From Phascolarctobacterium sp. (GTDB lineage Bacteria; Bacillota; Negativicutes; Acidaminococcales; Acidaminococcaceae): a DNA stretch of 64,000 nucleotides. The translations under genes were made by a program, and so were the position numbers. The DNA lies in assembly GCA_017467905.1 (NCBI GenBank), contig JAFUKD010000024.1, positions 25,958 through 89,957 on the forward strand, written 5' to 3'. Below are positions 1-64,000 of the stretch, piece after piece. Within the stretch, counting starts at the first letter, position 1. The number at the start of each line of letters is the position of its first letter. The notes beneath the pieces were generated by a model, which was given only the letters and a program-made list of their open reading frames with translations, had not been told where the DNA came from and searched no databases.

Positions 1-396
1 AGGTATATTATTTATCATTTTGTCACCGAACACCGGTATAACTACTGTCTTTCTGCTCTCCACAGAATTGGCTGCCATGCCCTCCATCTGTGAAGAAGAA
101 GTTATATTAACAGGCTCTTGGCTTTTGCCTGCTACCGCAATACTGCCGTGGGCATAATACCAGCCGCCAAAACCGGCCAACGCCAACAACGCAGCCACAC
201 ACATAGCCAACGCGTGTCTGTTCCAACTCCAAGGAATATCCTTTTTGCGTCGCAAATTCTTTAGTTCTGCTTCTGCCAGCATCAAATCCAATTCGCCACG
301 CATACCATTATTATCTAAAAAGCTTTGCTCGGCATTATCCAAACTGGTTTTAACGCTGCGAATACGTTGAAACACAGAACGCTTATTTTGTGCCAC
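1..396 (-). CDS. Membrane-anchored protein, possible anti-sigma factor (C-terminal part runs off the window)
   Basis: Own minus-strand translation. GTG at 396 is preceded by an AAAGGGG RBS, and the frame stays open to position 1. Sequence VAQNKRSVFQRIRSV...WNRHALAMCVAALLALAGFGGWYYAHG contains one TM segment. Lies directly downstream of the sigma factor gene. Absent from the supplied track because the ORF is incomplete. Confidence 0.4.
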   Translation of the reverse strand, partial: MAQNKRSVFQRIRSVKTSLDNAEQSFLDNNGMRGELDLMLAEAELKNLRRKKDIPWSWNRHALAMCVAALLALAGFGGWYYAHGSIAVAGKSQEPVNITSSSQMEGMAANSVESRKTVVIPVFGDKMINNIP

Positions 397-569
397 GCCA
401 ATAACCCCTTTCTACAAAGATACATACAATCACAATCCTTTTAAGAATCATGGTTTCACACCTTGTTTTAGGCGATTAAATTCGTTTTTGAGCAAAATAG
501 TACATCATACTAAGTATATCTACTCAATGATACTATCTTAATATAGTTTTTGTAAAGCAAAATTTATTT

Positions 570-1201
570 TCAACTTTTATTGAAGTCATGAATGAAACGA
601 GACAGCATCCCCCTAATACGTCTAACGCCTTTTTTCTGCAGGTGGTACACATGCCCCAAGCTCACATCAATAGCTCTTGCTATGGATTGGGCAGTTCTAT
701 CTTCAAGGTACATCCCCGTAATAACCTGCTGTTCTTTTTCCGGCAAGCGCCCCAACGCCTGTGTAACCTTTTCCTGAAGAAGCTGGCGCTCTGCCAGTTC
801 TGTAGGCGAAGCCTGCACCGAAGCCAAAGTTTCCCCTAAGGTTAAACCACTGCCAAGGTCACCTTCAAATAAAGGGTACTGCTGTTAGATTTTTTCAGGT
901 AATCAACCATACTGCCTTTAATACGAAAAGAGGCGAACACGCTAAAGGCTACACCACGAGTGTAATCATAATTCTCTGCTGCTTCCAAAAGTCCTACCAT
1001 TCCCTCTTGGATAAGTTCCATGGTATCAGCTTCGGGAAGCTGGAAGCTTATTGCTAATTTGAAAACCAACGGTTGGTAAGCAGTCATCAATTGCTTATGC
1101 GCCTGTAAATCTCCCTGTGCGACACGTTCCCACAACGCAAGCTCTTCCGCCGGTTCCAAAAGCTTAGTCTTACGCAATTCTTCCAAATAACCTTGCAGCA
1201 T
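570..1201 (-). pseudogene. Sigma-70 family RNA polymerase sigma factor (group 3/FliA-like), interrupted by a frameshift
   Basis: ORF 842..1201 carries region 2 (DTMELIQEGMVGLLEAAENYDYTRGVAFSVFASFRIKGSMVDYLKK). ORF 570..827 carries region 4 (LPEKEQQVITGMYLEDRTAQSIARAIDVSLGHVYHLQKKGVRRIR) in another frame. The second frame is open from about 880, so the shift lies between about 845 and 880. Confidence 0.7.
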
Positions 1202-1226
1202 CGTTCAACCTCCTTTCCTAAAAATT

Positions 1227-4200
1227 TTAATTAAATGTTACCTTATATTCCAAACCGAACCAATCCTCTGCTTCATCGGATAAATCATAGCTTCTGGAAT
1301 AGGTAAGGTTCAAACGCCTGTTAATATCGTACTGCCCAAAAATGCTTCTGTCAATACCATCAAAGCTAGTGGTATAGCCAGCCATGAAACGGCTTCCCAA
1401 ATACTTGCTCACAAGCAGATTATACTGGTTGCGTTCGTCTTGGGTAAGCTCTTGATTGCGATCCCTCATGTTTTCAAAACCAATACCGGAACGTACCTTA
1501 CCAGTGTAAATACGGAACTGGTCAAGCCCCAAGGTTTGTTTAAGCAGCATTTCCACGTCACCTAAAACAGTCATCTGCAAGCCTGCCGTCATAAGGTTTG
1601 CCATATCCTCGCTGCTTACATCGTCACTGCCCGCGCTATCACGCTGCAGGGTAAGCATACGTACAATGGTATTCTTTTCCAAAGGAGGATTACTACTAAG
1701 CTGCAAATCCATTTCCTCCAACGGACCAGTGATACGCATATAAATATCGTAACGACTAAAACGAGCTTCCGATTCCAAATTAACATTAGGCAAGAAAGAA
1801 CCAGGTGTTAGCCAATTGATAGAAGTGTTTTTAAGCTTGAACGGAGTACGCAAATAAGTAATACTGCCCCTATCTGCATTTATCTTGCCTTCAATCATCG
1901 GGAACACTGTACTACCTTTAATATACATGCTTCCGCTTAGCCAAATATCATACAAATATTTATTGAAGAAATGTATCTTATCGCCTAACTCAATTTGTAA
2001 ATCCATGCCATAGTTGCTGCTGCCCTCGCCCATTTCAGGAATAGTTGGCATGTTAACCAATACATCCTCAAGCTTCACCATACCTTTAATCATAGGACGA
2101 TAAGCCAAGGGTGCAGGCAGGTTCCCCTGCTTACGAGCCATATCCCTGTATTCCTGAGGAACGATTTGTACATTACTATTAATTCTACCTGTGAAGATTT
2201 CTGAAGCTATCTCAGCATCATCTGCTATGATGTTCAAGCTATAAGGCTCGTCTGCATCGGCACGCAAGGCGTAACTACCATTAGCATTTACCCTGCCCTT
2301 ACCAAGCACTGCAGATAAATCATGGAGCACTACCTTCCTGCCTTGGAACTCTACATCAGCATGAATTTTATCAATAACGCTACTAAAATCTGCAAGCTTA
2401 ACGCTGCCTTCAGGAATATTGATGGAACCAAAAACCAACGGATCTTCCAAGGTTCCTGCCAGAGTAAGCTTACCATGGGTATCCCCTGTACCCCATTCAA
2501 TCATTTTGCTAAACGCAGGCAGCATCGCCAAACGCGCATTAGCCAAATCAATTTCAATATTCATCTGCGCACGGGGGTTACGACGTTTTGCCTTTTCACG
2601 CAGCAAATCTAAGGGAATATCACCAAAGGCCTTAATGCCGTAAATATCCTTGGTAGCGTAGAACTCTTCCAAATTTATCTTGTCATCATCCATCACTAAA
2701 GCAGCAACCAGTTTATCCAAGGTTACTCCGGAAACGCTGCCATTAGTAATGATGAGATTTGCCTTGCCCGTCGGGTCAGAGAAGGTGCCATCCAAATATA
2801 ACTGCAGGTCCATCTCACCTGTAATCTCCGGCGGAGCAGTCATAAAGGCCGCTGCAATTGCAGGGTTAGCCTTGCTGGCAGTCAGGGAAAGGTCGTAGCG
2901 TTTTTCTCGCAAATCAACCAAGCCACCAGCAGTAATGATACCTTTATCCGTGATTTTCTCCTGCTCCTGCAATTTAACATCGTCAATATACAGCACCCCC
3001 TGCAAAAGCTGTCCGTTAAAATGCATATTATGGTAGCTAAGGTTATTAAGCTTCACGTCATCAGCATCAAGAACAATATTAACACCGCTACCCTTACCAT
3101 TAGGAGAAAATACCAGCTCACCCTGGGCAGTACCGTCAATATTATAATCCTGCTTTGCCATGCGCAAAATGCCGCCCAAATTACCCCACAGGGTCAACAC
3201 CTTACCATGCATATATTTTTCTACAATATTCAAATTCAGGTCAGCAGTAAATAAGCCGTAGTTACTTTCGTCATCAACGTAGGGTTGTTTAAAGCGGATA
3301 TCCAGCTTATTGGTTTCCTGCCCATTACTTTCAAGGTTGCCGCTCAATTCAGTTAGCTTTTCACCATTGACAAAAATTTCGTCTCCGTAAACCTCTCCTT
3401 GAAAATAGGGCTGTTGCAAATTGCCACCCAAATGTCCGTCCAAATTGATAAACCCACGCAAATCTAAATCGCTTGCCATTATGGGCAAACGCTCTAAGCT
3501 GACATTGTTAGCTTCCATAGTAAAGTCAAGCGCCTGTTCCTTAGACAAGGTGCCATTTAAAAACACCTCTGCTGAAAGTGCTTTAAGAGCAAAATCACGC
3601 AGGTCAAATTGTCCATTGCGGTAATCGTATTTCCCCTGCACTCTATCAAGCAACACCCCTTGCACACTACCATCAGTCAAGCACACCTGACCAATCACAG
3701 AAGGATTAGCCACGCTGCCCTGCACTCGCACTAAATTGTCAACATTGCCGGTCAGCTTAACTTCAGGAGCAACTAATTCCACCAGAGGTTCAACGCGCAC
3801 ATCAACAGTTTTCAAAGAAATATCTACAATAGGCTCTGCCCCTTGTAAATTGATAGTACCGTTCAAAATATGCTGTCCCTGCTTCATATTGGCAATGAAG
3901 TTAGTAACGGTAAGTACATTTTCCTTCATTGCTACATGACCATGAGCTTCCACAACGTTCTGCTTCATGAAATCAATTTTGCGTACTTGAACAATGCCGC
4001 CAAATTCAGGAGCTGTAAGAGTACCGGTAACATCAAAGCCAGTGGAGCATAATCCACTGCCAACTTGTCCGGCAACACTCAAAAACGGGTCAATGGGAAA
4101 CTCAGCCATACGTCCACTCAAGCTCAGGCTATTGTCAGAAGCAATAGTTCCGTTTACCACTAAACTGCCTGCTTCACCAGCCAGAGCGCTTAAATGGTCA

Positions 4201-5438
4201 ATGTTAAGATTTCCATTTTCAAAACTACCATCAAATCCTAACTTATGTACCTTTAAAGTACGCCAGCTTAAATCAAAAGCATCTGCAGCCGCCTGCACAT
4301 TTACTTTCTCTTCCTGCACATCTGCTACCAGCGCAACCTCGCCATTCAAAGTTATGGTATCTTCCGGACTATCGGGTACACAAATTGCTATTTTATTAAA
4401 ATTAGCTTCTGCCAAGAAGGCTTCTGCTGTTTCGTCATAACCGCCATTAAAAGCAACGCTACCATCGCCGTAGCTAAGCTTACCCTTAGCCTTAATCGCC
4501 TTTAAATCATTTAAATCTGCTAAATCAGCTTCACCGGCAACGCTAAGTTTATGCTCATCTACAACTACATCCAAGGGCTTTAAGGTAATCACATTATCAA
4601 TGACACTAACTGCGCCGTCCAAACTAAAGCTATGCCAAGCCTCTCCTAAAAAGGCTACGCCACTAACTGCCTGCAATTTTCCTTCGCCGTCAATCTGCAC
4701 ACGCTCACCATCATTTTTCCAATGCAAGTGCAAATCTTTAACAAAGCCTGTATTATCCTTAATGTTTTCCAAAAACTGTGCTGCCGCTGCATAATTAGCA
4801 AGATTCAAGGTCTTTGTCTTCAAGCTTAGATTGCCAATACCTTCCATGGTCAGCAGCCCTTGTAAATTTAAAGCTTCCTCTCCCACGTTGATATCAGCGT
4901 TCACTGCAAAATTAGGATTAGCGCCACCATTAATCTCGCCATTAACTCCTACATCCCATTTAGCACCGGGCATAGTAACGCGCAGCAAACCTTCCTTAAC
5001 TTCTAACAAGCCATAAAAAGGTGTTTCCGTGGAATCAGAAGGCTTCAAAAAATCTTGTAGATTCCAGCGTTCTTCCTTGTTCATAGCCAAGAACACTTCC
5101 GGTTTAACAAGCGCAACTTTAGTCAATGCCTTTTCGGCGCCGCCCAGAGCAAGCCAAGGACGAAAATGTACAATAGTTTTAGGAAGTATTGCAACATCTT
5201 TTTTATTGTTATCCTTAACCACAACATCAGTTACTTCTGCAGAAAGGCCTCCGCCCCAATGCATACCACCTATTTTCACCGTGCCGTTAATGTAATCCTG
5301 CGCCAAGGTTTCGGCAACAGGAAGCAACTGCTTAATATACTGGGGGACAACTTGCGTAACCAAGCCATAATAAACTGCAGATAACGCTACCAATATTGTG
5401 ATTAATAAATTTCTTCCTTTAAGCATAAGCTGCTCCAT
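1227..5438 (-). CDS. tamB: TamB-like translocation and assembly module protein (AsmA/DUF490 superfamily)
   Basis: 1403 aa with an N-terminal TM anchor (LLITILVALSAVYYGLV), a long beta-rich repetitive body and a DUF490-like C-terminus ending EYKVTFN. This is the typical size for diderm Firmicutes. Confidence 0.75.
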   Translation of the reverse strand: MEQLMLKGRNLLITILVALSAVYYGLVTQVVPQYIKQLLPVAETLAQDYINGTVKIGGMHWGGGLSAEVTDVVVKDNNKKDVAILPKTIVHFRPWLALGGAEKALTKVALVKPEVFLAMNKEERWNLQDFLKPSDSTETPFYGLLEVKEGLLRVTMPGAKWDVGVNGEINGGANPNFAVNADINVGEEALNLQGLLTMEGIGNLSLKTKTLNLANYAAAAQFLENIKDNTGFVKDLHLHWKNDGERVQIDGEGKLQAVSGVAFLGEAWHSFSLDGAVSVIDNVITLKPLDVVVDEHKLSVAGEADLADLNDLKAIKAKGKLSYGDGSVAFNGGYDETAEAFLAEANFNKIAICVPDSPEDTITLNGEVALVADVQEEKVNVQAAADAFDLSWRTLKVHKLGFDGSFENGNLNIDHLSALAGEAGSLVVNGTIASDNSLSLSGRMAEFPIDPFLSVAGQVGSGLCSTGFDVTGTLTAPEFGGIVQVRKIDFMKQNVVEAHGHVAMKENVLTVTNFIANMKQGQHILNGTINLQGAEPIVDISLKTVDVRVEPLVELVAPEVKLTGNVDNLVRVQGSVANPSVIGQVCLTDGSVQGVLLDRVQGKYDYRNGQFDLRDFALKALSAEVFLNGTLSKEQALDFTMEANNVSLERLPIMASDLDLRGFINLDGHLGGNLQQPYFQGEVYGDEIFVNGEKLTELSGNLESNGQETNKLDIRFKQPYVDDESNYGLFTADLNLNIVEKYMHGKVLTLWGNLGGILRMAKQDYNIDGTAQGELVFSPNGKGSGVNIVLDADDVKLNNLSYHNMHFNGQLLQGVLYIDDVKLQEQEKITDKGIITAGGLVDLREKRYDLSLTASKANPAIAAAFMTAPPEITGEMDLQLYLDGTFSDPTGKANLIITNGSVSGVTLDKLVAALVMDDDKINLEEFYATKDIYGIKAFGDIPLDLLREKAKRRNPRAQMNIEIDLANARLAMLPAFSKMIEWGTGDTHGKLTLAGTLEDPLVFGSINIPEGSVKLADFSSVIDKIHADVEFQGRKVVLHDLSAVLGKGRVNANGSYALRADADEPYSLNIIADDAEIASEIFTGRINSNVQIVPQEYRDMARKQGNLPAPLAYRPMIKGMVKLEDVLVNMPTIPEMGEGSSNYGMDLQIELGDKIHFFNKYLYDIWLSGSMYIKGSTVFPMIEGKINADRGSITYLRTPFKLKNTSINWLTPGSFLPNVNLESEARFSRYDIYMRITGPLEEMDLQLSSNPPLEKNTIVRMLTLQRDSAGSDDVSSEDMANLMTAGLQMTVLGDVEMLLKQTLGLDQFRIYTGKVRSGIGFENMRDRNQELTQDERNQYNLLVSKYLGSRFMAGYTTSFDGIDRSIFGQYDINRRLNLTYSRSYDLSDEAEDWFGLEYKVTFN

Positions 5439-5532
5439 TCAAAAAAATATGTTTCATAAAAAGATTTCGACTTTTATTCTTTCGACACTATATGGATACA
5501 TCCTTTTTTAATCTATGAACTATAAGTGAAAT

Positions 5533-6273
5533 CTACGGCACGTATCCAAAAATAAGATAGCATATCCCCATAAGGAGGGGTTGATGTAAAATATAAATTT
5601 CTAAAGAATGGGTACCGGGATAGACAAAGATTTTATAGTTACCACAAGTGAGCTTGTCCAGTAAGGAATGTTCTCCGAGCCAAGCAAAAAGGTACATCCC
5701 AAACCAAAAAAGGAAAATATGGGGTAACAGGGGAACGTAGTCTGACGAATGAAAGTTATTGCTATGAAACCCCAAGATAGCAAAAGCATCCTGGTAAAGC
5801 CACTGCGGAAAAGCAAAAAGCTCTTTACCAAAAAGATTTGCTCCACCCGAAGCAATGTCCTTAGTTAAAAAGTAACCTGCTACGCTCGCCGCCATACCGA
5901 TTACCACAGGAACCTGTTGCAATTCTTTTTTCAGAAGCAGCGTCAACCACATAGCGCTACCGAAAAAGGTTAATATTCCGTAGTAGATGGCTTCACTAGG
6001 CGCCACCAAAACTGTCACAACAGTTATGAGCAAGCCTAAAATTTGCAACTGCAAGCCACGTTTAAAAGTGTTACGCCCCAAAGCGAAGACCATTCCGGAA
6101 ACCAGCACGAACAAACCACAGCCGTTTCTTTGCCACAGCTGCACCCAAGTCTGGTAGGGCCAATCAGGGTTCAAACCATACACTACATACACATCATATA
6201 AAAAGTGAAAAATAATAACGTGGTAGATGGCGAAGCCTCTCAATGCATCTAGTAAATGATACCTTTGCCCCAT
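5533..6273 (-). CDS. DUF1624/heparan-alpha-glucosaminide N-acetyltransferase-like polytopic membrane protein
   Basis: 246 aa. The N-terminus RYHLLDALRGFAIYHVIIFHFLYD is typical of the acyltransferase-3/DUF1624 type, and there are multiple TM helices. Confidence 0.5.
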   Translation of the reverse strand: MGQRYHLLDALRGFAIYHVIIFHFLYDVYVVYGLNPDWPYQTWVQLWQRNGCGLFVLVSGMVFALGRNTFKRGLQLQILGLLITVVTVLVAPSEAIYYGILTFFGSAMWLTLLLKKELQQVPVVIGMAASVAGYFLTKDIASGGANLFGKELFAFPQWLYQDAFAILGFHSNNFHSSDYVPLLPHIFLFWFGMYLFAWLGEHSLLDKLTCGNYKIFVYPGTHSLEIYILHQPLLMGICYLIFGYVP

Positions 6274-6302
6274 ACTCCACCTCTTTCCACGTTACATTAA
6301 AG

Positions 6303-7670
6303 TTAATCCATCAAAAACTTTCCTTGTTTAATTCTGCGTTGTACCCATAGCAAACGCAGGCTCAAAGCTACTGCGCAGGAAGTTACGCCCAAAATTAAAC
6401 TAATCCAATAAGAATCGGGACCGTACCCACAAATATAATCAAGGTATAATCCCAAAGGCAGTGCCACGCCCCAATAAGCAAAGATGCCTGCCCAAAAGGT
6501 TGCGTTCACGTCCTTATAGCCACGCAAAATTCCTTGGATGGGTGCCGCCACCGCATCAGAAAACTCCCACAAAATAGCATACATAATAAAATGTACAGTA
6601 ATATCCACAACCTGAGGGTTACTGCTGTAAATCAAAGCAACCTGTTCTCGCAAAAGATATTCCAAGCTTACATAACAGCAGGTACACAACAAGCTCATCT
6701 GCAAACCAATGATGATATAGTCCTTCGCCATGGCAAAACGCTTCGCTCCGGCTTCCACACCAATAACAATTGTCAAAGCCATGGAAAAGCTTAGGGGTAT
6801 CATATATACCACAGAAGAAAAGTTCAGCGCTGCCTGATGAGCTGCAATAACTTCCGTACCAAACTTAGCTACAAAAAGAGCAACCACTCCAAAGATACTT
6901 GTTTCCATAAAAATAGATACACCCATGGGTACGCCTATCTTCAAATATTCCTTGAACACTTCTTTGGCAGTCCTAACCTTGGCAAAAATATGATACTGTT
7001 CAAAGTCAGGCAATCTGGTAATCACCAGCACGAACATCAAAAGCAAAATCCAGAAGGTTATCCCTGTGGCAACTCCTGCCCCAATGCCACCCAAGCGTGG
7101 CAAACCAAGCTTACCAAAAATCAGTACATAATTTAGCAAAGCATTGATTGGCAAGGCGAGCATATAAATTTTCATGCTCAACAGGGTATACCCCAAGGTA
7201 TCCACTAAACATCTTAGAGGCGTTATCAAGAAGAAGGGTAAAATCCCCAAGGCAACACCCCATAGATATCTAATGGCCACATATTCAACTTCCGGCTCTA
7301 ACCCCATACGTTCCAGCACAAGAGGTACAGTAAGCATGCCGCCCAAAATTACCAGCAGGGAGAAGATAGCTCCCAAAAATAAACCATGGCGCACTACCAC
7401 CTTAATCCTATCCTTTTCGCCCGCACCTAAAAGATGAGCCACCAAAGGCATTCCGGCAAAAAGCACGCCATTGAAGCCAGTCTGGATTGGCATCCACAGG
7501 TTACCGCCAATGGCAGCTCCTGCCAAATCCACATCCCCTGCCTGCCCCGACATACTGGCATCAAAAAAGTACATACCAATAATCGCCACTTGAGTACCAA
7601 TAATCGGCAACATCACGCTTAACAATCTTTTAATCTTATCACGTTGTTGGCTTTGAAAAAGTTTCAACAT
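6303..7670 (-). CDS. MATE family multidrug/toxin efflux transporter
   Basis: 455 aa with about 12 TM segments and internally duplicated MatE-like halves (IGTQVAIIGMYFFDASMSGQAG; GVPMGVSIFMETSIFGVVALFVAKFG). Confidence 0.8.
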   Translation of the reverse strand: MLKLFQSQQRDKIKRLLSVMLPIIGTQVAIIGMYFFDASMSGQAGDVDLAGAAIGGNLWMPIQTGFNGVLFAGMPLVAHLLGAGEKDRIKVVVRHGLFLGAIFSLLVILGGMLTVPLVLERMGLEPEVEYVAIRYLWGVALGILPFFLITPLRCLVDTLGYTLLSMKIYMLALPINALLNYVLIFGKLGLPRLGGIGAGVATGITFWILLLMFVLVITRLPDFEQYHIFAKVRTAKEVFKEYLKIGVPMGVSIFMETSIFGVVALFVAKFGTEVIAAHQAALNFSSVVYMIPLSFSMALTIVIGVEAGAKRFAMAKDYIIIGLQMSLLCTCCYVSLEYLLREQVALIYSSNPQVVDITVHFIMYAILWEFSDAVAAPIQGILRGYKDVNATFWAGIFAYWGVALPLGLYLDYICGYGPDSYWISLILGVTSCAVALSLRLLWVQRRIKQGKFLMD

Positions 7671-7685
7671 ACTTTCCTTCCAAAA

Positions 7686-9569
7686 CTATTCTTCCTGCTC
7701 AGCCAGCTCGGACAAATAGGCCCACCTATCTACTAACTCGTCCAAACGCTGCTGAGCTTCCTCTTGCTTCTTAGTCAAATCATTTAATTTTACAAAATCA
7801 CTACCACAACTGTTAATCTCCAGTCCCAGCATTTTAATTTCAGCTTCCGTGCGGGCAATTTCTTGGTCAATATTCTGTAGCTCTAAACGCTCGCTGTAGG
7901 TCATCTTCTTTTTGTTGACAACCTTATGCTCTTCCTTCACCACAGGCTTATTGCTTTTTACGATTGCCGCCTGCTCCTCCAGCATCACAGCTTCGTAATC
8001 GCTGTAGCCACCATTATATTGACGCAAGGTTCCACCTGCCTGCAAGGCAAAAATTTTATTGGCAAATCTGTCCAAGAAATAACGGTCATGGGACACTGCA
8101 ACAACTGCTCCGGCAAAATTATCAATATAATCTTCCAAAACAGAAAGCGTAGGGATGTCCAAATCATTGGTAGGTTCGTCTAAAATAAGAACGTTGGGCG
8201 CAGACATCAACACTCGTAACAAATACAAGCGACGCTTCTCGCCACCACTTAATTTATTGACGGGAACCCATTGCAAATCCGGTGGGAAGAGGAAACGTTC
8301 CAACATCTGCGCCGCACTGATACGCATCCCATCCGCAGTATCAATATAATTATTAACTTCCTTAATATATTCCAATACCTTTTGGCTGGTATCAGGGAAC
8401 TCACTATGTTGGGAGAAGTACCCAATCTTAACAGTTTGCCCCACGGTCATAGTACCACTGGTAGGCTGCAGCTTACCCGCGATTATATCCATTAAAGTAG
8501 ATTTGCCGGCGCCATTAGGACCAACAATACCTACCCTATCGTTACGCAGTAGTATGTAACTAAAATCCTTAATATAGTCCACGCCGTCGTAGACCATACC
8601 AATATTGTTCAGCTCAATAGTAGTTTTACCTAAGCGGCTGCTAACGGAAGACATCTCCAAATTTGCTTCCACCTGTACGTTTTCAACGGCTTCTTTAATT
8701 TGCGCGAAACGTTCCACCCTGTCCTTCTTCTTGGTGCGACGAGCTTCTGCCCCGCGACTAATCCATGCCAGCTCGCGACGATAGATATTACGTAACTTCT
8801 GGGCAGCAGAAGCTTCTGCAATGCGACGTTCCTCCCGCTTCTCCAAGAACAGGCTGTAGTTACCTACATATAAAAATCCTTGTCCATTATCAATTTCCAA
8901 GGTACGGTTCACAACCCTATCAAAGAAATAGCGGTCATGGGTAACCATCAACAGCGCACCCTTACGTTTTAAAAGCTGTTGCTCTAGCCAAGCAACAGTA
9001 CTGTTATCCATATGGTTGGTAGGTTCGTCCAAGATGAGCAAGTCAGACGGGCGCACCAAGACTCCGGCAAGAGCAACCCTTTTGCGCTGACCACCACTTA
9101 ATTCTTCCATCTTCTGCTGTAAATTGGTAATTCCCAACTGGTTCAAGACAGCTTTCGCTTCGCTCTCCAGTTGCCAAGCATATTTGTTATCCATCTCCTG
9201 CTGTAAATCCAAAAGATTTTTTTGCAGCCTTGTATCATCAGGATGAGCGATTGCTTCTTCCACCGCCGTTTCGTAGCGGCGCAGTAAAACCATCAAGGGA
9301 GAATCGCCTTTAAAGATTTGCTCAAGTACAGTTGCCTGGGGTTCGAAGGGAGGGTCTTGAGGAAGATACTCCATAACTACGTTACCGGGAATAGTAAGCT
9401 TGCCACCACCATTTTCGCGATTGGCAATCATTTTCAGCAAAGTACTCTTGCCCGTACCATTAACACCGATAACGCCAACCTTGTCTCCTTCTTCAACGTT
9501 AAAGCTTATATTTTTAAACAGAACTCTATCCCCATAGCTAAAGGATAAGTTTTCAGCACTTAGAATCAT
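7686..9569 (-). CDS. ABC-F family ATPase (Uup/EttA-like, two ABC domains plus a C-terminal coiled coil)
   Basis: Two Walker A motifs (GVNGTGKST, GPNGAGKST), two signature motifs (LSGGQRKR, LSGGEKRR), no TM domain and a charged helical tail. Confidence 0.85.
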   Translation of the reverse strand: MILSAENLSFSYGDRVLFKNISFNVEEGDKVGVIGVNGTGKSTLLKMIANRENGGGKLTIPGNVVMEYLPQDPPFEPQATVLEQIFKGDSPLMVLLRRYETAVEEAIAHPDDTRLQKNLLDLQQEMDNKYAWQLESEAKAVLNQLGITNLQQKMEELSGGQRKRVALAGVLVRPSDLLILDEPTNHMDNSTVAWLEQQLLKRKGALLMVTHDRYFFDRVVNRTLEIDNGQGFLYVGNYSLFLEKREERRIAEASAAQKLRNIYRRELAWISRGAEARRTKKKDRVERFAQIKEAVENVQVEANLEMSSVSSRLGKTTIELNNIGMVYDGVDYIKDFSYILLRNDRVGIVGPNGAGKSTLMDIIAGKLQPTSGTMTVGQTVKIGYFSQHSEFPDTSQKVLEYIKEVNNYIDTADGMRISAAQMLERFLFPPDLQWVPVNKLSGGEKRRLYLLRVLMSAPNVLILDEPTNDLDIPTLSVLEDYIDNFAGAVVAVSHDRYFLDRFANKIFALQAGGTLRQYNGGYSDYEAVMLEEQAAIVKSNKPVVKEEHKVVNKKKMTYSERLELQNIDQEIARTEAEIKMLGLEINSCGSDFVKLNDLTKKQEEAQQRLDELVDRWAYLSELAEQEE

Positions 9570-9635
9570 AATAAAAAGCCTGCTTTCTTCTCGTAGTATT
9601 TTAATTATACCACAAGAAAAAAGCAGGCTAAAGTT

Positions 9636-9905
9636 TTAGTAAAGCTTCACTTGCAAGGCTTCGTTTTCTTCCGCAGCATCCTCCAAGACTTGTAAGAGCT
9701 GCGCACCATACCAGCCTAAATATTTTTCGTCCTTCACCTGTACGGGCACGATAATCTCTGTAGGAATGGCAAGCTCCGTTAAACAGTCATGCAAAGCGTC
9801 CAGATTCATACCATAATATTCCGGCAGCTCCAAGGCTTGGTGCAAATAGTTGTGCAACGCGGGCAAGCTAGTCATTCTATTTAAATCCAATGTAATCTTA
9901 CGCAT
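9636..9905 (-). CDS. Barstar-family ribonuclease inhibitor
   Basis: 89 aa containing LHNYLHQALELPEYYGMNLDALHDCLTE, as in the barstar family. Sits immediately downstream of the barnase-like gene. Confidence 0.75.
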   Translation of the reverse strand: MRKITLDLNRMTSLPALHNYLHQALELPEYYGMNLDALHDCLTELAIPTEIIVPVQVKDEKYLGWYGAQLLQVLEDAAEENEALQVKLY

Positions 9906-9914
9906 AATATCCTC

Positions 9915-10454
9915 CTAATAAAGCTTGGTAAAAGTTTTGTAATGATCGCCCGTATAATAAATCAAGCCATCATTGGAATATACTATACGTTTGGCATTAC
10001 GGTTGCCTTTGACATAATCAATGTCACACTCACGATACACGCGACCATTCTTCTTGGGCAGGATGCCTTCGTAATTTCCGAACTTGTCGCCTCCAATGGA
10101 TTTACCTGGCGCAACCTTGTCCAAGGTTCCCTTTGTTTGCCAGCCAAGCTTTTTAGCTTCACCTTTAGTAATATAATTGTGGGGAAGTTTGCTAAATTGG
10201 TTGATGTATGCCGCCACACGCACCTTGTCAGTATAGGTGCCACTTTCCTTAATGCTAATCTTCTGGCTGTTGGCCTTGTGATTATCCTGTGCAACAACCT
10301 TCTTTGTAGTTTGGGTAGTCTTCCCCTTAGTCTCAACCTGAGCTGTAACCTTAGCAGGAACAGTAGCTTTGGCGTCCTTCTTCTCTCCACCGCAACCAAC
10401 GATAACACTCATAACGAGCATTAAACTAAGTAAAAATGCTAATATCTTTTTCAT
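9915..10454 (-). CDS. Barnase-like (N1/T1 family) secreted ribonuclease with a lipoprotein-type signal peptide
   Basis: The C-terminal domain GWQTKGTLDKVAPGKSIGGDKFGNYEGILPKKNGRVYRECDIDY...RIVYSNDGLIYYTGDHYKTF matches barnase motifs. Start moved to the internal MKKILAFLLSLMLVMSVIVGCGG (lipobox-like VGC), which follows a GAGGATGG RBS. Confidence 0.75.
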   Translation of the reverse strand: MKKILAFLLSLMLVMSVIVGCGGEKKDAKATVPAKVTAQVETKGKTTQTTKKVVAQDNHKANSQKISIKESGTYTDKVRVAAYINQFSKLPHNYITKGEAKKLGWQTKGTLDKVAPGKSIGGDKFGNYEGILPKKNGRVYRECDIDYVKGNRNAKRIVYSNDGLIYYTGDHYKTFTKLY

Positions 10455-10507
10455 TTCACACCATCCTCTACTATTTACTTCAATAATATTAGAAGTTTCG
10501 TACATTT

Positions 10508-10556
10508 ACCAGTGATACTTCTGAGTGTATCGCCCCTATCGGAGCATTTACTTAAA
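10508..10556 (-). repeat. Degenerate att-like unit L1. Minus strand reads ...GCTCCGATAGGGGCGATACACTC AGAAGTATCAC TGGTAA
   Basis: Similar to unit L2 along its whole length. Contains an inverted repeat GATAC(N8)GTATC and, in the rlmH frame, CAG AAG TAT CAC TGG TAA. Confidence 0.5.
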
Positions 10557-10565
10557 TGGTTCTCT

Positions 10566-10626
10566 AAAAAACGCTCCGTTAGTTATGATACTTTTCTGTG
10601 TATCACCCTCATCTGAGCGTTTTTTC
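10566..10626 (-). repeat. Island-distal att-like unit L2 (candidate attL). Carries the 24-nt direct repeat of the rlmH 3' end inside an imperfect palindrome
   Basis: AACGCTCCGTTAGTTATGATACTT at 10570-10593 is identical to 45854-45877. Arms AACGCTC..ATGATAC / GTATCAC..GAGCGTT form a roughly 22-bp-arm inverted repeat flanked by A and T runs. Confidence 0.6.
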
Positions 10627-11007
10627 AACGCATCCATTTATGATAACTTCACTTAGTCATATTATACCACAAATTTTACTGTGATATTTACACACATATA
10701 TTATGGAAGAAAATTTACGATAGTGTCAATAGGGTCACTAGTGTCACTATTTTCTTACAAAAAGTTTCTCTTCTCCCGATTGGTCATTTTGTATCAACAA
10801 AATTTTGCAGATGGTTATGGTTTTACCAAGAGTATGTGCAGTGGCTGAGCGTTTTAAGCTAGAAATATAGCTGCTTTTTTCTATGATCCATAGCTATGTG
10901 AAATTACTGTACTTTTTATTTATCGTAGCCACTGTTGCCACTATAGACACTATTTGAAGATCCATCATATATCAATGAACACCTTTTATTTATAATCACT
11001 TTGTTAG

Positions 11008-11370
11008 CTAGTCCAGTAATATTCCTCTATTAAGGACTCTACCTTGCGACATTTCATCCCTAAGTTTCTGCATAATTTTTTCAGCGTAGTAGTACCAATC
11101 ATATCCTTCTGTATCAAAATTCCAATCATCATCACTATCTGGAATCATACCTAGTTCTTCAAATATTTCATCTATTGAGTCTTTTAACTTGTTAACCTCA
11201 TCAGATATTGAAAAAGTAACAAAGTCATCTTCTGCAGCAATATCAAGAACAACATCTCTTTTCTTAATCCAAACACTTATAACTCCTGGCAACTTTTCTT
11301 CGTCACCTTTAGGATAGTATTCGTATACCAACCTATTATCCGTTACATCTTTCAAAGCAAATTCGACCAT
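11008..11370 (-). CDS. Hypothetical acidic cytoplasmic protein
   Basis: 120-aa ORF with a GGAGGTGAG RBS upstream. No recognisable motif. Confidence 0.45.
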   Translation of the reverse strand: MVEFALKDVTDNRLVYEYYPKGDEEKLPGVISVWIKKRDVVLDIAAEDDFVTFSISDEVNKLKDSIDEIFEELGMIPDSDDDWNFDTEGYDWYYYAEKIMQKLRDEMSQGRVLNRGILLD

Positions 11371-11643
11371 ATTCTCACCTCCTAATAGTAATTTCTATAT
11401 ATAAATGAACCTTAATATTTATTATTTTGTTCTATCGGCAATGTTTGTCACTTCTGACTAAATAAAATAAAGCCTATTGCGTACCGTATAGGCGACAACA
11501 CTTCTCTCGCTCTGAAAGAAAGGTTATGGCTATACTCACAACAAATGTTATAGGTATGACCACAGTAATTGTTAGATACCCAAATGGTCGCTCCAATATT
11601 CGAAACGGCTAAGACATTTAGATCTTTAATCTTAGAACACATA

Positions 11644-11686
11644 AACAAAAGAAGCTACCCTTACGGATAGCTTCTTTTGCTTTTTA
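11644..11686. terminator. Bidirectional rho-independent terminator
   Basis: Stem AAGAAGCTA...TAGCTTCTT is flanked by an A-run on the left and a T-run on the right. Lies downstream of the 11759..12139 gene. Confidence 0.6.
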
Positions 11687-11758
11687 GAGATAGGAGAAAT
11701 GAATGTATGAAAAAGCCTGAGTAAAGGCTTTCCTGCAATTGGAGAAATTAAAACCAAT

Positions 11759-12139
11759 TTATTTTTTTACTTGGTGCTTTTCAAAGAAAGCGTTGTATTC
11801 TGCTACAACCTTATTAGCATTTTCAATCGCCATATTTCTTTGCTCAACGATGTGGTTCAAATCGTCTGTCGCACCATCAATATACTTTTGGGCTGCGTCC
11901 ATATAAGCATTAACTGCATTAACCCATTTAGTAATTGCTTCTGTATCTTTAATGGAAGCAGGTGTGGGCGGAATTTGCGGAAGCACATCCGCTTGCAAAG
12001 GGTACGCAGTAACCATATTAGTTGCTTTAGGAGCGGAAGCTTGCGCTTCCTTGCTTTCCTTAACTTCTGCGTGCGCTCCGTACGCCAAGCCCAACACCAA
12101 GAATGTAGTCAACATCACTTGACTGATTTTCTTACACAT
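11759..12139 (-). CDS. Secreted hypothetical protein
   Basis: 126 aa with a signal peptide (MLTTFLVLGLAYGAHA/EV) and a helical C-terminal half. Confidence 0.5.
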   Translation of the reverse strand: MCKKISQVMLTTFLVLGLAYGAHAEVKESKEAQASAPKATNMVTAYPLQADVLPQIPPTPASIKDTEAITKWVNAVNAYMDAAQKYIDGATDDLNHIVEQRNMAIENANKVVAEYNAFFEKHQVKK

Positions 12140-12378
12140 ATCTTAACCGCCTTAACATCAGTAGTCTTAAACAGTTCCACAATGGAGATATTCATCTGTT
12201 CCGCAATACGCAGGTAAACTGACAAAGGTTGTTCTAAAACATCAATACCCCTTTCAATTTTAGAAAGCTTCGCCACGCCAATGTTCAACCGTTGTGCCAA
12301 AGCCATTTGCGTAAGCCCACGCATCCTGCGGTGGAAGATGATGTTCGTTCCAATGTACTTATAAACATTTTCGTTCAT
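12115..12378 (-). CDS. XRE-family helix-turn-helix transcriptional regulator
   Basis: 87 aa. IFHRRMRGLTQMALAQRLNIGVAKLSKIERG is a Cro/C1-type HTH. Confidence 0.7.
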   Translation of the reverse strand: MNENVYKYIGTNIIFHRRMRGLTQMALAQRLNIGVAKLSKIERGIDVLEQPLSVYLRIAEQMNISIVELFKTTDVKAVKICVRKSVK

Positions 12379-12400
12379 GCTATCCCCTCATAAACATAAA

Positions 12401-12820
12401 CTATTGCACTTTGAGTGCAGTGATAACCTTTTTGGTCAAATCTTTGCCACCAACAATCATTACATTAGCATTCACAACGCTATCCACCTTGTTAGCTTGT
12501 GCTACGCTCAAAATGGTTTCGCGAATCTTTTTGTTGATGGGGTCATACTTGCGTTGTTCAAACTTCGCCATTTGAGCATTCAGCTTGTTGGCAAGTTCAA
12601 TCTTTTCCTTATCGGTTGCAAGTACTTTTGCTTGTTCGTTGAACTGTGCTTGCAAACGAGTTTTTTCTGCAACAACTTCTTGAGCAACTTCCTTAATACC
12701 AGGATAGTTTGCCACAACAGCGTTCCAATCTACAAAACCAAGTTCAGCAGCGAAGGCACTGGTGCTAAAGCCCAAAGCCATCAACGCAGAACAAAGTAAG
12801 GTCATAAGTTTTTTCTTCAT
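12401..12820 (-). CDS. OmpH/Skp-family periplasmic chaperone
   Basis: 139 aa with a signal peptide ending FSTSAFA/AE. The coiled body (EKTRLQAQFNEQAKVLATDKEKIELANKLNAQMAKFEQRK) and C-terminal VMIVGGKDLTKKVI are typical of OmpH. Confidence 0.7.
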   Translation of the reverse strand: MKKKLMTLLCSALMALGFSTSAFAAELGFVDWNAVVANYPGIKEVAQEVVAEKTRLQAQFNEQAKVLATDKEKIELANKLNAQMAKFEQRKYDPINKKIRETILSVAQANKVDSVVNANVMIVGGKDLTKKVITALKVQ

Positions 12821-12837
12821 TTAATATATATCTCCTG

Positions 12838-13284
12838 TTATTCAATTTCTTTCCAAATTTTCGCCATAATGGAAGCGTATTCGCCTTCGAGGAACTTAAC
12901 GGTTTCTGCAATGATGGCATTTACCAAAGCAGGGTCAAAAGCATCATCTTTAGAAACGATGCATGCGTTAAGAAGCAAATCGCCTTCATTAGTGATAATA
13001 AACTTAAACACGCGGTAATTATTATTCATTTCGTTAAGGAAAGCTGCAATTTTAGCGAAAGCTTCGCCTTTTACGAGAGCAGGAGCAAGTTGTACTTGTA
13101 AGAGTGCGTAAACGCTTTTGTCAAGAAGCACTGCGAACGGCAGAGTTTGACCTTTAACTTGCATCAAGCTACGGAACACAGCGGTTTCGTTTTCGTCATT
13201 GCGTTCTTCCACTTGGAAGCATTCAATTTTATTTTCAGCAAAGAAGTCTTTAAGTTTAGTAGTTTTTACATTAATATTTTCCAT
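12838..13284 (-). CDS. YbjN-like / secretion-chaperone-like small cytoplasmic protein
   Basis: 148 aa, acidic, no signal peptide. The fold assignment rests only on general resemblance to the YbjN family. Confidence 0.35.
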   Translation of the reverse strand: MENINVKTTKLKDFFAENKIECFQVEERNDENETAVFRSLMQVKGQTLPFAVLLDKSVYALLQVQLAPALVKGEAFAKIAAFLNEMNNNYRVFKFIITNEGDLLLNACIVSKDDAFDPALVNAIIAETVKFLEGEYASIMAKIWKEIE

Positions 13285-13306
13285 TTTGTGGTTCTCCTTG
13301 TATCTA

Positions 13307-13333
13307 GGGTGGACGGTGGCAAAGCCACCGCCC
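13307..13333 (-). promoter_or_regulatory. GC-rich hairpin just after the autotransporter stop codon (attenuator or RNA-stability element)
   Basis: Minus strand reads GGGCGGTGGC TTT GCCACCGTCCACCC. No T-run follows before the next RBS. Confidence 0.4.
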
Positions 13334-13346
13334 GATTATTATTTTT

Positions 13347-16300
13347 TTAGAAAGTTACTCTCAAGCCTGCATCTACACGCCATTTTTCGGTTACATCGCC
13401 ACCGAAGCTGCGTTCATAGGTTGCATAAAGCAGGCTGTTATCGCTCAGCTTAGCAGTGCCGCCAAGTTGCATTTCGTACCAAGTATCGCCAAAGTCGATG
13501 TTAGTACCCTTAGTTTCTTCTGCAGTGTAGTTGGTATCGAAATCGCCACCAAATTCATGAGCCAAAGCAAGTTTAGCATAGTAGCTTGCTCTTTCAGTTC
13601 TTTGACCAATGCCAAAACCAACGCGACCGATGATGCTGTTGAAGTCGTCTTGTTCAACTTGCATGGTTGCAGTTTTGCCGTAAGCAGCGAGCATATCACT
13701 GGTTGCAGTATAGTCTTTGCCTTGAACGTGACCAATGGTCAATTCAACGCTGGGGTCAAAGTAGAAGCCATTGCCTTTTTCGATGCGTTTGCCGTATTCT
13801 GCACTGATGGAAGTACCCCAAGTTTTGAAGTCGCCTTCAAGTTTGTAGCCATCGTTGTTAAATACTTCGTATTCGTTTTTCAATTGGCTACCTTTGAGGA
13901 TCAAGCCAAGGTAACGACCGTCGCCATAATCTTTGTTACCGTAAACAGAGAGGCTGGTTACAGTCATTTCGCCTTCACCACCACGGTCATAGCGGCTATC
14001 GCCTTCATTATGGCTTACTGCTACGCCCACGTTCCAACCATTGCCAACTGCTTTGTCATAGCCAACTTGGTATGCTTTGTAGTTGGTGGAGAAGTTGGTG
14101 TTTTGAGCATCCATTTCGTATTTACCGCCATAGTATTTAGCCCAAACGCCACTTTCTTCTGTAGCAAGGCGTACATCGCCCATGCGTTGGAGCAGGTCGT
14201 TGCTTTCGCTTCGCCACATCATAACGGTGGAAGCCATTGCAGATTTAGCGCCTTTCATCATAGCAGTTTCGCTATCACCATAGATGTAACCACTGTCAGG
14301 ATATCTTGCAGTAATGGATTCTTCGTCCAAATCACCAGTACCATTAGCAAAGTTAATGCTACCAACTTTCAATGCGCTTGCAGATGTTACGATACCTTCT
14401 GCAATTTGAGCTTCACCGAGAATATTTTTAGCATTGCTAAGCGCATTACCGTTTTCATCTTTAGCAATCATCTTCGCTGCCAAAGCTTTAAGTACTTTAG
14501 CAACTTCTTCTTTATCGCTAGTACCAATGCTATTAGTTCTTACATTCACGACGGAACCGTCAGCAGCTTTTTGGATATTAACATTACCACCAAGAATATC
14601 GTTGTCTGCATTATGACGATAGATAAAGGTAGTTTCGCCACTGTAATCTTCAACGGTCAAACCAGCGTTACTATCTTCACTCATACGGATGAAGCCTTCT
14701 TTTTCACCAGAAGCAGCACCCGCAAGTTTATCAATGGTAGTCGCATCTTCTGCGGTGTTTTCCCAAATAGCACCGTTGGAGATTTGCAAGTTAAGAGCAG
14801 AACCGGAAGCAATATCATCATGGTAACCAGTCCATACACCGCCATCATCAAGCAGTACGGTCAAATCTACGCCACCAACACTGTTACCAGTCCATTTTGC
14901 ACCGTTGGCAATGGTTGCACCAAATTTATTGTCACCATTACCTGCATATTCAACATTATCGTTCAAAGCAGAATCAGCAGTAGTCAGGCTTACAGAAGAA
15001 GCATCTGTAGGCACAACCATTCTACGAGTAAGCTTCAACACTACGGGTACTGCTTGTTCTTCTTCAACAGGTTTAGCTACGCCAAGAACAATTTTGCCGT
15101 TGATAACTACGTCGTGGTCTTTCGCTTCTTCGTTAATCTTAATCTTACCGCCATCGGTAACTTTAATTGCTGCTTCATCACCTTTAGCACCAATTTCGCC
15201 ACCTGCAAGAGTTACAGTAGAGCCTTCGCCTACATTAACAGCAATCTTGCCATTGGTTTCAGTAATATCTACCAAACCGTTGATAGTTACGTTAGCTTTA
15301 TCTTCTGCGTGCAATACGCCATGGGTTTTATCGTTATCTTTGGCACTAAGTTTAACAATATTATCATCCTTATCAGTATGGATAGTAACATCTTTGCCCT
15401 CACCGCTTGCATAGATGGCAGAAGCCTTACCATTGTTGCCTACTGCTTCTGTTGTAATGATAATGTTGCCAGCATCCTTAATTGTTACACTGCCATCTAC
15501 CGCTTCAATGCCTTTAGCTTCCTTAGCTTCGCCATTAGTTTTACCAGTAACATCAAGGTCTTTACCTTTCATTTCAAGTACAAGATTACCACTCGCGGGA
15601 CCACCAATTAAGGTAGTATTTTCTGTGGATTCTTGCGGAGCGATAATTACTTTATCAACTTCTTCATGTTCAGGTTTAGCATTGCCTTGTTGGTCAATAT
15701 CAAGCTTGCCAAAATCAACTACATTATTACCACTTTCATCCTTGCTAACGATACTTTCGCCTTTATCATTTTTAAGGCTATCGTCGTTTGTCAAATCGCC
15801 ACCGATACCGCCAAATTCTTTTTCAACAGGTTTTTCTTCAGGTTCAACAGGTTTTTCCGGTTCAACAGGTTTATCCGGAGTGGTAGGTGTATCTTCGCCA
15901 CCTTGGTTACCACCTTGGTTATCGTCACCACTAGGAGGTACTTCCGGTGCTACATCCATTTGCAAGCTATCTTTATTCAGGCTACCTTGACCAGTAGAGC
16001 TACTAAAATCAATGTTGCCGGTATGTTTACCTACGCTAGAAGCAGTCAAGCCTTCGGCAATTTGAACGTACCCTTTCAAGTTGCGTTCGCCATCAACATA
16101 GTTAGTGTAGTACAGTTTTTCTGCAAGGTTATCTAAAGTTTCAGCAACTTGTACTTTATTCAAGATGTTATACCCATCAGTACTCAAGGTAATTTTAGAA
16201 CCTTTTTCAGCATGTTCAATGGTAGTAGTACCGCCGAGAACTTTGGTTACATTGTTATCGTCACGTCTGTAGATGATTGTTGTATTACCGCTGTAATTGG

Positions 16301-19300
16301 TAATTTTCAAGTTACCAGTTTCTTGTTTGCCCTTATCTTCGATACTTGTGTTCTTAAAGCTTACGCCATTACTATTTTCTGCATGGCTAGCATCATTATG
16401 ACCAATAAATGTTTTGTTACCAGTCATATCAATAAAGCCGTTGTCCCCGATAAAGGTGTAAACTTTACTATCAGCACCTTGGTCTTTGGTAATTGCGTTT
16501 TGCCAAAGTGCCTTGTCAGTCAGTGTCAAAGTTAAACCACCATTAATTTCACCAACATCGTCAGGTTCACGTTCTGCAATGTTAAATCCGTACCAAGTAG
16601 TACCTTCACCTTCCATGGTTACGTTCATTTCGCCGTCACTAAAGCCAGTCCAGTCTGCCCCATTTTTCATATACAGGGTAACATTGCCTTCTTGACCTTT
16701 AGTTACGCCATAACCGCGGTTATCGCCATAGTTACCAGTCCAGTAGCTTTCGTCACCGTTCAAGCCTACAGTAATGTAACCTAAAGTACCCATACCGCCG
16801 TTGGTTACAAAGTCACCAATAATGGTAGTCTTGCGTTCGCCAGCACCAGTAATATTTCCGTCCTCATCTTTAACTACGTTCACGTTTACAGTTGCAGCGT
16901 TATCGGAAACAAATTCACCATAAGCACGAATAGCGCACCATGCACCATTTTTAGCTTCAAGATGTCCGCCACCGATTTCAATGTCAGAAGCAACTGCACT
17001 AAGAGCTTCGTTGTTGCACTTATCCAAATCAGCAACGATATGTACCATACCATCAATTATTACTTTAGAACGTACACCATCAAGACCGTTCATGGTCTTA
17101 ATACCAGCACCTTCTTGACCATAAGTATCAGGGTCAACACCTGCTTGAGTGTCAATCCTCACAACTCCGCCTTCGCCATTTTTAATATGTACCACGCCAC
17201 CGCCGTTAGCAAATATGCCCGCAGAAGGACCAATACAATTTTCAGTAATGGTAATATTACCAGGATTATTAATTTCAACAGTACCGCCATCAATAGCACT
17301 GATTGCCGCACCGCTACCAATACTTGTACTATTGTTATTCAACACAAGTTCATTGCCATTTAAGTTGACAATAGTTTTATAGCTTTTATCTGGATTATCC
17401 AAATCACCACTTGCATAGATAATTGCACCTATATCTTTATGCCATGGGCCACCTTCAATACGGGTTGTATCATTTCGGGTGGTGTTTTCAGTATAAGTAA
17501 TGACTTGTTCATAAACTACAGGTTCAGTTACCACATCATCTTCGTCATCATCAGGTGTGCTACCACCATCAACAACCAAATCGCCAAGGCTACCCTTACC
17601 ACTACTTGCATCAAATTTAATATTACCATTCAAAGTACCGCTTTCTTTATCAAAGGCAACTTTTTCAAGTTCGCTATTAACGCTACCTTTATTATCAATA
17701 AAGCCACCATTTAAAAGTTCTGCTGTAATTGAAGAAGCAGTCAAACCTTCGCCAATTTTCAAATAACCTTTTAAATTATTTTCGCCATTTGTATAACCAG
17801 TATAGTAAAGTTTACCTGCTAAACTATTGAGTACTTCTTCTACATTATCAACTGTAATAGCACTGGAATAGTTAGTTTGTAAGGTAAGGTTACTACCTGC
17901 TGTAGCACTTATTATAGTGATATCCCCACTACCTTGGAAATTAGTAGGTTCACCTTCTTCATAAGAATATATTACGGTTGCATTATTGTGGAACTTATCA
18001 ATAAGAATATCACCACTATTTGCGGTTTGAATTATCCTAGCATCGGCATAATTCGCCGTCGTCCCCCTGCCAACACTCAAATCCGTGCCACGGAAGTTGG
18101 TTAAATGACTTGTTACACCAGGTTCGCCATTGGTAGAAACGTTAGTCCAAGTAGCACCATCAACCAAGTACAAATTAGCAGCACCACCTTCGTTAATGAC
18201 AGCACCATTAAAATAAGCGTAACTACCTTTCATACGTGCATCAATAGCAGCATTTTCACCACCAACATACCAGTCGCCATCAATCATACCACCAACTGGA
18301 ACGGTGTTGTGTGTATATGTAGGGTCATAGCCATAGGAAGGATAACCATTGCCGTCAAATTGGATATTGCCATTATAGGCTGCTAAAGAATAATACTTAT
18401 GCTCTGCATTACCTGTAGGTACAAGGATTTGACTTCCTTTATACGGATTGTAGTTAATGTTATTGTTGCCTACATTGTACCCTACCTTGACAGCCGCAAA
18501 GCTTCCCATTAAATCGCTACCAGATGCATCAACAGTAATACCATTACCGCAAACATCCATATAGACACTACCATTTATCTCAATAGAACTTCCATTTACA
18601 TCTAACAAAATACCCGAATTATTATAACGTGCATCAGTATTGTCAGGATTATCGCAGATACCCCATTGATTAGGTTCAGTACCTTTTATCTTCACATCAC
18701 CATTAATACTTAGATAGCCACCCAAATCTGATTCTTTATTACCATCACTTCTAGTAATTGCGATACCATTACCACCATGACCACCCACCATAGTAATATT
18801 TATCCCATGGCTAGATTGAATAGCTGCACTTAAACAATCAGTAGTATTACCAAGACCAGGTTCTATCCAAATTGCGTTTGTGCGTAAGTAACTGTCTTCC
18901 GGTAATACGGTTACGATATCAATAGTTTTATCACTACCAGCTGTACCAAGTATTGCCCAGTTATCAATCGCATCATTATAAATAGCAACCGGTTTATAAT
19001 CATAATCACCATTTATTTGTATGCGTACTAAATCAGGGTTATCAGTACCAAGCCAATCCTGATAACCATTTTCTAAATATAATCCAGTTACAATCTTCTT
19101 GTCTTCAAGTTTTATAGCTTCGCTTGTATCTATAACTCCGTTCGGTGTTGCATCAACAAAAACATCATTATCATACAAAGGTGCTTCGTGATTTTTAACA
19201 TTGGGGTACGCAGGACCAGTAGTTACTTGTTCATTGTCGTTATCATCGCCACCAACATCACCACCACCAATATTAAGGTTTTCGTCAGTAATATTGCCGG

Positions 19301-22079
19301 TAATGTTACCGCTACCTGCATTAGCACTAAAATCAATATTTACCTGTTTGGTAACACTTGAAGAAGTCAAGCCTTCGCTTAAACCAAGTGCAACAGCAGT
19401 AAGGTTACTACCGTTAGTAGCATAATCGTTATAGTAAAGCTTGCTTGCCAAAGCTCCTAAAATTTCATCAACAGTTGCAATATCTCTTGTAGCAATACCT
19501 TTATTGTTGGAGGTAATCATAGCAATTTGGCTACCAGTAGCAGCTTTATCAATCGTTACTGTACCACCAAGAATATCAGCATAACTATTTTCGCCATGAG
19601 CAGTATAGTTAACCTTAATGGCACCTTCCAAATTATCAATCAAAAGGTTGTCACTATTGGCAGTTTGCACAATGATACCTGCGGAATTAAGGTTACTGCC
19701 ACCTTTCAGTTTGGTTACGCGGCTTGTTTCGCCGTTGCCAATATCTTCATTATCTTGGCAGTAACGGCTGTTGTTGGCTTCGTTAGTCCAAGTTGCACCA
19801 TTTTGCAAGGTAAGGTTTACAGTACCACCATTATCGATAATACCTTTAATATGGCTATCGGCAGTAGCCAAGCCTAAGTTAATGGTTGCACCTTCAAGGG
19901 CGAAGATGTCACCATCAAGCTTAACATCATTTTCACCAACAGTTTTACCGTTAGCACCCATGTTCATATTAATAGTGCCTTCATAAGCAGCAAGGGTATA
20001 GTAACCGTAATCAGTGCCCGTAGGTACGGTAATGCTACCGCCTTTTTCAATGGTAACAGTAGACTTTTTACCATTAACGGTTACACCGTTGCCGTACACG
20101 TCCATATCTACGTTACCCTTTACTACAACGCTACTGTTATTTACATCCACAAGGATACCTGCATTGTTAAAACGGCTAATTACGTTTTCCGGATTAGCAC
20201 CAATACCCCAATCTTCTTTGGTAGCACCTTTGATGTTCAAATCACCTTTAATAACGATATCGCCACCCAAGGCAGAAGTTTTACTGTTTTCGCCCCAACG
20301 GTCAGTCTTTTGAATTGCTACACCGTTACCGCCATAGCCACCTTCCATTGTGATATTGGTAGCTTTAGCATCGATGGTAATACTTTCACCACCAACTATT
20401 GTGGGGTCAAGCCAAATTGCATTAGTTAAGCTATTACCACCATCCATAGTCTTAGTAAGGATTTCCAACTTACCGTTTTTAGCATTGATTTTAAGACCTG
20501 CATCCGTAGCATAAACACCTACGGGAGAAGCCACATTATTTCCCACCTGAATTTGCAAACCATTATTAGCATTAACGGTTGAAGATATGCCTTCTGCATA
20601 AATACCTGCAAGCACGTTGTTACCAAGATTGCCTTCATCATCTTTGGTAAGATTAATTACCGCATCAGTACCATTTACATTGGCAACGATTTGATTATTA
20701 ATTGCCGTGATATTCGTACCATTTTCTTTTTTAACAACAACATTTTCATTCGGTGTATCAGCCCATTCGCCAGTAGCAAGTTGTACTTTCACAAGCTTAC
20801 CTTCGGGAATAACATCAGTACGGATAATATCCCAAGTGTAGAGTTCCTCATACATAGCATTGGTAGCAAAGCTGTCAGTACCAAATACTTTGGGGTCAGT
20901 TGCGCCGTCAGTGTAGATGTGCAGCTTGTTGCCCACTTGTACCCACAGGCGTTTAGTGTTGTATTCCGCATCCAAGCGACCAAACCAGCCGGGAGCTGCT
21001 GCTTCGTGGTAAACTTCTTTCCAATTTTGGGGATTCGCACTAAGCAGATTGCTTACGGTAGTTTGGTAAACAGTTACGTCTACATTCTTGCCTGCCCTGC
21101 CAATGTTGTATGTCATTACATAGGCAGTACCGTTGGGCAGTACCTTCAAGCTACGGAACTCGCTTTTGGGAATGGTTTGCCCATCACGCACTTGCAATAA
21201 ATTTTCCGGCAAGGTAATTTGGCGAGTATCCATAAATCTTTTAGTTTCAGGATTTAAAGTTACTACGTCAATGGATGTTTCTGCATTGGAGTTTTCTGCA
21301 CCGTAGTATTGATAACCGCCAATGGCAGTTGCCAGCATATAGTTGTTATATACATTTAGTGCTACGGAGTCGGTGTTCTTACCCATTGTGGTATAGCCGT
21401 CATAGCTAAGTCTACCATCCGGCATAATAGCATATTTAATCAGGTAGGAAGGGTTATAAGGAGTGTAGCCACCTTGAGGGTTGCAGTTTGCAATAACGTA
21501 AAGGTTGCCATCAATGATTACGACACCTTCACCATGGAGCTGTGCCTTGTTACCAAAGGTAACACCACCATAAGTCTCTAAATCATTTTTCAAATCTCTG
21601 TAAAAAATAGTTTTGTCGCTAATAACACTATCTGTCACTTGCGCTACACCTACAGTACCCTCGTCATAGGACTCTACATAAACAAAATCTTTGTAACGTG
21701 CCACATCATGGGCATTAGTAGCCTTGCTAACGGTACCAGCTACTCTATTATTCCAATCACCTTGTGCATCAAAGGCATAACTGTTTTGCAAGTTAACGTT
21801 ACTGTATGTATATTGACGGATGTATAAAGTGCTTTTACCAGTAACAGGGTCAACGGTGTTATAAACCGCAGGGTCACCATTAAGACCGCTGATTACGGAT
21901 TTTATAGCAGTAATATCGCTAGAATTTATAAAAGAGCCTTCAATGGCACCCATATGGGATGTAACATAGTCAGAAGCGGTTACAATACCAAGCTTGGCAG
22001 CTTCCGCAGTGCTTCCCAATACGAAACCACCCAAGACAGTAGCCAGTATGGCGGCTTTTTTAGTAGAGCTTATCTTCAT
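13347..22079 (-). CDS. Giant type V autotransporter (2910 aa) with a modular repetitive passenger and a C-terminal beta-barrel translocator
   Basis: Signal peptide MKISSTKKAAILATVLGGFVLGSTAEA. Four passenger modules each end in LA.KLYY..Y..G..NLKGY..I.EGLT.SS. The C-terminal ~280 aa (MMWRSESNDLLQRMGDVR...YATYERSFGGDVTEKWRVDAGLRVTF) is an autotransporter beta-domain with a terminal Phe. Confidence 0.85.
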   Translation of the reverse strand: MKISSTKKAAILATVLGGFVLGSTAEAAKLGIVTASDYVTSHMGAIEGSFINSSDITAIKSVISGLNGDPAVYNTVDPVTGKSTLYIRQYTYSNVNLQNSYAFDAQGDWNNRVAGTVSKATNAHDVARYKDFVYVESYDEGTVGVAQVTDSVISDKTIFYRDLKNDLETYGGVTFGNKAQLHGEGVVIIDGNLYVIANCNPQGGYTPYNPSYLIKYAIMPDGRLSYDGYTTMGKNTDSVALNVYNNYMLATAIGGYQYYGAENSNAETSIDVVTLNPETKRFMDTRQITLPENLLQVRDGQTIPKSEFRSLKVLPNGTAYVMTYNIGRAGKNVDVTVYQTTVSNLLSANPQNWKEVYHEAAAPGWFGRLDAEYNTKRLWVQVGNKLHIYTDGATDPKVFGTDSFATNAMYEELYTWDIIRTDVIPEGKLVKVQLATGEWADTPNENVVVKKENGTNITAINNQIVANVNGTDAVINLTKDDEGNLGNNVLAGIYAEGISSTVNANNGLQIQVGNNVASPVGVYATDAGLKINAKNGKLEILTKTMDGGNSLTNAIWLDPTIVGGESITIDAKATNITMEGGYGGNGVAIQKTDRWGENSKTSALGGDIVIKGDLNIKGATKEDWGIGANPENVISRFNNAGILVDVNNSSVVVKGNVDMDVYGNGVTVNGKKSTVTIEKGGSITVPTGTDYGYYTLAAYEGTINMNMGANGKTVGENDVKLDGDIFALEGATINLGLATADSHIKGIIDNGGTVNLTLQNGATWTNEANNSRYCQDNEDIGNGETSRVTKLKGGSNLNSAGIIVQTANSDNLLIDNLEGAIKVNYTAHGENSYADILGGTVTIDKAATGSQIAMITSNNKGIATRDIATVDEILGALASKLYYNDYATNGSNLTAVALGLSEGLTSSSVTKQVNIDFSANAGSGNITGNITDENLNIGGGDVGGDDNDNEQVTTGPAYPNVKNHEAPLYDNDVFVDATPNGVIDTSEAIKLEDKKIVTGLYLENGYQDWLGTDNPDLVRIQINGDYDYKPVAIYNDAIDNWAILGTAGSDKTIDIVTVLPEDSYLRTNAIWIEPGLGNTTDCLSAAIQSSHGINITMVGGHGGNGIAITRSDGNKESDLGGYLSINGDVKIKGTEPNQWGICDNPDNTDARYNNSGILLDVNGSSIEINGSVYMDVCGNGITVDASGSDLMGSFAAVKVGYNVGNNNINYNPYKGSQILVPTGNAEHKYYSLAAYNGNIQFDGNGYPSYGYDPTYTHNTVPVGGMIDGDWYVGGENAAIDARMKGSYAYFNGAVINEGGAANLYLVDGATWTNVSTNGEPGVTSHLTNFRGTDLSVGRGTTANYADARIIQTANSGDILIDKFHNNATVIYSYEEGEPTNFQGSGDITIISATAGSNLTLQTNYSSAITVDNVEEVLNSLAGKLYYTGYTNGENNLKGYLKIGEGLTASSITAELLNGGFIDNKGSVNSELEKVAFDKESGTLNGNIKFDASSGKGSLGDLVVDGGSTPDDDEDDVVTEPVVYEQVITYTENTTRNDTTRIEGGPWHKDIGAIIYASGDLDNPDKSYKTIVNLNGNELVLNNNSTSIGSGAAISAIDGGTVEINNPGNITITENCIGPSAGIFANGGGVVHIKNGEGGVVRIDTQAGVDPDTYGQEGAGIKTMNGLDGVRSKVIIDGMVHIVADLDKCNNEALSAVASDIEIGGGHLEAKNGAWCAIRAYGEFVSDNAATVNVNVVKDEDGNITGAGERKTTIIGDFVTNGGMGTLGYITVGLNGDESYWTGNYGDNRGYGVTKGQEGNVTLYMKNGADWTGFSDGEMNVTMEGEGTTWYGFNIAEREPDDVGEINGGLTLTLTDKALWQNAITKDQGADSKVYTFIGDNGFIDMTGNKTFIGHNDASHAENSNGVSFKNTSIEDKGKQETGNLKITNYSGNTTIIYRRDDNNVTKVLGGTTTIEHAEKGSKITLSTDGYNILNKVQVAETLDNLAEKLYYTNYVDGERNLKGYVQIAEGLTASSVGKHTGNIDFSSSTGQGSLNKDSLQMDVAPEVPPSGDDNQGGNQGGEDTPTTPDKPVEPEKPVEPEEKPVEKEFGGIGGDLTNDDSLKNDKGESIVSKDESGNNVVDFGKLDIDQQGNAKPEHEEVDKVIIAPQESTENTTLIGGPASGNLVLEMKGKDLDVTGKTNGEAKEAKGIEAVDGSVTIKDAGNIIITTEAVGNNGKASAIYASGEGKDVTIHTDKDDNIVKLSAKDNDKTHGVLHAEDKANVTINGLVDITETNGKIAVNVGEGSTVTLAGGEIGAKGDEAAIKVTDGGKIKINEEAKDHDVVINGKIVLGVAKPVEEEQAVPVVLKLTRRMVVPTDASSVSLTTADSALNDNVEYAGNGDNKFGATIANGAKWTGNSVGGVDLTVLLDDGGVWTGYHDDIASGSALNLQISNGAIWENTAEDATTIDKLAGAASGEKEGFIRMSEDSNAGLTVEDYSGETTFIYRHNADNDILGGNVNIQKAADGSVVNVRTNSIGTSDKEEVAKVLKALAAKMIAKDENGNALSNAKNILGEAQIAEGIVTSASALKVGSINFANGTGDLDEESITARYPDSGYIYGDSETAMMKGAKSAMASTVMMWRSESNDLLQRMGDVRLATEESGVWAKYYGGKYEMDAQNTNFSTNYKAYQVGYDKAVGNGWNVGVAVSHNEGDSRYDRGGEGEMTVTSLSVYGNKDYGDGRYLGLILKGSQLKNEYEVFNNDGYKLEGDFKTWGTSISAEYGKRIEKGNGFYFDPSVELTIGHVQGKDYTATSDMLAAYGKTATMQVEQDDFNSIIGRVGFGIGQRTERASYYAKLALAHEFGGDFDTNYTAEETKGTNIDFGDTWYEMQLGGTAKLSDNSLLYATYERSFGGDVTEKWRVDAGLRVTF

Positions 22080-22094
22080 AACGTCTTTCCTTTC

Positions 22095-24731
22095 TTAGAA
22101 TTCACATTTCAAAGTTGCATAATAGGTTCGTCCTTGTACGGGATATTCAGGATTGATATAACTACCGTTAGCAAGTGCTATCTTTTGTTCCGGACCTTTG
22201 TTGAACACGTCGTTGCAGCCTACTGCCAGTTGCCAACCGTCTTTCATTTTCCACTTGATACCGGTGTTGAATACCAAGAGGTCATCAGTAGGCAAGCCAT
22301 CAGGGAACTCACCAACACCACCTTTTACACGATAGGTATAGTACGCATCGGTGTAGTGAGCTTCTGCAAAAATGTCAAGGTTGTTTTCAGGACGGTAAGT
22401 TAAACGCACGTTGCCTTCCCATTCAGGTTGGAAGGTAGGCCATGTATCTACATAATCATAAGAGCCATCTTTCTTACTCTTAGTTTTGATGTCGGTGTAG
22501 GTTGCTTGCAAATCAAGGTCAAACTTGCTCCAGTTAAAGTTAGTTTGTACTTCCACACCATGGGCCTTACCCTTGTTATCATTCATGTAAGACCAGTAAT
22601 CCTTACCAACACGTTGCAGTTGAAGCATATTTTCAGAATCACGCCAGAAGTAGGTTAAAGAGGTCTTGTTGTAACCGCCAAGGGTTTCGCCATGCCACAG
22701 TGCGCTGATGTCAAACTGCTTGCCTTCTTCGGGAACAGGGAAGGTGGATTCGCGACCATCATCAGTAGGAGCGGGCAGGATGCCTGCGCCGTCACCTGCG
22801 ATTTCGTACATGTTCAGCAAGCGGTAGTAAGTACCACCAGTCATACGCATGGTAAAGTTGTTGTCAAATTCTTTTTTAAGTGCTAATTGCCAAGTGAACT
22901 TGTCGTCAGTTTGTTCATCTTCCGGTGTAATCCAACCAAAAAGCTTATCGTTACCCGCTGTAAAGGTTGCTTTGTTACTGTAGCCGGTTATGGTAGAACG
23001 GTTATATTTAACGCTGGGTGTCAAGAACCAAGAGGACTTATCATCCAAGGTAATGGTGTCTTGCAGTTGGATGTTAAGCATTTCCTGTTCGTACTTATCA
23101 CGAATTTGTCCAAAGATAGTGTCGATGTTGTTATCGGTAATTTCCCTATCAGACATGCCGGAACCATCAACATCCATGTTTTCGCGAGAGAAGTTGATTT
23201 GGAAATCAAGCATATTATTGTCGCTAATCTTGTAAGTACCGTCAATTTGAGCATTGTACTTATCAGATTTATATTCGCTGAATTCACGTAAGGGTACAAG
23301 TTTATCTTGTTCGGTAGGATTGTTTATATTTTCAGCACGATAGCTTTTATCGGACTTGGTGTAGTCAAGCATCCAGCCCCATTCAAGCTTGCCCACGTTG
23401 TTGCGGTTTTGGAGCAAAAGTTCCTTGGTATCAATCTTTTGACGACGGCTATCGTAGGGATAGTTATCGTACAAATCTACACCCCAACCCACATTAGCAT
23501 TTGCAAAGGAATCACCATACAAGCTATCCGGCAAATGGCGGTCTACCTTGTTCCAAGCAGCCTTAACCATCCAGTTTTCATTTTGCCATTTCAAAATGCT
23601 GTTGATGTTTTCGTAATCGTTGTACTGACGCCAACGTTTGGGATTTTGTGCTTGGGCAAGTTTCTTACGGTTGTCCTCTATAGACTGATTTTCTGCACTC
23701 AGTACGTCGTTAGTACTAGGATTCAAGTTTGTTGCAATTTTGTTTGCTTCACCTTGGAGGGCAGTTGCTTTATCATTATCATTCATAGCCTCCCATTGTG
23801 TTTGGTTATACCCCATATGATACAACTGCTCATAAGTTAAAAGACTTTGGGATAATTTTTGGTAATAAGCCTTTTTAAAACCATCATCAGATTGGATATA
23901 AGCATCCCAAGCTGCTTCGCCTATTTTGCCATCAAAAGAAAATTCTTCAAATGTGTCCCCCAAATTTAAAGTATCCTTATAGTTATTAAAGCTATCTGTT
24001 TTAAAAGTATTTATGGTTTTAAGGCTTTCATTAATCTGGTTATTTATGGCAGTAATCGCGCCCGCTGTAGTATAGTTTTCATAACTAAAGTCGCCATCAC
24101 TGCTTTCATAGTTCCAGCCAAACATCAAGCTGCCATCACCTAAAGGTGCAGTAATTTCTGTGGCACCCTTCTTGCCACCATAGCTGCTCTTACCCAGCTC
24201 TACGCTTACATTGGTTTTATCAGGCTTCTTGGTAACGATGTTGATAACGCCACCAATAAAGGTGCCTGCAAAACGAGCAGGAATGTAGCCACGGTAAACT
24301 TCAATGCGTTCCACGTTGGCTACGGGGATGGTAGAAAGGTCTACCGCGCTGTCGCCGCCAAGGTTACTAAGCACGCCGTCAATGAACACGCCAACCTGTG
24401 CCGCAGTGGAGCCACGCACGGTTACTGTGGTGTATTGTCCTTTACCGTTTACTTCGCGTACATGTACGCCTGGTACCTTGCGCATTAAATCAGGCAAAGT
24501 TTTTTGTTCGCCCTTGTAATCATCAGGGCGAATAACGGTTACGCTACCGGGGGAAAGTTTTGTTTCCCAGTCGGGACGTGCCGCTTCTACGGTAATGCCT
24601 TCCAAATCAAAGGCAAGTTCTGCCCTTGTGGCAGCTTCTTCCGCAAAGGCATCACTTGCGCCAAAAATGCAGCAGCCCAGTACGAAAGCCATAGCCAATG
24701 TTAAGTTTTTGTTGTTCTTATGTTTTTTCAT
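22095..24731 (-). CDS. TonB-dependent outer-membrane receptor (BtuB-like context, unusually long)
   Basis: Signal peptide, then a plug domain (ITVEAARP...VHVREVNGKGQYTTVTVRGSTAAQVGVFIDGV...ERIEVYRG) and a barrel ending YYATLKCEF. Start set at MKKHKNNK, 9 nt after GGAG. Lies downstream of the putative cobalamin riboswitch. Confidence 0.8.
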   Translation of the reverse strand: MKKHKNNKNLTLAMAFVLGCCIFGASDAFAEEAATRAELAFDLEGITVEAARPDWETKLSPGSVTVIRPDDYKGEQKTLPDLMRKVPGVHVREVNGKGQYTTVTVRGSTAAQVGVFIDGVLSNLGGDSAVDLSTIPVANVERIEVYRGYIPARFAGTFIGGVINIVTKKPDKTNVSVELGKSSYGGKKGATEITAPLGDGSLMFGWNYESSDGDFSYENYTTAGAITAINNQINESLKTINTFKTDSFNNYKDTLNLGDTFEEFSFDGKIGEAAWDAYIQSDDGFKKAYYQKLSQSLLTYEQLYHMGYNQTQWEAMNDNDKATALQGEANKIATNLNPSTNDVLSAENQSIEDNRKKLAQAQNPKRWRQYNDYENINSILKWQNENWMVKAAWNKVDRHLPDSLYGDSFANANVGWGVDLYDNYPYDSRRQKIDTKELLLQNRNNVGKLEWGWMLDYTKSDKSYRAENINNPTEQDKLVPLREFSEYKSDKYNAQIDGTYKISDNNMLDFQINFSRENMDVDGSGMSDREITDNNIDTIFGQIRDKYEQEMLNIQLQDTITLDDKSSWFLTPSVKYNRSTITGYSNKATFTAGNDKLFGWITPEDEQTDDKFTWQLALKKEFDNNFTMRMTGGTYYRLLNMYEIAGDGAGILPAPTDDGRESTFPVPEEGKQFDISALWHGETLGGYNKTSLTYFWRDSENMLQLQRVGKDYWSYMNDNKGKAHGVEVQTNFNWSKFDLDLQATYTDIKTKSKKDGSYDYVDTWPTFQPEWEGNVRLTYRPENNLDIFAEAHYTDAYYTYRVKGGVGEFPDGLPTDDLLVFNTGIKWKMKDGWQLAVGCNDVFNKGPEQKIALANGSYINPEYPVQGRTYYATLKCEF

Positions 24732-24798
24732 AGACAACATCTCCAATCAATCATTCATACATAATTTGGGATTACTAAATAAAAAAAGAACCTTCCAA

Positions 24799-24978
24799 TT
24801 ATCTGCTTATACCTTGGCTTGACTTTTTCAAATCGGCTTGCTCTTCAGCCATACCATGGTAAAAGAAGACTTCCCTTGTAAGTTCAAGCAGGAAGCTTCT
24901 GTTAACAGTAACAGTCTCCTGCTCGGACTCATTCAAGAAGTCCAGATAATTTTCAAGTTCTTCGTTGGTAATAATCAT
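24799..24978 (-). CDS. Small hypothetical protein (59 aa), first ORF after the riboswitch
   Basis: An internal ATG is preceded by a strong RBS (GGAGGAGGTGTGTGT ATG). The longer track ORF would overlap the riboswitch expression platform. Confidence 0.3.
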   Translation of the reverse strand: MIITNEELENYLDFLNESEQETVTVNRSFLLELTREVFFYHGMAEEQADLKKSSQGISR

Positions 24979-25029
24979 ACACACACCTCCTCCAAGACAG
25001 GGATATCCCTTAACTTGTACCTCTCCCAT

Positions 25030-25190
25030 AATACGCAGGAGGACGGTATGTGAAACGGCAGCGCTCTGGCTTAGGTCATCGCCACTTTATCCCTTGCGAG
25101 GGTTAACGATAAAGCAGCTCTCATCACAGTTGCGGTACAGTGTTGGAATTTCAGCAAACTTTCCTGCCAATTACACCTTAATATAGGTGT
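25030..25190 (-). promoter_or_regulatory. Cobalamin (B12) riboswitch candidate
   Basis: Minus strand reads GGCAGGAAAGTTTGCTGAAATTCCAACACTGTACCGCAACTGTGATGA...CCTAAGCCAGAGCGCTGCC. It matches the conserved GGGAA / GGTGAAAATCC / CCCGCAACTGT elements, a B12-box-like AGCCAG..GCTGCC, and P1 pairing GGCAG/CTGCC. The downstream CCTCCTGC can pair with the GGAGGAGG RBS. Confidence 0.65.
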
Positions 25191-25258
25191 TTGACTATTA
25201 TGAAATTATTATTAGTATATAATATTATTTTATATATAATGTCTTTTAGTGATAATAA

Positions 25259-25282
25259 ACTATATAGTAACTATATAGTCAA
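25259..25282 (-). promoter_or_regulatory. Tandem palindromic 10-mers (ACTATATAGT x2) overlapping a TTGACT -35-like hexamer upstream of the riboswitch
   Basis: ACTATATAGT at 25259-25268 and 25270-25279 is its own reverse complement. Minus-strand TTGACT lies at 25282-25277. Confidence 0.3.
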
Positions 25283-25420
25283 GTGATTTTCAGTAAAAAT
25301 TTTACAATTTAACAGTTTTTAAATAAAAAAAAAAAAAATGTTACTGTAAGATTATAAACAAAGCACTTTCGCCCCCGTGTAGCACTACTTTATTTTATTG
25401 TATTCTTTACCTTTATAAAC

Positions 25421-25470
25421 AAAAGCAGCAGTTATTCGTAGCGTTCCGAGTAGCTGCTGCTTTTTGTTTT
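25421..25470. terminator. Rho-independent terminator
   Basis: AAAAGCAGCAG...CTGCTGCTTTTT long hairpin flanked by A and T runs, just downstream of the 25472..25732 gene. Confidence 0.65.
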
Positions 25471-25471
25471 T

Positions 25472-25732
25472 CTAATATTCATCAGGAAACATAATCATAA
25501 TTTCCGTATAGTCATTGCCATCTTCACTTTCTGCATTGATCCATATCTTGCCTTCAGAAGTTAGGTATGAAGCAAGGATACGGTCTTTGTAATGTAATGA
25601 TTTATCATTCAAATCTTTATCATCATCAGGGGTAATGCCCCAATCCTTATGCAGAAACCTTGCTAAAGCCTGTATTACTTCCATTTGAAATCCATAATCC
25701 ATTTCTGCCGCATTGTGTACGCCATTGGTCAT
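25472..25732 (-). CDS. Hypothetical small acidic protein
   Basis: 86-aa ORF followed by a clean terminator. No motif recognised. Confidence 0.45.
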   Translation of the reverse strand: MTNGVHNAAEMDYGFQMEVIQALARFLHKDWGITPDDDKDLNDKSLHYKDRILASYLTSEGKIWINAESEDGNDYTEIMIMFPDEY

Positions 25733-25904
25733 ATAAACATTGCATTAGGAAATGTGTTCATCCTCATGCCCCTTTCATTGGTGAATATTAACTTACAAAA
25801 ATTTTATCGTGTATGGTTCCAGAAGTCAGCGCATGGACATAAAAAACCACTATAGACTAAAAACTACGTAATATTTTTATACAGTTTTATATTTACCACA
25901 CAAT

Positions 25905-26513
25905 CTATATATTATTTTCATATTCTGCTACCTTCCTGTAGAATGTAGTACTAGTCCATTCATACTTTTTCATTAGACTCTTTGCTGTACACTTCTTAGC
26001 CTTCCATTCTTTGTAATCATCTTCCCAAGTTTCTGGGAAAGGATATTTCTTTCTACCAAAATGTACTCCTCTTGCCTTAGCAGCTACTATACCTTCTTCT
26101 TGCCGTTTCCGAATATTCTCACGTTCCACCTGTGCTTGATAAGCCATCACTTCTATAAGGATATTGTTTATAAGTTCCATTATTCCCTGTCCTGCTTCAC
26201 CATAGTCTACCATGCTCGTTGGTAAGTCCAAAATCCTGACAATTACCTTCTTCTCTTTCAAGTCAGTAAGTAACCTCTTAATATCATTCTTGTTTCTGCC
26301 CAACCTATCAAGGCTATGGATATAGAGAGTATCCCCTTGCCTAATGTTATATAACAGGCTTTCCAACCCAGGACGATTAGTATCCTTGCCAGACATCTTA
26401 TCAACGATTATATCCCTTTCGTTAGGAATGTATTTTTTCAAGCTGTCAATCTGACGATCCAAGTTTTGCTCCTTTGTAGACACTCTTGCGTAACCGAAGA
26501 TTTTGTTATTCAT
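25905..26513 (-). CDS. Small serine recombinase (resolvase/invertase family)
   Basis: MNNKIFGYARVSTKEQNLDRQ catalytic N-terminus, with DTLYIHSLDRLGRN and a C-terminal HTH. Start set at the internal ATG after an AGGAGG RBS. Confidence 0.85.
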   Translation of the reverse strand: MNNKIFGYARVSTKEQNLDRQIDSLKKYIPNERDIIVDKMSGKDTNRPGLESLLYNIRQGDTLYIHSLDRLGRNKNDIKRLLTDLKEKKVIVRILDLPTSMVDYGEAGQGIMELINNILIEVMAYQAQVERENIRKRQEEGIVAAKARGVHFGRKKYPFPETWEDDYKEWKAKKCTAKSLMKKYEWTSTTFYRKVAEYENNI

Positions 26514-26679
26514 TTTATTGCACCTCCTAAAAAAATATTCACAATAAGTGCAACAAAACCTACTTCCACCTAAAGTTGTATGCAACATTTGTAAAAAAAA
26601 AGAAAAAGGGACATAGATATCATTCAAAATACCTATGTCCCAAAAGGTGTACTTTTTGTTGTACCTATTTAGTTATTAA

Positions 26680-27660
26680 TCATCCAAAAATGGACTTGAA
26701 AATGCTAGTAATTGTCCCGATGACAGCCCCAGCAACACCACCAAGAATTTTCCCAGGCACGCCCAGAATCTTGCCACCGACTTCACTAGCTACCTCAATG
26801 TAATCGAATACCACATCGACAAAATCCTTGGTAGTTTCCTCACCATAATCATCTTCCTCATCATCGTGTTCCCAATTTTCTTTTTTTGTATTGATTTTAT
26901 CAGCCAATGCCAATCGCTTTTCACGAGGAATGATTTGAACAATGCTATGAAGTAGCTTAGTAAGATTGTAAGGCTTGCATTGATTTTTTCCTTCCTCACA
27001 ATAGCCTGCACAATAACAAATAGGAGTAATATCTAATCCGGTTCCGTCTTTAACTCGTGCTTGAACTGAAGCAGCTTTCCTTTTCAAGTATTGTGTCAGT
27101 ACTTCGTCAGGCTTGTTTGCTTCTTTATGCCAATGATTACCCTTCATGGCTACGTCTGCTTGGTTCAAGCCAATGATGATTCGCTTGCTCGCTTCACTAC
27201 CTAGGCAAGGCACGAGTACTTTGTTGATGAGGTTATAGGTTGTTCCCAAGTCTTTACTGGATGAATCCATGATTACTACCACCAGGTCGATAATAGGTTT
27301 ACCATCTTCCCCAATCTCATTGAGCTTAGCAATAATGTCTCTTGTAATACGCTTGTCCCTTTCAACGCCATCACCCAATCCTGGACTATCCCAGATGGTA
27401 AGGTTATCTAATACGAAATTAGAGATGGTAGTTGTTTCAGGATCTACGCCTGTCCCAACCTTTGCGACGTTCATATCAAACAAAGCATTGATAGTAGAAC
27501 TCTTACCGCTTCCAGTTGCACCAACAAGCATAATGTTAACCTGTTTACTTCGTACTTGAAGCAGTCTTGATAGCTTAGCAGCTTTATCTGCTTCGCTCAA
27601 ATCTGAGTTCATAATGTCTTCTTCCAAAAGTTCGTAGATATTTTTCATTTCTTGTTCCAT
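26680..27660 (-). CDS. P-loop GTPase (YfjP/YeeP-like small GTPase domain) with an acidic linker and a C-terminal glycine-zipper membrane segment
   Basis: G1 is GATGSGKSS, G3 is WDSPGLGDG and G4 is GLNQAD. The C-terminus reads EVGGKILGVPGKILGGVAGAVIGTITSIFKSIFG. Confidence 0.6.
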   Translation of the reverse strand: MEQEMKNIYELLEEDIMNSDLSEADKAAKLSRLLQVRSKQVNIMLVGATGSGKSSTINALFDMNVAKVGTGVDPETTTISNFVLDNLTIWDSPGLGDGVERDKRITRDIIAKLNEIGEDGKPIIDLVVVIMDSSSKDLGTTYNLINKVLVPCLGSEASKRIIIGLNQADVAMKGNHWHKEANKPDEVLTQYLKRKAASVQARVKDGTGLDITPICYCAGYCEEGKNQCKPYNLTKLLHSIVQIIPREKRLALADKINTKKENWEHDDEEDDYGEETTKDFVDVVFDYIEVASEVGGKILGVPGKILGGVAGAVIGTITSIFKSIFG

Positions 27661-27764
27661 AGCATTACCTCTTTTCTAAAAATAAATTGACCTCTTACTT
27701 TGATAAGTAAGAGGTCTCTATTTTTAGAATATATAATTATTTTTGTTTTTGTTGCGTTAAATTC

Positions 27765-28370
27765 TTATACGCTATAAATCAGAGTTCTTTTTACCTTAGT
27801 CGCTTTCAACACACCTTGTCGTCTCAATCTTCTAAGAACATTAACAGCTGTAGTTTCCCAATAATCCTCATCTATGAGTTTATAGATAAGCTCCCAACGT
27901 TCCATTTCCCCATTTGGAGCTTCATTAAGTAATTCTAAAACTCTTCGACAGCAATACGTTCTACCTGCATGAATTGGTCCAATGGGACGTTTACCCTTTG
28001 CGTTTGCTTGTGCTAATAACAGATCTAAACCTTTACGATACCTCTTACAATGATTTTTAGTCATCGGTACCAATAACTTCATACCATTATTGTATTTCGA
28101 ATGGGATCCTGAACAGCTGAGTTTACCTTCTTCAACGATATAATCATATGGTGCATACGCAAACAGGCAATAGCTTGGAAGTTGATTACCATAACCTCCA
28201 GTTACCGAAGACCACGTAGCATCTTTGAGCAACGAAACGTCAATTTCCATTTGACCACTAAATGCGGTACCACGAGTAACTAAAACTTTCAAGCCTTTAC
28301 TTGAAGCACCTGCTTCATTCAACACTAAGTTATTATAATCAATGCCTGCTTCTTTTTCTTCTTTAATCAT
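27765..28370 (-). CDS. Hypothetical protein with a possible C-terminal winged-helix domain
   Basis: 201-aa ORF. The C-terminal RRVLELLNEAPNGEMERWELIYKLID...VLRRLRRQGVL looks wHTH-like. The N-terminal domain is unassigned. Confidence 0.4.
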   Translation of the reverse strand: MIKEEKEAGIDYNNLVLNEAGASSKGLKVLVTRGTAFSGQMEIDVSLLKDATWSSVTGGYGNQLPSYCLFAYAPYDYIVEEGKLSCSGSHSKYNNGMKLLVPMTKNHCKRYRKGLDLLLAQANAKGKRPIGPIHAGRTYCCRRVLELLNEAPNGEMERWELIYKLIDEDYWETTAVNVLRRLRRQGVLKATKVKRTLIYSV

Positions 28371-28785
28371 TTTTCATTCTCCTTTGAATATCTTTTATTC
28401 GCAGGGCATTTAAATACTTCTGATTTCCCAAAGAAAAACAAAAAATCATGCCCTTAAAACATCTTCCCAAAATGGGTACAGCTATACACAAAAAACGTCA
28501 TTTTGAGAATGACCATCTTTTGTAAGCTCATTTTAATGCATGATACTATCGTTTTTTATTTGATTAGCTTACGTTCATATTTTATACTATCAGACCTTGT
28601 TTGTCAATTTGACTTTTGAATTTATCACCACTTAAAACCTGATTTCTTGAATCTTTAATGAACTTTATTTTCTTCTTTACCGGGTACGAACAGTCACAAT
28701 ATTTCTTAAACGGTTCAAAAAAGCTAACAAATAATTAAAAGGTAAATAATTTACCAACAATATAATTAGAAAGGAATCAGTAACT

Positions 28786-29055
28786 ATGCCAAGACGTGTA
28801 TGTAAGCTAACTGATAAAAGCCAAAGAAATAATGTAGATCTCCGGAACTATAGCCAAACAATCATAGATACCATCAATAAAATTGCACCCAATAAAAACC
28901 CTATAGTAAGCCAGTATTCGTTCAGCACTGATGTGCTCACGCACTCAGAAGCAGTGAAGATTGGATTTGCATTAGCAATGATACCAGAGATTGCTAAGTT
29001 AGGTATATGGGTAAAAACCTTTCGTTTATTCGATGGAAAAATAGTAGAGGAGTAA
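28786..29055 (+). CDS. Hypothetical protein
   Basis: 89-aa ORF with an AGAAAGGAA RBS. First gene of a short plus-strand pair. Confidence 0.4.
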   Translation: MPRRVCKLTDKSQRNNVDLRNYSQTIIDTINKIAPNKNPIVSQYSFSTDVLTHSEAVKIGFALAMIPEIAKLGIWVKTFRLFDGKIVEE

Positions 29056-29068
29056 AAGGAGAAACATA

Positions 29069-29272
29069 ATGACAGCAGTAATGAACAGAAAGTTTCTAAC
29101 AATCGACGAAATTCAAAAGCAGTACCTACCAGTGAGCAAAAAAAGAATTAGAGCATTGGTAAAGCAATATCTTAACGTGAAAATAATTGGGGGAAGAATC
29201 TTCGTAGAACGAAGCCAATTAGAAAACCTTCTAAGCTCTACGGAACAACATAACTTTCCGATAGCAATATAA
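29069..29272 (+). CDS. Excisionase/MerR-like helix-turn-helix DNA-binding protein
   Basis: 67 aa. FLTIDEIQKQYLPVSKKRIRALVKQ...IGGRIFVERSQLENLL resembles the HTH_17/Xis type. RBS is AAAGGAGAAA. Confidence 0.5.
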   Translation: MTAVMNRKFLTIDEIQKQYLPVSKKRIRALVKQYLNVKIIGGRIFVERSQLENLLSSTEQHNFPIAI

Positions 29273-29364
29273 AACACTTGTAACAACAAAAGACATATGA
29301 CAAACAACAGGACTTGGTGGCGACCTACCAAGTCCAAACTTTTTAACTGATGTAAAGGTACATA

Positions 29365-29410
29365 CAAAAAAAGTAGTGAGAAAGGTTTCTCTCACTACTT
29401 TTCTTTTTTT
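29365..29410. terminator. Bidirectional rho-independent terminator
   Basis: AAAAAAAGTAGTGAGA...TCTCACTACTTTTCTTTTTTT lies between convergent genes. Confidence 0.65.
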
Positions 29411-29419
29411 ATATGTTAT

Positions 29420-29776
29420 TTAGAAAGCAATAATCTCTCCGTTTAATCTTGCAAATTTTTGAGGATGCTCAAATTTCTTTAAATACTTATCCAAAAGTTC
29501 AGGACTAAGACTTTGCAGTTCATCAGTTGAACAATCGCAAAGGAAAGCTTTACCAGCTATGATGTCTATGATTTCTCCATCATTATCATAAACAGCTCTA
29601 TTTAAAGGTAATCCATTAATTTTACCTTCTTCGTTGCAAGCAAGACCAACAAACACATCAGAGAATGGATAGATTATTTCTACAGTGCCTTCCACAGCTT
29701 CTTGTATGGAAGCCAGGTCACTACCAATCTCTTTTACATAAGCTGGTTTACCAGGCTCTAACATTATTACTTGCAT
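29420..29776 (-). CDS. DUF3846-like protein, a type seen on Firmicute mobile elements
   Basis: 118 aa with the pattern MQVIMLEPGKPAYVKEI...LQEAVEG..E..YPF...V.L.CNEEGK..GLPLNR. Confidence 0.5.
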   Translation of the reverse strand: MQVIMLEPGKPAYVKEIGSDLASIQEAVEGTVEIIYPFSDVFVGLACNEEGKINGLPLNRAVYDNDGEIIDIIAGKAFLCDCSTDELQSLSPELLDKYLKKFEHPQKFARLNGEIIAF

Positions 29777-29796
29777 ATTTTATTCCTCCTTAGCCG

Positions 29797-30216
29797 TTAA
29801 AATGGTTCTTTCATATCCATATCGTTATCTTCTTCAGTAGTTACGTAACTATCAAACTGATTACTGTTGCGTAGATAGAAAACCATAGAATAAGAATCGT
29901 TATAAACAACTATGATTTTTGTCCATTTTTCATTATCAAAATAGTAGTTGTAGGCTACCTCTGGTATAATACCTTCCCAACCTTCAGATAACCCAATGCT
30001 TTTTAATTGGTCGATAGTTTCGCTACCATCCAGCAATGCAACATAGCCATAATCATAATCATCCGTATGAAATTCTGTAAAACTGACTTCATTGTATTCG
30101 TCTGACCAGCTTTTAATTCTGGATAATTCTTCCTTCAGCATTTTTATGATACGATTAGGAACAATACCCATCATTGTAAGCTTGATAATATCCTTGTAGC
30201 ATTTTACTTCTATCAT
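29797..30216 (-). CDS. Hypothetical protein
   Basis: 139-aa ORF. Its start overlaps the upstream stop codon (ATGA) and an AAGGAGG RBS lies inside the upstream gene. Confidence 0.45.
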   Translation of the reverse strand: MIEVKCYKDIIKLTMMGIVPNRIIKMLKEELSRIKSWSDEYNEVSFTEFHTDDYDYGYVALLDGSETIDQLKSIGLSEGWEGIIPEVAYNYYFDNEKWTKIIVVYNDSYSMVFYLRNSNQFDSYVTTEEDNDMDMKEPF

Positions 30217-30935
30217 GCTGCCTCCTTGTTAGCCATTCGTTTTTGACAATCATAGCAAATGGGTTTACCGAATTTGTTTAAAGCATAGTCCAGTACTTTT
30301 TGAGACTTAATTGGTGTATTGCATTGGCAGCATATAGTACCAAATGGTGGCTCGTGGATTTCGGGTGCCTTAGGAGTGTCTACATTAGGTTCATAGTTTC
30401 TGGTCTTGGAAGCTATACTGAATCTTTCCTTACCATCTTTGTCTAGGACTACAAACTTGGTGAATTTATTTTGTGTCTTGTCATAGGTCATATCAGCACC
30501 GACATAGAATTTAGCATAGCTTTTAGGTTTGCCATTATTGCCTATGAAAAATTCGTCATCGTTAAGCTTGAATCTAATATCAGGAGCAGAATAAAGCTCT
30601 CTGCCGATCTTCCAATTAAAGCAAGCACGCTTGAAAGCATCGGAAGCTTCCCCTTTAGTAGGTTCAGTATTACTTGGTACTCCTACATCTTGTTTGGAGA
30701 TCCATTCCTGTTTTTTCTCATCATAGACACTTACTGTACAGAACAGTCTGCCATCTATCACGGTATGTTCTCGTTTCCAGTTCATAGAGCCAAAGCATTC
30801 GTCAAGGATACGCATATCCACTCTGGAATTCTTATATGCAAGCAGTACTGCAAAAGTTCCTTGGTTTGTTTGTTGGAGCTGTGCAATCCGCAATTCCACA
30901 TCAGAAGCAGTTAATAAAGGTATATCTTTTTCCAT
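30213..30935 (-). CDS. Rad52/Sak-like single-strand annealing protein with a C-terminal zinc ribbon
   Basis: ILDECFGSMNWKREH...KQDVGVPSNTEPTKGEASDAFKRACFNWKIGRELYSAP matches the Rad52_Rad22/DUF1071 core. The C-terminus has CCQCN...CYDC. Confidence 0.7.
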   Translation of the reverse strand: MEKDIPLLTASDVELRIAQLQQTNQGTFAVLLAYKNSRVDMRILDECFGSMNWKREHTVIDGRLFCTVSVYDEKKQEWISKQDVGVPSNTEPTKGEASDAFKRACFNWKIGRELYSAPDIRFKLNDDEFFIGNNGKPKSYAKFYVGADMTYDKTQNKFTKFVVLDKDGKERFSIASKTRNYEPNVDTPKAPEIHEPPFGTICCQCNTPIKSQKVLDYALNKFGKPICYDCQKRMANKEAA

Positions 30936-31017
30936 ATTTAGTTCCTTTCTAAACTTAGGTAAAAAATAATAGGCTACCGATTATAGCAGCCTATGAGTAG
31001 TGAGTTGTTGTTCATTT

Positions 31018-31218
31018 TTAAGCAGCTTTTGAAAGCTCTTCTTCAGTAAGTTCCTTGGTTACTATTGATAACTTGGTGGAGTTGTTGCTGAAGGTAATGG
31101 ATACTCCATTGGTAGAAGCAATGTGCTTACTATCATATTTGTCTTGGAATACTACGGCAACTTCATCATTATCATTAAGGATTGAGAGAGCCTGCAGGAT
31201 TTGTTTCTTGGTCATCAT
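31018..31218 (-). CDS. Hypothetical small protein
   Basis: 66-aa ORF lying in the operon. Confidence 0.35.
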   Translation of the reverse strand: MMTKKQILQALSILNDNDEVAVVFQDKYDSKHIASTNGVSITFSNNSTKLSIVTKELTEEELSKAA

Positions 31219-31249
31219 ATCTATTTACCACCTATGGTTCATTTTGTTA

Positions 31250-31537
31250 TTAGTTCTTGCGTACAATCATATGACGAAGGATATCCTCATTGATTTTCAT
31301 ATATCGGTCAATTTCCCTGGTTACATCACAAGTGCCAATGTAAGTGAAAAGTAAATAGATGCCAGTGTTCAGACCACAGATTTCATAAGCAAGTCGTTTT
31401 TCGCCCCAGTTGTCTACTTTATCGACCTTACCATCAGCAGTGATGATGGACTTGGTTTTATCAATGATTGCATTGAGGTTTTCTTCAGGCATAGGTTTTA
31501 TAATAATCATAATTTCATAGTTATTCATTATCTTCAC
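31250..31537 (-). CDS. Ribosomal protein bS6 (RpsF) paralogue encoded on the island
   Basis: 95 aa. YEIMIIIKP...NWGEKRLAYEI...GIYLLF...REIDRYMKINEDILRHMIVRK matches the bS6 hallmark blocks YE.M.I.RP / WGKRRLAYEI / G.Y / FDR..KI.DDI.RH.VV. Confidence 0.7.
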   Translation of the reverse strand: MKIMNNYEIMIIIKPMPEENLNAIIDKTKSIITADGKVDKVDNWGEKRLAYEICGLNTGIYLLFTYIGTCDVTREIDRYMKINEDILRHMIVRKN

Positions 31538-31545
31538 CTTTCTTT

Positions 31546-32454
31546 TTAAGCAGCGTTGGTTAAGCTATCTTGATTTGATAGTTGTTCTGTGTAGTCTTGT
31601 CTGCAAGCTTCATATACATTGCAGTAGTCCTGACATTTTCTTCCACTCCAGGATTCTCGCTTACTACAGAAGTCAGGTAATACACCACTAGCCATAGCTT
31701 CTTCAAGTCTACGCTTCTTGATGGCAAAATAGCGTTTGATCCAAATGTCGCTTATTTTATTGACCTTGATAAGATAGATTGGTTTCTCGACATTTCGTTC
31801 TGCAGCGATCCTCAAAGAATAGTCACGCACATACATCTGGATATGCATATCGTCTACCTTGAAGTTATGCTCCTCAAGCAGCATTCTGTAAGCATTGATT
31901 TGAATAGCCCATTCGAGGATATGCTTAACTCCTCCAGTCTTGAAAACTTTACGAGTCTTTGGTTGACCTTTCTTAGCACCAGTCTTATAGACTTCGCCAG
32001 TAGGTTCGTCTACCTTATAGTAGCCAAGAGCCATAGCTGCTTTGAATGAAGAAGTAACCTTATAGTCGAGCAGTATCTTCTTACCATTACCTAATAAGTC
32101 ACCATAGGCATCTATCTGTCCAGTATAGGTATCGTTAGATAGCCTTACTTCGGTCAAGGTAAATGATGAAGAATGCTTCTCGCATATGGAATGAACAGCA
32201 GTACCATGCATAGCAAATATTTGGTCTTGCGGGTCAATGGCATAATCAGTAGTTTTCTTGAGGTAAACCTCTCTAGTGCCTGATATGAGTTCAGTAACGG
32301 AATACTTACTACCCAAGCCTCTGTCCTTAACGCTGTTAGCAACTGCTTCAAGGGTAGGCTTACCCATACAACGCATTGCATTAGGACAAGCACTTAGGCA
32401 TTCAGATATTCCTATGCGTTCTTTGCTAGGACAAATGAATTGAGTAGCTCCCAT
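31546..32454 (-). CDS. PD-(D/E)XK RecB/Cas4-family exonuclease with a Fe-S cluster cysteine signature
   Basis: Motifs IDAYGD...ILLDYKVTSS (D...D.K) and QINAYRMLL (QxxxY). There are N-terminal Cys residues plus the C-terminal CSKRESWSGRKCQDYCNVYEAC. Confidence 0.65.
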   Translation of the reverse strand: MGATQFICPSKERIGISECLSACPNAMRCMGKPTLEAVANSVKDRGLGSKYSVTELISGTREVYLKKTTDYAIDPQDQIFAMHGTAVHSICEKHSSSFTLTEVRLSNDTYTGQIDAYGDLLGNGKKILLDYKVTSSFKAAMALGYYKVDEPTGEVYKTGAKKGQPKTRKVFKTGGVKHILEWAIQINAYRMLLEEHNFKVDDMHIQMYVRDYSLRIAAERNVEKPIYLIKVNKISDIWIKRYFAIKKRRLEEAMASGVLPDFCSKRESWSGRKCQDYCNVYEACRQDYTEQLSNQDSLTNAA

Positions 32455-32456
32455 TT

Positions 32457-33098
32457 TTAAGCGACCTCCTTCTTAGCCATAAATTCAGCCATTTCGTTGT
32501 GGTACTCCTTAAATCTATGAATGTAGAAATAATATTCTTTGTCCAAAGAACCATAGATTTGGTCAATGCTACGCTCGATATCGTCTAAGGTATCGAAATA
32601 ACCAAAGTAAGCTTTAGGAAAGCTAGTTCTAAGATAGGTAAATAAAGCCTTATATGTCTTGAAGTATTCAGATTCGGAAACACCATTAATTCGCCATTCA
32701 ACTTTATAGCGGTCAGGATAGAATACTCCAGTATCGTCTTTAACAATGAAGATATCGCCACCATCTTCGGAACAGAAGCTAAGATGGATTTCGTTATGGT
32801 ACTTTTCTTTCAAAAGGTTAATGATGGGAAGCATATTTTCGCTCCAAGCGGTGGTTGTTTCGCAACTGAAATAATGCACACCTCTCTTGCTGGTGATGAA
32901 CTCCTCACAATGGCTAAAATGATCGGTATTGTTCACACCCAACGGAAGCAAATAGCCATGGGATTTGAGAAGATCCCTAACGAGATTTTTACCCTTTACT
33001 GCATCGTCATAGCAGCTAAGGACTTTCTTATGCAGTTCTCTAAGCAGCTTACTGTTACGAGAACTAAAGGTAATGGAATTGACAGCGTAATTACACAT
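32457..33098 (-). CDS. Hypothetical protein
   Basis: Start set at MCNYAVNSITF after an AAGGAGG RBS. 213 aa with no firm family call. Confidence 0.45.
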   Translation of the reverse strand: MCNYAVNSITFSSRNSKLLRELHKKVLSCYDDAVKGKNLVRDLLKSHGYLLPLGVNNTDHFSHCEEFITSKRGVHYFSCETTTAWSENMLPIINLLKEKYHNEIHLSFCSEDGGDIFIVKDDTGVFYPDRYKVEWRINGVSESEYFKTYKALFTYLRTSFPKAYFGYFDTLDDIERSIDQIYGSLDKEYYFYIHRFKEYHNEMAEFMAKKEVA

Positions 33099-33202
33099 AG
33101 TAACTACCTCCTTGAAAAATAGAAAATAAAAAGAACCTTCCATCCAAATCTAGACAGAAGGTTCCATAACCACTGTTTTTGCAAAAAAACACTTGGTTCG
33201 TG

Positions 33203-33227
33203 GTAATAAATTGTAATAATTTATTAC
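33203..33227. promoter_or_regulatory. Perfect 10-bp inverted repeat GTAATAAATT-N5-AATTTATTAC (operator candidate) upstream of the recombination operon
   Basis: Read directly from the 33144-33358 intergenic region. Confidence 0.35.
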
Positions 33228-33294
33228 ACAGTAATAATATGTCTTTAAAATTGTTGAAAATACGGTTTTGTCCACAATTATCCACACGCAAATA

Positions 33295-33345
33295 AAAAAG
33301 CAGTGAGAAAGAATCATATTTCTTTCCCACTACTTTTGGATAATC
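33295..33345 (-). terminator. Rho-independent terminator after doc
   Basis: Minus strand reads AGTGGGAAAGAA ATATG ATTCTTTCTCACT GCTTTTTT. Confidence 0.6.
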
Positions 33346-33358
33346 AATTTAAATACAA

Positions 33359-33736
33359 CTATACACGATGGTTCTTAATCCACTCTAAAAGCTCATCATA
33401 TTTCAAACTACCTTCTGCTAATCCCAACCCTATCTGTACTACTTCATCATTAGTACAATCAAGATATATTCCATTAACCTCCAAGAATGTAATCATTATG
33501 TACATTCCTATTCTTTTATTACCATCGACAAATGCATGATTAGATACTAAGCTATATCCTATTTTTGCAGCCTTTTCTTCTTTGGTAGGATAAAACTCCT
33601 TATCACCAAAACCTGCAAAAGCACTCTCTATAGCAGACTCCAATAGTCCTTCATCACGAACACCAACGCTACCTCCAGTTTCGGCAGCAATAAGTTGATG
33701 TAACAGTAATATCTTTTCTTTAGAAAACTTAATCAT
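33359..33736 (-). CDS. doc: Doc (death-on-curing, Fic family) toxin
   Basis: 125 aa with the HAFVDGNKRIG Fic/Doc motif. Overlaps the phd stop by 4 nt. Confidence 0.85.
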   Translation of the reverse strand: MIKFSKEKILLLHQLIAAETGGSVGVRDEGLLESAIESAFAGFGDKEFYPTKEEKAAKIGYSLVSNHAFVDGNKRIGMYIMITFLEVNGIYLDCTNDEVVQIGLGLAEGSLKYDELLEWIKNHRV

Positions 33737-33999
33737 TTCGCAAGCTCCAGAAATGCAGGTTTAAATCTTTTTAAAACCCTGGCTGCAACAATATCAATTT
33801 TTTCATCATCAGTTAAATCAATTATAGGGGAATTATCCATATCAATAACGAGATATTTAGGTCGATTGTTTTTGAAAATAACTGCTTGTCCATTTTTTTC
33901 TGCAATTCTAGTAACACGAGAAAAATTTTGGTTGGCTTCAGTAACAGAAACGATAGTATTGGTATCAATATTCATATCAACTACCTCCTTTATCTCCAT
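33733..33999 (-). CDS. phd: Phd/YefM-family antitoxin
   Basis: 88 aa containing VSVTEANQNFSRVTRIAEKNGQAVIFKNNRPKYLVID. Immediately upstream of doc. Confidence 0.75.
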   Translation of the reverse strand: MEIKEVVDMNIDTNTIVSVTEANQNFSRVTRIAEKNGQAVIFKNNRPKYLVIDMDNSPIIDLTDDEKIDIVAARVLKRFKPAFLELAK

Positions 34000-34139
34000 T
34001 ATATCTCAAAATAGGTAAAATTCAACCTATTTTTCTCCATGCCATACAGATTACAAAATCCAATTAACTCGTGAAATCATCAGGAACACACAAACCCTCC
34101 GCTCGCTTTTTCTATGCTCCTGCTCCATAGGAGCAGGGA

Positions 34140-34295
34140 TTATGACCAGAATAACCTCCAATAAACCAAGAGTATTAAGCTTTTGAATGTTATCCATAAT
34201 ACTAATAATAAACTAAGTAATAGCAATTCTAGCCTTTTATCCGTTTCACTAAGCATATGCTCCCACCTTTCGTTGTTATATTTGATTTCTGTCAT
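34140..34295 (-). CDS. Possible 51-aa hydrophobic micro-protein translationally coupled to the recombinase stop
   Basis: Own translation gives MTEIKYNNERWEHMLSETDKRLELLLLSLLLVLWITFKSLILLVYWRLFWS. Its ATG overlaps the recombinase TGA (ATGA). Below the track size cut-off. Confidence 0.25.
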   Translation of the reverse strand: MTEIKYNNERWEHMLSETDKRLELLLLSLLLVLWITFKSLILLVYWRLFWS

Positions 34296-35932
34296 ATTTC
34301 GATAACCAATAGCCATTGCTCATCCTCCAGTGTTCCGTTGCATAAAAAAATCCCCCCATCATTTTGGGAGGATTTAGATGTCAGGTATTCTTGAAGCTCT
34401 ATGCCAAACTTCATATAGAGCTTATCTACCTTGTTATTTTTCACGGTTATTCTATCAATCAACAATCTCAATAACAATTTCGTTTGTTCTGGTGGAGCGG
34501 AATCCATCACTGCCTTAAAGTTTGCCAATGATTCCTTTATAAATTCAATATTCAACTCATTGTTGGTAAGGCTATTATTTCCTGCTAATATTTTCTTCTG
34601 TTCTATTAGCTTAGTAGCACTATCATTCAACTCGCTTATCCTTTTATCAAGGGTAGCTTTGTCATATCTGCCATCAATGTATAAGTCTAATAGCCTTTGT
34701 TTACGTTCTTCAATTTCAACTATCTTTGCATCCACGCTATCATACTCACGCTTCCTGCTTTCGATAGATTTGTCTGCTTTTTTCTTAATTCCACATAGTA
34801 TTTCTTGGATAAGCTCAGGACTACTTAAAAACTCTGCTACCTTATCCAATACATATTTCTCTGCTTCGTCAGCACCTACAGAGTTACTTTTACATACGCT
34901 AGCACCTTTGTTTTTGAAGTTGGAACAACAATAGTACCTATATACTCGTTTATTGCCATTCTTCAAATTACTAGTAGACCTACCTATCACCATAGGAGCA
35001 TTGCACACAGGGCAACGCAACAGGCTACTAAGATAGTTCTCGTCATTATGTACTTTCTGCGTAGTAGAACACCTTTCAGAACGAATATTTTGTGCCCTGT
35101 TCCAAACTGCTTCGCTAACAATAGCTTCGTGAACGCCTTTAACGATAATAGGGTTTGGATTCTTCCCTTTTCTACGTTTTTCGCTCCACTTGCGGTACTT
35201 CCCATATCTTACATAACCCTTGTATAGTGGGTTATCGATAATTTCTCTTATGCTATACAAGCTAAACTCTTTACCATGAATAGTTCTATAACCTTCTTTG
35301 TTAAGTTTATTAGCTATAGCCTTAAAGCCTTTACCATTGCAGAACCATTCGTATATTTTCCTGATGATTATCGCTTCTGGCTCATAAATGACTAGGTCAT
35401 TCTTTTTGGGTCTGGTAGCACTCGGAACAACTCGGTAACCCAATGCCTTACTACCGCTATGCAAGCCAAGTCTAGCTCTTTGGTTTAAGCCTAAGCTAAC
35501 ATTTTCAACAATGGTATTGCGTTCTAATTCACCAACCGCAGCGAGCATTTGAACTGCAAACTTACCCATGGGATTAGAGGTATCGAAGTTTTCTGTGAGT
35601 GAGGTGATGGAAACGTTATATTTCTCTAGTCTCTCGAAAATCTCAAGGAAATCCTTGGTATTACGAGAAATGCGATTAATCTTCCACACCACCACTTCGT
35701 CAAACTTACCACTCTCAGCATCTTTAAGAAGCCTCTGTACCTCTGGTCGTTTAGTAATGTTCTTACCACTTATGCCAGCATCTACATATTCACCGACTAC
35801 AGTATAGCCATGCAGTTCACAATATTGGTGGATTTTTTCTTTTTGACCTTCAATGGAATAACCCTTCTCAGCTTGTTCTTCAGTTGATACCCTTGCATAT
35901 AGGGCTACTCGTTTTGGTTTTGATGGATCCAT
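34292..35932 (-). CDS. Large serine recombinase (CcrB-like position)
   Basis: MDPSKPKRVALYARVSTEEQ catalytic N-terminus, a recombinase domain, a zinc-ribbon (CPVCNAPM...YRYYCCSNFKNKGASVC) and a coiled-coil C-terminus. Start set at the internal ATG 4 nt after the upstream stop. Confidence 0.9.
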   Translation of the reverse strand: MDPSKPKRVALYARVSTEEQAEKGYSIEGQKEKIHQYCELHGYTVVGEYVDAGISGKNITKRPEVQRLLKDAESGKFDEVVVWKINRISRNTKDFLEIFERLEKYNVSITSLTENFDTSNPMGKFAVQMLAAVGELERNTIVENVSLGLNQRARLGLHSGSKALGYRVVPSATRPKKNDLVIYEPEAIIIRKIYEWFCNGKGFKAIANKLNKEGYRTIHGKEFSLYSIREIIDNPLYKGYVRYGKYRKWSEKRRKGKNPNPIIVKGVHEAIVSEAVWNRAQNIRSERCSTTQKVHNDENYLSSLLRCPVCNAPMVIGRSTSNLKNGNKRVYRYYCCSNFKNKGASVCKSNSVGADEAEKYVLDKVAEFLSSPELIQEILCGIKKKADKSIESRKREYDSVDAKIVEIEERKQRLLDLYIDGRYDKATLDKRISELNDSATKLIEQKKILAGNNSLTNNELNIEFIKESLANFKAVMDSAPPEQTKLLLRLLIDRITVKNNKVDKLYMKFGIELQEYLTSKSSQNDGGIFLCNGTLEDEQWLLVIEI

Positions 35933-35936
35933 AAAT

Positions 35937-37463
35937 TCACCTACTTTCTTTAATATCAATTTTCATTGTTTGTAACCTTCCATTCTGCTTCACGTTAGGT
36001 ATGTAAACTTCAATAGTCTTAACGAACCTATCCTCGTCTACATATACCGCCTTAATAACACCACGTAGCAGCTTTATCTTTTCTTCGTCAGTTGCTTTTT
36101 CTAACAGCTTTGGTAATAGTTTAAACGCTGCTCTAATTTCTTCTTCGCTATACGCTTGCCTTACTTCACTAAACTGCTTACGATTTAGATCCAGTTCTAC
36201 TTCTTCTATGGCTTCCTGAATAGCATTGTCCTCTTCCAGCAACTGTTCAGTGCTTAGCCTGCCTTCTTCAAAAGCCAATAGCAGTTTATCACGCTTGGCA
36301 TTCAGCTTAGTTATATTACTTTTAAGGCTCTCTATTTTATCTTCCATAGACTTATCAACGGATAATCTTACTTGGACTTCTTCAATTACCTTATTCAGCC
36401 AGATATCCTTACACAGATACTTGTAAAGGAAAGCCAAAACAACTTCATCAGCTTCTTTAGCCTTGACTAAGTTTGGCTTGCAATTGCCAGTTCCCCTATT
36501 ATTGTACTCGTTACAGCTATAGTAATAGTACCGCCTTTCAGTACCATTCTTATTCTTATGGAATACGTGTGCAGGTATCATACCTGTACCACAAGCAGGA
36601 CACTTAACTAGTCCTGAGAGCAAGTAACGGTAATCAACAATTCGTTTACAGTGTGTTTTGGTAGCCAACATTGCTTGAGCCTTTTCCCAAGTTTCAATGC
36701 TTACTATAGGCTCATGAATACCTTGGTAATACTCTCCACAATACTTGACCATTCCTGCATACACCTTACTATCCAATATTCTCTTAATAGACATAATGGA
36801 AAACGGACTACCCTTACTACCTCTATACCCATCAGCATTCAACATTTGAGCAATTGACTTAAAGCCATATCCTTGCAAGTATAAATCAAATACTTTCCTT
36901 ACAGCTTTTGCTTCTCTCGGAACTATTACTAGCTTTTTAGTGCCTTTAGGGTCATCAGTGTCAGGTATGCTATCATACCCAAACAGCTTCCCACCAACTA
37001 CCTTGCCGGCTTTAGCCTTTTTCTTGCTCCCATTAAGTACGTTTTCTATCAAAGCTTCCCTCTGCATTTGGGCAATGCTGCCAAACATCTGGGCAGTAAA
37101 CTTTCCTACAGGGGTATTAAGGTCAAACTTTTCAGTAAAGCTGAATAGCTGTATGTTTTCCCTTTGAAATTCGTCGAAGATAACCAATAAATTAGCAAGC
37201 TTCCTGCTCAACCTGCTTATCATCCAAACGCCTACACTACCAAATAGACCTTCTTTAGCATCATTAAGCATAGCCTGTAAGCCAGGTCTTTCCATAGTAT
37301 ATCCAGAAATACCTGCGTCCTTATAGACCTTGAACACCTTCTTGCCTTGTCGAGCGATTTCGTCTCGAAGCACCTTTTCCTGAGCTTCGAGACTATAACC
37401 GCCTTCTGCTTGCCTAGTGCTACTAACACGCACATAGATAGCTACAAACTTAGATTTATCCAT
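35937..37463 (-). CDS. Large serine recombinase (CcrA-like position)
   Basis: FVAIYVRVSSTRQAEGGYSLEAQ catalytic N-terminus, a zinc-ribbon (CPACGTGM...YYYYSCNEYNNRGTGNC) and a coiled-coil. Confidence 0.9.
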   Translation of the reverse strand: MDKSKFVAIYVRVSSTRQAEGGYSLEAQEKVLRDEIARQGKKVFKVYKDAGISGYTMERPGLQAMLNDAKEGLFGSVGVWMISRLSRKLANLLVIFDEFQRENIQLFSFTEKFDLNTPVGKFTAQMFGSIAQMQREALIENVLNGSKKKAKAGKVVGGKLFGYDSIPDTDDPKGTKKLVIVPREAKAVRKVFDLYLQGYGFKSIAQMLNADGYRGSKGSPFSIMSIKRILDSKVYAGMVKYCGEYYQGIHEPIVSIETWEKAQAMLATKTHCKRIVDYRYLLSGLVKCPACGTGMIPAHVFHKNKNGTERRYYYYSCNEYNNRGTGNCKPNLVKAKEADEVVLAFLYKYLCKDIWLNKVIEEVQVRLSVDKSMEDKIESLKSNITKLNAKRDKLLLAFEEGRLSTEQLLEEDNAIQEAIEEVELDLNRKQFSEVRQAYSEEEIRAAFKLLPKLLEKATDEEKIKLLRGVIKAVYVDEDRFVKTIEVYIPNVKQNGRLQTMKIDIKESR

Positions 37464-37468
37464 GCTAG

Positions 37469-37588
37469 TTAAGCTGCTTCGTCAGAATCCATAACGACTT
37501 CTTCAGCTTCTTGTTGTTCGTATAGGTAGTTAATAATAATTTCTGCCAACAAGTCTACCACTTGTTGATGGTTTTCACTTTTGTCCAT
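37469..37588 (-). CDS. Possible 39-aa acidic micro-protein immediately upstream of the recombinases
   Basis: Own translation gives MDKSENHQQVVDLLAEIIINYLYEQQEAEEVVMDSDEAA. RBS is GAGAGG. Its stop lies 5 nt before the recombinase ATG. Confidence 0.3.
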   Translation of the reverse strand: MDKSENHQQVVDLLAEIIINYLYEQQEAEEVVMDSDEAA

Positions 37589-37678
37589 CTTATTCACCTC
37601 TCGTCTAAAATATCCTTGCCTATTTACAAGGTACATTTTTATGATATGTATTTAAAATTTATTTATTTTCAATTTTGG

Positions 37679-37701
37679 GCAGGAGGCTGTTAGCCCCCTG
37701 C
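37679..37701 (-). promoter_or_regulatory. Intercistronic GC-rich hairpin H1
   Basis: Minus strand reads GCAGGGGGCT AAC AGCCTCCTGC. The single non-Watson-Crick pair is G-U only on the minus strand. Confidence 0.5.
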
Positions 37702-37708
37702 TGGAAGA

Positions 37709-39220
37709 TTAAGCTACTGCTTCAGCATTAGCTTCGTCTGTTTTTCCAAATTTAATATAACGAACCCCATTGCTCTTGTTACTAGAATCAACATTTATGG
37801 AGTAACCCATCCCACGAAAAGCTGGCATCAGCGTTTTAAGCTTATTACTCAGTTCTTGTGAACTACTCACCCATTTTTCGCTGTTCATATTGATATGATT
37901 GGTTCGAGCGATTTCCATCAGCTTTTTGTAAAGTTCTGTAGAATTCACCTTGCAGGGGAATTTGTTTAGAGACTCTAAATAAAGCATTAATGCATATGCT
38001 AACGGGTCTTGTTGTACCAGGTCTTCGAATACGAAGCCCTTGTTTCTCAAAAAAATTTCGATAAATTCTTTGTCACTACCAAATACAATAGTGGCTATGG
38101 CTCTACCCCAGGTAAAGAAGTCAATCAAGCGAGGAGATTCTACGTACTCCAAGTCGTCGTATATTTGCATCGCTTGACTAAGCACAGAAAAAATTTGTCC
38201 TAATATATAGGGTAGCTTTTCGTCAAACTCTTTTTCAATAGCCTTGGCTGAAACATACTTTTTGTTCAGCGTGGGCAATTCAAATCCTACAATGCGGTCA
38301 CGAAGATCCAGGCGTGCATTTTCAATGGCGATGCCATTAAGTAACACGCAGTTCTTGAAGCTAACTACGCTTGCATCAAAATTAGAATACTTGGTGCGTT
38401 TTAGCATACTACCACCAGTTGAAGCTTGGCAGAGCAAATCACTTACGCCTTTAGGTAAGTCAGTAATATTGTCTACCGCCATAACGTAGTGAGTTGAAAG
38501 AGCTACGCCAAGGTCTTCTTTGGTATCTGGAGAATTTAGAGTTTCATGGGTAACAGGATCTACAATTTTCTGTATGAGAGAGGTAAGGAAGGTCTTACCA
38601 GAACCCTGCTCACCTTGCAACAAAATTACTGCTTTAGGAATGTCTTGAATAAACCAAGCAACCAAGCATACCGTTAGCAGCTTCTTAGAATCATCATCCA
38701 TGTTAAGGAACGGAGAAAGCAGGTCATACAGGTTATGTCCCTTCTTTATTTTGGGCATTACCTGTTCTCCCATCAAGCTATTGCTCATAAATGCACAAGC
38801 TTTTTGGGATACCTCGATTTCATCTTCGAAATAAGTATCTTCAGCAGTTACTACTACATACTGACGAGCTTCATTGTTTAAATTGTAGACAATCTCGTCT
38901 CCAACCTTAGCAATTCTGCTGTAGATGGTTTTCTTGTTCTTGCTAGTAAGTGCATGGGCAAGAACATAATCAACGATTCTCTTGATAAATTTGTTTTCGT
39001 ATAGTTTATCTTCTACTGCTATGCACTCCATCAAGATTCTGTACTTGAAGATTTCGCTCTTAATGGCATCAGTGCGCACTTCATTGTTTCTGTCCATCCA
39101 GGTTATGTATTCTAAACCGGTGTTAGTTCCAACGAATAGTTCACTGCCGTCAATAATAGCTTTCACAGTATTGAAAATCTCTTCTAGTACTTCTTCGGCT
39201 TTACCAGTTTTTTTAGCCAT
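37709..39220 (-). CDS. P-loop NTPase, SF3/VirE-like helicase candidate (the intact member of the paralogue family)
   Basis: 503 aa. Walker A is LLQGEQGSGKTF, Walker-B-like is YVMAVDNITDL and a motif-C-like segment is FKNCVLLNGIA. It shares N- and C-terminal blocks with the three following ORFs. Confidence 0.55.
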   Translation of the reverse strand: MAKKTGKAEEVLEEIFNTVKAIIDGSELFVGTNTGLEYITWMDRNNEVRTDAIKSEIFKYRILMECIAVEDKLYENKFIKRIVDYVLAHALTSKNKKTIYSRIAKVGDEIVYNLNNEARQYVVVTAEDTYFEDEIEVSQKACAFMSNSLMGEQVMPKIKKGHNLYDLLSPFLNMDDDSKKLLTVCLVAWFIQDIPKAVILLQGEQGSGKTFLTSLIQKIVDPVTHETLNSPDTKEDLGVALSTHYVMAVDNITDLPKGVSDLLCQASTGGSMLKRTKYSNFDASVVSFKNCVLLNGIAIENARLDLRDRIVGFELPTLNKKYVSAKAIEKEFDEKLPYILGQIFSVLSQAMQIYDDLEYVESPRLIDFFTWGRAIATIVFGSDKEFIEIFLRNKGFVFEDLVQQDPLAYALMLYLESLNKFPCKVNSTELYKKLMEIARTNHINMNSEKWVSSSQELSNKLKTLMPAFRGMGYSINVDSSNKSNGVRYIKFGKTDEANAEAVA

Positions 39221-39244
39221 GTTTTTCCTCCTTTCTTTATTCTG

Positions 39245-39269
39245 GCAGGCGGAGCAGAGCCCCGCCCGC
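39245..39269 (-). promoter_or_regulatory. Intercistronic GC-rich hairpin H2
   Basis: Minus strand reads GCGGGCGGGGC TCT GCTCCGCCTGC, with two G-U pairs only in minus-strand RNA. Confidence 0.5.
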
Positions 39270-39293
39270 TATTTAAATTATTAAGCAACCACT

Positions 39294-40526
39294 TCAAGCA
39301 ACATTGGTTCTAGAGCTTTGTCCAGAAACAATTACCCTACTAGGAATCGTGGTCATAACATTATTACCTTTAACACCTTTTTTCAGAGCATATGCTTTTA
39401 AAAAGGTGTGGTCGTCACCAAAAAGTACTTTGGAGATGGCTCTACCCAAATGAATGTACTCGGCAAGCTCACCGTAGTCCTCACTAAAACCAACAGTTTC
39501 TTTAATATATAAAGCCTTGCGTAAAACCTCAAAAATTTTATACAACAGGTATGGCTTAATAGCATTAAGTTCAGCCTTTACATCTTCCAGAACATTAGTG
39601 GTATAGTCGAAGCCCAGATTAGGGTTAACAGAAATCAACATATCAGCAAAGCCAACGCCGAGATCATCATGTTCTATACAACTAATGCTATAAGCGTTAG
39701 ACAGGTCATTGTTCAAGTAATAGTAATCTTCTAAAACTGCCAGTTCTGTACATGCTTCGATGTTTTTGAGATCTTTTACTGTGTGACCACATTGGAAGTA
39801 TCTTTCACTACAAGCTTGGTCATCATCCATATCAGCAAAGGACGGCAAATACAAGCAGTCTTCCTTCAACGGGTCAATCAGAGATTGTAATGCAAAGTTA
39901 AATGCTTGCTTTACATCGTCTCTATCGCTATCGATATATAGAATAGGTTTTCGGATGCAAGGTGCAAACATAGTAATTATGGTAACTGCCAAAGCGACTG
40001 CGTCAACGTAGTTAAGATGTAGCAATCTTTGCAATGCATCAACCAAATCTATTTCGTCATCAGGTACCGGCAATACTTGTGGTGCAGCATAAGGACTATT
40101 GCAAAAAGCAATATCTTTATCTGCCAACGCTTCCATAGGAATGATTTTTGCTTCGCAATCATCGGAGCCATCAATAAGAGCCATAACGTTTTTACCATCG
40201 AAGTTGTAATAAATAACGCCTTCAGAAACGGCAATACGAGAAACTACAGTCTTTTCTTCATGATGAGCTTCAATATATTTAGCAAAAGCATTTACAGCAG
40301 TAGCCAAATACTTAGGATTTTCTTTCATCAGTCTTTCGTTGGTAGTAACAATCCAATTCTTGACTGCAACACTGTCGTAGGCTACGGTTACCAGATTATC
40401 GCTACCATCTTTAAATGTCATGTAATAGTTACCACTATTTTTAGCAACAATTCCTTTAAAGTCAGAAACTTTAAGAGTAATGGTCTTAACTTCTCGTTGT
40501 TCAATTTTCAAAGTTTGTTCATTCAT
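39294..40526 (-). CDS. Paralogue of the P-loop protein with a degenerate Walker A (pseudo-NTPase)
   Basis: 410 aa. Shared blocks are SRIAVSEGVIYYNF, QVLPVPDDEIDLVDAL, FAPCIRKPILYI, LIDPLK and KPYLLYKIFEVLRKAL. The Walker A position reads DSDRDDVK. Confidence 0.55.
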   Translation of the reverse strand: MNEQTLKIEQREVKTITLKVSDFKGIVAKNSGNYYMTFKDGSDNLVTVAYDSVAVKNWIVTTNERLMKENPKYLATAVNAFAKYIEAHHEEKTVVSRIAVSEGVIYYNFDGKNVMALIDGSDDCEAKIIPMEALADKDIAFCNSPYAAPQVLPVPDDEIDLVDALQRLLHLNYVDAVALAVTIITMFAPCIRKPILYIDSDRDDVKQAFNFALQSLIDPLKEDCLYLPSFADMDDDQACSERYFQCGHTVKDLKNIEACTELAVLEDYYYLNNDLSNAYSISCIEHDDLGVGFADMLISVNPNLGFDYTTNVLEDVKAELNAIKPYLLYKIFEVLRKALYIKETVGFSEDYGELAEYIHLGRAISKVLFGDDHTFLKAYALKKGVKGNNVMTTIPSRVIVSGQSSRTNVA

Positions 40527-40551
40527 ATTGTTTTCTTCCTTTCCTTATTAA

Positions 40552-40578
40552 GCAGAGTGGAGGCGAACCCCACCCTGC
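40552..40578 (-). promoter_or_regulatory. Intercistronic GC-rich hairpin H3
   Basis: Minus strand reads GCAGGGTGGGG TTCG CCTCCACTCTGC. Confidence 0.45.
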
Positions 40579-40586
40579 ATTTTTTA

Positions 40587-41816
40587 TTACGCAACACTAT
40601 ATAGGGCTTTTAATTCAAGACTATCAGCCATATCAAAGATTTCGTCTAATTCCGCGCTCTCCACCTTATGGTCATAGAAATCCATGAAAAGCATAACCGG
40701 AATCAATTCATCCGCCAAAGGCTTGCGCAATGCAAATACTTTGTCGAAAGCTTCAGCTTTACCAAAGATGACAGCCGCAATCGCTCTAGCCCATTGGACG
40801 AATTCAGTAAGGTCACCAAAGTCCTCTACCGCTATTGTTTCTTTTACCACCATCGCCTTGCTTAGAACCTCAAAGATTGCATTCAAGATATCTGGTCGTT
40901 CTTTTTCTACAACTTTTTTAGCTTCAGCCAATGGTTCGTAGTTGCCAATCAGTTTAGATTTGATGGTAACAACAATTGAAGCTAGCTTAGCAGTTACTGA
41001 ATCCAAGCCTATATCATTCACCACGAAGCAGTTGCGCAAGTTGCCCATATCAGAACCACAAGGTGTCAAGTTTTCTACATTCATGTCGAATACATCTTTA
41101 ACATCTTTGAATGTATTAGCAACGTGCAAGTAACGTTTGGCAAAAGCCCATTCTTCGCTTCTATCATGAGAATAACAGAACTCTTCTTCTTTGATTGGAT
41201 CAACGAGAGCTTGAAGCACGTAATTACATACTGCCTTGGCACCATCGTCCTTGCAAGTTATGTTTAAAACAGGCTTGAAGATTTGGGGAACGAACATCGC
41301 TACCAAAACAATCGCCATCAAAATGCTATCAAGTCGGTCTAAGCCTAACAAATAGCCAATTTTCTCAGGCAAATCTACTTTATTACCTTGCTTGGGTAAA
41401 TCCTGGACATCCATTAATCGGTCATTAACAAAAGCAAAAAGCTCATTTCTTAAGCTACCTGCTTCAACCAGACTAGTACGACCAGGTTCGACAACCAAAA
41501 CGTTGCCATCCATAAAGTTGTAGAAAATCTTGTCACCTTCTTGAGCAATACGAGACATAACGTCTTTTCCCATACCCTCATAACCAGCAACATCTGCCAA
41601 CTTATGCAATGCGCATCTTACAAGTTCAGGATTTTGTGCAACAAGTTGCGGGTTCTTTTCTTCCATCCAAGCTACAAAACGGTCGTCATAAAGAGGGATA
41701 TTAATGAAGCCCTCTTTTTCATTCTCGTAACTAATGCAATATTCGCCGATGTTGCAGCCGATGAACAATTTAGCATCGGCAGGAACATTTGCAATAACAG
41801 AATCTACTTTTTTCAT
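40587..41816 (-). CDS. Paralogue of the P-loop protein with a degenerate Walker A (pseudo-NTPase)
   Basis: 409 aa. Shared blocks are SRIAQEGDKIFYNF, FVPQIFKPVLNI, LVDPIK and RPDILNAIFEVLSKAM. The Walker A position reads TCKDDGAK. Confidence 0.55.
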   Translation of the reverse strand: MKKVDSVIANVPADAKLFIGCNIGEYCISYENEKEGFINIPLYDDRFVAWMEEKNPQLVAQNPELVRCALHKLADVAGYEGMGKDVMSRIAQEGDKIFYNFMDGNVLVVEPGRTSLVEAGSLRNELFAFVNDRLMDVQDLPKQGNKVDLPEKIGYLLGLDRLDSILMAIVLVAMFVPQIFKPVLNITCKDDGAKAVCNYVLQALVDPIKEEEFCYSHDRSEEWAFAKRYLHVANTFKDVKDVFDMNVENLTPCGSDMGNLRNCFVVNDIGLDSVTAKLASIVVTIKSKLIGNYEPLAEAKKVVEKERPDILNAIFEVLSKAMVVKETIAVEDFGDLTEFVQWARAIAAVIFGKAEAFDKVFALRKPLADELIPVMLFMDFYDHKVESAELDEIFDMADSLELKALYSVA

Positions 41817-41847
41817 ATTTCTCCTCCTACTAATTTAGAAATTTAGT

Positions 41848-41890
41848 GGCTTTATGGGAGGTAGAGACCATGCTCTACCTCATAAAAGCC
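41848..41890 (-). promoter_or_regulatory. Intercistronic long hairpin H4
   Basis: GGCTTTATGGGAGGTAGAG ACCATG CTCTACCTCATAAAAGCC, a stem of about 18 bp with bulges. Confidence 0.45.
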
Positions 41891-41904
41891 GTTATACATT
41901 ATTA

Positions 41905-42549
41905 TTAAGCTGCTGCTTTCTTGATTCTATCAGCAAGGTACATACCAAACTCCCAAGCTTCGCTTATAGGAGTCTGTTCAGGATCAAAACTGTTCCAGTC
42001 AAGGCAAAGTTTGCCGTCTTTTTCTTTCAAGCGAATAGTACCGAATGCATCAGCAATTTCGTCGGTGTAAGCAGCGACGAGTGTTTCCCATCCGCCTGCA
42101 TAAACGCTTCGAATCATTTCAAGATATTCTTCAGAGCCAATTTTGTAATCTTCTACGAGTAAGCCAGTTGGACGATCATCGTACCAGTAAGAACCATCTT
42201 CAGTAGCTTCAAACAACAATACTACCAATTGAACTCTGTCGGCAATTAACGCCACCGGACCAATAGTGAAGCCATACCAAACATCAGCTTTCAAGTTTGA
42301 CGGCATATAGTAATCAACGAAACCCACAAACTGAGAGGGGTTCTTTTTATGCCAATCCCAGAAATAGGAGTCCTTGGCTCTAAAAACGGAGCCACAGGAT
42401 TCGGTTTCAACAGCTTCAGCGTTACCTTCAGCAATAGCCTCAACGCTTGCGATTTTAGTTGTTTCTTCAAATGGTTTGGTTTCGATGCCACTGATTGCAT
42501 TGTTACCTTCAGTGACGATTTTAATCAAAATTTCTTTGTTTTCTTTCAT
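41905..42549 (-). CDS. Hypothetical protein embedded in the paralogue array
   Basis: 214-aa ORF with an AGGAGG RBS. No motif recognised. Confidence 0.45.
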   Translation of the reverse strand: MKENKEILIKIVTEGNNAISGIETKPFEETTKIASVEAIAEGNAEAVETESCGSVFRAKDSYFWDWHKKNPSQFVGFVDYYMPSNLKADVWYGFTIGPVALIADRVQLVVLLFEATEDGSYWYDDRPTGLLVEDYKIGSEEYLEMIRSVYAGGWETLVAAYTDEIADAFGTIRLKEKDGKLCLDWNSFDPEQTPISEAWEFGMYLADRIKKAAA

Positions 42550-42586
42550 TATTTGTTACCTCCTGATTGTTTCGAATTTTAATTGA

Positions 42587-42622
42587 AGTTGGTGCTGGAA
42601 CTGAGTAAGCACCAGCACCACT
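42587..42622 (-). promoter_or_regulatory. Intercistronic hairpin H5
   Basis: AGTTGGTGCTGG ...loop... CCAGCACCACT. Confidence 0.45.
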
Positions 42623-42634
42623 TAGTACATTTAG

Positions 42635-43819
42635 TTAAGCAATCTTAGTATTAAGAAGCTTTTCACGTTTAGTAGCGATTAGCTCAAGGTAATTTGCCTT
42701 CCAAGCATTAACATCGCGACCAAACGGTTTGCGTTCTACATATGCATTTGTAAAAACGTCCTTACTACCAAACAGAACAAAGGATATTGCTGTTGCCCAT
42801 TGCATGAAGTCAGTAAGCACACCTGCATATTCTACCTCTATGCTGTCTTTAATCGCCATCGCTTCGCTCAAAACAGTAAAGATCGCTTGCAGAATGTATG
42901 GGCGGTCTTCTTCAAATGAAGCAATCGCTTCAGCCAATTCTTCACGATTACTAAGTTCAACTTTCGGGCTAACTGTGAGCACCTTCGCTAACAAGTCAAT
43001 ATCGAAGTTCTTCATGGCTAAGTCAAAGGTAACCATAGCATTGCGCATATTACCCATGTCGCCACCATTCAGACCTTCATTTCCCAAGTTGTGCCAGAGT
43101 AACCAATTTAGGTCTTTAATATTGTAGCCAAAGTGCAAATAACGTTTCGCCAACACAGCATGGTCGCTTTCAGCGTTAAAGTACAGTTCTTCACCTTTTA
43201 CAGGATCAACTACGTATTCAAGTACGTATTTTGCCCAAGCAAGGGTATCTACGCTTTCACTATTGACGTAAAGCACCGGCTTAACGATATGGGGTACGAA
43301 TGCTGCAACCAACCAAGTGGACAAAAGCACTGTATCTTCAATGCTCAAGCCAAAAAGCTCACCAACTTTGTCAACAAGGTCGATTTGCTTTTCGCTTCTT
43401 GGTAAAACTTGATTGCCCATATGTTTTGATTTTACAAATGCAAAGCCTTCATCGAATAAGTCTTGCATGTCAATCACGCTGAGCTTATTAGGTTCAACAA
43501 CTGCTACGTTGGTATTATCCAAGTTGTAAAAGATTTTGCTGTCTTCATACATTCGGGATACAACGTATTTTGCATCGGCATTATCCATCCAGCCTTGAAT
43601 GAATGCTTCAACAACTTCGTCAGCCTCTTCGTCTTCGTAAAGAGAAGGATTGCTTCTTTTAATGGCATTAGCCAAATCAACCTCATCAATTGAGCCAACT
43701 TCGTAAATGCCGTCAGCATTAACGCAACTAGCATAATAAAATCCAGTATTGTAACCAGCGAATACATCGCAATAATCAGGAACGGTAATGGATTCGATTT
43801 TTTCGTTTAAATTAGTCAT
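42635..43819 (-). CDS. Paralogue of the P-loop protein with a degenerate Walker A (pseudo-NTPase), first gene of the array
   Basis: 394 aa. Shared blocks are SRMYEDSKIFYNL, QVLPRSEKQIDLVDKV, FVPHIVKPVLYV, VVDPVK and RPYILQAIFTVLSEAM. The Walker A position reads NSESVDTL. Confidence 0.55.
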   Translation of the reverse strand: MTNLNEKIESITVPDYCDVFAGYNTGFYYASCVNADGIYEVGSIDEVDLANAIKRSNPSLYEDEEADEVVEAFIQGWMDNADAKYVVSRMYEDSKIFYNLDNTNVAVVEPNKLSVIDMQDLFDEGFAFVKSKHMGNQVLPRSEKQIDLVDKVGELFGLSIEDTVLLSTWLVAAFVPHIVKPVLYVNSESVDTLAWAKYVLEYVVDPVKGEELYFNAESDHAVLAKRYLHFGYNIKDLNWLLWHNLGNEGLNGGDMGNMRNAMVTFDLAMKNFDIDLLAKVLTVSPKVELSNREELAEAIASFEEDRPYILQAIFTVLSEAMAIKDSIEVEYAGVLTDFMQWATAISFVLFGSKDVFTNAYVERKPFGRDVNAWKANYLELIATKREKLLNTKIA

Positions 43820-43859
43820 TTAAAATTCCTCCTACTATGTAATGTGTCTTGCAACACCT

Positions 43860-44265
43860 GACAATAAAAAGGAACCTTCACCTTTGCTCAAAAGCTATTG
43901 AAGATGGCATTACAGCCCACATAGCTTCCAAGCATCGGCTTGGTCTACTGTATTCCAATTGTCAAGGTTCAAGTGGTTTTTAACTGCTTCACAGGGATTA
44001 CCCTTGCGTTCTTAGGAGGCATTCCTCGCAGCCAACTCACAATTCGTGCTCGTTCACTTGAAGATTGCCACCCTCGAAGCGTGGGGTAAGGTTTTGCGGT
44101 ACGCACTTTAAGGCACAACTTTTTTCCCTGTGGGGTTCAACGTTGTGCCCTCCCCATTGGCGCTGCAGCCGCTACAAAAGGCTGCTCAACGAGGAGGTGT
44201 CTACCGCTGGCGCTAGCAAAGTAAGAAGCGGCTAGCGCCACATCTTTTGCAAGCTTAGGAACTTT
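43860..44265. ncRNA. Candidate large structured RNA or structured DNA site (class unknown)
   Basis: No ORF of 60 aa or more in any frame between 43820 and 44556. G+C is locally elevated: 36/60 counted in line 44161, against 23/60 in coding line 43741. Many perfect nested stems are present: GAACCTT/AAGGTTC, AGCTAT/ATAGCT, CCAAGC/GCTTGG, GGCACAAC/GTTGTGCC, GCAGCC/GGCTGC and GGCGCTAGC/GCTAGCGCC. Confidence 0.35.
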
Positions 44266-44270
44266 CGTTC

Positions 44271-44460
44271 ATTGTAACAAATTGTAAAACAAGTCCGCGG
44301 TACCTGTTCTTCAATCGTCTCTTGTATGATATCACCGTAACTGTATTGTGTCAATGGATTTTCGTCCACTATTAGAGTACAAGTTTTTGCAAAAAAAAGG
44401 GCTCTTTTTCTGTACCTTAATTTCGAGAATTGTGTAACATTTCTTCGAAAAATTGTAAAC
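44271..44460. repeat. Iteron-like ATTGTAA(A/C) repeats in the AT-rich segment next to the structured region
   Basis: ATTGTAACAA at 44271 and ATTGTAAAAC at 44281 are 10 bp apart. AATTGTGTAAC is at 44428 and AATTGTAAAC at 44451. Confidence 0.3.
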
Positions 44461-44556
44461 TACAGAAATTGAGCCTTGCTTAATCCCATATATTAAGTTT
44501 TCTTACCCTTCAAGCAACGATTATTGTTTACTTTCCTCGCTAGATGAAGTACTTTG

Positions 44557-45600
44557 TTAATCCTGTCCTGCCAGCTTTTTTAAAAGGTTTGCAACCCTAA
44601 CCATTCCCGACTTAATATCTTCAAAATCTTTCTGTTTTTGGTGTTCCAGTTCATCAAGTATATCATCAAGTGAATCCCCTACTTGAAAAGCTTCATCTGC
44701 TTCGATGATAGACTCTATCCTTTTAATGTAGAAATTGATAAGCCTTAAATTCTCCATTGACTTTCTATTATATCTTTTGCAAACCGGATCATTATCCGAA
44801 GCTAAAATAGAATGGTAAGTTATGTATGTGCTTAACCTATTTCCAATACCATTGTACCTTGCAACAATTTCCTCTTGTAAAGTTTTTACATCTATGGCAT
44901 TACCGACTATTTGGTCTAAATCCTCCTTCAAATTCTCCCTTGCAATTTGCTCAATAGCAGCCCTATTATTCACTATATAATTATGGCAACATTCAATACG
45001 CTTCCAATACGGCACTTCCTTATTACCAGCCAGAATCACTTCAGATTCTTCAGACAAATATATTAACACCTTTCTAAGAAACAAGGCATGGAGTTCTTGA
45101 TCCTCAGATAATACCTTCTTCTTATATTCTTTTATATTTTTACTTTTTCTTTCATCTGCTACCTGTGCATAATGCTTAAGATATTTATATTCCTCATCAT
45201 CACAAAAAACCTTGTCCAAAAGATATACAAAGCCTGGTAAAAACTTATTGGATATAGCCATTCTCATATTGTCGTCTAATTCAAGATTTTTAACAACATC
45301 CGCATATTCTTCAAATATCTGTTTAGCATCATCGCTTGAACAGAAGTCTTTTATAAGTTCCAAAGCTGTCATTGTTCTAGGACCAGACCAATATAGCATA
45401 TCTAAAACCCTAGCCAATCTTTCTTTTATAAACCGATAATTCGGATGCCACTCTAAATTACCATGAGCATTTACATATTTTTTAAAGTAAAAATAATAAA
45501 TATCTTTTATGGACATACCATCATGTTTACGCTTATCACTTAAATATTTTATTGCCTCTTCTATTTCATCAGGAGAAAACCAAATTCTAATATTTGACAT
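44557..45600 (-). CDS. Hypothetical all-helical protein, first gene inside the island next to rlmH
   Basis: 347-aa ORF, AT-rich, with no recognisable motif. Confidence 0.5.
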   Translation of the reverse strand: MSNIRIWFSPDEIEEAIKYLSDKRKHDGMSIKDIYYFYFKKYVNAHGNLEWHPNYRFIKERLARVLDMLYWSGPRTMTALELIKDFCSSDDAKQIFEEYADVVKNLELDDNMRMAISNKFLPGFVYLLDKVFCDDEEYKYLKHYAQVADERKSKNIKEYKKKVLSEDQELHALFLRKVLIYLSEESEVILAGNKEVPYWKRIECCHNYIVNNRAAIEQIARENLKEDLDQIVGNAIDVKTLQEEIVARYNGIGNRLSTYITYHSILASDNDPVCKRYNRKSMENLRLINFYIKRIESIIEADEAFQVGDSLDDILDELEHQKQKDFEDIKSGMVRVANLLKKLAGQD

Positions 45601-45800
45601 ATACCTGCTCCTTTCAGCTTCCCTTTAAATGTAGTAACTACTTACATAATACTCTCAATACACATACTATTCCTGCTATCAAATATATTAAATTTGTCTT
45701 ATCACTAATGCCTGCTAACCCAAAGCACTTCGCTCTTATACAACGCAGTATTAGCTCTCAGAGGACTTTATTTAAAACATGATTGCCCAAACCTTAACAA

Positions 45801-45841
45801 GAAAACTCCAACCCTCACAATCGAGAGTTGGAGTTTTTATT
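45801..45841 (-). terminator. Rho-independent terminator following rlmH, lying inside the island end
   Basis: Stem AACTCCAAC...GTTGGAGTT is followed by a T-run on the minus strand. Confidence 0.6.
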
Positions 45842-45853
45842 TTTACGCTATTT

Positions 45854-45880
45854 AACGCTCCGTTAGTTATGATACTTCTG
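45854..45880 (-). repeat. rlmH-proximal direct repeat (candidate attR)
   Basis: AACGCTCCGTTAGTTATGATACTT is identical to 10570-10593. It covers the rlmH stop codon (45863-45865) and its last four codons. Confidence 0.65.
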
Positions 45881-46342
45881 ACCGCTACTAATCTTAAATG
45901 CTCTGTAAATCTGCTCAATCAAAAGCAGTCTAATCATTTGATGAGTAAAGGTCATTTTAGAAAAGCTCAAGGCAAAATCTGCACGCTTGCGCAAAGCATC
46001 CGTATAACCAAAGGCACCGCCAATGACAAAAGTTATATGACTATGTCCGCTGAGAGCAAGATTATCAATCTTACTTGCCAGCTCCGGTGAAGATAACTGC
46101 TTGCCAATTACGTCCAGTAAAATCACATAGGAATTTTCCGGAATAATCGCTAGAAGCCTATTAGTTTCCTTCGCCAGTACTTGCTCCTTTTCTGCAGGCG
46201 CAGGGTTATCAGGCATTTTTTCTTCATTGATGGCTACGGTCTCCAATTTACAGAAAGGAGTAAGCCTTTTGGTAAATTCGTCAATACCAGCAGTCAGGTA
46301 TTTTTCTTTAATCTTTCCTACACACGCAATGGTTATCTTCAC
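45863..46342 (-). CDS. rlmH: 23S rRNA (pseudouridine1915-N3)-methyltransferase RlmH
   Basis: 159 aa, SPOUT family. Contains MKITIACVGKIKEKYL...LSSPELA...HITFVIGGAFG...LSFSKMTFTHQM.R..L.EQIYRAF. Confidence 0.9.
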   Translation of the reverse strand: MKITIACVGKIKEKYLTAGIDEFTKRLTPFCKLETVAINEEKMPDNPAPAEKEQVLAKETNRLLAIIPENSYVILLDVIGKQLSSPELASKIDNLALSGHSHITFVIGGAFGYTDALRKRADFALSFSKMTFTHQMIRLLLIEQIYRAFKISSGQKYHN

Positions 46343-46343
46343 A

Positions 46344-47441
46344 TCAATATCCTTTCGGTACTTCCTGCAAAGTTACAGTTTTGGTAACTTCACTGCCACT
46401 ACGCATAATTACTACTTTCACCTTATCACCTACTGCACATTTAGCAATAAGGTCACGCAAACCTTTGGTAGTAGTTACCTTTTCGCCATTAAACTCAAGA
46501 ATAACGTCACCGGCGCTGATACCTGCCTTAGCCGCAGGGCTGTCCTTAACAACCTTGGCAATAAATACACCGCCGTGTAAATCAATTTCGAAACCGAAGC
46601 GGTCAGCAACTTCTTTATCAATCAAAGAAGCACCCAAATAGGGTCTTGCCACACGCCCTTTATCAGCAAGCTGGTCTAAAATGGGTTTCGCAGTATTTAC
46701 CGGGATGGCAAAGCCAATACCTTCTACACCACTCACCGCAATCTTAGCACTGTTAATACCAATAACCTCGCCGTCCGCATTCACCAAGGCGCCACCACTG
46801 TTACCCGGGTTAATAGCTGCGTCCGTTTGGATAAGGTTAAACTTACGCTCACCCAGCTCAATGCTACGATTCAAAGCACTGATTACGCCAGCGGTCACGC
46901 TACCGCGGAACTCCAAGCCCAGGGGATTACCAATAGCAATGGCAGGCTCGCCCACTTGCAAAGTATCGCTGTCGCCAAAAGTAGCAACGGGCAAATCCTT
47001 CTCTTCAACCTTTACTACGGCAAGGTCAGTAGCAGCATCTTCGCCAAGCACTTTACCTTTCACAGTGCGTCCGTCAGTAAGGCTAACGATAATTTCAGAA
47101 GCACCCTCCACCACATGATGGTTTGTCGCAATCAAACCGTTCTTCGCATCATAAATAACACCGCTACCGGTGCCACGTTCTACAAATTTTACTCTATTGA
47201 AAAAGTCACGCACATAAGCCTTATTGGTAATGCCTACAACAGCAGGACCAACCTTCTTCGCAGCACTAACAATAGGAGTATTGCGAGCAGGACTAATCTG
47301 CTGCTCCACAACTACAGGCTTATCATTAACAGGTGCCGCAGTAGTTTTATTATCTCCGCAGCCAGCAGCAATCAAAATTGCTGCGCCCAGCAACCCACAT
47401 AAAAAGATATTTATGCTTTTTTTGAGAAAATCTTTCTTCAT
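46344..47441 (-). CDS. htrA: HtrA/DegP-family (S1C) serine protease with a PDZ domain
   Basis: TM or signal anchor, trypsin-like motifs (TNHHV, DLAVVKV, GNSGGALVN) and a C-terminal PDZ domain. Confidence 0.85.
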   Translation of the reverse strand: MKKDFLKKSINIFLCGLLGAAILIAAGCGDNKTTAAPVNDKPVVVEQQISPARNTPIVSAAKKVGPAVVGITNKAYVRDFFNRVKFVERGTGSGVIYDAKNGLIATNHHVVEGASEIIVSLTDGRTVKGKVLGEDAATDLAVVKVEEKDLPVATFGDSDTLQVGEPAIAIGNPLGLEFRGSVTAGVISALNRSIELGERKFNLIQTDAAINPGNSGGALVNADGEVIGINSAKIAVSGVEGIGFAIPVNTAKPILDQLADKGRVARPYLGASLIDKEVADRFGFEIDLHGGVFIAKVVKDSPAAKAGISAGDVILEFNGEKVTTTKGLRDLIAKCAVGDKVKVVIMRSGSEVTKTVTLQEVPKGY

Positions 47442-47453
47442 TTATTTCACTCC

Positions 47454-48236
47454 TTACTCTTCGTAATTCTTAACAATTCTATCCTGCGCCGCCACTACAA
47501 CACGAGTATCACTCAAAAGCTTTGCCCCATCCAAAATATTGCACACCGTATCAAATGCCAAACTAGGTAAATTATTTTCTTGACTCAAATGCGCTAAGAC
47601 AACGCTTTTAGGAACATGGGTCAAATTTGCCAATAACCAGCCTGCACTTTCGTTAGACAAGTGACCGCGAGTACTTAGGATGCGTTGCTTCAACACAGGA
47701 GGATAGCTGCCATTTTTGAGCATCTCCACATCATGATTAGCTTCCAAAACTAAAACATCCGCCTCTTCCGCAGCTTGCCTCACTGTTGGAGTAACAAATC
47801 CCGTATCTGTAATATAAGCACATTTACTGCCACTACATTTAAACACATAGCCATGGGGGTCCATAGCATCGTGAGGGATCTCAAAGCTATTGACTTCCAC
47901 CTCGCCACACTGCAGACATCCATTAATAATGCGGCAGTTGCTTCGTACAATATTGCCATCCTTATTCAAAATAGCGCGCCAAGTCCGCTCACTGCTGTAA
48001 ATTGGCACAGAATATTTTTTCGTAAAAGTAGCCAAACCCTTTACGTGGTCAGTATGCTCATGGGTAATAAAGATTCCGTCTAAATCTCCCACGCTCAAGC
48101 CAACTTCACCTAACCGAGCTGTAAGCATCTTACAGCTGATTCCCATATCCACCAAAAAATTTTGCTTACCTGTGCTGATAAGGGCACTATTCCCTTTACT
48201 GCCACTGGCGAGCATCACAACTTTAAAACAACTCAC
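47454..48236 (-). CDS. MBL-fold metallo-hydrolase (YycJ/WalJ-like)
   Basis: Contains the HEHTDH motif. 260 aa, in the conserved position upstream of htrA-rlmH. Confidence 0.8.
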   Translation of the reverse strand: MSCFKVVMLASGSKGNSALISTGKQNFLVDMGISCKMLTARLGEVGLSVGDLDGIFITHEHTDHVKGLATFTKKYSVPIYSSERTWRAILNKDGNIVRSNCRIINGCLQCGEVEVNSFEIPHDAMDPHGYVFKCSGSKCAYITDTGFVTPTVRQAAEEADVLVLEANHDVEMLKNGSYPPVLKQRILSTRGHLSNESAGWLLANLTHVPKSVVLAHLSQENNLPSLAFDTVCNILDGAKLLSDTRVVVAAQDRIVKNYEE

Positions 48237-48913
48237 CTGGGCAGACCTCCGCCCTCAATTTTTTCTTCATCCAAACAAATGGCAACGCCTGCGCTGGTAC
48301 CAATCCTATCTGCGCCAGCGCCAACCATAGCTTTAGCAGTTTCATAATTACGAATACCGCCAGCAGCCTTTACGCCAATACCAAGACGCTTCGCCTCGCG
48401 GGAAAGCAGCTGCACGTCAGCAAGAGTGGCACCACCCTTGTTAAAACCAGTGCTTGTTTTTATGAAAGCAGCGCCGCCCTTGGAAACCAAGCCACAAGCT
48501 ACAACCTTCTCATCTTCAGTCAACAGGCAGGTTTCAATAATAACCTTCACAGGATAGGGCTTAGCCGCTTCCACAACGGCAGCAATGTCTTCAACCACGC
48601 CGTCAAAATTGCCGCTCTTGAAGGCAGCTATGTTCATCACCATATCCACTTCATCAACTTGGTCTTCTTCCACCGCCAGCTTGGCAGCTAAAGCCTTAAC
48701 CTCAGTTCTATCAGCACCCAAGGGGAAGCCTACCACAGTTACAACCTTCACGTCAGTGCCACGCAAAAGGTGACGGGCCAAGCCTGCATAACATGGGTTA
48801 ACGCACACGCATCCCAAATTATACGCCTTTGCCTCTGCGCACAACTGCATAATGTCCGTAACCTTAGCCTCCGGCTTTAACAAAGTATGTTCTAAATATT
48901 TAGCAATACTCAT
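48233..48913 (-). CDS. deoC: Deoxyribose-phosphate aldolase
   Basis: 226 aa containing YLEHTLLKPEA, VCVNP, VVGFPLG, IKTSTGF and GIGVKAAGGIR. Confidence 0.85.
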   Translation of the reverse strand: MSIAKYLEHTLLKPEAKVTDIMQLCAEAKAYNLGCVCVNPCYAGLARHLLRGTDVKVVTVVGFPLGADRTEVKALAAKLAVEEDQVDEVDMVMNIAAFKSGNFDGVVEDIAAVVEAAKPYPVKVIIETCLLTEDEKVVACGLVSKGGAAFIKTSTGFNKGGATLADVQLLSREAKRLGIGVKAAGGIRNYETAKAMVGAGADRIGTSAGVAICLDEEKIEGGGLPR

Positions 48914-49029
48914 AAGAAAACCTCCAATCTATGTAAAAATATTCAATACTTACCCATTGTGTTTATTATAACAAATTTACTGCCAAGGAGTGTGGCAAAA
49001 TAGAAAAAACGGCAAAAGAAACAAGAAGA

Positions 49030-49082
49030 ACGAAGAAAATAAGAAATCCCGAAACCGGATCTTACTCCGGCTTCGGGATTAG
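49030..49082 (-). terminator. Rho-independent terminator after clpB
   Basis: ATCCCGAAGCCGGAG..CTCCGG..TTCGGGAT nested hairpin followed by a T-rich run on the minus strand. Confidence 0.6.
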
Positions 49083-49116
49083 TTTTTATTTTAGGGTTCT
49101 AATTTGCTACCAGTTT

Positions 49117-51660
49117 TTATTTTACGACAACATCCACGCTTTCACCATTCATAATTACTTCTGCGGTGTCGCCATTTTTAATTTCGCCAGCTACAATTTT
49201 ACGGGCTAACAAATTTTCTACAGTGTGCACAATCAAGCGTTTCAAGGGACGTGCGCCAAAGGCGGGGTCAAAGCCTGCACTCGCAAGGTGGGCAATGGCT
49301 TCGTCAGTTGCAGTAAGCTTGATTTCTAATTGTTTAGCAAGACGTTCTGCCAATTCTTTCAACACCAGTTTAACAATGTCTTTGATTTGTTCCGCTTGCA
49401 AGGGTTTGAATACAACAATATCATCCACGCGGTTCAGAAACTCCGGTCTAAAGAAGTTCATCAGCATTTGCTGTACGTCGTCGCGGTCAATCTTGCCTTG
49501 CTTACGCATAATCTCTGCACTGCCCAGGTTACTGGTCATGATAATCAAGGTGTTTTTGAAATCCACGCTTCTACCCTGGCCGTCAGTCAAGCGACCATCA
49601 TCCAGCACTTGCAAAAGCACGTTGAACACATCTGCATGTGCCTTTTCGATTTCGTCCAAAAGGATTACGCTGTAGGGGTGACGGCGCACTGCTTCCGTCA
49701 GCTGACCACCTTCGTCATAACCAACGTAGCCCGGAGGCGCACCAATAAAACGGGACACAGTATGCTTCTCCATGTATTCACTCATGTCAATGCGCACCAT
49801 ATTGCGTTCATCATCAAAGAGCACCTCTGCCAAGGTCTTCGCCAGTTCAGTTTTACCTACGCCGGTAGGACCAAGGAAGATGAAACTGCCAATAGGACGA
49901 TTGGGGTCTTTAATGCCTGCGCGGGCACGCACTACCGCTTCGCTTACTGCCTTCACTGCTTCGTCCTGACCTACTACGCGTTGGTGGAGGATTTCTTCCA
50001 AGTGCACCAATTTTTCACGTTCGCCACTGCCAAGACGGGAAACAGGAATACCAGTCCAGGTGCTGACAACTTTGGCAATATCTTCTTCGTCAACTTCTTC
50101 TTTCAAAAGCACTTGGTCATTGCCAGCTTCGTCTTTGACGGAAAGGTCTGCCAATTCCTTTTGCAGCTCAGGCAGACGACCGTATTTCAGTTCTGCCAGC
50201 TTGTTCAAATCATAATCGCGTTCCGCTTGTTCCATTTGCTGTTTAACAGCGTCGATTTCTTTTTTAACCTCACGCACGCGGGCGATGGAAGCTTTCTCTC
50301 CGTCCCAACGGGCTACCAATTCGTCATTAGCCTTACGCAATTTCGCAAGCTCTTCTTCAATCTTCGCCAATCTTGCCTTGGATTGCTCGTCTTCTTCCTT
50401 GGTCAAAGCCTGTGCTTCAATTTCTAGCTGCATAATGCGACGTTTGCTCTCGTCAAGCTCCGCAGGCAAGCTGTCAATTTCGGTACGCAGGCGTGCAGCT
50501 GCTTCGTCCACAAGGTCGATAGCTTTATCCGGCAGGAAACGGTCGTTGATGTAGCGGTTGGAAAGCACCGCCGCCGCAACCAGAGCCGCGTCTTTAATGC
50601 GCACGCCATGATGAACTTCATAACGTTCACGCAAGCCACGCAAAATGGAAATGGTATCTTCCACGCCAGGTTGTTTTACCAAAACAGGTTGGAAGCGGCG
50701 CTCCAAAGCACTGTCCTTTTCAATGTACTTGCGGTATTCGTTCAAGGTAGTTGCGCCAATGCAACGCAGTTCGCCACGAGCAAGCATAGGTTTCAAAATA
50801 TTGCCTGCGTCCATACTGCCTTCCGCAGCACCAGCACCTACAACGGTGTGCAGCTCGTCAATGAACATAATAATCTGACCTGCGCTATCGGTAATTGCTT
50901 TCAGAACTTTTTTCAAGCGTTCTTCAAATTCGCCGCGGAACTTTGCCCCTGCCACCAAGGAAGCCAAGTCCAAAGCATACAGGGTTTTATTCTTCAAGTT
51001 TTCGGGAACATCGCCTGCGATAATACGTCTTGCCAAGCCCTCCGCAATGGCAGTCTTGCCAACGCCGGGCTCGCCAATCAGTACGGGGTTATTCTTTTTA
51101 CGACGGCTCAAGATTTCGATAACACGACGAATCTCCTCGTCACGACCGATAACAGGGTCCAGCTTGCCTTCGCGAGCTTTCGCAGTTAAGTCTTGACCGA
51201 ATTTTTCCAAGGTCTTTTTGTTTTCTTCATCGCCTGCACTGTTTTGGTATTGCATGTAGGCAGCCTCTACTTTCTTCTTATCAATACCATATTTTTTGAA
51301 CAGGGCAACCACATCACTGTCACCATCACTAACAATGGTAGCTACCAAATCACCAATGGTAATCGCCGTCTTGCCACCTTGGTTAAGCAGTGCCATTACA
51401 CGGGCAAAAGCGGTACCCATCATCAGTTGACGGTCCTGACCTTTCACCCCTGGAATCTTTTGCACCAAGGCTTTAGCTTCTGCAGTGAAAGCATCTGCGT
51501 TAACGTGCAGAGTTTGCAATAAATATTTAAAAAAGCCATCACTGCCGCACAGGGCTGCTACAACATGGGCAGTGGTTAATTCTTGATGATAGTTCATTAC
51601 AGCTTGTTGCTGTGCTGCTTCTAATATGGATTTTACTTCTTCGGAAAAGTTTTCATTCAT
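49117..51660 (-). CDS. clpB: ATP-dependent chaperone ClpB
   Basis: 847 aa with two AAA+ modules ([18 protein letters not shown]), a long middle coiled coil and the Clp N-domain. Confidence 0.9.
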
Positions 51661-51782
51661 CTGTTGTTCCTCCTAAGAAAATTTTTCTTCAATTATATTC
51701 TCTCATCGCAGGTAAATTTAGATACGCGACGAATAATAACAGGTACAGTATTCTTATCGTATTTTTCACGGAGGTATTTGTT

Positions 51783-52844
51783 ATGAACACATCCATGATA
51801 GTTTATCGCCTTTTTGACGTTGCTGACGAAATAAATCTTGATTTAGTACAAGCACTGTGGACTAGCCGCAATAAAATTGCTTCCCGCTTACGCTTAGATA
51901 GAATTTCCACCAAGTCCATCACCTTCAAGAACCCTCCGGTTTTGGTAGAGCTTGGTAATCACGAAATGGAAATCAACGGCAAAACCTACTTCACAGAAAT
52001 CAAGGCGCGTATCTTTGACATTGGCGTAATCAGCCTCATCATCCGCATTGAATTTGAAGAAGACGTTACTGAAGCAGAGTACCTTGACATGGCAATCGCC
52101 AGCGAAAATATGCCGGAAGAAAAAATCCGCGAATATCTTGACGCCGTACTGGAAACCATTGAACAAGCCTGCACCAAGAAACGTGTCTCTGACTTTGAAG
52201 AAGACTTTGTTGTTTACTACTTCAAGGACACAATGCCCAAGTGGGATATCGTTCCCCTACTTTTAAAGGATAAAACTCCCGTAAGCGAGCAAACCCGTCA
52301 AAGCACTCTTGCCAACTACTTCTCCTATAGTGATGACATTACCTATCTTGCCTGGGACAGTGCTCTTGTTTATGACAAAACAGGCAGCCTTGATATTCCT
52401 GACCTTTTGGAATTTGCCAACGCTCAATTTTTAGAGCTGCGTTATTACGATAACGCCCTTGCCGAAGCTATCGACAGAAGCTACGACGAACTGGAAGAAG
52501 CCAACGTTGCCAACAAAGCAAACCGTGTGGAAGCCTATCGCCGCATCCGCAGTCGCCTCATGGAAATCATGGCAGATATCAGCAATATCATGGGCAATAT
52601 CAACAACGCCCTGCAGGTTACCGAAGATATTTTCTACGCACGCATTTACACTCGTTACTTAGAGCTTTTGAAGGCTACGGTTTGGAAGGATAACATTGAT
52701 TACAAGCTGAACACCATCCAGCGTACCTACACTTTGATGAACGAGGAAGTTTCCAGCTACCGCTTGGAGCGTATGAGCATTACCTCCACCGCCATCTTAG
52801 CCGGTATCCTTCTTATTTCCATTGTAGGATTGTTCTTCAAATAA
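51783..52844 (+). CDS. Hypothetical protein with a C-terminal TM anchor
   Basis: Start set at MNTSMIVYRLFDV after a GGAGG RBS. 353 aa, ending in the hydrophobic TAILAGILLISIVGLFF. Confidence 0.5.
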   Translation: MNTSMIVYRLFDVADEINLDLVQALWTSRNKIASRLRLDRISTKSITFKNPPVLVELGNHEMEINGKTYFTEIKARIFDIGVISLIIRIEFEEDVTEAEYLDMAIASENMPEEKIREYLDAVLETIEQACTKKRVSDFEEDFVVYYFKDTMPKWDIVPLLLKDKTPVSEQTRQSTLANYFSYSDDITYLAWDSALVYDKTGSLDIPDLLEFANAQFLELRYYDNALAEAIDRSYDELEEANVANKANRVEAYRRIRSRLMEIMADISNIMGNINNALQVTEDIFYARIYTRYLELLKATVWKDNIDYKLNTIQRTYTLMNEEVSSYRLERMSITSTAILAGILLISIVGLFFK

Positions 52845-52880
52845 TTGGTGACGATAAAGCGAAAACTATTTGTAATTTTA

Positions 52881-52915
52881 TTGCAGGAGGGCAAAACCTT
52901 CCTGCAATTTTATTA
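52881..52915 (+). terminator. Rho-independent terminator
   Basis: TTGCAGGAGG GCAAAA CCTTCCTGCAA TTTTATT. Confidence 0.55.
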
Positions 52916-53046
52916 TAACAGTGAAAGTCAAAAAGTCAAATAGTTTTATTTGACTTTTTGCTTTTTCTTTACTTATGAAAATTACTGGTGTATCATTGAA
53001 GCAGTAGAAAAACGAAGTACTTCTAAAAATTTCAAGAGGTTTATAT

Positions 53047-53418
53047 ATGACAGCAACAAAACTTCTCCAAGGCTTTGCTATCCTTTTGCTATTGCAATGG
53101 CTTAGCACGGTAATCATCTCCCTTTTGGAAATCCCCTTTCCCCCGCCGCTATTGGGTATGTTAATTTTAACAGCGCTCCTTTGCACGGGAATAATCAAAG
53201 AAAATTATATTGAAGACATTTGCGGAGCGTTGATTGACAAAATGGCTCTGCTCTTTTTGCCAGCGGGCGTAAGCATGATTTTATACCTTGACGTCATCAA
53301 GGCAGAGCTGCTTCCTATTTCCCTGACACTGGTGCTAAGCAGCTTAGTTATTTTAAGCAGCACTGCTCTCGTTTTGGAAATCCTTCTGCGTAAAAAAGAA
53401 AAAGGAGGTCAGCAATGA
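53047..53418 (+). CDS. lrgA: CidA/LrgA-family holin-like membrane protein
   Basis: 123 aa with 4 TM segments. Precedes and overlaps the LrgB-like gene. Confidence 0.7.
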   Translation: MTATKLLQGFAILLLLQWLSTVIISLLEIPFPPPLLGMLILTALLCTGIIKENYIEDICGALIDKMALLFLPAGVSMILYLDVIKAELLPISLTLVLSSLVILSSTALVLEILLRKKEKGGQQ

Positions 53419-54125
53419 TGTTACCGGAACTTTTGCTTAACTCTCCTTTATTTGGCATGGGACTAACCATAATCATTTACTGCGCGTGCGAATTACTGGT
53501 GCGCTATTTAAAGCTGAACATCATTCCGCCCATTGTCTTTGCCTGCCCAGCCATTATTCTCTTTTTGCTTTACGTCCCCAACGTAAGCTACCAGCAGTAC
53601 AAAATTGGCGCAGACTTCATCAATTTCTTGCTTGGTCCCGCCACTATCGCCTTAGCTTTACCCTTGTACCGCAACCGCCACGTCATCAAAGCTAATGCCT
53701 TTAGTATTACCATTGGTATCTTGGTAGCAACTCTTTCCGCAATTTTTAGCGTGTACCTTCTGGGAAAAAGCTTGGGCGCCAGTGAAGCAGTCTTACTTTC
53801 CCTGTTACCTAAATCCGTCACCAACCCTATCGCCTTGGAAATTACCAAGACCATCGGCGGCATCCAACCCTTGACGGCAGCAGTAGTTATCTCTACAGGA
53901 ATGCTTGGTGCCACCATTAACCACAAGCTTCTTAAAATTTTAGGCGTTAAGAATGATTTAGCGGCGGGAATAGCCATTGGTGCTTCCAGTCATGGCATAG
54001 GTACCAGTGTTTGCGCTCACGTTAGCGCTGTCCAGCTGGCAACAGGCGGCGTGTCCATTGCTTTGACTGGTATAGCTACTTCTATTCTAATTCCGTTGCT
54101 GTTACCCATTTTGAAAAACATATAG
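53415..54125 (+). CDS. lrgB: LrgB/CidB-family membrane protein
   Basis: 236 aa, polytopic. Contains LLPKSVTNPIALEI...GG, as in the LrgB family. Confidence 0.75.
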   Translation: MMLPELLLNSPLFGMGLTIIIYCACELLVRYLKLNIIPPIVFACPAIILFLLYVPNVSYQQYKIGADFINFLLGPATIALALPLYRNRHVIKANAFSITIGILVATLSAIFSVYLLGKSLGASEAVLLSLLPKSVTNPIALEITKTIGGIQPLTAAVVISTGMLGATINHKLLKILGVKNDLAAGIAIGASSHGIGTSVCAHVSAVQLATGGVSIALTGIATSILIPLLLPILKNI

Positions 54126-54196
54126 ATTATTTCCTTAGTCTACTACACAATAGCTCCCTCAACGAGGAACCTTATTTGACAACCACATATAAGGCC

Positions 54197-54237
54197 AAAA
54201 AGCACAAGCCTCTAATTTTAGAAGCTTGTGCTTTTTC
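54197..54237 (+). terminator. Rho-independent terminator after lrgB
   Basis: AGCACAAGC...GCTTGTGCT followed by TTTTT. Confidence 0.65.
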
Positions 54238-54263
54238 ATTACGATGTATTATATAAAATTGCT

Positions 54264-54366
54264 ATAAGTGCCGGAAGGCACGAAGCAATGAGGCTTGCGT
54301 AGCGACAGCATAATAATAGTATGTCGAGCAAGCAAACGAATTGCGACAAAGTATAACGGTACTTAT
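54264..54366 (+). repeat. ~103-bp palindromic intergenic repeat, copy A
   Basis: ATAAGTGCCGGAAGGCACGAAGCAATGAGGCTTGCG...GTCGAGCAAGCAAACGAATTGCGACAAAGTATAACGGTACTTAT. Termini ATAAGTGCCG/CGGTACTTAT are inverted repeats. Confidence 0.6.
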
Positions 54367-54373
54367 CGTAATT

Positions 54374-54634
54374 TTATAGATGATGAATTGCGCCACGCAG
54401 TTCCGTAAAAATCACCTGCGCCTTATCAACAGGAATAACCGTACAGGGAAGTGCCCTTAAATCTTCTACACGCCAACCTTGCTTTTGTTCTGCTAATTTT
54501 TCCAAGGCTTCGTCTAAATCAGCAGCAACAACAATGGCGATGGCATCCAAATAGAACTCGCTGTTTACGCAGGGCTCTTCAATCATACTGTGAGAATGGT
54601 AAGTTTTGTTGTGTCTCCAGAGATAGATATTCAT
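54374..54634 (-). CDS. Hypothetical small protein
   Basis: 86-aa ORF flanked by repeat copies A and B. Confidence 0.4.
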   Translation of the reverse strand: MNIYLWRHNKTYHSHSMIEEPCVNSEFYLDAIAIVVAADLDEALEKLAEQKQGWRVEDLRALPCTVIPVDKAQVIFTELRGAIHHL

Positions 54635-54680
54635 TTAAGAGTCACCTCCATTTTTTACTGACAACTTCCTCAAAATCGTT

Positions 54681-54782
54681 AGAAGTGCTGGAAGCCGCGA
54701 AGCAAAAAGGCTTGCGCCGCGACGGGCACTTTACATACGTCAGGCAAGCAAAAGAATTGCGACAAAGCATAATAGCGCTTGT
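54681..54782 (+). repeat. ~102-bp palindromic intergenic repeat, copy B
   Basis: AGAAGTGCTGGAAGCCGCGAAGCAAAAAGGCTTGCG...GTCAGGCAAGCAAAAGAATTGCGACAAAGCATAATAGCGCTTGT, collinear with copy A. Confidence 0.6.
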
Positions 54783-54784
54783 AA

Positions 54785-57145
54785 CTATTTGCTAAAGATT
54801 TCGTTCACATAATTCACTGCGCTCACCGCACTCGGAGCATAACAGTCCGCGCCAATGGATTGAGCATACTCTTCTGTCAGTACTGCGCCGCCAACCACAA
54901 CCTTGCAATCTACTTCCTTACGCAGGGCACGAATGGTCTCTTCCATAGCCGCAACTGTAGTAGTCATTAACGCAGAAAGCCCAACAATTTTAGCACCATG
55001 TTCCTTAGCAGCAGTAACAACAGTTTCTACAGGCACATCCTTACCTAAATCAATAACCCTGTAACCGTAGTTTTCCATTAAAACTTTGACAATGTTCTTG
55101 CCAATATCGTGAATATCGCCGCGAACAGTCGCGATGATTACCTTTTCGCCATTGGCATCGCCACTTCCTCCTACAAAATCACGAATAACATCAAAAGCAG
55201 CCTTCGCCGCATCCGCACTCATCAGGAGCTGGGGCAGGAACAAGGTTTTCTTTTCAAAGCCTGCGCCTACAAAGTCAAGGGCAGGTATCATATATTTATT
55301 GATAACATCCAGCGGTGCCTCGCTTTGCAGGGCTACTGCTGCTGCCTTTTTACTTTCGCCAATCAAGCCTTTAACAATAGCGTCGAAGAGACCCATCTCA
55401 TTTACAATGGTAGCGCTAATTTTAGGAGCATCTGCGTAACGGGAAACATATTCCTTACAGCCATCATCCACACCAGTTAAAGCAAGAAAGCTGTAATACG
55501 CATCCATCATTGCCTTGCTTTGGGGATTGATGATGGCACCGCTTAACCCTGCCTGCATTGCCAAGGTAAAGAACACGCTATTGATAAGCTCTCTGCCAGG
55601 CAAGCCAAAGGAAATATTGGAAACACCCATCACCGTATTGATACCACGTTTGCCCATAGCAGCAATAACTTCACAGGCAACCTTAGCATTTTCGCCGCCA
55701 GTACTAATGGTCAGTGCCAAGGGGTCAACTACAATATTACGGCTTGCAATACCGTACTCCGCAGCTTTAGCAATAATGCTTTCTGCCACAGCGACACGTC
55801 CTGCAATATCTAAGGGGATACCACCTTCATCCAAGCACAGTGCTACTACAACGGCACCGTACTTCTTTACCAAGGGCAGCACCTTTTCCAAGCTCTCTGC
55901 CTTGCCGTTTACAGAATTCAGCATGGGCTTGCCATTGTATAAACGCAGAGCACGCTCCATTGCCTCGTAATTAGAGGTATCTATCTGTAAAGGAGTATCC
56001 GTGATAGCCTGCAGGGCAGGTACTGCCTTGCTAATCACTGCAGCCTCGTCAATACCTGGCATGCCTACGTTAACATCCAAAACATGGCTGCCCGCATTTA
56101 TCTGCTCCAGACCTAAGCGGCAAATATAATCGTAGTCTTCATTTTGCAGTGCTTCCTTCAAACGAGGCTTGCCCGTCGGGTTAATGCGCTCGCCAATAAT
56201 TACAGGCGCTTTGTCAAAAACTACTGCCTTGCCATAGCTGGAAACAGCAGTAATATTACAGGGGCGACTGCCACCTGCGGGCAAGCCCTTACATTTTGTA
56301 ATCATCGCGCCGATATGCTCCGGAGTTGTACCACAGCAGCCACCGGCAACGCTCACGCCTTCTCCAATCAAATCGTACATTAAGTTAGCAAATTCTTCGG
56401 GGCCAACGTCAAAGCAGGTCTTGCCTTCACGTTCTACAGGCAAGCCTGCGTTGGGGTTAAGCACAACTGGCAAGCTGGTAAAGCTTAAAAGCTGGGGCAA
56501 AAGCTTTTGCATTTGGGCGGGGCCAAGTCCACAGTTAAAGCCAATGGCATCTGCTCCCAAGCCTTCCACCATCAGGGCAGCAGCGGCAACGTCGCCACCG
56601 GTCAGGAGCTTGCCGTCAATGTCGAAAGTCATGGTAACCACTACCGGCAAATCACAATTTTCTTTCACCGCCAAAATGGCTGCCTTTGTTTCGTAGGTAT
56701 CGCTCATAGTTTCGATCAGCACTAAATCTGCACCGGCAGCACTGCCTGCCCGCACAATTTCTGCGTAAATATCTACAGCTTCTTCAAAGGGCAGGTCGCC
56801 ATAAGGAGCAAGCAGCTTGCCTGTAGGGCCTAAGTCCAAGGCAACAAAGGTTTTCTCAAAACCGGAGCAAGCTTCCTTGGCATTACGCACACCTGCGGCA
56901 ACCACATCCGCAGTCTTGATATCAGTTCCTACAAATTTCAAACGGTTTGCACCGAAGGTATTAGTCTTTACGATATTAACACCTGCTTTGAGGTAAGCAG
57001 TGTGCACTTCTTTAATTACATCAGCGTGGGTAAAGTTCCAAAGCTCCGGCAGCTCTCCCGGTTTTAAACCACGAGCCTGTAGCATAGTGCCCATGGCACC
57101 ATCAAAGAACAGAAGCTCTTTACCAAGTAGGTCTCTAAAATTCAT
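54785..57145 (-). CDS. metH: Cobalamin-dependent methionine synthase (Hcy-binding, pterin-binding and B12-binding modules, no activation domain)
   Basis: Contains FFDGAMGTMLQ and the GGCCGTTPEHI zinc site, a pterin-binding region and the B12 motif RGDIHDIGKNIV. Start set at the second ATG, 6 nt after the RBS. Confidence 0.85.
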   Translation of the reverse strand: MNFRDLLGKELLFFDGAMGTMLQARGLKPGELPELWNFTHADVIKEVHTAYLKAGVNIVKTNTFGANRLKFVGTDIKTADVVAAGVRNAKEACSGFEKTFVALDLGPTGKLLAPYGDLPFEEAVDIYAEIVRAGSAAGADLVLIETMSDTYETKAAILAVKENCDLPVVVTMTFDIDGKLLTGGDVAAAALMVEGLGADAIGFNCGLGPAQMQKLLPQLLSFTSLPVVLNPNAGLPVEREGKTCFDVGPEEFANLMYDLIGEGVSVAGGCCGTTPEHIGAMITKCKGLPAGGSRPCNITAVSSYGKAVVFDKAPVIIGERINPTGKPRLKEALQNEDYDYICRLGLEQINAGSHVLDVNVGMPGIDEAAVISKAVPALQAITDTPLQIDTSNYEAMERALRLYNGKPMLNSVNGKAESLEKVLPLVKKYGAVVVALCLDEGGIPLDIAGRVAVAESIIAKAAEYGIASRNIVVDPLALTISTGGENAKVACEVIAAMGKRGINTVMGVSNISFGLPGRELINSVFFTLAMQAGLSGAIINPQSKAMMDAYYSFLALTGVDDGCKEYVSRYADAPKISATIVNEMGLFDAIVKGLIGESKKAAAVALQSEAPLDVINKYMIPALDFVGAGFEKKTLFLPQLLMSADAAKAAFDVIRDFVGGSGDANGEKVIIATVRGDIHDIGKNIVKVLMENYGYRVIDLGKDVPVETVVTAAKEHGAKIVGLSALMTTTVAAMEETIRALRKEVDCKVVVGGAVLTEEYAQSIGADCYAPSAVSAVNYVNEIFSK

Positions 57146-57184
57146 ACACATTCTCCTATCTCCAATAAGGCTGTCGAGAAAATA

Positions 57185-57258
57185 CTAGATGCTAGGAAGG
57201 GCGACGAAGGCGTACTGCGAGTACGTCTAGGAGTCCTGACAACGCAGATAGTGTTTTA
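57185..57258 (+). repeat. Shorter degenerate member of the intergenic repeat family, copy C
   Basis: TAGATGCTAGGAAGGGCGACGAAGGCGTACTGCGAGTACGTCTAGGAG...CAGATAGTGTT shares the 5' block and palindromic character with copies A and B. Confidence 0.4.
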
Positions 57259-57882
57259 TCAGCTGCCTTCTCTATATGGACAGCTTGTGTTACCGCATTG
57301 CATACACTTATTCCAAACGCAAGCTACCGATTCCGAAAGTCCAATGACCGCCGTAACCGACTTGCTCGGCGCCATCATCAACCCATCCGTCAACGTCAAG
57401 CCCAGCTTCTTTTCACACTCTAAAATTGCAAACAGCTTGCGTTGCTCCGCCAAATCCCAGTCACCATAACCGGGAGAGAAACGGGGTCTTTGCTTCAAGG
57501 TAGTTTCCACACGCTCCTGCACTTCATCACAATAGCCTTCAATCAGGCAAGCCGCAACTGCTTGTGCCGCCGCGCCTTCGGCTACGCTACCAAGTGCCAA
57601 TCTACGAATGGCAACATCCACCTTACTTCCCAAGGTCGCCGCCAAAAGCAGTACCTCTGCGCAGCCTTCAAGATGCTTTGCCAAGGAGCGTGACGTAAAT
57701 TTTACGCCACAGTCCAAGAGCACACCATCTTCCAGAACAGTGCAAGAATGTTTTTGCAAAACATGGCGCACCTGCACCTCGTTACGCAATTTCAGAAAAA
57801 CTGTATCAACCAAAATGCCAGCCGCTTCATCATTAGCCTGCGCTCTTAAATAGCGCAGGGCTTCGGCTCTGCTGTATCTCAT
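57259..57882 (-). CDS. Stand-alone methionine synthase activation (AdoMet-binding) domain protein
   Basis: 207 aa. RPRFSPGYGDWDLAEQRKLFAILECEKKLGLTLTDGLMMAPSKSVTAVIGLS matches the Met_synt_B12 domain pattern. Has a C-terminal CMQCGNTSC. Confidence 0.65.
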   Translation of the reverse strand: MRYSRAEALRYLRAQANDEAAGILVDTVFLKLRNEVQVRHVLQKHSCTVLEDGVLLDCGVKFTSRSLAKHLEGCAEVLLLAATLGSKVDVAIRRLALGSVAEGAAAQAVAACLIEGYCDEVQERVETTLKQRPRFSPGYGDWDLAEQRKLFAILECEKKLGLTLTDGLMMAPSKSVTAVIGLSESVACVWNKCMQCGNTSCPYREGS

Positions 57883-58733
57883 TTTACAATCTCCGACAGG
57901 TTACGCATAATGCCGCCAATAATTTCAGGACGGTTCATAGTATAAACGTGAATATTTTTGAAACCGTTGGCAATAAGGTCAATAATTTGCCCCGTAGCGT
58001 AGGCAATGCCTGCCTGCTTCAAAGCTTCCGGTTTATCTGCAAATTTTTCTACGATAGCGCGGAACTGAGGCGGCAGTTTGGTACCGCTCAGCTGGCAAAT
58101 ACGATTGATTTGCCCTGCGTTGGTTACAGGCATAATACCGGGAACCACGGGTACATGAATACCTGCGGAAAGCAGACGGAACATATAATTATAGAGAATA
58201 GTATTATCAAAGAACATTTGGGTTACAAGGAAGTCAACCCCTGCGTCAATTTTATATTTAGTATTTTCAATATCTTTATCTAAAGTGCCAGCTTCCGGAT
58301 GTCCTTCGGGATAAGCAGCACCGCCTACGCAAAAGTCACCATTGGCTTTGACAAATTTCGCCAAATCACTGGCATGGGCAAAGCAGCCATCATGAGTGCC
58401 GTCAGGCAAATCGCCACGCAAAGCAAGCACGTTGCTGATGCCATTGTCCTTTAATTGCTGCAACACTTCCAAAATCTTTGCTTCGTCAGATTTAACACAG
58501 GTCAAATGTGCGAGAGAAGGAATACCATTATCCTGTACGCCTTTAGCAATGGCAACGGTATGACCAACGGAGGTTCCCCCTGCACCATAGGTAACGCTCA
58601 TATAGGAAGGCTTTACCAAGGCAATCTTATTAACAATATCCAATGCGTTCTGTAGCTCCGAACCTTGCTTGGGTGGGAACAGCTCGCAGGAAACATTTAT
58701 CTTACTCTGATTTAACACATCTATAATTTTCAT
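57879..58733 (-). CDS. metF: 5,10-methylenetetrahydrofolate reductase
   Basis: MKIIDVLNQSK...SCELFPPK...SVTYGAGG...HLTC...NVLALRGD...YPEGHPE...DFLVTQMFFD. Start set at the internal ATG after an AGAGGGGGA RBS. Confidence 0.85.
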   Translation of the reverse strand: MKIIDVLNQSKINVSCELFPPKQGSELQNALDIVNKIALVKPSYMSVTYGAGGTSVGHTVAIAKGVQDNGIPSLAHLTCVKSDEAKILEVLQQLKDNGISNVLALRGDLPDGTHDGCFAHASDLAKFVKANGDFCVGGAAYPEGHPEAGTLDKDIENTKYKIDAGVDFLVTQMFFDNTILYNYMFRLLSAGIHVPVVPGIMPVTNAGQINRICQLSGTKLPPQFRAIVEKFADKPEALKQAGIAYATGQIIDLIANGFKNIHVYTMNRPEIIGGIMRNLSEIVK

Positions 58734-58849
58734 AACAAGTCCCCCTCTAATAATCAAAATATAGATTATTTTACCAAACATTCTCCCCGCTGTGCAAATT
58801 TAATTATTAAATGAGCAAAGATCAATGTTAGTATGATAAGAATGTTACA

Positions 58850-58886
58850 GAAAACAAAAATCCCACCAACCTTTCAGTTAGCGGGA
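58850..58886 (-). terminator. Rho-independent terminator after tRNA-Ser
   Basis: Minus strand reads CCCGCTAAC TGAAAG GTTGGTGGG (with two G-U pairs) followed by ATTTTTGTTTT. Confidence 0.6.
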
Positions 58887-58897
58887 ATAATTTACTT

Positions 58898-58986
58898 TGG
58901 CGGAGATGGTGGGATTCGAACCCACGGTACCTTGCGGTACAACTGATTTCGAGTCAGGCGCGTTATGACCACTTCGCTACATCTCC
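58898..58986 (-). tRNA. tRNA-Ser (anticodon CGA), class II with a long variable arm and encoded CCA
   Basis: Minus strand reads GGAGATGTAGCGAAGTGGTCATAACGCGCCTGACTCGAAATCAGTTGTACCGCAAGGTACCGTGGGTTCGAATCCCACCATCTCCGCCA. It has a 7-bp acceptor stem, the anticodon loop CTCGAAA and a GGTTCGAATCC T-loop. Confidence 0.85.
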
Positions 58987-59002
58987 ACAGGGCGAATTGG
59001 CT

Positions 59003-59105
59003 ATAAGCACCGTCTTACTTCGTTGTCGTTTCGCTTGTTTGCTCGACGTACGCCAAGTACGCCTTCGCGGCACAAGCTTACTCCGCCTCGTCATACGATA
59101 CTTCT
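59003..59105 (-). repeat. ~103-bp palindromic intergenic repeat, copy D (inverted orientation)
   Basis: Reverse complement AGAAGTATCGTATGACGAGGCGG...GTCGAGCAAACAAGCGAAACGACAACGAAGTAAGACGGTGCTTAT aligns with copies A and B. Confidence 0.55.
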
Positions 59106-59166
59106 ACCCAATTCTTACTTATACAGTTCTAAAAACAATGCTCTTCCATTATAACGTAAAACAACA

Positions 59167-59667
59167 CTACTGACAACATCCACACTCGCGTTCCGCTTGT
59201 CGCTTCGCCTTATTCTCCTTGCGTCTGCGTTTAAAAAAGTCCTTCATAACACCAGCACACTCTTCCTCGCAAACGCCACTAACAACTTCTGCACAGTGGT
59301 TCAAGTTAGGATTGGTGATGATGTTAAAAATAGATTCTGCGCCACCAGCCTTCACATCAGGGCAACCATAAACCACTCTGTCAATTCTGCTGTTGATAAT
59401 GGCACCGCTACACATGGGACAAGGCTCTACGGTAACGTACAAGGTACAACCACTCAAGCGCCAACGTGCCAGCCTTTTACAGGCTTCTTCAATAACAATA
59501 ACCTCCGCGTGAGCAATAGCACTTTGCCAGGTTTCCCGCATATTGTGCGCTGCGCAAACTACCTCCCCCTCGTGGACAAGGACTGCGCCAATGGGAATCT
59601 CTCCTAATTCCGCCGCCTTGCGTGCTTCCTCCAAGGCAAGCTGCATATAATAACGGTCATCCATCAT
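59167..59667 (-). CDS. tadA: tRNA-specific adenosine deaminase TadA
   Basis: Contains the HAEVIVIEEA and PCPMCSGA zinc motifs. Its start overlaps the ABC-F stop (ATGATGA). Confidence 0.85.
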   Translation of the reverse strand: MMDDRYYMQLALEEARKAAELGEIPIGAVLVHEGEVVCAAHNMRETWQSAIAHAEVIVIEEACKRLARWRLSGCTLYVTVEPCPMCSGAIINSRIDRVVYGCPDVKAGGAESIFNIITNPNLNHCAEVVSGVCEEECAGVMKDFFKRRRKENKAKRQAERECGCCQ

Positions 59668-61601
59668 CCTTCGCTCGCCTCCATTAACTGCTCCCACTTT
59701 TCCATCAGTTCCATAATTTTATTTTCGTACTCGTCGTGCTCCGCAGCCATTGCCGCACTTTGAGCAGGATCCGCGTGGTTGGCAGGGTCAGCCATCTTCA
59801 TTTCTAAAAGCTTCATCATTGCTTCCTGCTCGCGAATACTCAGCTCCACTTTAGGTAACAGCTTCTTCGCTTCGTCAGGACTATAACGTCGTTGTTTATT
59901 TTTGGCTTCAACTTTTACAGAAGCAACTTGCGGTGCGTTCTTCTTCGCTTGCTGTTCCGCATACAGGCGTTGCTTTTCCAGTTCAGCTTCCCGCTCCGCC
60001 ACAAGAGCAGCTTCCTTCGCACGCTCTTCCTGATAAAATTCGTAATTGCCTTTATAGTCTTTTACTTGTCCGTCTTCAAATTCCCAAATACGGTTCGCCA
60101 CTTCATTAATGAAGTAACGGTCATGGCTGACAACTAAAACTGTACCGTCAAAGGCAGTCAGCGCTGCCTCCACAGTTTCGCGAGCCATGATGTCCAAATG
60201 GTTGGTAGGCTCGTCCAGCACTAAGCAGTTAGCTCCATCGAGCACCAGCTTCAACAAAACTAGCCTTGCCTTCTGACCACCGCTAAGAGTACCAATTTCT
60301 TTGAACACATCATCGCCGTGGAACAACATTCCTCCAAGCATGGAGCGGGTATGCTCTTCCGTAAAGCCATATTCAATGACGAAGTTTTCCAGTAAGGTCT
60401 GTTTGGGGTTAAGTCTTTCATAGGTTTGGGAGAAGTAACCTATCTGCACTCGGTTGCCAATCTTCGCCCTGCCTTTAAGGGGTTCCACTTCGCCCAAGAT
60501 GGTTTTCAAAAGAGTGGTCTTCCCCGTACCGTTGGCTCCCATCAGGGCAGCCTTCTCTCCACGTCGCAGAGTAAGGTTGATTCCCTTGGCAAGCACGTTA
60601 TCGCCATAACCAATGGTCAAATCTTCCATAATCAGTACTCTATCAGCACATTCAGCCGCAGGAGGCAGACGCAATTCAAATTCTTCATTATATACAGGTG
60701 CATCAATACGTTCCAGTCTATCCAGTTGGGACTGCCGACCGCGCGCCATTTTGCTTTTAATGCCTGCTTTAAAGCGACGAATATATGCCTCCGTCCGAGC
60801 GATATAATCCTGTTGTGCATTGTAGGCAGCTTCCAAGGTTTGAGTTTGGATTGCCTTCTGCTCTAAATATTTGCTGTAATTGCCCTTAAAGCTTTGCAGC
60901 TTACCGCCTTCCATTTCCAAAATGCGGGTCGCCACATTATCCAGAAAGGCTCGGTCATGGCTGACAACAATCAAGCCGCCACGAAATTCACGCAAATATC
61001 CTTCTAACCATTGGGTCATCAAAATATCCAGATGGTTGGTAGGTTCGTCAAGAATCATAAAGTCCGGATTACGCACCAGTGCAGCCGCCAACATCAGGCG
61101 AGTTTTTTGCCCACCGCTCAAGGTTGCGGCGTCCTTTTCCCACCAGTCCTCTTTGTACCCCAAACCTATGAGCACGCGTTTAATGCGAGCTTCCAAATTG
61201 TAACCGTCCATGTGCTCATAGCGTTTAGTAACGCGAGCATATTCCTCCAGTACTTCGTCAAGCTCTGCTCCGTCCAATTCAGCAGAAGCCTCTTCAAGCT
61301 GCTGCAGCTTCTCACGCAAGCCTAAAATTTCCGGACAGCTCTTGAGCATAAATTGCCAAATGGTTCCTTCGATATCCGTAAAGCCCTGCTGCACATAACC
61401 AACACTGGTTCCCGGTTCAAACTTAATAGCTCCCTTATCCACGTATTCAGGATTCAGCAGGCAGCGAAGCAAAGTAGTCTTACCACTACCGTTAACGCCT
61501 ACCAAGCCAAGATGCTCGCCCTGTTCCACCATAAAGCTGACATTTTTAAATATTTCATTGATACCAAAGGCCTTCGCCACATTATCTACAACTAATTGCA
61601 T
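59664..61601 (-). CDS. ABC-F family ATPase (second copy in the window)
   Basis: Walker A motifs GVNGSGKTT and GANGTGKTT, signature motifs LSGGQKTR and LSGGQKAR, and a charged C-terminal extension. Confidence 0.85.
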   Translation of the reverse strand: MQLVVDNVAKAFGINEIFKNVSFMVEQGEHLGLVGVNGSGKTTLLRCLLNPEYVDKGAIKFEPGTSVGYVQQGFTDIEGTIWQFMLKSCPEILGLREKLQQLEEASAELDGAELDEVLEEYARVTKRYEHMDGYNLEARIKRVLIGLGYKEDWWEKDAATLSGGQKTRLMLAAALVRNPDFMILDEPTNHLDILMTQWLEGYLREFRGGLIVVSHDRAFLDNVATRILEMEGGKLQSFKGNYSKYLEQKAIQTQTLEAAYNAQQDYIARTEAYIRRFKAGIKSKMARGRQSQLDRLERIDAPVYNEEFELRLPPAAECADRVLIMEDLTIGYGDNVLAKGINLTLRRGEKAALMGANGTGKTTLLKTILGEVEPLKGRAKIGNRVQIGYFSQTYERLNPKQTLLENFVIEYGFTEEHTRSMLGGMLFHGDDVFKEIGTLSGGQKARLVLLKLVLDGANCLVLDEPTNHLDIMARETVEAALTAFDGTVLVVSHDRYFINEVANRIWEFEDGQVKDYKGNYEFYQEERAKEAALVAEREAELEKQRLYAEQQAKKNAPQVASVKVEAKNKQRRYSPDEAKKLLPKVELSIREQEAMMKLLEMKMADPANHADPAQSAAMAAEHDEYENKIMELMEKWEQLMEASEG

Positions 61602-61745
61602 TTCTACCTCTCAAAACCAATATAAGCACTGCTATGCTTCGTAACAGTACTTCCATCAATTTTCCATTGTTTATATGTAACATTCTATCAAATTAATATA
61701 ACAAAAGCAAAAGACCACCTGCCTAAAGCAAGTGGTCTAAAATTT

Positions 61746-62735
61746 TTATTCATTATATCCGTAGGGATGCCCCTTGTGCCAATTCCAAGCAGTGCTGATA
61801 ACCTCTTCCACATTGCTGTGTTCAGGAACCCAGCCCAATTCTTCGCGAATCTTTTCACTGGAAGCAATAAGCACCGCAGGGTCACCTGCACGACGAGCTT
61901 CTTCCACTACAGTAAAGTCAACACCGGTAACACGTTTTGCGCTATCAATAATCTGGCGCACACTAAAACCATTTTCGCTGCCAAGATTATAGACACGGCT
62001 AGCGCCACCTTTTAACAAATACTGCAAGGCAAGCACGTGGGCCTTCGCCAAATCACAAACATGAATGTAGTCACGCACACAAGTACCATCTTCCGTAGGA
62101 TAATCAGTACCATAAATGGCAACCTGTTTACGTACGCCTTGAGCAGTTTTTAAAACGAGGGGAATCAAATGGCTTTCAGGATTATGGTCTTCGCCAATCA
62201 CACGAGTGGGGGAAGCGCCAGCAGCGTTAAAGTAGCGAAGCGCCACATAACGCATATCATAAGCCATATCGTAATCTGCCAGCATACCTTCAATAACTAA
62301 TTTGCTACGACCGTAAACATTGGTAGGTTGCAGCTTGCTATCTTCTTTAATAGGTACTTCTTCCGGCTCGCCGTAAACTGCCGCAGTAGAACTGAAAACA
62401 ATTCTATCAACCCCAGCCCCACGCATTGCTTCCAGCAAATGGAAGGAGCCTTCCACATTGTTGAAATAATACTTAGAGGGATTCTCCATGCTTTCGCCCA
62501 CCAGACTGCTTGCCGCAAAATGGATGACAGCGTCAATTTCGTATTGCTCCATAATGTGTTTAGCAAAGGTTACATTATGAATATCACCTTCAATCAGCTG
62601 CACATCTTCAGGAACAGCAGCTGCATGTCCGGTAGAAAGATTATCGTAAACAATGGGGGTGAAGCCTGCTTTTTGCAAAGCCTCCACAACGTGGGAGCCA
62701 ATATAGCCTGCACCACCGGTAACAAGAATATTCAT
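61746..62735 (-). CDS. galE: UDP-glucose 4-epimerase
   Basis: MNILVTGGAGYIGSH, with YGRSK as the YxxxK motif. 329 aa. Confidence 0.85.
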   Translation of the reverse strand: MNILVTGGAGYIGSHVVEALQKAGFTPIVYDNLSTGHAAAVPEDVQLIEGDIHNVTFAKHIMEQYEIDAVIHFAASSLVGESMENPSKYYFNNVEGSFHLLEAMRGAGVDRIVFSSTAAVYGEPEEVPIKEDSKLQPTNVYGRSKLVIEGMLADYDMAYDMRYVALRYFNAAGASPTRVIGEDHNPESHLIPLVLKTAQGVRKQVAIYGTDYPTEDGTCVRDYIHVCDLAKAHVLALQYLLKGGASRVYNLGSENGFSVRQIIDSAKRVTGVDFTVVEEARRAGDPAVLIASSEKIREELGWVPEHSNVEEVISTAWNWHKGHPYGYNE

Positions 62736-62747
62736 TAGCTTCTCCTT

Positions 62748-63632
62748 TTATTTGCCAGTTTCTTTGGCAACAATATCTTGCAAATAGGTCAAGAACTTGT
62801 CGCGCAAATCGTCACGTTTCAATGCCATTTCCACAGTAGCTTCAAGGAAGCCTTGCTTGTCGCCCACGTCGTAGCGGCGGCCTTCAAAGTTGTAAGCGTA
62901 CATTGCTTGTTCCTTCGCCAAAACTTGGAGAGCATCAGTCAATTGAATCTCATTACCACGACCAGGTTGGGTAACTTCCAAAATGGGGAAGATTTCCGGA
63001 TTAATAACATAGCGGCCAAGCACTGCCAAACGGGAGGGAGCTTCTTCCACAGGAGGCTTTTCCACCATATCAGTTACGGTGAAGGTGCGAGCGTCATCAG
63101 TAGGTTGGGAAGCAACAATGCCGTAGCTGGAAACTTTTTCCAACGGAACTTCCTGCACGCCAAGAACGCTGCTGCCAGTTTTGTCGTACACGTCAATAAG
63201 CTGTTTCAGAGCAGGAACTTCGCCGTCAACCACGTCATCACCTAACAAAACCGCAAAGGGTTCATCACCAACAAATTGTTTAGCGCACAATATTGCATGA
63301 CCCAGTCCACGGGGTTCTTTTTGACGCACGTAATGGACACGAATACCTGCAATCTCACGTACCATTTCCAAATCTTTCAGCTTGCCACCTTTTTCAAGGT
63401 TCAATTCCAATTCAATGCTTCTATCGAAATGGTCTTCAATAGCACGTTTGGTGCGACCGGTAATAATCAAAACATCTTCGATGCCAGAAGCAAGAGCTTC
63501 TTCAATAATATATTGCAAAGTGGGTTTGTCCACGATGGGAATCATCTCTTTAGGAACAGCTTTGGTCGCCGGCAAAAAGCGAGTGCCTAAACCAGCGGCA
63601 GGAATAACTGCCTTACGAACTTTTTTGAACAT
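62748..63632 (-). CDS. galU: UTP--glucose-1-phosphate uridylyltransferase
   Basis: [24 protein letters not shown]...VDKP. Start set at MFKKVRK just after the upstream stop, with a GGAGAGGAAG RBS. Confidence 0.85.
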
Positions 63633-63633
63633 T

Positions 63634-64000
63634 TTATGCTTCCTCTCCACCAATAATTTCTAAAATTTCTGCGGTCTTTTCTGCCAACAGCTCTTTATCG
63701 CCCTTGGTTTCTACGTTCAGACGCATTACAGGCTCAGTGTTGGAGGTACGCACGTTAAAGCGCCAAGTATCATAGGCAACACTCAAGCCGTCCATTTTGT
63801 CCTGCTGGCCATCAGCGTATCTAGCTTCCAATGCTTGCAAGATTGCGGCGCTGTCATCAACTTTACGATTGATTTCGCCACTGCAGGGGAACATGTCCAC
63901 ACGCGCACCAACCAATTCGGAAAGCTTCTTGCCGCTGCGGCACATCAGCTCTGCTACCAAAAGCCAAGGAATCATACCGCTATCGCAGTAGGAAAAATCG
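63634..64000 (-). CDS. Phosphomannomutase/phosphoglucomutase, C-terminal part (5' end outside the window)
   Basis: The frame is open to the window edge. Contains the [28 protein letters not shown] domain-4 motif. Confidence 0.75.

Follow-up and report, generated by a model that had tools for sequence, protein, structure and literature searches.

Why should the distal end of a genomic island carry a stack of copies of the 3' end of its own integration target, and why should these copies spell different C-termini? The island in question has a low GC content and a length of ~35.4 kb; within the 64-kb window (the whole stretch of DNA analysed, 64,000 nucleotides) it is bordered by rlmH on one side and by a barnase/barstar–ABC-F–MatE flank on the other. 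A GC profile of the window showed a drop spanning 10.5-45.9 kb, with values of ~0.34-0.42 inside the island vs ~0.44-0.46 outside it. The region is best read as the distal end of an SCC-like genomic island (cassette-chromosome type, ~35.4 kb), and the genome around it as Phascolarctobacterium-like (Negativicutes). The flanking genes, the recombinases and the signal at the island start are as follows.

45863..46342, minus strand: rlmH, 23S rRNA pseudouridine-1915 methyltransferase, 159 aa (Pfam SPOUT_MTase, E = 1e-56), the integration target.
45802..45836, minus strand: element-borne hairpin with U-run, just inside the island (fold of 45790-45880 = -26.2 kcal/mol, z = -4.6).
35937..37463, minus strand: large serine recombinase 1, 508 aa, in the CcrA position (Pfam Resolvase, Recombinase and Zn_ribbon_recom).
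34292..35932, minus strand: large serine recombinase 2, 546-555 aa, in the CcrB position (Pfam Resolvase, Recombinase and Zn_ribbon_recom).
9915..10454, minus strand: barnase-like ribonuclease gene (Pfam Ribonuclease), the first chromosomal gene past the island.
9636-9905: barstar (Pfam Barstar), next after barnase.

The two recombinases are an adjacent paralogous pair with 35% mutual identity. The top NCBIfam match of each is CcrB (E = 7e-77 and 259 bits for recombinase 1, E = 4e-120 and 402 bits for recombinase 2), with both scores below the equivalog cut-off of 900 bits; by these matches, both appear to be homologues of Ccr proteins without equivalog status. The six ORFs upstream of the recombinases gave no Pfam or NCBIfam match. 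PADLOC returned a single weak match among the ORFs of this region (Cmr5, E = 0.0029, on a 503-aa ORF), and a PDB sequence search with the 503-aa ORF yielded a weak P-loop match only (E = 0.033), such that Pfam, NCBIfam, PADLOC and PDB sequence searches assigned no function here. A Cch/MCM-like helicase, CcPol-SSB and DUF927/950/960 proteins were sought beside the recombinase genes and none was detected by sequence methods, which could miss remote homology. Other island genes encode a Phd/Fic pair, a small resolvase, a GTPase, a TonB-dependent receptor and a 2910-aa autotransporter.

The first-pass annotation had noted that the unit closest to barnase, L1, reads Q-K-Y-H-W-stop (CAG AAG TAT CAC TGG TAA), where rlmH itself ends in Q-K-Y-H-N-stop (CAG AAG TAT CAT AAC TAA); both readings were confirmed. 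It had further proposed that L1 is the ancestral rlmH 3' end and that island-free relatives should end in ...KYHW-stop. A comparison of rlmH C-termini gave exactly this outcome. In four island-free contigs (L084, L085, L086 and L088), rlmH ends in SSGQKYHW-stop and barnase begins 11 nt downstream, this being the same gene that follows L1 in the window. These empty-site relatives are ~85% identical to the window in nucleotide sequence and do not belong to the window's own lineage; relatives of rlmH, the best match among them having 91% amino-acid identity, assign the window to Phascolarctobacterium (Acidaminococcaceae, Negativicutes). Most of the Acidaminococcaceae loci examined likewise have an rlmH ending in ...KYHW-stop, and the tails of 120 close homologues of RlmH comprised SRGEKYHW (59), SNNQKYHW (37), SSGQKYHW (8) and a few KYHN. 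In more distant Acidaminococcaceae, and also in L096, L097 and L099, the 2-6 kb after rlmH contain (barnase), ABC-F and MatE. The island is an insertion at rlmH that has kept the rlmH ORF intact.

Without exception, KYHN ends were accompanied by element DNA. The KYHN tail and the right arm that follows it occur after three host codon contexts, SSGQ, SRGE and SNNQ; L090 and L091 (SRGE hosts) and L092 (SNNQ host) carry the right arm AAGTATCATAACTA(A/G)CGG(A/T)GCGTTAAA together with the terminator hairpin of the window. As the same tail and right arm follow different host codons, the KYHN tail is element-borne and the codons upstream of it are the host's. The last codons of the live rlmH (...H-N-stop) come from the island, and L1 is attR, the left arm of the element joined to the displaced ancestral rlmH 3' end. 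The hairpin and U-run at the island start, also present in the L090, L092 and L011 elements, probably terminate rlmH transcription. Exact-protein look-ups with RlmH, barnase and recombinase 1 recovered the same island in the same lineage only, with no empty site and no alternative integration. All contigs found with this island hold it in the integrated form, and no att sites were present on the contig of P0123, a 90%-identical homologue of a distal gene.

Variation of the RlmH tail was considered separately. The entropy of the last eight RlmH codons is 0.52 vs 0.23, and the Glu and Gln alleles of rlmH largely track lineages. Arms-race hypervariability of the tail was considered as an explanation and no strong claim is made for it, several internal positions varying more and the alleles being largely lineage-bound.

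We aligned all sites in one register, in which the GATAC-N8-GTATC dyad places the centre at N8 positions 4-5. The att-like unit sequences first quoted for the minus strand are present, 35 kb downstream of rlmH, and the sites are as follows.

45854..45905, minus strand: attL; host left half (rlmH coding sequence), centre CA (45880-45879) and element right arm GTATCATAACTAACGGAGCGTT; in register, GTAGC ggt CA gaa GTATCA taactaa CGGAGCGTT.
About 10490..10548, minus strand: L1, the attR; AATGCTCCG-ATAGGGGC-GATAC act CA gaa GTATCA CTGGTAA; centre CA at 10523-10522, stop at 10508-10506.
10549..10565, minus strand: spacer between the L2 and L1 arms; no ORF.
10566..10625, minus strand: L2, a complete attP-type site; AAAAAACGCTCAG-ATGAGGGT-GATAC aca GA aaa GTATCA TAACTAA CGGAGCGTT; dyad-centre GA at 10596-10595.
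10627..10650, minus strand: L3, a relic with a right arm only (GAAGTTATCATAAATGGATGCGTT); no element-type left arm; internal spacing differs.
10674..10689, minus strand: L4, a degenerate rlmH-end relic (AAATATCACAGTAAAA), found by comparison with relatives.
10700..10729, minus strand: outward promoter-like site TTGACA-18-CATAAT in the island end module, directed toward the stack and barnase; 11/12 consensus matches, a consensus match only.

L2, L1 and the rlmH end all lie in direct orientation. The tandem arrangement of the units is as first described, but not their supposedly uniform spacing of 55-60 bp: core-to-core distances are 73 bp for L2-L1 and 55 bp for L3-L2 (TATCA at 10645, 10590 and 10517). 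Similarly, L2 does carry the K-Y-H-N-stop end ascribed to it, but not an 'extra AA' that shifts the frame, reading ...T-E-K-Y-H-N-stop in frame. The weaker third copy that had been noted corresponds to L3. It resembles ends of the ...YHK-stop type, for example the SCC insertion site sequence 5'-GAAGCATATCATAAATGA-3' (PMC8407400). The position homologous to L4 in L112 reads AAATATCACTGGTGA (K-Y-H-W-stop) and has a cassette junction there. L3 and L4 are older, decayed relics in an accretion zone at the distal end of the island.

The half-sites share the pattern AAYGCTCMG-N8-GATAC / GTATC-N8-CGGAGCGTT, in which N8 varies among sites and the flanking blocks are kept. Sites of large serine recombinases (Bxb1, phiC31 and A118) possess a conserved inner and outer block in each half-site around the centre. 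The sites at this locus have the same architecture, an imperfect dyad of ~40-60 bp with inner and outer blocks and a 2-bp centre. L2 is an imperfect palindrome with 26-nt arms (inverted repeat I1); its right arm is identical to the active right arm at 24/24 positions, and its left arm retains the two conserved blocks. attL and L1 have TCAGAAGTATCA in common, while the termini bear CGGAGCGTT / AATGCTCCG and GTATC / GATAC. The short inverted repeat CGGAGC/GCTCCG bounds the large island and the L2-L1 interval alike, as had been claimed. A recent 73-bp duplication was rejected as the sole origin of L2 and L1, given that the right arms are identical and the left arms only ~73-78% alike.

Such units might in principle form part of a REP or terminator family that is dispersed and has no link to rlmH, an explanation that we regard as almost certainly wrong. 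In the 64-kb window, exact GATAC-N8-GTATCA occurs at L1 and L2 only, and the tail motif AGTATCAYWRSTRA has exact copies only at L1, L2 and the rlmH end. With one mismatch allowed, GATAC-N8-GTATCA gave 8 matches vs 0.56 expected, a number reached in 0/100 shuffles. A search of related loci totalling 1.37 Mb placed the matches that spell out an rlmH end downstream of this gene. Exact copies in the window are restricted to the island ends, and nothing in support of the dispersed-repeat reading was found. A scan of a viral collection for AAYGCTCMG-N8-GATAC-N8-GTATCA produced no match, and the same pattern in the JGI metagenome collection produced two chance matches inside a glycosyltransferase-like coding region.

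The sites differ at their dyad centres, which are CA at the rlmH end, CA at L1 and GA at L2. A central GA is the start of the Glu codon in ...G-E-x-Y-H, and the rlmH end and L1 have CA because the host of the window has Gln (CAG) where others have Glu. The SCC site GAAGCATATCATAAATGA begins with GA in the same register as the dyad centre here, and CcrAB is reported, in a passage of PMC10581047 citing Misiura 2013, to require a central GA. Combining dyad symmetry with register homology to the SCC site, we infer that the crossover position lies at the CA/GA dinucleotide.

For serine integrases, productive recombination needs identical central dinucleotides in both partner sites. With GA set against CA, L2 should therefore not recombine with attL or L1: it should be inert in this host and would be competent to recombine with rlmH genes of the Glu allele. 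Recombination between attL and L1 through their shared CA is predicted to excise 35,356 bp and to restore ...SSGQKYHW-stop. The predicted circle junction of excision between the rlmH end and L1 is GATACACTCAGAAGTATCATAACTAACGGAGCGTTAAATAGCG and the predicted empty site AGTAGCGGTCAGAAGTATCACTGGTAAATGTACG, while use of L2 here instead would join AGCGGTCAGAA directly to the right flank of L2 (...CGGAGCGTTTTTTAGAG).

How, then, might L2 have come to lie beside L1? According to the first-pass annotation, the L2-L1 interval would be a minimal remnant of an earlier element. Taken literally, an earlier element was inserted here, a second one followed at the new rlmH end, and the first then shrank by decay in place to some 57-73 bp, so that L2 would be the junction in the middle of a tandem pseudo-SCC array. 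The direct orientation of L2, L1 and the rlmH end agrees with such a history, as do the element-type inverted repeats that bound the interval; moreover, there is ample documentation of composite arrays at rlmH, among them SCC and ECC (PMC10061031, PMC11470126, PMC6222049), and L028, from another genus, has a mini-unit with matching GA centres. However, integration into the host's rlmH would give ...CAGAAGTATCA, whereas L2 reads ACAGAAAAGTATCA, amounting to three differences in the 8-nt core with the next 24 nt identical. Since L2 holds GA/Glu-Lys and the host CA/Gln-Lys, formation of L2 by integration into this host's rlmH appears unlikely. Were strand exchange to take place further right (e.g. 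at the AA common to all sites), L2 would be compatible and an in-situ tandem origin possible. The interval also contains no cargo or decayed ORF.

Relatives with the reverse arrangement bear directly on this question. In Glu-allele hosts (L106-L111) we found a sister element with the same ORF order and both recombinases, the first gene of which is 78% identical to that of the window. Here, rlmH ends in ggt GA gaa GTATCA taactaa CTGC..., and directly next to it lies an intact AACGTTCAG ataatggt GATAC act CA gaa GTATCA tagctaa..., followed by the body-start terminator. The Glu-allele host L011, a different species, has the same layout, with a GA junction at rlmH and an adjacent intact CA site. 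A further set of contigs (L112-L121) keeps the homologous distal part of the island, from the autotransporter through the last 120-aa gene, and terminates in AAAAAACGCTCAGATGAGTGTGATAC gct GA gaa GTATCA ttggtag, then barnase. As these contigs end in an L2-type left arm, GA and KYHW-stop, the L2-type arm is a genuine attR elsewhere. The distal sequence of L112 and the proximal one of L106 stem from separate contigs and samples and are not proven ends of one element.

Reconstructed circle junctions are colinear in the order end module, GA site, CA site, terminator (alignment A3); the same alignment includes a sister arrangement without the L2-L1 spacer, about 21 nt shorter. The order of GA site then CA site is conserved in three diverged elements. 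In L090 and L091 the GA junction lies directly on the arm next to the body, which shows that some family members are not two-sited, and the outer motif is degenerate in the GA-site right arms of L106 and L011. In the window and in L106-L108/L011, the site used is the one that matches the rlmH allele of the host. As a control, nine arrays from other genera were inspected, in which 10/11 downstream units have the host's GA; the sole exception is a relic with a non-matching GC centre in L028.

Mirror-image two-site sisters in Glu-allele hosts point to a two-site region that travels with the element rather than to a cassette that decayed locally. Furthermore, the same short two-site spacing is proximal in L011 and L106, where a newest-inserted 'element' of 51 bp would be implausible. 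An in-situ origin of the L2-L1 interval is improbable in view of the GA/Glu of L2 against the CA/Gln of the host and of the mirror-image sisters.

We also considered whether the main role of L2 is that of a hairpin at the island border, acting as a transcription terminator or insulator, with its likeness to an att site being incidental. As RNA, L2 forms a hairpin of -22.2 kcal/mol (z = -6.1) between A6 and U6, and the promoter-like site just upstream points outward toward barnase. A pattern scan, however, recognised no canonical terminator at L2. Moreover, the final 27 nt of L2 (GAAAAGTATCATAACTAACGGAGCGTT) are the rlmH end of the Glu-allele host L090, which has a related element, and an L2-type left arm serves as attR in L112; both speak against this explanation, which seems very improbable. 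A hairpin role could coexist with an att role, and L2 may double as a terminator downstream of the outward promoter-like site.

The reading that we favour, holding it to be somewhat better than an even chance, is that of an SCC-like island whose attachment region contains two tandem sites, each matched to one rlmH allele. The two adjacent Ccr-like large serine recombinases would integrate a circular element into the last rlmH codons. The resulting attL would consist of the host left half, CA and an element right arm that supplies ...H-N-stop and the terminator; attR, represented by L1, would consist of the element left arm, CA and the displaced ...KYHW-stop, just upstream of barnase. On the excised circle, two attP sites would lie in tandem, the GA site first, then the CA site and then the start of the body. 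On entry, the site matching the rlmH allele of the recipient would be used and the other left intact. The leftover site would come to lie distally after integration through the CA site, as in the window, and proximally after integration through the GA site. It is this leftover site that would appear as the 'stacked' unit, with the core of L2 copying the Glu-Lys allele of rlmH. Present-day use of L2 is what we infer from this scheme.

An unlikely, though by no means negligible, alternative is that L2 has no present function. It would then have arisen in a Glu-allele host, either as a junction between the left arm of one element and the right arm of a second or as an old attP, and have been carried along when the composite moved, with the outer attP having drifted from GA to CA afterwards. 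Relics do accrete at this end, as L3 and L4 demonstrate, and tandem arrays normally contain complete palindromic sites in the middle (L028 and L036). Given the GC-centred relic of L028, passive fossils with odd centres do occur, and internal imperfect att sites are known in SCC elements (PMC8407400). Against such passive carriage stand the full integrity of L2, with its invariant right arm and both left-arm blocks, the GA-then-CA order shared by the three diverged elements, the match between used site and host allele in each host, and the working attR made from an L2-type arm in L112.

Returning to the two-site reading, a functional extension can be offered more tentatively, at rather less than even confidence. 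Two intact tandem attP sites (GA vs CA), copying the Glu and Gln alleles, may let one element enter attB lineages that are mutually incompatible; the Glu-to-Gln change would alter attB so as to bar elements of the GA type, to which the element would have responded with the second site. The target crossover dinucleotide is polymorphic between host lineages, and the element family has sites for both versions. If both sites work, this would be a simple means of widening host range for a serine-recombinase element, and a single codon change would be a simple means of host escape from such elements. The system would also provide two natural, mutually orthogonal att sites on which a single recombinase pair acts, which could be of use in genome engineering. 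Cassette chromosomes that target rlmH are known above all for carrying methicillin resistance in staphylococci; the same element type in a diderm gut commensal, with outer-membrane cargo, widens the known hosts.

Islands that target rlmH with Ccr-like recombinases, including composites with multiple repeats, have been described in Staphylococcus, Enterococcus (ECC) and other Firmicutes (PMC6222049, PMC10061031, PMC11470126, PMC10581047). The present island resembles SCC/SCCmec in its insertion in the rlmH 3' end with restoration of the reading frame, its adjacent pair of large serine recombinases with CcrB/CcrC as best family match, its direct repeats with a TATCATAA-type core starting at the crossover dinucleotide, its terminal inverted repeats, and the presence downstream of more than one rlmH-end repeat, with internal imperfect att sites. 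The analogy with SCC att sites drawn at the outset is well founded in these Ccr-like recombinases, TATCATAA-like core and terminal repeats. Unlike SCC/SCCmec, the island resides in a diderm Negativicutes bacterium, its recombinases score far under the Ccr equivalog cut-offs, and no Cch/CcPol-type replication genes were detected in it. Its junctions in use have CA rather than GA, with GA found only in the unused L2, an internal site that thereby differs from its neighbours in the central dinucleotide; its stacked interval is 73 bp without cargo, and the cargo of the island comprises outer-membrane proteins, namely the 2910-aa autotransporter and the TonB-dependent receptor. Compared with a composite or pseudo-SCC array, the direct orientation fits, but the ORF-less 73-bp interval and a GA centre between CA sites do not.

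The ends of ECC and of rlmH islands in other Firmicutes were found via the last ~12 bp of rlmH (Bebel et al. 2023, PMC10061031); some of these islands are composite with several repeats, and predicted empty sites were confirmed in other strains (PMC10061031). Our island shares with ECC the character of an SCC-like island outside Staphylococcus, downstream of rlmH, and differs in its Negativicutes host. In the literature searched, we found no report of rlmH-targeting cassette elements in Negativicutes and no description of allele-matched alternative central dinucleotides within one element. Finally, the sites resemble those of the phage large serine integrases (Bxb1 and phiC31) in their dyad symmetry and in the proximal and distal block of each half-site. 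The phages, however, make do with one attP and one integrase, plus a separate directionality factor, whereas the island has two recombinases and apparently two tandem attP-type sites.

Several loci that bear the label Pelosinus or Clostridia (L028, 10480-19500; L067, 4722-12400; L033; L047) likewise contain, downstream of rlmH, either an array with two or three rlmH-end units or a pair of Ccr-like recombinases. Thus, islands targeting rlmH appear to be widespread in the Negativicutes and Clostridia. The array of L028 includes a mini-unit of ~50 bp with matching GA dyad centres, together with a terminal relic centred on GC. Furthermore, five RlmH homologues (P0053, P0064, P0077, P0088 and P0095) are at least 90% identical overall, yet possess very different 8-residue tails (SQGGTYHK, NNNESYHK, LNNENYHK, INNVTYHK and SAGTKYHK), which suggests that further families of elements exist, whose integration exchanges a longer part of the rlmH end or whose crossover lies further upstream.

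In the island-free relatives L084-L086, the genes for a barnase-like RNase, which is secreted, and for the barstar that inhibits it begin 11 nt past the rlmH stop; judged by this short spacing, they are probably co-transcribed with rlmH. In the window, the barnase/barstar genes (9636-10454, minus strand) are parted from rlmH by 35 kb of island. Upstream of them, the island supplies a promoter-like site that faces outward (10700-10729) as well as the hairpin of L2, the attP-type site. The spacer between the stop of L1, the displaced rlmH end, and the barnase ATG (10455-10505, minus strand) measures 48 nt in the window, whereas both the empty sites and L112, a relative of the island's distal part, have 11 nt. 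The additional ~37 nt may represent another relic or intergenic sequence specific to the lineage.

L112 (5664-6840) and, likewise, L113-L121 carry a 1.1-kb ParE/RelB cassette whose insertion point is exactly the position of L4, the degenerate rlmH-end relic of the window. At this position the related islands read AAATATCACTGGTGA, which encodes K-Y-H-W-stop; next come CCATAACTAACTGC and a terminator. A second copy of the ~170-270-nt end module lies on the cassette's far side.

The window island itself encodes the following features:

12401-13284: OmpH-like and YbjN-like small proteins, after the autotransporter and receptor cargo
within 13347-24746, minus strand: cargo comprising a 2910-aa autotransporter plus a TonB-dependent receptor (883 aa) with a Plug domain
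25905-27660, minus strand: small serine resolvase adjoining a dynamin/LeoA-like GTPase (weak PADLOC matches to LeoA/LeoBC)
33359-33980, minus strand: Phd-like antitoxin/Fic pair, just downstream of the recombinases
37709-43819, minus strand: tandem run of four ORFs (394-503 aa each) immediately upstream of the recombinase genes

The four tandem ORFs share a DNA repeat family (D5), and the 503-aa and 410-aa members align with 24% identity (BLASTP, E = 6e-21). A Walker-A-like GEQGSGKT motif is retained solely in the 503-aa ORF, to which the weak matches returned by PADLOC and PDB searches were also confined; searches of Pfam and NCBIfam gave no match to any of the four.

The autotransporter and TonB-dependent receptor are outer-membrane machinery, a cargo that is unusual for elements of the cassette chromosome type and fits a diderm host. 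Moreover, the four tandem ORFs occupy the place taken in the staphylococcal cassette chromosome by its replication module.

Follow-up and report, generated by a model that had tools for sequence, protein, structure and literature searches.

Gene content of the rlmH locus

The window, by which we mean the whole stretch of 64,000 nucleotides analysed (Phascolarctobacterium sp., contig JAFUKD010000024.1), carries rlmH, a large insertion and a chromosomal barnase/barstar pair (Table 1). The right flank holds the yycJ-htrA-rlmH block named in a preliminary description of this DNA. The rlmH-proximal 19 kb of the insertion form a conserved backbone and the distal 16 kb are cargo; G+C is 38.9% in the island, compared with 43.1% and 45.8% in its flanks.

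Table 1 Features of the rlmH locus. Coordinates are those of the window; all features are on the minus strand.
Feature	Coordinates	Size	Evidence or remarks
Barnase/barstar pair (chromosomal)	9636..10505		Pfam; directly after rlmH in L003, L005, L006, L008
Site 1, true distal chromosomal junction	10497..10549		Pattern match
Mini-unit	10524..10596	73 bp	Site 1 centre to site 2 centre; start-type and end-type half-sites
Site 2, intact attP-like site inside the insertion	10566..10625		Includes the left 24-mer
Cargo region	11008..24746		Also YbjN-like protein, two unknown ORFs
Xre-type HTH (cargo)	12115-12378
OmpH/Skp-like protein	12401-12820		Pfam OmpH 7e-12
Autotransporter	13347-22079	2910 aa	Pfam Autotransporter 3e-35
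TonB-dependent receptor	22095-24746		Pfam Plug 9e-19
Far backbone end	25905..29776		DUF3846 protein, small ORFs, 201-aa ORF, GTPase, resolvase
Small serine resolvase	25905-26627
GTPase	26680-27660
Recombination module	29797..33143		228-aa, 66-aa, 139-aa ORFs and the next three genes; PHROGs, Pfam
Erf/Rad52-like annealing protein	30213-30935
Ribosomal protein S6 paralog	31250-31537
PD-(D/E)XK-type exonuclease	31546-32454
Phd-like antitoxin, Doc/Fic toxin	33359..33999		Antitoxin match weak
LSR2, downstream CcrB-like large serine recombinase	34292..35959
LSR1, upstream large serine recombinase	35937..37463	508 aa	Catalytic motif VRVSS present
Acidic ORF between helicase and LSR1	37469..37588	39 aa
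D5-like SF3 helicase	37709..39220	503 aa	Walker A GEQGSGKT
Three helicase paralogs lacking Walker A	39294-40526, 40587-41816, 42635-43819		Alignment; tblastn cross-matches
ORF among helicase paralogs (39294..43819)	41905-42549	214 aa
ORF adjoining rlmH	44557..45600	347 aa
Hairpin	45792..45837	15-bp stem	Followed by U-run; 28 nt after new rlmH stop
Site 3, rlmH-proximal junction	45850..45905
rlmH (23S rRNA pseudouridine methyltransferase)	45863..46342		Pfam SPOUT_MTase E 1e-56

The backbone includes, upstream of the recombinase pair, the replicative-type helicase expected from the preliminary description. Its AlphaFold2 model (pLDDT 84) matched the ASFV PrimPol helicase, the NrS-1 C-terminal region, the SaPI5 primase-helicase (7ola) and vaccinia D5 / MPXV E5 in the PDB (Foldseek, E 5e-10 to 3e-8); it is presumed to be the replicative helicase of the excised element. 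Searches of Pfam, NCBIfam, PHROGs and PADLOC gave nothing for the 347-aa ORF, and the 39-aa ORF recurs in L001 and all relatives inspected (L091-L097, L235-L238). The recombination module is conserved in relatives, and the Phd/Doc slot is variable, being occupied by HipAB in the related element Phasco2 (L091). The backbone common with Phasco2 reaches the region 25905..29776 at its far end; the DNA match to Phasco2 stops at 26679. The large serine recombinases, resolvase, Phd/Doc pair, Rad52-like module and P-loop genes listed earlier were thus recovered; the excisionase-like HTH was not, as no excisionase family matched in the island, where only the Xre-type HTH and the conserved 39-aa ORF were found. 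The outer-membrane character claimed for the cargo was borne out by Pfam (TonB-receptor plug, autotransporter, OmpH), and this distal cargo is specific to a double-membraned host.

Insertion boundaries and the rlmH 3' end

Exact copies of the 24-mer AACGCTCCGTTAGTTATGATACTT occur only at 10570-10593 and 45854-45877, the pair originally described; no further copy was found when up to 3 mismatches were allowed, and none in 100 shuffles. The right copy contains, as claimed, the last rlmH codons with the stop (CAG AAG TAT CAT AAC TAA). A third, degenerate copy at 10508-10532, overlooked in the preliminary description, retains the original rlmH end (KYHW*).

The empty site proposed as a check was found in five contigs of the same species (L003, L005, L006, L008, L009; ~96-97% identical), where rlmH is joined directly to barnase/barstar. 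These contigs match the window up to 45869 and then from 10522 leftwards, with an overlap of 11 bp (ATGATACTTCT), and define an insertion of 35,357 bp (10,524-45,880) with the left chromosomal junction at 10,512-10,523. The left edge, formerly placed at 10,570, has to be moved to ~10,523, the left 24-mer being an internal attP-like site. Assemblies of several samples yielded the occupied arrangement in 7 contigs, one of them 129.9 kb long. The host name is supported by exact protein matches to Phascolarctobacterium MAG entries. The window very probably holds a site-specifically integrated SCC-like genomic island in the rlmH end of this Negativicutes chromosome.

Comparison of the 3' ends showed that the island provides rlmH with its final 3 codons and its stop (native KYHW* to KYHN*). 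The hairpin behind the new stop (RNA fold -29.3 kcal/mol, z = -6.1) was unflagged by a consensus terminator scan; it is likely an island-supplied replacement terminator.

Recombinases and the rlmH-linked family

Both recombinases have Resolvase, Recombinase and Zn_ribbon_recom domains (Pfam), and the start of LSR2 is likely the ATG at 35932 (546 aa). Among the NCBIfam Ccr models both scored best with CcrB/CcrC, in line with the kinship suggested earlier, but far under the cut-offs: LSR2 reached 402 bits with CcrB (cut-off 900), and LSR1 259 with CcrB (against the same 900), 237 with CcrC and 133 with CcrA, all under cut-off. By these models the pair is not the CcrA plus CcrB originally proposed. 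LSR2 is 39-40% identical to staphylococcal CcrB (L081, L082), and staphylococcal CcrA formed a long separate branch in a neighbour-joining tree. The two recombinases are not proven orthologues of CcrA/CcrB, because the cut-offs are missed, LSR1 is more CcrB/CcrC-like than CcrA-like and CcrA branches apart.

A scan with the LSR2 alignment returned 78 loci, nearly all in Bacillota, and in 39 of them rlmH lies within 10 kb. Two are staphylococcal ccrB, and another (L023) is the Paenibacillus pinistramenti contig called an SCC-like composite in PMC10061031. The rlmH end and element start read ...GTATCATAAGTGA followed by CGGCGAAA elsewhere in the family, and GTATCATAACTAA followed by CGGAGCGTT in the window. 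Family members have the att core TATCATAA and the crossover dinucleotide GA in common, and this core is also reported as conserved in SCCmec and ECC (PMC6222049).

Attachment sites

The crossover positions given here are putative, derived from dyad symmetry and the literature on staphylococcal CcrAB. Site 3 consists of the rlmH body arm, CA and the island start arm TAACTAACGGAGCGTT, with the putative crossover CA corresponding to TG at 45879-45880 (+). Site 1 consists of the island end arm GCTCCGATAGGGGCGATACACT, CA (TG at 10522-10523, +) and the displaced native rlmH end GAAGTATCACTGGTAA. Site 2 is the dyad AAAAAACGCTC-N9-TGATAC-N8-GTATCA-N9-GAGCGTTTTTT (DNA fold with an 8-nt loop, z = -4.1), and its central dinucleotide is GA (TC at 10595-10596, +), as in every family site compared at the 8-nt dyad centre. 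The outer junctions of the window use CA, in contrast to SCC, where ccrAB is said to need a central GA (PMC10581047); CcrAB has also been reported as promiscuous across att-site pairings (PMC12286644).

The order in the window is rlmH-[CA]-main-[GA]-73 bp-[CA]-tail. Three related elements are ordered rlmH-[GA]-72, 53 or 52 bp-[CA]-main (mini-unit equivalents in L092, L096 and L235-L237), and a fifth terminates main-[GA]-tail without a doublet. Where doublets are readable, 4/4 elements of the Phascolarctobacterium group have a GA and a CA attP-like site directly adjoining each other; these four are kin, and the layouts in GA hosts are not independent. In L099 a GA site is joined straight to a main-type start, so simple two-site elements are not universal. 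The host attB is itself dimorphic within one species, with empty GA (SRGEKYHW, L003) and CA (SSGQKYHW, L100) forms; the window represents a CA host with the permuted layout, which was seen once only. We consider the chances about evenly balanced that in the circle two attP sites lie side by side, with different crossover dinucleotides, GA (the family standard) and CA.

Alternative explanations

The 73-bp unit could instead be a decayed older tandem element, a pseudo-SCC within a composite as in staphylococcal SCC arrays, in which case GA and CA would be neutral and the current element would be the 35.28 kb between the 24-mers, as drawn in the preliminary description. Multi-repeat rlmH islands are common in the family (some Paenibacillus loci have extra repeats 0.7-2 kb from rlmH) and such composites have been described (PMC10061031); the two 24-mers are identical to each other and site 1 has diverged; and L099 shows that remnants do occur at the rlmH locus. 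Nevertheless, the empty-site contigs of this species all lack the mini-unit, which therefore came in with the island. A doublet of 52-73 bp, made of approximately two half-sites and nothing more and always one GA and one CA, has been retained in all four elements, the recombinases of which have diverged to 56-77% identity. Moreover, if the dyad centre is where crossover occurs, a single integration can yield sites 1 and 3 (CA, CA) as its two products but not sites 2 and 3 (GA, CA). This composite origin is possible but doubtful.

It is improbable that the island is an immobile relic, whether of a single entry or of homologous recombination that brought it in together with flanking DNA, with inactive recombinases and a polymorphism reflecting only ancestry. 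The window-type island was found in one lineage only, in contigs 100% identical, neither a circular junction nor an excision product was detected, and no conjugation or packaging genes were recognised among the ORFs scanned. Against this, both recombinase ORFs are full length with catalytic serine motifs, sites 2 and 3 share an identical 24-nt stretch in their arms, and empty sites exist in both attB haplotypes. In related species the same site holds at least 4 related but mosaic elements, with some genes up to 99% identical beside recombinases of only 54-77% identity, which indicates ongoing turnover. From its intact ORFs and the population polymorphism, the island is probably mobile.

A prophage, phage satellite or integrative conjugative element merely sharing its type of serine integrase with SCC is very improbable. 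The exonuclease/annealing module and the SF3 helicase do have phage or satellite relatives (PHROGs; SaPI5 primase-helicase fold), and one relative (L102) is in IMG/VR, but capsid, terminase, portal, tail, relaxase and type IV secretion families were unmatched by any scanned ORF, no transfer machinery being identified among the island ORFs scanned. At the DNA level, 50,697 phage records gave nothing more than a 43-bp recombinase motif, and 72,556 plasmids gave no similarity at all. The domain architecture of LSR1/LSR2 is also that of phage large serine integrases (Bxb1, phiC31, A118/LI type), whose attP is ~50 bp long and dyad-symmetric, with a central crossover dinucleotide that has to be the same in both partner sites. 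However, these integrases are single, have a separate directionality factor and lie in phage genomes, whereas the island has a recombinase pair, possibly two attP sites and no phage genes.

Comparison with known rlmH-targeting elements

The SCC-like integration logic first proposed is upheld by the empty sites, the Ccr-related recombinases, the SCCmec/ECC att core and the helicase upstream of the pair. As in SCC/SCCmec, insertion is into the 3' end of rlmH (orfX), where the codons (..E-x-Y-H-x-stop) and the TATCATAA core are the same, the gene receives a new end from the element, a helicase gene lies upstream of the recombinase pair, the cargo is variable and att sites are tandem or composite. 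The helicase of staphylococcal SCC is Cch. That of the window is of the D5/SF3 type, and Cch was not matched in a PDB sequence search or among the 50 Foldseek matches listed. Other differences from SCC are recombinases ~40% identical to CcrB and not equivalogs, an upstream partner that is CcrB/CcrC-like and not CcrA-like, and a cargo of outer-membrane proteins.

Earlier work has documented SCC-like elements targeting rlmH in several Gram-positive Bacillota (PMC10061031, PMC6222049, PMC10581047). The islands that Bebel et al. 2023 describe from non-staphylococcal Bacillota (PMC10061031; for example P. pinistramenti NZ_VAWG01000004 and Bacillus cereus) likewise follow rlmH, with repeats matching its end, two adjacent large serine recombinases (that of P. 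pinistramenti is 42% identical to LSR2), a D5/COG3378-type helicase upstream and composites with more than one repeat. In contrast to these, the window island has three Walker-A-less helicase paralogs, no recognised PolA-SSB primase pair and an att doublet coupling a GA with a CA site. ECC (PMC6222049) is also inserted at the rlmH 3' end outside staphylococci, at ~32 kb with highly variable cargo, att repeats of ~50 bp with TATCATAA, inverted repeats in the circular-form site and a ccrAB-like pair (compared by description). Unlike the present island, ECC has been demonstrated by experiment to transfer, with the aid of a helper plasmid; the two also differ in phylum-level lineage and cell envelope. 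No SCC-like rlmH element of Negativicutes was found described in the literature searched, and the published Bacillota hosts are Gram-positive, in contrast to this double-membraned gut Negativicute; the novelty appears to lie in the diderm host and not in the integration logic.

Proposed integration and host range

In the mechanism we propose, LSR1 and LSR2 would recombine the element site with an attB spanning the last codons of rlmH; integration would swap the last three codons and stop, add the terminator-like hairpin and displace the original rlmH end by 35 kb, to beside barnase. Once excised, the circle would probably depend for replication on the D5-like SF3 helicase, whose gene lies immediately before the recombinase genes; Phd/Doc would stabilise it, and the exonuclease/annealing-protein module that it encodes would remodel it. 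In the window the CA site would have been used; the GA site would have been left intact inside the insertion, with the distal junction 73 bp away. The match between a GA/CA attP doublet and a dimorphic host attB is possibly new; because its circle would have both GA and CA attP sites, such an element could enter either attB haplotype of the host population.

Insertion of the island at the 3' end of rlmH

The 24-mer AACGCTCCGTTAGTTATGATACTT is present twice in the window, as reported in the preliminary description, and its right copy holds the last codons and the stop of rlmH (CAG AAG TAT CAT AAC TAA; Pfam SPOUT_MTase, E 1e-56); no further copies were found in the window even at 3 mismatches, nor were any found in 100 shuffles. 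Metagenome contigs of the same species (approximately 96-97% DNA identity) were retrieved by exact look-up of the barstar protein. Five of them (L003, L005, L006, L008, L009) have barnase and barstar directly after rlmH, which is the empty site that the flank alignment suggested in the preliminary description was meant to reveal. On the right these contigs align to the window as far as 45869, on the left from 10522, and the two alignments overlap by 11 bases (ATGATACTTCT); therefore, the insertion is 35,357 bp long. The left boundary, formerly placed at the repeat at 10570, has to be moved 57 bp further left, to a junction where the core occurs a third time, in degenerate form and with the native rlmH end AAG TAT CAC TGG TAA (KYHW before the stop) retained, versus the KYHN end supplied by the island. 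A chance or dispersed repeat was ruled out by the lack of matches in the shuffles and by the coincidence of the boundaries with the empty sites.

The occupied arrangement was present in 7 assembled contigs from several samples, one of which (129.9 kb) covers both junctions, making a chimeric assembly unlikely. The host is Phascolarctobacterium sp. (ClpB, HtrA and an ABC-F protein match NCBI MAG entries exactly); the flanks encode TamB, and BamA further out in contig L004. The yycJ-htrA-rlmH block on the right and the lower G+C content of the island (38.9%, versus 43.1% and 45.8% in the flanks) were as previously described.

Coordinates of the features discussed (window positions unless a contig is named)
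Feature	Position	Strand	Remarks
Left chromosomal junction	10,512-10,523
24-mer, left copy	10570-10593
GTPase	26680-27660	minus	weak LeoA/LeoBC-like PADLOC matches
Ribosomal protein S6 paralog	31250-31537	minus	Pfam PF01250, 91 bits
S6 paralog in relatives	L091 12548-12856; L096 13606-13908; L235 15174-15506
LSR2, downstream recombinase	34292-35959
LSR1, upstream recombinase	35937-37463
Acidic 39-aa ORF	37469-37588	minus	between helicase and LSR1
Helicase paralog, 410 aa	39294-40526	minus	alignment
Helicase paralog, 409 aa	40587-41816	minus	alignment
Helicase paralog, 394 aa	42635-43819	minus	alignment
ORF-poor stretch	43793-44239		450 bp, no ORF >=70 aa; upstream of helicase-paralog genes
24-mer, right copy	45854-45877
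rlmH	45863-46342	minus
attB dimorphism	L003 9380-9400; L100 735-760; window 45880-45892
Remnant next to barnase	L099 981-2540

The recombinases and the rlmH-associated family

The two adjacent large serine recombinases and the small resolvase noted previously are borne out by domain matches. LSR1 and LSR2 each contain the catalytic resolvase, recombinase and zinc-ribbon domains of large serine recombinases (PF00239, PF07508, PF13408; E 1e-41 to 3e-12), with VRVSS and ARVST as catalytic-serine motifs in the two proteins. In the HMM comparison with the Ccr proteins (NCBIfam), LSR2 scored 402 bits for CcrB, 373 for CcrC and 137 for CcrA, and LSR1 scored 259, 237 and 133 bits, respectively. All the scores are under the equivalog cut-offs of 700-900 bits (NF047344, NF047343, NF047347; CcrA / CcrB / CcrC), and LSR1 and LSR2 are therefore relatives of Ccr, not CcrA or CcrB proper.

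A homolog search gave hundreds of CcrB-like proteins with 40-47% identity (Pelosinus, Anaerospora, Paenibacillus, Bacillus, Brevibacillus and others). The family scan, in which an alignment of CcrB-like homologs was run against a single genome of each species, found 78 loci, nearly all from Bacillota, including 2 staphylococcal ccrB (39-40% identity); rlmH was located at 10 kb or less from the recombinase in 39 of the 78, and most had a second recombinase just upstream. The C-terminus of RlmH and the bases that open the insertion are similar across loci (in most, ...CCG TAT CAT AAG TGA followed by CGGCGAAA; in the window, AAG TAT CAT AAC TAA followed by CGGAGCGTT), and many family loci have extra repeats of the rlmH end (composite islands). 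Two layouts were observed among the CcrB-like recombinases near rlmH (L013-L090): rlmH upstream on the same strand at 5-9.5 kb, like in the window; or the recombinase converging on the rlmH 3' end, with a gap of 30-400 bp where there is a single recombinase. In the neighbour-joining tree, single recombinases group with the downstream (CcrB-like) partners, the groupings of the upstream recombinases largely parallel those of the downstream ones, and staphylococcal CcrA is a long isolated branch. This sequence tree leaves a putative LSR1-CcrA orthology unsettled, and no conclusion was drawn from the apparent position of LSR2 beside staphylococcal CcrB.

Gene content of the island

The 503-aa helicase encoded directly upstream of the recombinases has no match in Pfam, NCBIfam or PDB sequences; its AlphaFold2 model (pLDDT 84) resembles D5-type SF3 helicases in a fold search (E 5e-10 to 3e-8; ASFV PrimPol, NrS-1, SaPI5 primase-helicase and vaccinia D5 / monkeypox E5). 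For this protein and for the 409- and 410-aa proteins, searching the PDB by sequence gave nothing useful, and the fold search alone succeeded. Upstream of the helicase there are three tandem SF3 helicase paralogs, in which both the Walker A motif and the C-terminal domain have been lost; one or two Walker-A-less paralogs are present in related elements, and these proteins could be loaders, regulators or hetero-oligomer partners. The paralogs occupy the position of a DNA polymerase A or SSB, for which the ORFs upstream of the helicase gave no family match. The very acidic 39-aa ORF, whose position is kept in all relatives (36-40 aa), is a candidate small regulator or directionality factor. The preliminary description listed an excisionase-like HTH; no excisionase-family match was found.

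Most of the other gene content given in the preliminary description was borne out: the Rad52-like/Cas4-like module corresponds to an Erf/Rad52-like annealing protein and an exonuclease; Doc was recovered, with only a weak match for Phd; and the outer-membrane proteins (TonB-receptor plug protein, autotransporter of 2910 aa, OmpH/Skp-like protein) were all found. The S6 paralog, located between the exonuclease and the annealing protein, is kept in every related element examined. The start of the island contains a terminator-like hairpin (15-bp stem plus U-run, 28 nt past the new rlmH stop), and Rfam gave no match on the island. The ORF-poor stretch, 81% identical to that of Phasco2 (a related element; L091 1454-1904), might contain a promoter or an origin; the repeat search for iterons gave nothing convincing and Rfam no match in it.

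PADLOC found nothing beyond the weak matches to the GTPase. Copies of this gene with 78-79% identity are located at other Phascolarctobacterium chromosomal sites: adjoining methylmalonyl-CoA mutase genes (L242-L244; L243 is from the sample of the window strain, and L242 also has WYL and sigma-factor genes upstream) or serpin genes (L245). More distant homologs (60-68% identity) occur widely in metagenome contigs, a Blautia genome and a Lachnospiraceae MAG among them; the GTPase behaves as a separately mobile module. There were no Pfam or PHROGs matches to capsid, terminase, portal, tail or capsid-redirection genes among the ORFs scanned and no phage DNA similarity, and a prophage or phage satellite is an unlikely reading of the island. 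The genes that would mark an integrative conjugative or mobilisable element (relaxase, coupling protein, type IV secretion) were absent from the Pfam/NCBIfam scans of the ORFs tested, and the backbone has no similar record among phages or plasmids.

This backbone (window 26.7-45.9 kb) is common to the Phascolarctobacterium-group contigs L091-L097, L102 and L235-L238, in the order helicase paralog(s), helicase, 39-aa ORF, LSR1, LSR2, variable toxin-antitoxin slot, exonuclease, S6 paralog and annealing protein. The 10.6-26.6 kb part has no counterpart in the relatives as far as their contigs extend, and is on this comparison regarded as cargo. Identity is mosaic (409-aa protein 97% to its Phasco2 counterpart; Doc 99% to that of L235; recombinases 54-77%), pointing to recombination among elements. 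IMG/VR contained one relative only, truncated (L102), and the 18-mer pattern gave only chance matches there.

Attachment sites and dimorphism of the host rlmH

Serine recombinases tolerate no mismatch at one position, the crossover dinucleotide. The island has three core copies: site 1, the distal chromosomal junction; site 2, with the left 24-mer; and site 3, the junction proximal to rlmH. A mini-unit of 73 bp separates the centres of sites 1 and 2, the rest being the main part. Read in the rlmH sense, site 2 is a full dyad, AAAAAACGCTC-N9-TGATAC-ACAGAAAA-GTATCA-N9-GAGCGTTTTTT, with GA at the centre of its 8-nt spacer, and is attP-like rather than a hybrid junction. A central GA occurs in every family site listed, proximal or distal, with variable neighbouring positions, and several distal family sites have outer inverted repeats (TTTTCGCCG...CGGCGAAAA) centred on GA. 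If crossover takes place at the dyad centre, as we infer, sites 1 and 3 (CA, CA) can be products of one event, and sites 2 and 3 (GA, CA) cannot.

Layout of the attachment sites
Element	Layout
Window	rlmH-[CA]-main island-[GA]-73 bp-[CA]-native tail
Phasco2 (L092; host rlmH 84% identical to that of the window)	rlmH-[GA]-72 bp-[CA]-main
L096	rlmH-[GA]-53 bp-[CA]-main
L235-L237	rlmH-[GA]-52 bp-[CA]-main
L239-L241	main-[GA]-TTGGTAA tail; distal end without doublet

RlmH ends in the host species
End	State	Dinucleotide	Found in
SRGEKYHW	empty	GA	many contigs
SSGQKYHW	empty	CA	L100, L101
SSGQKYHN			window
SRGEKYHN			L099

The short units consist of a start-type half-site plus an end-type half-site, nothing more; the mini-unit is absent from the empty sites, so it arrived with the island. 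In the host species, attB has two forms that differ just left of the core (AGTCGAGGCGAG, SRGE, versus AGTAGCGGTCAG, SSGQ). The SSGQ haplotype, seen on at least two rlmH backgrounds, swaps out a glutamate kept in every other RlmH seen. This standing dimorphism accounts for the 5 differences that distinguish the window from most empty sites in the 12 nt adjoining the core on its left; foreign DNA was ruled out as their origin. In contig L099, from another strain of the species, approximately 1.5 kb separates rlmH (ending KYHN) from barnase; this stretch has an island start of the main type and a single AAA_14/DUF4143 ATPase gene, no distal site could be recognised in it, and it resembles what is left of a decayed insertion at this hotspot.

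We give about an even chance to the reading that GA and CA attP sites abut in Phascolarctobacterium elements and that the one matching the host attB is used. A single circular form, main-[GA]-mini-[CA]-main, would fit all the layouts: integration via the GA site would produce the layout of the GA hosts (three layouts from related elements, not independent), and integration via the CA site the permuted one, seen only in the window, also the sole CA host. PMC10581047 states that ccrAB needs GA as its central dinucleotide. Caveats to the two-attP reading are the reported promiscuity of CcrAB across att pairings (PMC12286644) and L099, where the GA site is joined straight to the main-type start; the main alternative is that the doublet is a pseudo-element carried along.

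Under the two-attP reading, excision via sites 1 and 3 would give the circle junction ...AAATGCTCCGATAGGGGCGATACACT-CA-GAAGTATCATAACTAACGGAGCGTTAAATAGCG... and a restored attB reading ...AAGATTAGTAGCGGT-CA-GAAGTATCACTGGTAAATGTACG.... In JGI metagenome contigs, searched for circular junctions and more copies, the arm pattern had no match, and the 120 matches to a less strict pattern of end plus core were unrelated and due to chance. Contig searches retrieved no complete GA-host element with both ends; GTPase homologs, tried as a lead to the GA-host distal end, led to unrelated sites by methylmalonyl-CoA mutase genes.

Comparison with SCC and SCC-like islands

The IWG-SCC defines SCC elements by integration at the 3' end of rlmH/orfX, direct repeats with the integration site, terminal inverted repeats, a ccr complex (ccrAB or ccrC) acting in excision and integration, and a staphylococcal (or Staphylococcaceae) host. 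The island is integrated at this position (empty versus occupied sites, with the stop inside the repeat) and has direct and inverted repeats (three core copies; end arm and start arm forming a dyad). Its Ccr-related pair, scoring below the equivalog cut-offs, is a candidate for the ccr complex; its host is Phascolarctobacterium sp., not a member of the Staphylococcaceae. The island core TATCATAA is the motif that PMC6222049 reports as shared by SCCmec and the Enterococcus cassette chromosome. In diverse Bacillota, Bebel et al. 2023 (PMC10061031) described SCC-like elements located downstream of rlmH that have one or two large serine recombinases and helicases of the COG3378 type, some of them with several repeats; their Paenibacillus pinistramenti contig is L023 among our LSR2 relatives, and the integration logic is therefore already known. 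The island shares with these elements the rlmH adjacency, the recombinases, a D5-type helicase and the rlmH-end repeats; the A-family polymerase / SSB primase pair found by their helicase was not recognised among the ORFs upstream of the helicase here. No paper pairing "cassette chromosome" with Negativicutes was found among the papers searched, and what seems new is the diderm host together with its cargo.

The empty-site check supports the SCC-like reading of the preliminary description, that is, an rlmH-targeting, Ccr-related cassette with outer-membrane cargo in a Negativicute; its excision, replication and transfer we infer. SCC elements are important as carriers of methicillin resistance between hosts, and their reach and host-range limits are practical questions; here the rlmH/Ccr-type system is extended to a double-membraned gut Firmicute, with a receptor, an adhesin-like autotransporter and a chaperone as cargo, and with empty and filled sites both coming from natural populations. 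The arrangement of att sites may have arisen from a conflict over the crossover dinucleotide, in which the host target would escape at this position and the element would counter by a duplicated site. If the two-attP reading is true, a conserved housekeeping gene would have a point of host-element conflict in one crossover dinucleotide, and these elements would be a natural source of recombinase/att pairs whose crossover specificity has been switched and which could help integrase-based genome engineering.

Follow-up and report, generated by a model that had tools for sequence, protein, structure and literature searches.

In the BtuB-BtuG systems of Bacteroides, a B12 riboswitch precedes the gene of a TonB-dependent transporter and a neighboring gene encodes an extracytoplasmic β-propeller, and both BtuG and lipoprotein-capped TonB transporters have been stated to be exclusive to Bacteroidetes (Wexler 2018, PMC6143338; Abellon-Ruiz 2023, PMC10404256). 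The locus described here, which lies in a 64,000-nucleotide stretch of DNA (the window) from an uncultured gut Phascolarctobacterium (Negativicutes), shows the same succession of elements on the minus strand, with the propeller predicted at the N-terminus of a giant autotransporter. The observation, made in a first-pass annotation of the window, is confirmed as real, and its interpretation, i.e., that autotransporter and receptor may be co-regulated by corrinoid availability and that the passenger could capture corrinoids at the cell surface, is largely supported by computation. Sequence comparison and structural models together suggest that the locus is probably a corrinoid (vitamin B12) acquisition operon, in which the propeller would serve as the receptor's extracellular corrinoid-capture module.

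In the putative aptamer (25046–25177), the B12 box reads AAGCCAGAGCGCUGCC and the P6 extension forms a long hairpin, and every leader motif quoted in the first-pass annotation is found on the minus strand at 25046–25190. The leader does not pass the proposed check against the Rfam cobalamin families. At gathering thresholds, none of these families matches anywhere in the 64-kb window. A permissive scan of 24700–25500 returned an AdoCbl (RF01482) match at 25017–25190 over the full model length (32.4 bits, E = 5.5e-4), however, the gathering score of this family is 50 bits and the leader therefore fails Rfam's own cut-off, as it also scores under the gathering thresholds of RF00174 and RF01689. 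By contrast, a covariance model (R2) based on 17 homologous leaders, all of them from other genomes and none from the three nearest relatives of the window, finds a single match on both strands of the window, at 25046–25177 on the minus strand (84 bits, E ~ 3e-26; runner-up 8.4 bits), and model R1 assigns 104.9 bits to the window aptamer. Compensatory changes are present in 31 of the 35 base pairs of the aptamer, and 81.7% of the alignment cells are paired, compared with 29–45% in slid controls. Despite the failed Rfam cut-off, homology and covariation thus place the leader in the cobalamin riboswitch clan as a real, divergent member.

The features shared with clan CL00101 (RF00174 Cobalamin, RF01482 AdoCbl and RF01689 AdoCbl-II) are the B12 box, a GGUGA-AAUCC-type hairpin, the GCAACUG core, the P1 closing helix, a variable P6 extension, and a position upstream of corrinoid-uptake genes. 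The sub-lineage of the window leader differs in that it is only sporadically detected by the Rfam models of the clan, and it carries a conserved CCUCUCGCAAAGGGA-type inner hairpin within the P6 extension. Homologous leaders do exceed the Rfam threshold for RF00174 (L060, 33.7 bits; L029, 42 bits; L066, 51.7 bits) or AdoCbl-II (L009, 41.3 bits), while L001, L004, L006, L010, L014, L015, L017 and L063 receive 95–123 bits from R1 and are all missed at Rfam gathering thresholds. More distant orthologous receptor loci possess classical RF00174 riboswitches (99–116 bits) directly upstream of the receptor.

The arrangement was compared across 78 related loci, 76 of which were evaluable for the riboswitch and 69 for the downstream propeller. 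In 56 of the 76 loci, a riboswitch lies upstream of the receptor at a distance of no more than 1.5 kb; in 7 others the upstream distance is larger, and in 13 none was found upstream of the receptor. Immediately downstream of the receptor, 59/69 loci encode a homolog of the N-terminal ~400 residues, irrespective of what else the protein contains: in some cases the homolog is fused to a giant autotransporter, in others it is a stand-alone protein of ~415–460 residues. The gap between the receptor and the propeller gene is 6–60 nt in most autotransporter loci. In Dialister, another autotransporter comes directly after the riboswitch, and the receptor and the propeller-bearing autotransporter follow in this order. 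Judged from these sequences, the pair of receptor and propeller is widespread in Negativicutes and Fusobacterium, usually with a cobalamin riboswitch ahead.

The propeller-bearing protein of the window is, as annotated, a 2910-residue autotransporter of the classical (type Va) kind (13347–22079), with a PF03797 barrel at residues 2645–2889 (122.5 bits) and a TIGR01414 match at residues 2469–2910 (136 bits) that delineates the linker and C-terminal β-barrel translocator (13350–14675). Sequence reading and motif search assign residues ~426–2468 (14676–20804) to a passenger stalk rich in Gly, Asn and Thr, which has no match in Pfam and in which a motif ...KLYY...EGLT(A/S)SS... recurs approximately every 550 residues, with KLYY at residues 880, 1423 and 1988. 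The N-terminal passenger domain comprises residues ~29–425 (20805–21995) and is a predicted β-propeller based on AlphaFold2 and Foldseek. The earlier suggestion of β-strand blades in the first ~420 residues agrees with the AlphaFold2 model, which is all-β with a pLDDT of 87.1 and a pTM of 0.87, and is one of two high-confidence models for the propeller family (pLDDT 87.1 and 85.3).

For the two independently built models, the top PDB neighbors identified by Foldseek are the cobalamin-bound BtuG1/2/3 and BT2095, and the anticipated likeness to BtuG propellers is thus seen at the level of the fold. The window model is matched best by BtuG2 (8bai, 8bmy), BT2095 (8okv) and 8bmx_D, with target-normalized TM-scores of 0.61–0.66 and E-values down to 6.9e-9; generic seven-bladed propellers, e.g., 6-phosphogluconolactonases, score about equally well (~0.64), and fold similarity alone is therefore no proof of ligand specificity. 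For the stand-alone homolog from Fusobacterium, the BtuG family occupies the top 14 places, with target-normalized TM-scores reaching 0.71, and XusB and generic lactonase-type propellers rank lower. The domain is an orphan with respect to Pfam, and a profile search against PDB sequences returned no match, BtuG included. On the basis of the models, we propose that the propeller is a corrinoid-capture module with a predicted BtuG-like fold.

A B12-regulated operon with a corrinoid-importing receptor could also include a propeller autotransporter that does not bind free corrinoid, and instead acts as an adhesin or docking protein for targets such as host B12 carriers (intrinsic factor, haptocorrin), B12-producing neighbor cells or mucus, or whose propeller binds receptor loops structurally. 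This possibility, which we regard as unlikely but the most serious of the alternatives, would account for a passenger that is very long and repetitive, as in adhesin autotransporters, and for the large distance of the propeller from the membrane; however, the element conserved beside the receptor is the propeller rather than the stalk, and the stand-alone versions lack any adhesin stalk. Similarly, the BtuG likeness comes with only 9–15% identity in the structural alignments and no sequence-level link, and distant members of the propeller family are fused to adhesin-type Big_2 domains, but with the stand-alone model it is specifically the BtuG-family structures that score above other propellers. 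The location of the propeller at the distal tip of a ~2000-residue passenger means that a corrinoid-capturing propeller cannot cover the receptor as a lid in the manner of BtuG. The stand-alone homologs of Fusobacterium and P. faecium have no recognizable signal peptide, which calls their surface exposure into question.

The TonB-dependent receptor (22095–24746), a putative corrinoid importer, was correctly recognized as such, its Pfam Plug domain being matched with E = 9e-19. It comprises 883 residues from TTG 24746 or 878 from ATG 24731, the latter being the likely start. Its nearest solved relatives in a profile search are E. coli BtuB (3e-20) and B. thetaiotaomicron BtuB1 (8blw, 6e-10), and the sequence of the plug, which is BtuB-like, suggests that the receptor imports corrinoids. 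Counting against this assignment, the best NCBIfam match, TonB-B12, covers only the plug and is far under its cut-off (104 versus 600 bits). Siderophore receptors match the plug too, XusB xenosiderophore-binding propellers come directly after BtuG among the structural neighbors, and the Peripla_BP_2 and ExbBD-TonB genes in the neighborhood of the P. faecium-type locus are typical of iron and B12 uptake alike, all of which would fit a receptor and propeller that carry another substrate (siderophore, haem, cobalt chelate or corrinoid precursor) and are merely coupled to B12 status by the riboswitch. We consider this quite improbable given that cobalamin riboswitches stand ahead of the receptor family in most loci and in several bacterial families, that BtuB proteins lead the named and solved relatives of the plug, and that B12-bound BtuG proteins rank first among the structural neighbors of the partner.

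With respect to expression of the probable corrinoid operon, an AT-rich region (25227–25297), downstream of the preceding gene's hairpin terminator (an 18-bp hairpin plus T-run, 25421–25464), contains two candidate σ70-like promoters from a consensus scan, TTTACT-16-TATAGT at 25297–25270 and TTATCA-17-TAAAAT at 25255–25227, with 9/12 matches each; these are weak evidence, the total promoter count being near shuffle expectation. The expression platform (24976–25052) consists of the 3′ flank of P1 and the anti-Shine-Dalgarno strand paired with the Shine-Dalgarno sequence GGAGGAGG and the spacer, just before ATG 24978. In line with the ribosome-binding-site sequestration proposed earlier, the platform reaches its minimum free energy (−30.7 kcal/mol, z-score −1.9) with CACAUACC.UCCUCC (25052–25038) paired to GGAGGA.GGUGUGUG (24993–24980), and an equivalent helix with changed sequence recurs in L001 (z −3.0), L060 (z −2.8) and L004 (z −2.5). 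The first cistron is a conserved small ORF of 59 residues (MIITNEELENYLDFL..., 24799–24978), for which the mechanical ORF call begins earlier, at 25029, and whose product has no match in Pfam or NCBIfam; homologous ORFs of 58–66 residues are found at the same place, after the riboswitch and before the receptor, in L001, L003, L004-6, L010, L011-17, L024, L058 and L060.

The autotransporter ATG (22079) is located 15 nt past the receptor stop with AAGGAAAG ahead as its own ribosome-binding site, and a scan found no hairpin with T-run in between, exactly as first described; the apparent operon is further supported by the tight junction of receptor and propeller gene in the 59 loci. After the autotransporter stop, sequence and scan reveal a GC-rich hairpin, GGCGGTGGC-TTT-GCCACCGTCC (13315–13335), which lacks a T-run and is an uncertain operon end; a YbjN-like gene follows. 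It is very unlikely that the riboswitch governs no more than the small ORF and possibly the receptor while the autotransporter has its own internal promoter and its adjacency reflects genome organization, for although the switch looks translational and acts on the 59-residue cistron, a T-run follows this ORF (~24770–24785) and σ70-like hexamers match within coding regions, the local fold at the T-run is a 4-bp stem only, the region has no more promoter- and terminator-like matches than shuffled sequence (45 versus 35.7 ± 6.7 and 10 versus 9.8 ± 3.0, respectively), and junctions comparable with the 15-nt gap are kept in dozens of loci.

A corrinoid-acquisition operon of this kind would operate as follows. 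In the repressing conformation, presumably the state favored by the ligand, the strand that immediately follows the aptamer would engage the Shine-Dalgarno sequence of the first cistron, the pairing itself being computed, and the untranslated cistron would lower the expression of the closely spaced genes behind it via polarity or mRNA decay. The receptor with its BtuB-like plug would carry corrinoids across the outer membrane, and the autotransporter's N-terminal ~400 residues, predicted to resemble the B12-binding lipoprotein BtuG of Bacteroides, would capture corrinoid outside the cell for the receptor. They would do so at the tip of a passenger secreted by the type V route, or once released from this tip, as opposed to being anchored as a lipoprotein lid.

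The combination of riboswitch, importer and modeled BtuG-like tip suggests a hitherto undescribed system for B12 scavenging in Negativicutes and Fusobacteria, and our literature search did not find a prior description of such a system. As in Bacteroides, the propeller is an extracytoplasmic neighbor of the transporter, and its predicted fold is nearest to the cobalamin-bound BtuG structures. Unlike BtuG, to which they have no detectable sequence similarity, the present propellers have a Sec signal without lipobox Cys or no signal, and that of the window is placed at the N-terminus of a type Va autotransporter, distal to the membrane. The hosts are diderm Firmicutes and Fusobacteria, and the receptors are longer (~880–970 residues versus ~690 for the B. 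thetaiotaomicron BtuB1 chain 8blw). Coupling of type V secretion to TonB-dependent nutrient uptake is known from haem-haemopexin use by HxuA/HxuB/HxuC in Haemophilus, where HxuA is a two-partner-secretion exoprotein and not a classical autotransporter, and from the haem-binding autotransporter Hbp of E. coli. These systems differ from the present one in ligand and folds and are not under riboswitch control, but they share with the system proposed here a type V-secreted extracellular protein proposed to capture a scarce cofactor for a TonB-dependent receptor that is encoded close by or cooperates with it.

The most economical reading of the locus is a corrinoid-uptake operon in which a BtuB-like receptor and an extracellular propeller with a fold like that of BtuG, the B12-capturing surface lipoprotein that partners the BtuB transporter in Bacteroides, stand under a cobalamin riboswitch. 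Judged by its close homologs, the locus belongs to uncultured Phascolarctobacterium (Negativicutes). On the minus strand, the preceding 86-aa ORF is terminated by a strong hairpin with a T-run (25421–25464), followed by an AT-rich stretch whose promoter-like hexamers are weak, a structured leader (25046–25190), a small ORF of 59 aa from the ATG after GGAGGAGG (24799–24978), the TonB-dependent receptor (22095–24746 by ORF finder, the start being more likely ATG 24731) and the ORF of a 2910-aa autotransporter (13347–22079). The first-pass annotation had placed the autotransporter ATG 15 nt past the receptor stop with its own ribosome-binding site and no terminator between them, and this holds: AAGGAAAG precedes the ATG, and a scan of 12.5–26 kb, in which promoter- and terminator-like matches are not commoner than in shuffled sequence, gave neither kind of match at the junction. 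Co-transcription of the operon is strongly expected. An attenuator past the small ORF (T-run at ~24770–24785) was rejected, the stem there being a weak one of 4 bp with a z-score of +0.5.

Downstream of the autotransporter and on its strand (1227–5438, 12401–12820 and 12838–13284) lie a YbjN-like gene, an OmpH/Skp-like chaperone gene and then a 1403-aa TamB-family gene, functions that all belong to outer-membrane biogenesis. In a P. faecium-type locus (L079) the receptor is likewise preceded by an OmpH gene, and the neighbourhood of that locus includes Peripla_BP_2 and ExbB-ExbD-TonB genes. The minus-strand genes upstream of the operon (25472–29776), i.e., the 86-aa ORF, a serine recombinase-like gene (25905–26627), a GTPase-like gene (26680–27660) and a DUF3846 gene (29420–29776), may mark the edge of a mobile element.

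The window leader is a real element of the cobalamin riboswitch clan, and its standing as a riboswitch is highly probable. At Rfam gathering thresholds the whole window returns tRNA only and no cobalamin family (RF00174, RF01482, RF01689); this tRNA, of 86 nt and with a variable arm that is long, lies at 58901–58986 on the minus strand (60.9 bits). By the Rfam cobalamin model, the check named in the first-pass annotation, the leader stays below the gathering score; a permissive scan aligns it to the full AdoCbl model RF01482, its best Rfam cobalamin match, with 32.4 bits where 50 are required (E = 5.5e-4). Because the leader fails these thresholds, the assignment was rebuilt comparatively from homologs. 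The core elements AAGCCAGAGCGCUGCC, GCUGAAAUUCC and CGCAACUGUGA are present in the window leader, in columns that are (near-)invariant across 14–17 homologous leaders, and the three features taken to define the core of clan CL00101, i.e., the B12 box, a GGUGAAAUCC-type hairpin and a GCCACUG-type segment, are all found. In 14 aligned leaders the B12 box and core are invariant, and RNAalifold reports compensatory changes in 16 of 24 pairs. Its CAG-CUG pairing (A2 columns 39–42 with 66–70) conflicts with the Rfam P5 register and was discarded for the Rfam-consistent P5.

Two covariance models were built from the homologous leaders. R1, which combines Rfam-consistent helices with a long P6-extension hairpin, gives 99 matches in receptor loci; in the alignment based on it (91 distinct sequences), compensatory or double changes occur in 31 of 35 pairs and 81.7% of cells are paired, compared with 29–45% when the partners are slid, although these covariation counts lean towards structure since the alignment was fitted to the model. 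R2 was seeded with 17 leaders (L029, L066 and L009 among them) and leaves out the window together with its three nearest relatives. Run with filters off over the 64-kb window, it returns one match (25046–25177, minus strand; 84 bits, E~3e-26), and the second-best scores 8.4 bits; a model built without the window thereby upholds the cobalamin-type leader proposed from sequence. The leader represents a sub-lineage only sporadically detected by Rfam models. Leaders of the window type that pass Rfam thresholds are those of loci L060 (33.7 bits), L029 (42 bits), L066 (51.7 bits) and, in Dialister, L009 (AdoCbl-II, 41.3 bits); eight others (L001, L004, L006, L010, L014, L015, L017, L063) score 95–123 bits with R1 and are missed at the gathering thresholds of Rfam release 15. 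In Sporomusaceae and Selenomonas loci, classical RF00174 riboswitches (99–116 bits) immediately precede the receptor. The P6 extension of the sub-class has a conserved, CCUCUCGCAAAGGGA-like inner hairpin, and the leaders of L005, L011 and L017 contain an additional inserted hairpin. Tandem cobalamin riboswitch matches, two or three within 1.5 kb upstream of the receptor, occur in many loci of Sporomusaceae, Acidaminococcaceae and other Negativicutes (L028, L030, L032, L035, L037, L054, L055, L056, L059, L064, L066, L071, L072).

In the minimum free energy fold, the strand directly 3′ of P1 (CACAUACC.UCCUCC, 25052–25038) pairs with the Shine-Dalgarno sequence and spacer of the small ORF (GGAGGA.GGUGUGUG, 24993–24980). 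The anti-RBS postulated in the first-pass annotation, with the anti-SD at 25038–25043, is therefore part of the predicted fold itself, and an equivalent design made of other sequences recurs in L001, L060 and L004 (z-scores −2.5 to −3.0). An L5-L13 kissing loop was suggested by the RF01482 alignment of the 3′ hairpin; no loop complementarity conserved among relatives was found for it. Ligand binding would tip the balance of the sequestering fold, and the resulting translational switch on the 59-aa cistron could govern the 11.4 kb downstream, perhaps via polarity or mRNA decay. This first cistron belongs to a conserved family of small proteins (~58–66 aa) with the pattern xYxELKxxLxxF....VT(I/V)xRDxLxxLxxE..., which always sits between riboswitch and receptor in Phascolarctobacterium loci and gives no Pfam or NCBIfam match; other members are encoded in L001 (539–733), L060 (9758–9937), L003 (9656–9832), L010 (4235–4411), L004 (1628–1828) and L011 (9545–9787).

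The functional assignment of the receptor leans mainly on regulon evidence. Pfam recognises its Plug domain (PF07715, 68.4 bits), and the barrel family PF00593, recorded for many close homologs, is not reported for the window receptor at E<=0.01; the BtuB architecture of plug and TonB-dependent β-barrel is accordingly assembled from PF07715 in the window and PF00593 in the homologs. The best NCBIfam matches are two BtuB equivalogs, TIGR01779 and NF007926, both far under their cut-offs (104.3 bits against 599.7, and 89.4 against 836), which leaves the receptor outside these equivalogs, and known families align over the plug alone (residues ~37–221). By profile, the nearest solved relatives are E. 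coli BtuB (3e-20) and B. thetaiotaomicron BtuB1 (6e-10). A receptor-profile scan of 185,579 species genomes yielded 78 loci, in Phascolarctobacterium, Dialister, Selenomonas, Schwartzia, Sporomusa, Anaerospora, other Acidaminococcaceae and Fusobacterium. A cobalamin riboswitch lies on the same strand within 1.5 kb upstream of the receptor in 56 of the 76 evaluable loci, and in seven more it is found further upstream, heading longer operons. The receptor is probably a corrinoid importer.

The 2910-aa protein has the composition of a type Va autotransporter, with a signal peptide-like N-terminus seen in the translation, a passenger and a PF03797 barrel (residues 2645–2889, 122.5 bits against a cut-off of 26; TIGR01414, 136 bits) in one polypeptide. 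Its N-terminus reads MKISSTKKAAILATVLGGFVLGSTAEAA followed by KLG and contains no Cys, i.e., it has no lipobox. Self-BLAST of the passenger gave no off-diagonal alignments, and its repeats are described from recurring short motifs alone. By tblastn, 59 of the 69 evaluable loci have a homolog of the N-terminal domain (N-domain, ~400–500 aa) that begins no more than 400 nt past the receptor stop, in two contexts: at the tip of giant autotransporters (1282 to >3300 aa), mostly 6–60 nt past the receptor, or as a stand-alone protein of 413–467 aa in Sporomusa, Anaerospora, Fusobacterium and P. faecium-type genomes (for instance L029 4022–5263, L040 8615–9883, L063 5475–6731 and L077 12901–14157, and proteins P0155, P0163 and P0150). 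Since these contexts vary around it, it is the N-domain, not the stalk, that is conserved as partner of the receptor. Its invariant residues are HGE 182–184, N200, GG-Q 254–257, R309, Y320, Y338 and W353 (autotransporter numbering). The Fusobacterium and P. faecium-type stand-alone homologs start with MSENLFAY... and have no recognisable signal peptide; those of Sporomusa carry a Sec signal cleaved directly before the same ENLF motif, and the C-terminus of every stand-alone form is a conserved amphipathic helix (...SKSLASHIRLAKEARELAEKAKK). Stand-alone homologs include WP_370847107.1 of P. faecium and a 418/435-aa protein of F. nucleatum.

Searches with the N-domain against Pfam, NCBIfam and PDB sequences and profiles came back empty, so that the family is without a Pfam model; a sole marginal match to retinol-binding protein 2 (E=0.016) was dismissed as chance. 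Word-indexed homolog searches gave 26 and then 79 matches, and a profile run exhaustively against 1.84 billion representatives gave 401 clusters, many of 1200–4778 aa with the domain N-terminal; the named members are all annotated as 'hypothetical' or generic 'autotransporter'. In two distant members (P0318, P0376) the propeller is fused to Big_2 immunoglobulin-like domains, not to an autotransporter stalk, which suggests other modes of surface display. Riboswitch-headed autotransporters are not peculiar to the window, since in Dialister (L009 4915–13000, L007, also L012 and L016) the riboswitch directly precedes a 1471-aa autotransporter, followed by the receptor and a propeller-tipped autotransporter of >3300 aa; another autotransporter (1541 aa) lies just upstream of the riboswitch in the Dialister loci.

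The N-domain very likely folds as a β-propeller. AlphaFold2 predicts, with confidence, an all-β structure for the window domain (pLDDT 87.1, pTM 0.87) and, modeled independently, for a stand-alone homolog from F. nucleatum (pLDDT 85.3). The seven blades are putative, drawn from the all-β prediction of ~30 strands and the top rank of BtuG. Target-normalised TM-scores of the models to BtuG structures are 0.61–0.71. For the window model, Foldseek ranks cobalamin-bound BtuG2 first among PDB structures, followed by 8bmy, BT2095, 8bmx (a BtuB-lipoprotein complex) and BT1954, and generic lactonase-type propellers score about equal to BtuG. For the Fusobacterium model, the BtuG family takes all of places 1–14, with E down to 1.8e-9 and target-normalised TM-scores up to 0.71; it is followed by the XusB lipoproteins, which bind xenosiderophores, and, not before rank 28, by generic propellers. 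The BtuG-like propeller that had been suspected from strand-like repeats is thus supported by both models at the level of fold, with BtuG-family structures as top matches. For corrinoid binding by the predicted propeller we put the chances at even or slightly better.

Taken together, we tentatively propose, as a possibility somewhat short of even, a so far unrecognised system for B12 piracy in diderm Firmicutes (Phascolarctobacterium, Dialister, Selenomonas, Sporomusa and relatives) and Fusobacterium, in which a BtuG-like propeller of orphan sequence would capture corrinoids extracellularly and serve a dedicated long TonB-dependent receptor. In many lineages a propeller-tipped autotransporter of 1300–4800 aa would act as a 'fishing rod' or, once cleaved, as a secreted carrier, and the whole unit would be switched by a cobalamin riboswitch variant largely missed by current Rfam models. 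Vitamin B12 and its analogues are contested in gut and oral communities, which this competition shapes; Phascolarctobacterium and Dialister depend on the B12-requiring methylmalonyl-CoA mutase to convert succinate to propionate, and Fusobacterium nucleatum is a tumour-associated pathobiont. BtuG and BtuH are, to our knowledge, the only well-understood high-affinity machinery for surface capture, and have been described as exclusive to Bacteroidota. A conserved module of the kind proposed would assign hundreds of 'hypothetical' proteins, and the N-termini of giant autotransporters, a function that can be tested, carry partner-assisted TonB-dependent uptake beyond Bacteroidota, add vitamin scavenging to the roles of type V secretion, and define a riboswitch sub-class worth adding to covariance models. 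BtuG homologs have been found exclusively in Bacteroidetes (Wexler et al., PMC6143338), and lipoprotein-capped TonB transporters likewise seem exclusive to that group (Abellon-Ruiz et al., PMC10404256). The full-text open-access literature and bioRxiv returned no paper that links autotransporters to corrinoids or cobalamin riboswitches, or that places BtuG in Negativicutes or Fusobacterium; if the proposal is true, no BtuG-type capture protein would have been described outside Bacteroidota before, nor any autotransporter under riboswitch control.

As with BtuG, the propeller gene adjoins a btuB-type receptor (59/69 loci) and a B12 riboswitch lies upstream (56/76). Unlike BtuG, the N-domain and its stand-alone homologs carry no lipobox-Cys lipoprotein signal, the stand-alone forms either lacking a signal or having one of the signal-peptidase-I type. 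Neither Pfam nor the profile search of PDB sequences, where a profile of 35 family members matched no BtuG chain at E<=10, gave a link to BtuG at sequence level, and identity in the structural alignments is 9–15%. Furthermore, whereas BtuG forms a lid, the window propeller sits at the far end of a passenger of ~2000 aa, which excludes a lid mechanism unless the passenger is processed. The system falls outside the BtuG family, as it fails the tests of sequence homology and lipoprotein anchor and differs in geometry, but it is BtuBG-like in working outline. Partner-assisted, riboswitch-controlled TonB-dependent B12 uptake is an already known kind of system; the novelty here lies in a propeller family of orphan sequence, in the use of type V secretion to display it, in the phyla of the hosts and in a riboswitch sub-class that is under-modelled.

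Follow-up and report, generated by a model that had tools for sequence, protein, structure and literature searches.

A gene for ribosomal protein bS6 occupies a variable cargo slot in the conserved recombination module of an SCC-like island, carried within the 64,000-nt stretch of Phascolarctobacterium sp. DNA analyzed here (the window). Judged from its sequence, the gene is fast-evolving and intact. Our preferred reading, to which we assign a probability of roughly 45%, is that it encodes a working bS6 variant, carried as cargo and expressed from an island operon outside housekeeping control, whose product would pair with host bS18 and enter the 30S platform. Of the parts of this proposal, we infer the pairing with bS18, the entry into ribosomes and the benefit to the element. 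An earlier note on this DNA had set ribosome remodelling beside a repurposed fold, and the sequence evidence leans to the first.

Identity and fold of the island protein

Reading the sequence confirmed a minus-strand open reading frame at 31250–31537. The 95-aa frame of the earlier note therefore exists, but its GTG codon (31537) falls within a ribosome-binding site (AAAGGTGAAGATA-ATG). Because homologues uniformly begin M-x-x-Y-E, translation most likely starts at the ATG at 31528, which would give a 92-aa product (31250–31528, minus strand). The stop codon of the upstream nuclease gene lies 17 nt ahead of this ATG, and the intervening spacer (31529–31545, minus strand) contains the ribosome-binding site (GGTGA) and is too short for a leader.

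Full-length homology to bS6, originally recognized by eye, proved correct by three approaches. First, the Pfam Ribosomal_S6 profile (PF01250) supports the assignment, matching the frame at 91.2 bits (E = 4.9e-26, against a curated cut-off of 27) over profile positions 1–90 of 90. Second, the top solved-structure matches of the protein are to bS6 only, from E = 7e-18 downwards. Finally, an AlphaFold2 model with a pLDDT of 94.8 and the element order E-H-E-E-H-E aligns with ribosomal bS6 of B. subtilis, C. acnes and E. faecalis at TM scores of 0.94–0.96, with an rmsd of 0.9 Å for the B. subtilis and C. acnes proteins (TM 0.95–0.96); the split β-α-β (ferredoxin-like) fold of bS6 is present in this predicted structure. 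No family in PHROGs matched the window protein.

A recombination module on an SCC-like island

The carrier is an SCC-like island by virtue of its serine recombinase pair and its adjacency to rlmH. Two tandem large serine recombinases (CcrAB-like; 34292–37463, minus strand) each contain Resolvase, Recombinase and Zn_ribbon_recom domains, and rlmH (45863–46342, minus strand; Pfam SPOUT_MTase, PF02590, 191.6 bits) is the chromosomal gene at the island edge. Together with a phage-type string of recombination genes, these features bear out the mobile-element location proposed before. SCCmec cassettes carry ccrAB recombinases and insert at rlmH/orfX. The present island resembles these staphylococcal elements in having two tandem large serine recombinases and in abutting rlmH; it differs in that its host is a Negativicute. 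We know of no report of an SCC element with a ribosomal protein gene, or with a Rad52-type annealase and a Cas4-like nuclease.

The bS6 gene lies in a same-strand string in the order p228, Cas4-like nuclease, bS6, 66-aa protein, Rad52-like annealase, 139-aa protein and DUF3846. The p228 protein (32457–33098, minus strand) belongs to a family present in nearly all related loci, with sizes of 213 or 228 aa and always encoded 5' of the nuclease; it weakly resembles Api92/DUF1281_C, the DUF1281_C matches being sub-threshold and found in three members. The nuclease (31546–32454, minus strand) is a 302-aa PD-(D/E)XK or Cas4-like exonuclease (phrog_2139 exonuclease, E = 3e-20). Downstream of bS6, the 66-aa protein p66 (31018–31218, minus strand) is encoded by a core gene of the module that related islands keep with or without bS6, and other islands have p99 in its place. 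Next come a Rad52/Erf-like single-strand annealing protein with a C-terminal zinc ribbon (30213–30935, minus strand; Pfam Rad52_Rad22, 22.7 bits; phrog_14970, E = 8e-67; phrog_1097, Erf-like SSAP, E = 2e-21), a 139-aa protein (29797–30216, minus strand) whose conservation in the module emerged from comparison of related loci, and a DUF3846 protein (29420–29776, minus strand; Pfam PF12957, 100.8 bits). A Phd-like antitoxin and Fic/Doc toxin pair (33359–33999, minus strand; Pfam PF02661, 55 bits) lies upstream of the module, the antitoxin match (PF02604, 25 bits) falling under its cut-off. The immediate neighbors of bS6 are thus those described before, a 66-aa frame downstream and a Cas4-like nuclease upstream. 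The context is also non-canonical, as the earlier note held: the rpsF-ssb-rpsR order is absent.

The p66 protein had no family match in Pfam or PHROGs. The idea that p66 and p99 are remnants of SSB was dropped, as BLASTP against a reference set found no similarity to SSB and family searches gave no matches.

Terminator-like hairpins were seen on the minus strand at 30969–30994, 33132–33165, 33296–33337 and 34348–34375; in the scanned stretch of the co-directional string, nine were found against 2.7 expected. Because one hairpin lies between p66 and the annealase, the p228-nuclease-bS6-p66 string may be a separate transcription unit.

Three bS6 genes and the housekeeping operon

The 41-contig assembly (G000) contains three Ribosomal_S6 matches, namely the window copy on contig C13, C40:18913–19173 and C9:16216–16482. 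All three genes share one module layout, with p228 and nuclease genes before bS6 and genes for a small protein (p66 or p99) and an annealase after it, and none adjoins ssb or rpsR. The modules lie on three different contigs and their backbones differ. The C13 module has serine recombinases and sits at rlmH; the C40 module comes after chromosomal genes and a sequence resembling a tRNA gene, on a contig in which no recombinase or helicase homologues were found; and the C9 island has an Erf-type annealase.

The C9 island is split exactly at the nuclease/bS6 junction (16204–17049 and 39878–40822; loci L057 and L058), the nuclease being separated from bS6-p99-Erf by some 23 kb that comprises housekeeping genes and a transposase gene of the IS200 type. 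The spacing between nuclease and bS6 in G002 and G001 is 55–120 nt. The split reflects either a rearrangement or a chimeric contig.

The canonical rpsF-ssb-rpsR operon is missing from the assembly: profile searches and tblastn with congener proteins found neither rpsR nor ssb in the 41 contigs, and no SSB domain (PF00436) occurs anywhere in them. This absence invites the reading that the window gene is itself the housekeeping rpsF and that the island boundaries are wrong. We regard that reading as extremely improbable for several reasons. The three bS6 genes lie on three contigs, each inside a copy of one mobile module, and the window protein is 49% identical to the housekeeping protein of the genus, which is otherwise 74–95% conserved across genera. 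The window copy also lacks the conserved leader and GTG start of housekeeping rpsF, and another genome (G002) has both the canonical operon and one island copy. Moreover, rpsR and ssb are missing along with the operon's rpsF, which points to an assembly gap, as do the end of contig C14 and a contig break in G001. In G003, a tRNA cluster and a gene for a small membrane protein precede the canonical rpsR-ssb-rpsF block; the equivalent tRNA cluster in G000 is 2 kb from the end of contig C14. In G001, a contig ends inside housekeeping rpsF. Searches failed to find rpsR in four of eight genus assemblies. As rpsR and ssb are essential genes, the housekeeping operon of this strain most likely lies in an assembly gap.

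The search for a chromosomal rpsF, proposed in the earlier note, showed that the window gene is not the only rpsF of the genome, which has three, all in the island module. Its description as a paralogue stands insofar as there are three bS6 genes and the window product shares just 49% identity with the housekeeping protein of the genus; the strain's own housekeeping copy was not seen, and the label depends on the operon that we place in the gap. Several of the assemblies G000, G001, G004, G006 and G007 have island rpsF copies, and island rpsF in multiple copies may break assemblies at the housekeeping operon. Such copies are extra copies of a commonly used single-copy marker gene.

A variable cargo slot

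A single Ribosomal_S6 match is the rule in the family, being the count in most of 140 genomes. Three were found in G000, six in G001 (at least four of them within island modules, another being the housekeeping copy truncated by a contig end, and one more unplaced), and two each in G002, G072, G086, G088, G094, G099 and G108. The nuclease, taken as the marker of related islands, occurs in 20 of the 140 genomes at 47–90% identity, and island presence is patchy across the family. Directly after the nuclease, bS6 was found in 9 of 22 readable loci (two in G000, four in G001 and one each in G002, G004 and G108); a G006 copy at a contig end, the split C9 locus and one IMG/VR contig (L068) stand outside these nine. 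The slot lacks bS6 in the other 13 loci. It contains instead a Fic protein in L023, a RelE/Phd-type pair in L038, a 232-aa protein followed by a HipA-like pair in L024 and a second p66-like gene in L019, and it is empty in most of the rest (for example, L020–L022 and L026–L028). This variability among related islands argues that bS6 is selected cargo rather than a fixed part of the recombination machinery.

Toxin–antitoxin or Fic genes lie at the slot or just 5' of p228 in L023, L024, L038 and L068. The Fic, RelE/Phd and HipA-like genes, the last with an HTH partner, were named from the look of their sequences, and the Pfam check covered the window pair.

A comparison of the window with C40 or L068 shows 83–94% identity for p228 and the nuclease, 40–42% for bS6 and 49–66% for the genes after it. 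The drop in identity after the nuclease indicates a recombination break at the nuclease/bS6 junction.

The anatomy of the slot bears on another explanation for the gene, in which the element's ssDNA machinery has taken over the bS6 fold, as a partner of the annealase and exonuclease or as a stand-in or helper for SSB, and the protein is no longer ribosomal. The position of bS6 between exonuclease and annealase in three islands of a genome whose assembly yielded no SSB gene favors this idea, which we nonetheless consider unlikely. Against it, the 13 of 22 readable islands without bS6 keep the nuclease, the small protein and the annealase, and no SSB was found in the slot of any related island read. 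In addition, bS6 type does not track annealase type, C9-type bS6 occurring with both Erf-like and Rad52-like annealases.

Conservation, origin and selection

We took as near-universal the positions with at least 85% conservation in a set of ~140 diverse bS6 cluster representatives. In housekeeping numbering, these are Y4, E5, G34, W42, G43, L47, A48, Y49, G57, Y59, E73 and R86, and none of the 12 is altered in the window copy. Two or three are changed in the C40 copy, and as many in the phage family described below, including W42L and E73K in C40 and L47M and A48P in the phages. Sites that vary among mobile copies tend to be those that vary in bS6 at large (Spearman 0.65). This conservation fits a protein still doing what bS6 does, with part of the signal probably coming from the fold core, as several of the conserved residues are probably core residues that would be kept under any function of the fold. 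With a pI of 5.8 and a net charge of −1 (housekeeping pI 5.3), the window protein shows no shift toward a basic, nucleic-acid-binding charge. This lack of positive-charge gain and the bS6-like pattern of conservation speak against recruitment to ssDNA, whereas the much faster evolution of island copies relative to housekeeping bS6 would favor it.

C40-type bS6 proteins extend 10–12 residues past the C-terminal end of the bS6 core (L003:1498–1809, on contig C40 of G000; L068:4968–5306). The extension is acidic in the C40 copy and absent from the family's other island and housekeeping copies.

In a bS6 phylogeny, the mobile and viral copies without exception join the housekeeping bS6 of Negativicutes and stand separate from other bacteria (93% SH-aLRT), which shows that they derive from the ribosomal gene of such hosts. 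Their branches are much longer than those of housekeeping rpsF, and the three types found in G000 fall in different places. The window type, at the 49% identity noted above, forms its own supported clade, found only in Phascolarctobacterium. The C9 type (75% identity to the genus housekeeping protein) nests among housekeeping sequences, and the C40 type (43%) forms a clade with L068. Housekeeping bS6 proteins are 74–95% identical across genera. A single origin of the mobile copies is not rejected (AU test, p = 0.57) and the free tree needs several, in a poorly resolved tree of a 92-residue protein with long branches.

Estimates of dN/dS were 0.04–0.16 for the C9-type clade, with unsaturated dS, and 0.02–0.19 for housekeeping copies across genera. 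Values for the window and C40 types were 0.17–0.29, with dS saturated for the window copy against L059/L060 and against C40, so that those ratios are rough. Over this range (0.04–0.29), element bS6 is under purifying selection, and the gene is intact in every examined copy not cut by a contig end.

These data also bear on the possibility that bS6 is a passenger, picked up from the host's rpsF-ssb region or along with it and kept under weak or indirect selection, for example through dosage, with no role specific to the element. The C9 type, ~25% diverged from the genus housekeeping protein and nested among housekeeping sequences, fits a recent capture from a host, and a slot that accumulates miscellaneous cargo and that in many related islands lacks bS6 is also in keeping with a passenger. 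The intactness of the examined copies and dN/dS values of the same order as those of housekeeping genes make this explanation improbable, however, as do the persistence of old, deeply diverged lineages (the window, C40 and G108 types and the phage family) and the recurrence of bS6 in at least four element backbones.

The housekeeping leader and its absence from island copies

Housekeeping rpsF of the family is preceded by a leader conserved in the loci of ten genomes, comprising a promoter, a hairpin and then GCCAAAGUCCAAAGGAGGAGGUGAUUUC-GUG (L005:1774–1850, minus strand; equivalents upstream of L004–L014). Its near-invariant stretch ends in the Shine–Dalgarno sequence and the GTG start, and its predicted fold pairs the Shine–Dalgarno region. 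The leader is absent upstream of all island copies, which all start at ATG, and Rfam identified no named RNA upstream of housekeeping or island rpsF. Compared with chromosomal rpsF of the rpsF-ssb-rpsR operons of Firmicutes and Negativicutes, therefore, the window gene is alike in family, fold, length and near-universal residues, and differs in having neither ssb nor rpsR as a neighbor, in lacking the conserved leader, in starting with ATG rather than GTG and in its 49% identity to the genus protein.

The bS6–bS18 complex represses its own operon via a 5' leader, and the Firmicutes operon includes ssb (review PMC10931766). The housekeeping leader may be a candidate bS6:bS18 operator. These features raise the possibility of a regulatory decoy, in which the island protein would bind host bS18 or the rpsF-ssb-rpsR leader, shift autoregulation and alter the host supply of SSB and bS18. 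Such a scheme would make sense of the strong conservation of the family's housekeeping leader and its predicted pairing of the Shine–Dalgarno region, of island copies that, lacking the leader, would not be subject to the operon feedback, and of an island with an annealase and a nuclease and no SSB of its own. We consider it very unlikely. It is inferential throughout; the Rfam search assigned the leader to no family; other bS6-carrying elements have their own SSB; and the contact of bS18, not bS6, with the mRNA is crucial for repression (PMC10931766).

Other elements and viruses that carry bS6

Gut mobile elements and phages often carry a bS6 gene. Three further elements of the family carry bS6 in other contexts, which include ParA, a DnaB-like helicase, β-clamp, ClpXP and toxin–antitoxin pairs. 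A profile scan of IMG/VR found 48 contigs with bS6, of which one is an island of the present type (L068). The 47 others (L067 and L069–L114) are a homogeneous viral family of ~30–88 kb, mostly from sample 3300045988, whose bS6 has RMPY in place of RLAY. Detailed examination of one contig (L088) showed bS6 next to genes for RadC, DUF7659, DUF3846 and ParB_N proteins.

Single-protein scans with the window bS6 returned little: nothing in IMG/VR, two distant loci in metagenomes, and, in genomes, only two Phascolarctobacterium MAGs (close relatives) and unrelated housekeeping genes. Searches of phage and plasmid collections by tblastn gave distant matches only (<50% identity), with the annotated ones labelled rpsF. 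One of these, a C. difficile 'plasmid', was discarded as an element copy, as inspection showed a chromosomal rpsF-ssb-rpsR region.

Two gene families recur around element-borne bS6. A DUF3846 gene lies 2–5 kb from bS6 in three unrelated element types: the SCC-like island (window, 29420–29776), the phage family (L088:2857–3330) and a plasmid-like element (L052:5452–5931). Genes resembling p228 (weakly Api92/DUF1281_C-like) recur near bS6 in L049 and L067.

The wider set of carriers cuts both ways for an ssDNA role. In two unrelated elements (L049 and L052), an element SSB gene lies one to three genes from bS6, but BLASTP with a reference set detected no ssb, rpsR or annealase gene within 5 kb of bS6 in any of the 47 viral contigs. 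A still broader version of the idea, in which element-borne bS6 is non-ribosomal throughout and gut elements and phages at large have adopted its fold as a partner of SSB, annealase and exonuclease, strikes us as improbable. If true, it would offer a functional reason for the ancient, unexplained linkage of rpsF with ssb/priB in bacterial chromosomes.

Virus-encoded ribosomal proteins provide the closest known parallel (Mizuno et al. 2019, Nat Commun 10:752; PMC6375957). In that study, bS6 is among the proteins enriched in phages of animal-associated bacteria; bS21, bL12, bL9, bL31 and bL33 are the easily exchanged proteins that viruses tend to carry; and incorporation into ribosomes was shown for bS21 and bL12 only, not bS6. 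The likeness to our case is a ribosomal protein gene in a mobile genome, host-derived and under purifying selection. The differences are threefold. First, the carrier here is an integrated serine-recombinase island (SCC-like, at rlmH) and its relatives, not a phage. Second, the slot that the gene fills, within an exonuclease/annealase string, varies in content. Finally, three divergent copies occur in one genome.

Discussion

We return to our preferred reading, in which the island gene encodes a working bS6 variant, borne as accessory cargo by mobile elements of gut Negativicutes. The gene would be transcribed with the p228-nuclease-bS6-p66 string and translated from its own ribosome-binding site and ATG. 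Without the structured leader and GTG start, it could escape whatever control acts on housekeeping rpsF. Its product would then pair with host bS18 and enter the 30S platform, either replacing host bS6 or alongside it, and the outcome would be a sub-population of ribosomes tuned in the element's favor. The logic would be the same as that shown for viral bS21 and bL12. For Bacteroidia, two papers describe a platform pocket formed by bS6, bS18 and bS21 that controls access to the anti-Shine–Dalgarno tail (PMC9976891, PMC13000457).

Precedent for the choice between paralogues comes from chromosomal systems. The three bS21 paralogues of Francisella tularensis (PMC13374519) and bL31A/B of E. coli (PMC7363858) resemble the present case in that more than one gene encodes a small peripheral ribosomal protein, and these papers indicate that paralogue choice alters which mRNAs are translated. 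Both systems differ from ours in being chromosomal and experimentally characterized. Our literature searches found no bS6 paralogue system.

Several points count against a ribosomal role. The first is divergence, with the window and C40 proteins at 49% and 43% identity to the genus housekeeping bS6, compared with 74–95% among housekeeping proteins across genera. Second, near-universal residues are changed in some mobile lineages (C40 and the phage family). Third, bS6 lies repeatedly beside genes that handle ssDNA, an annealase and a nuclease here and SSB in L049 and L052. Finally, bS6 is not among the easily exchanged proteins that viruses carry (PMC6375957).

That elements and viruses carry ribosomal protein genes, with bS6 listed among them, is already known (PMC6375957). 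New here are the type of carrier, an SCC-like island and its relatives in a Negativicute; the anatomy of the cargo slot around bS6; the multiplicity of copies, with three divergent ones in this genome and at least four island copies in a sister genome; and the absence of the housekeeping leader from the island copies.

Mobile ribosomal protein genes are one of the few direct hints of bacterial parasites tampering with the host ribosome, and bS6 shares the 30S platform, the site at which start-site selection is set, with bS18 and bS21. The locus offers a compact natural set of variants: a single 1.8-Mb genome with three divergent bS6 copies, sister islands that have or lack bS6, and a phage family with its own version. 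The same material is relevant to the question of why so many bacteria have rpsF linked to ssb.
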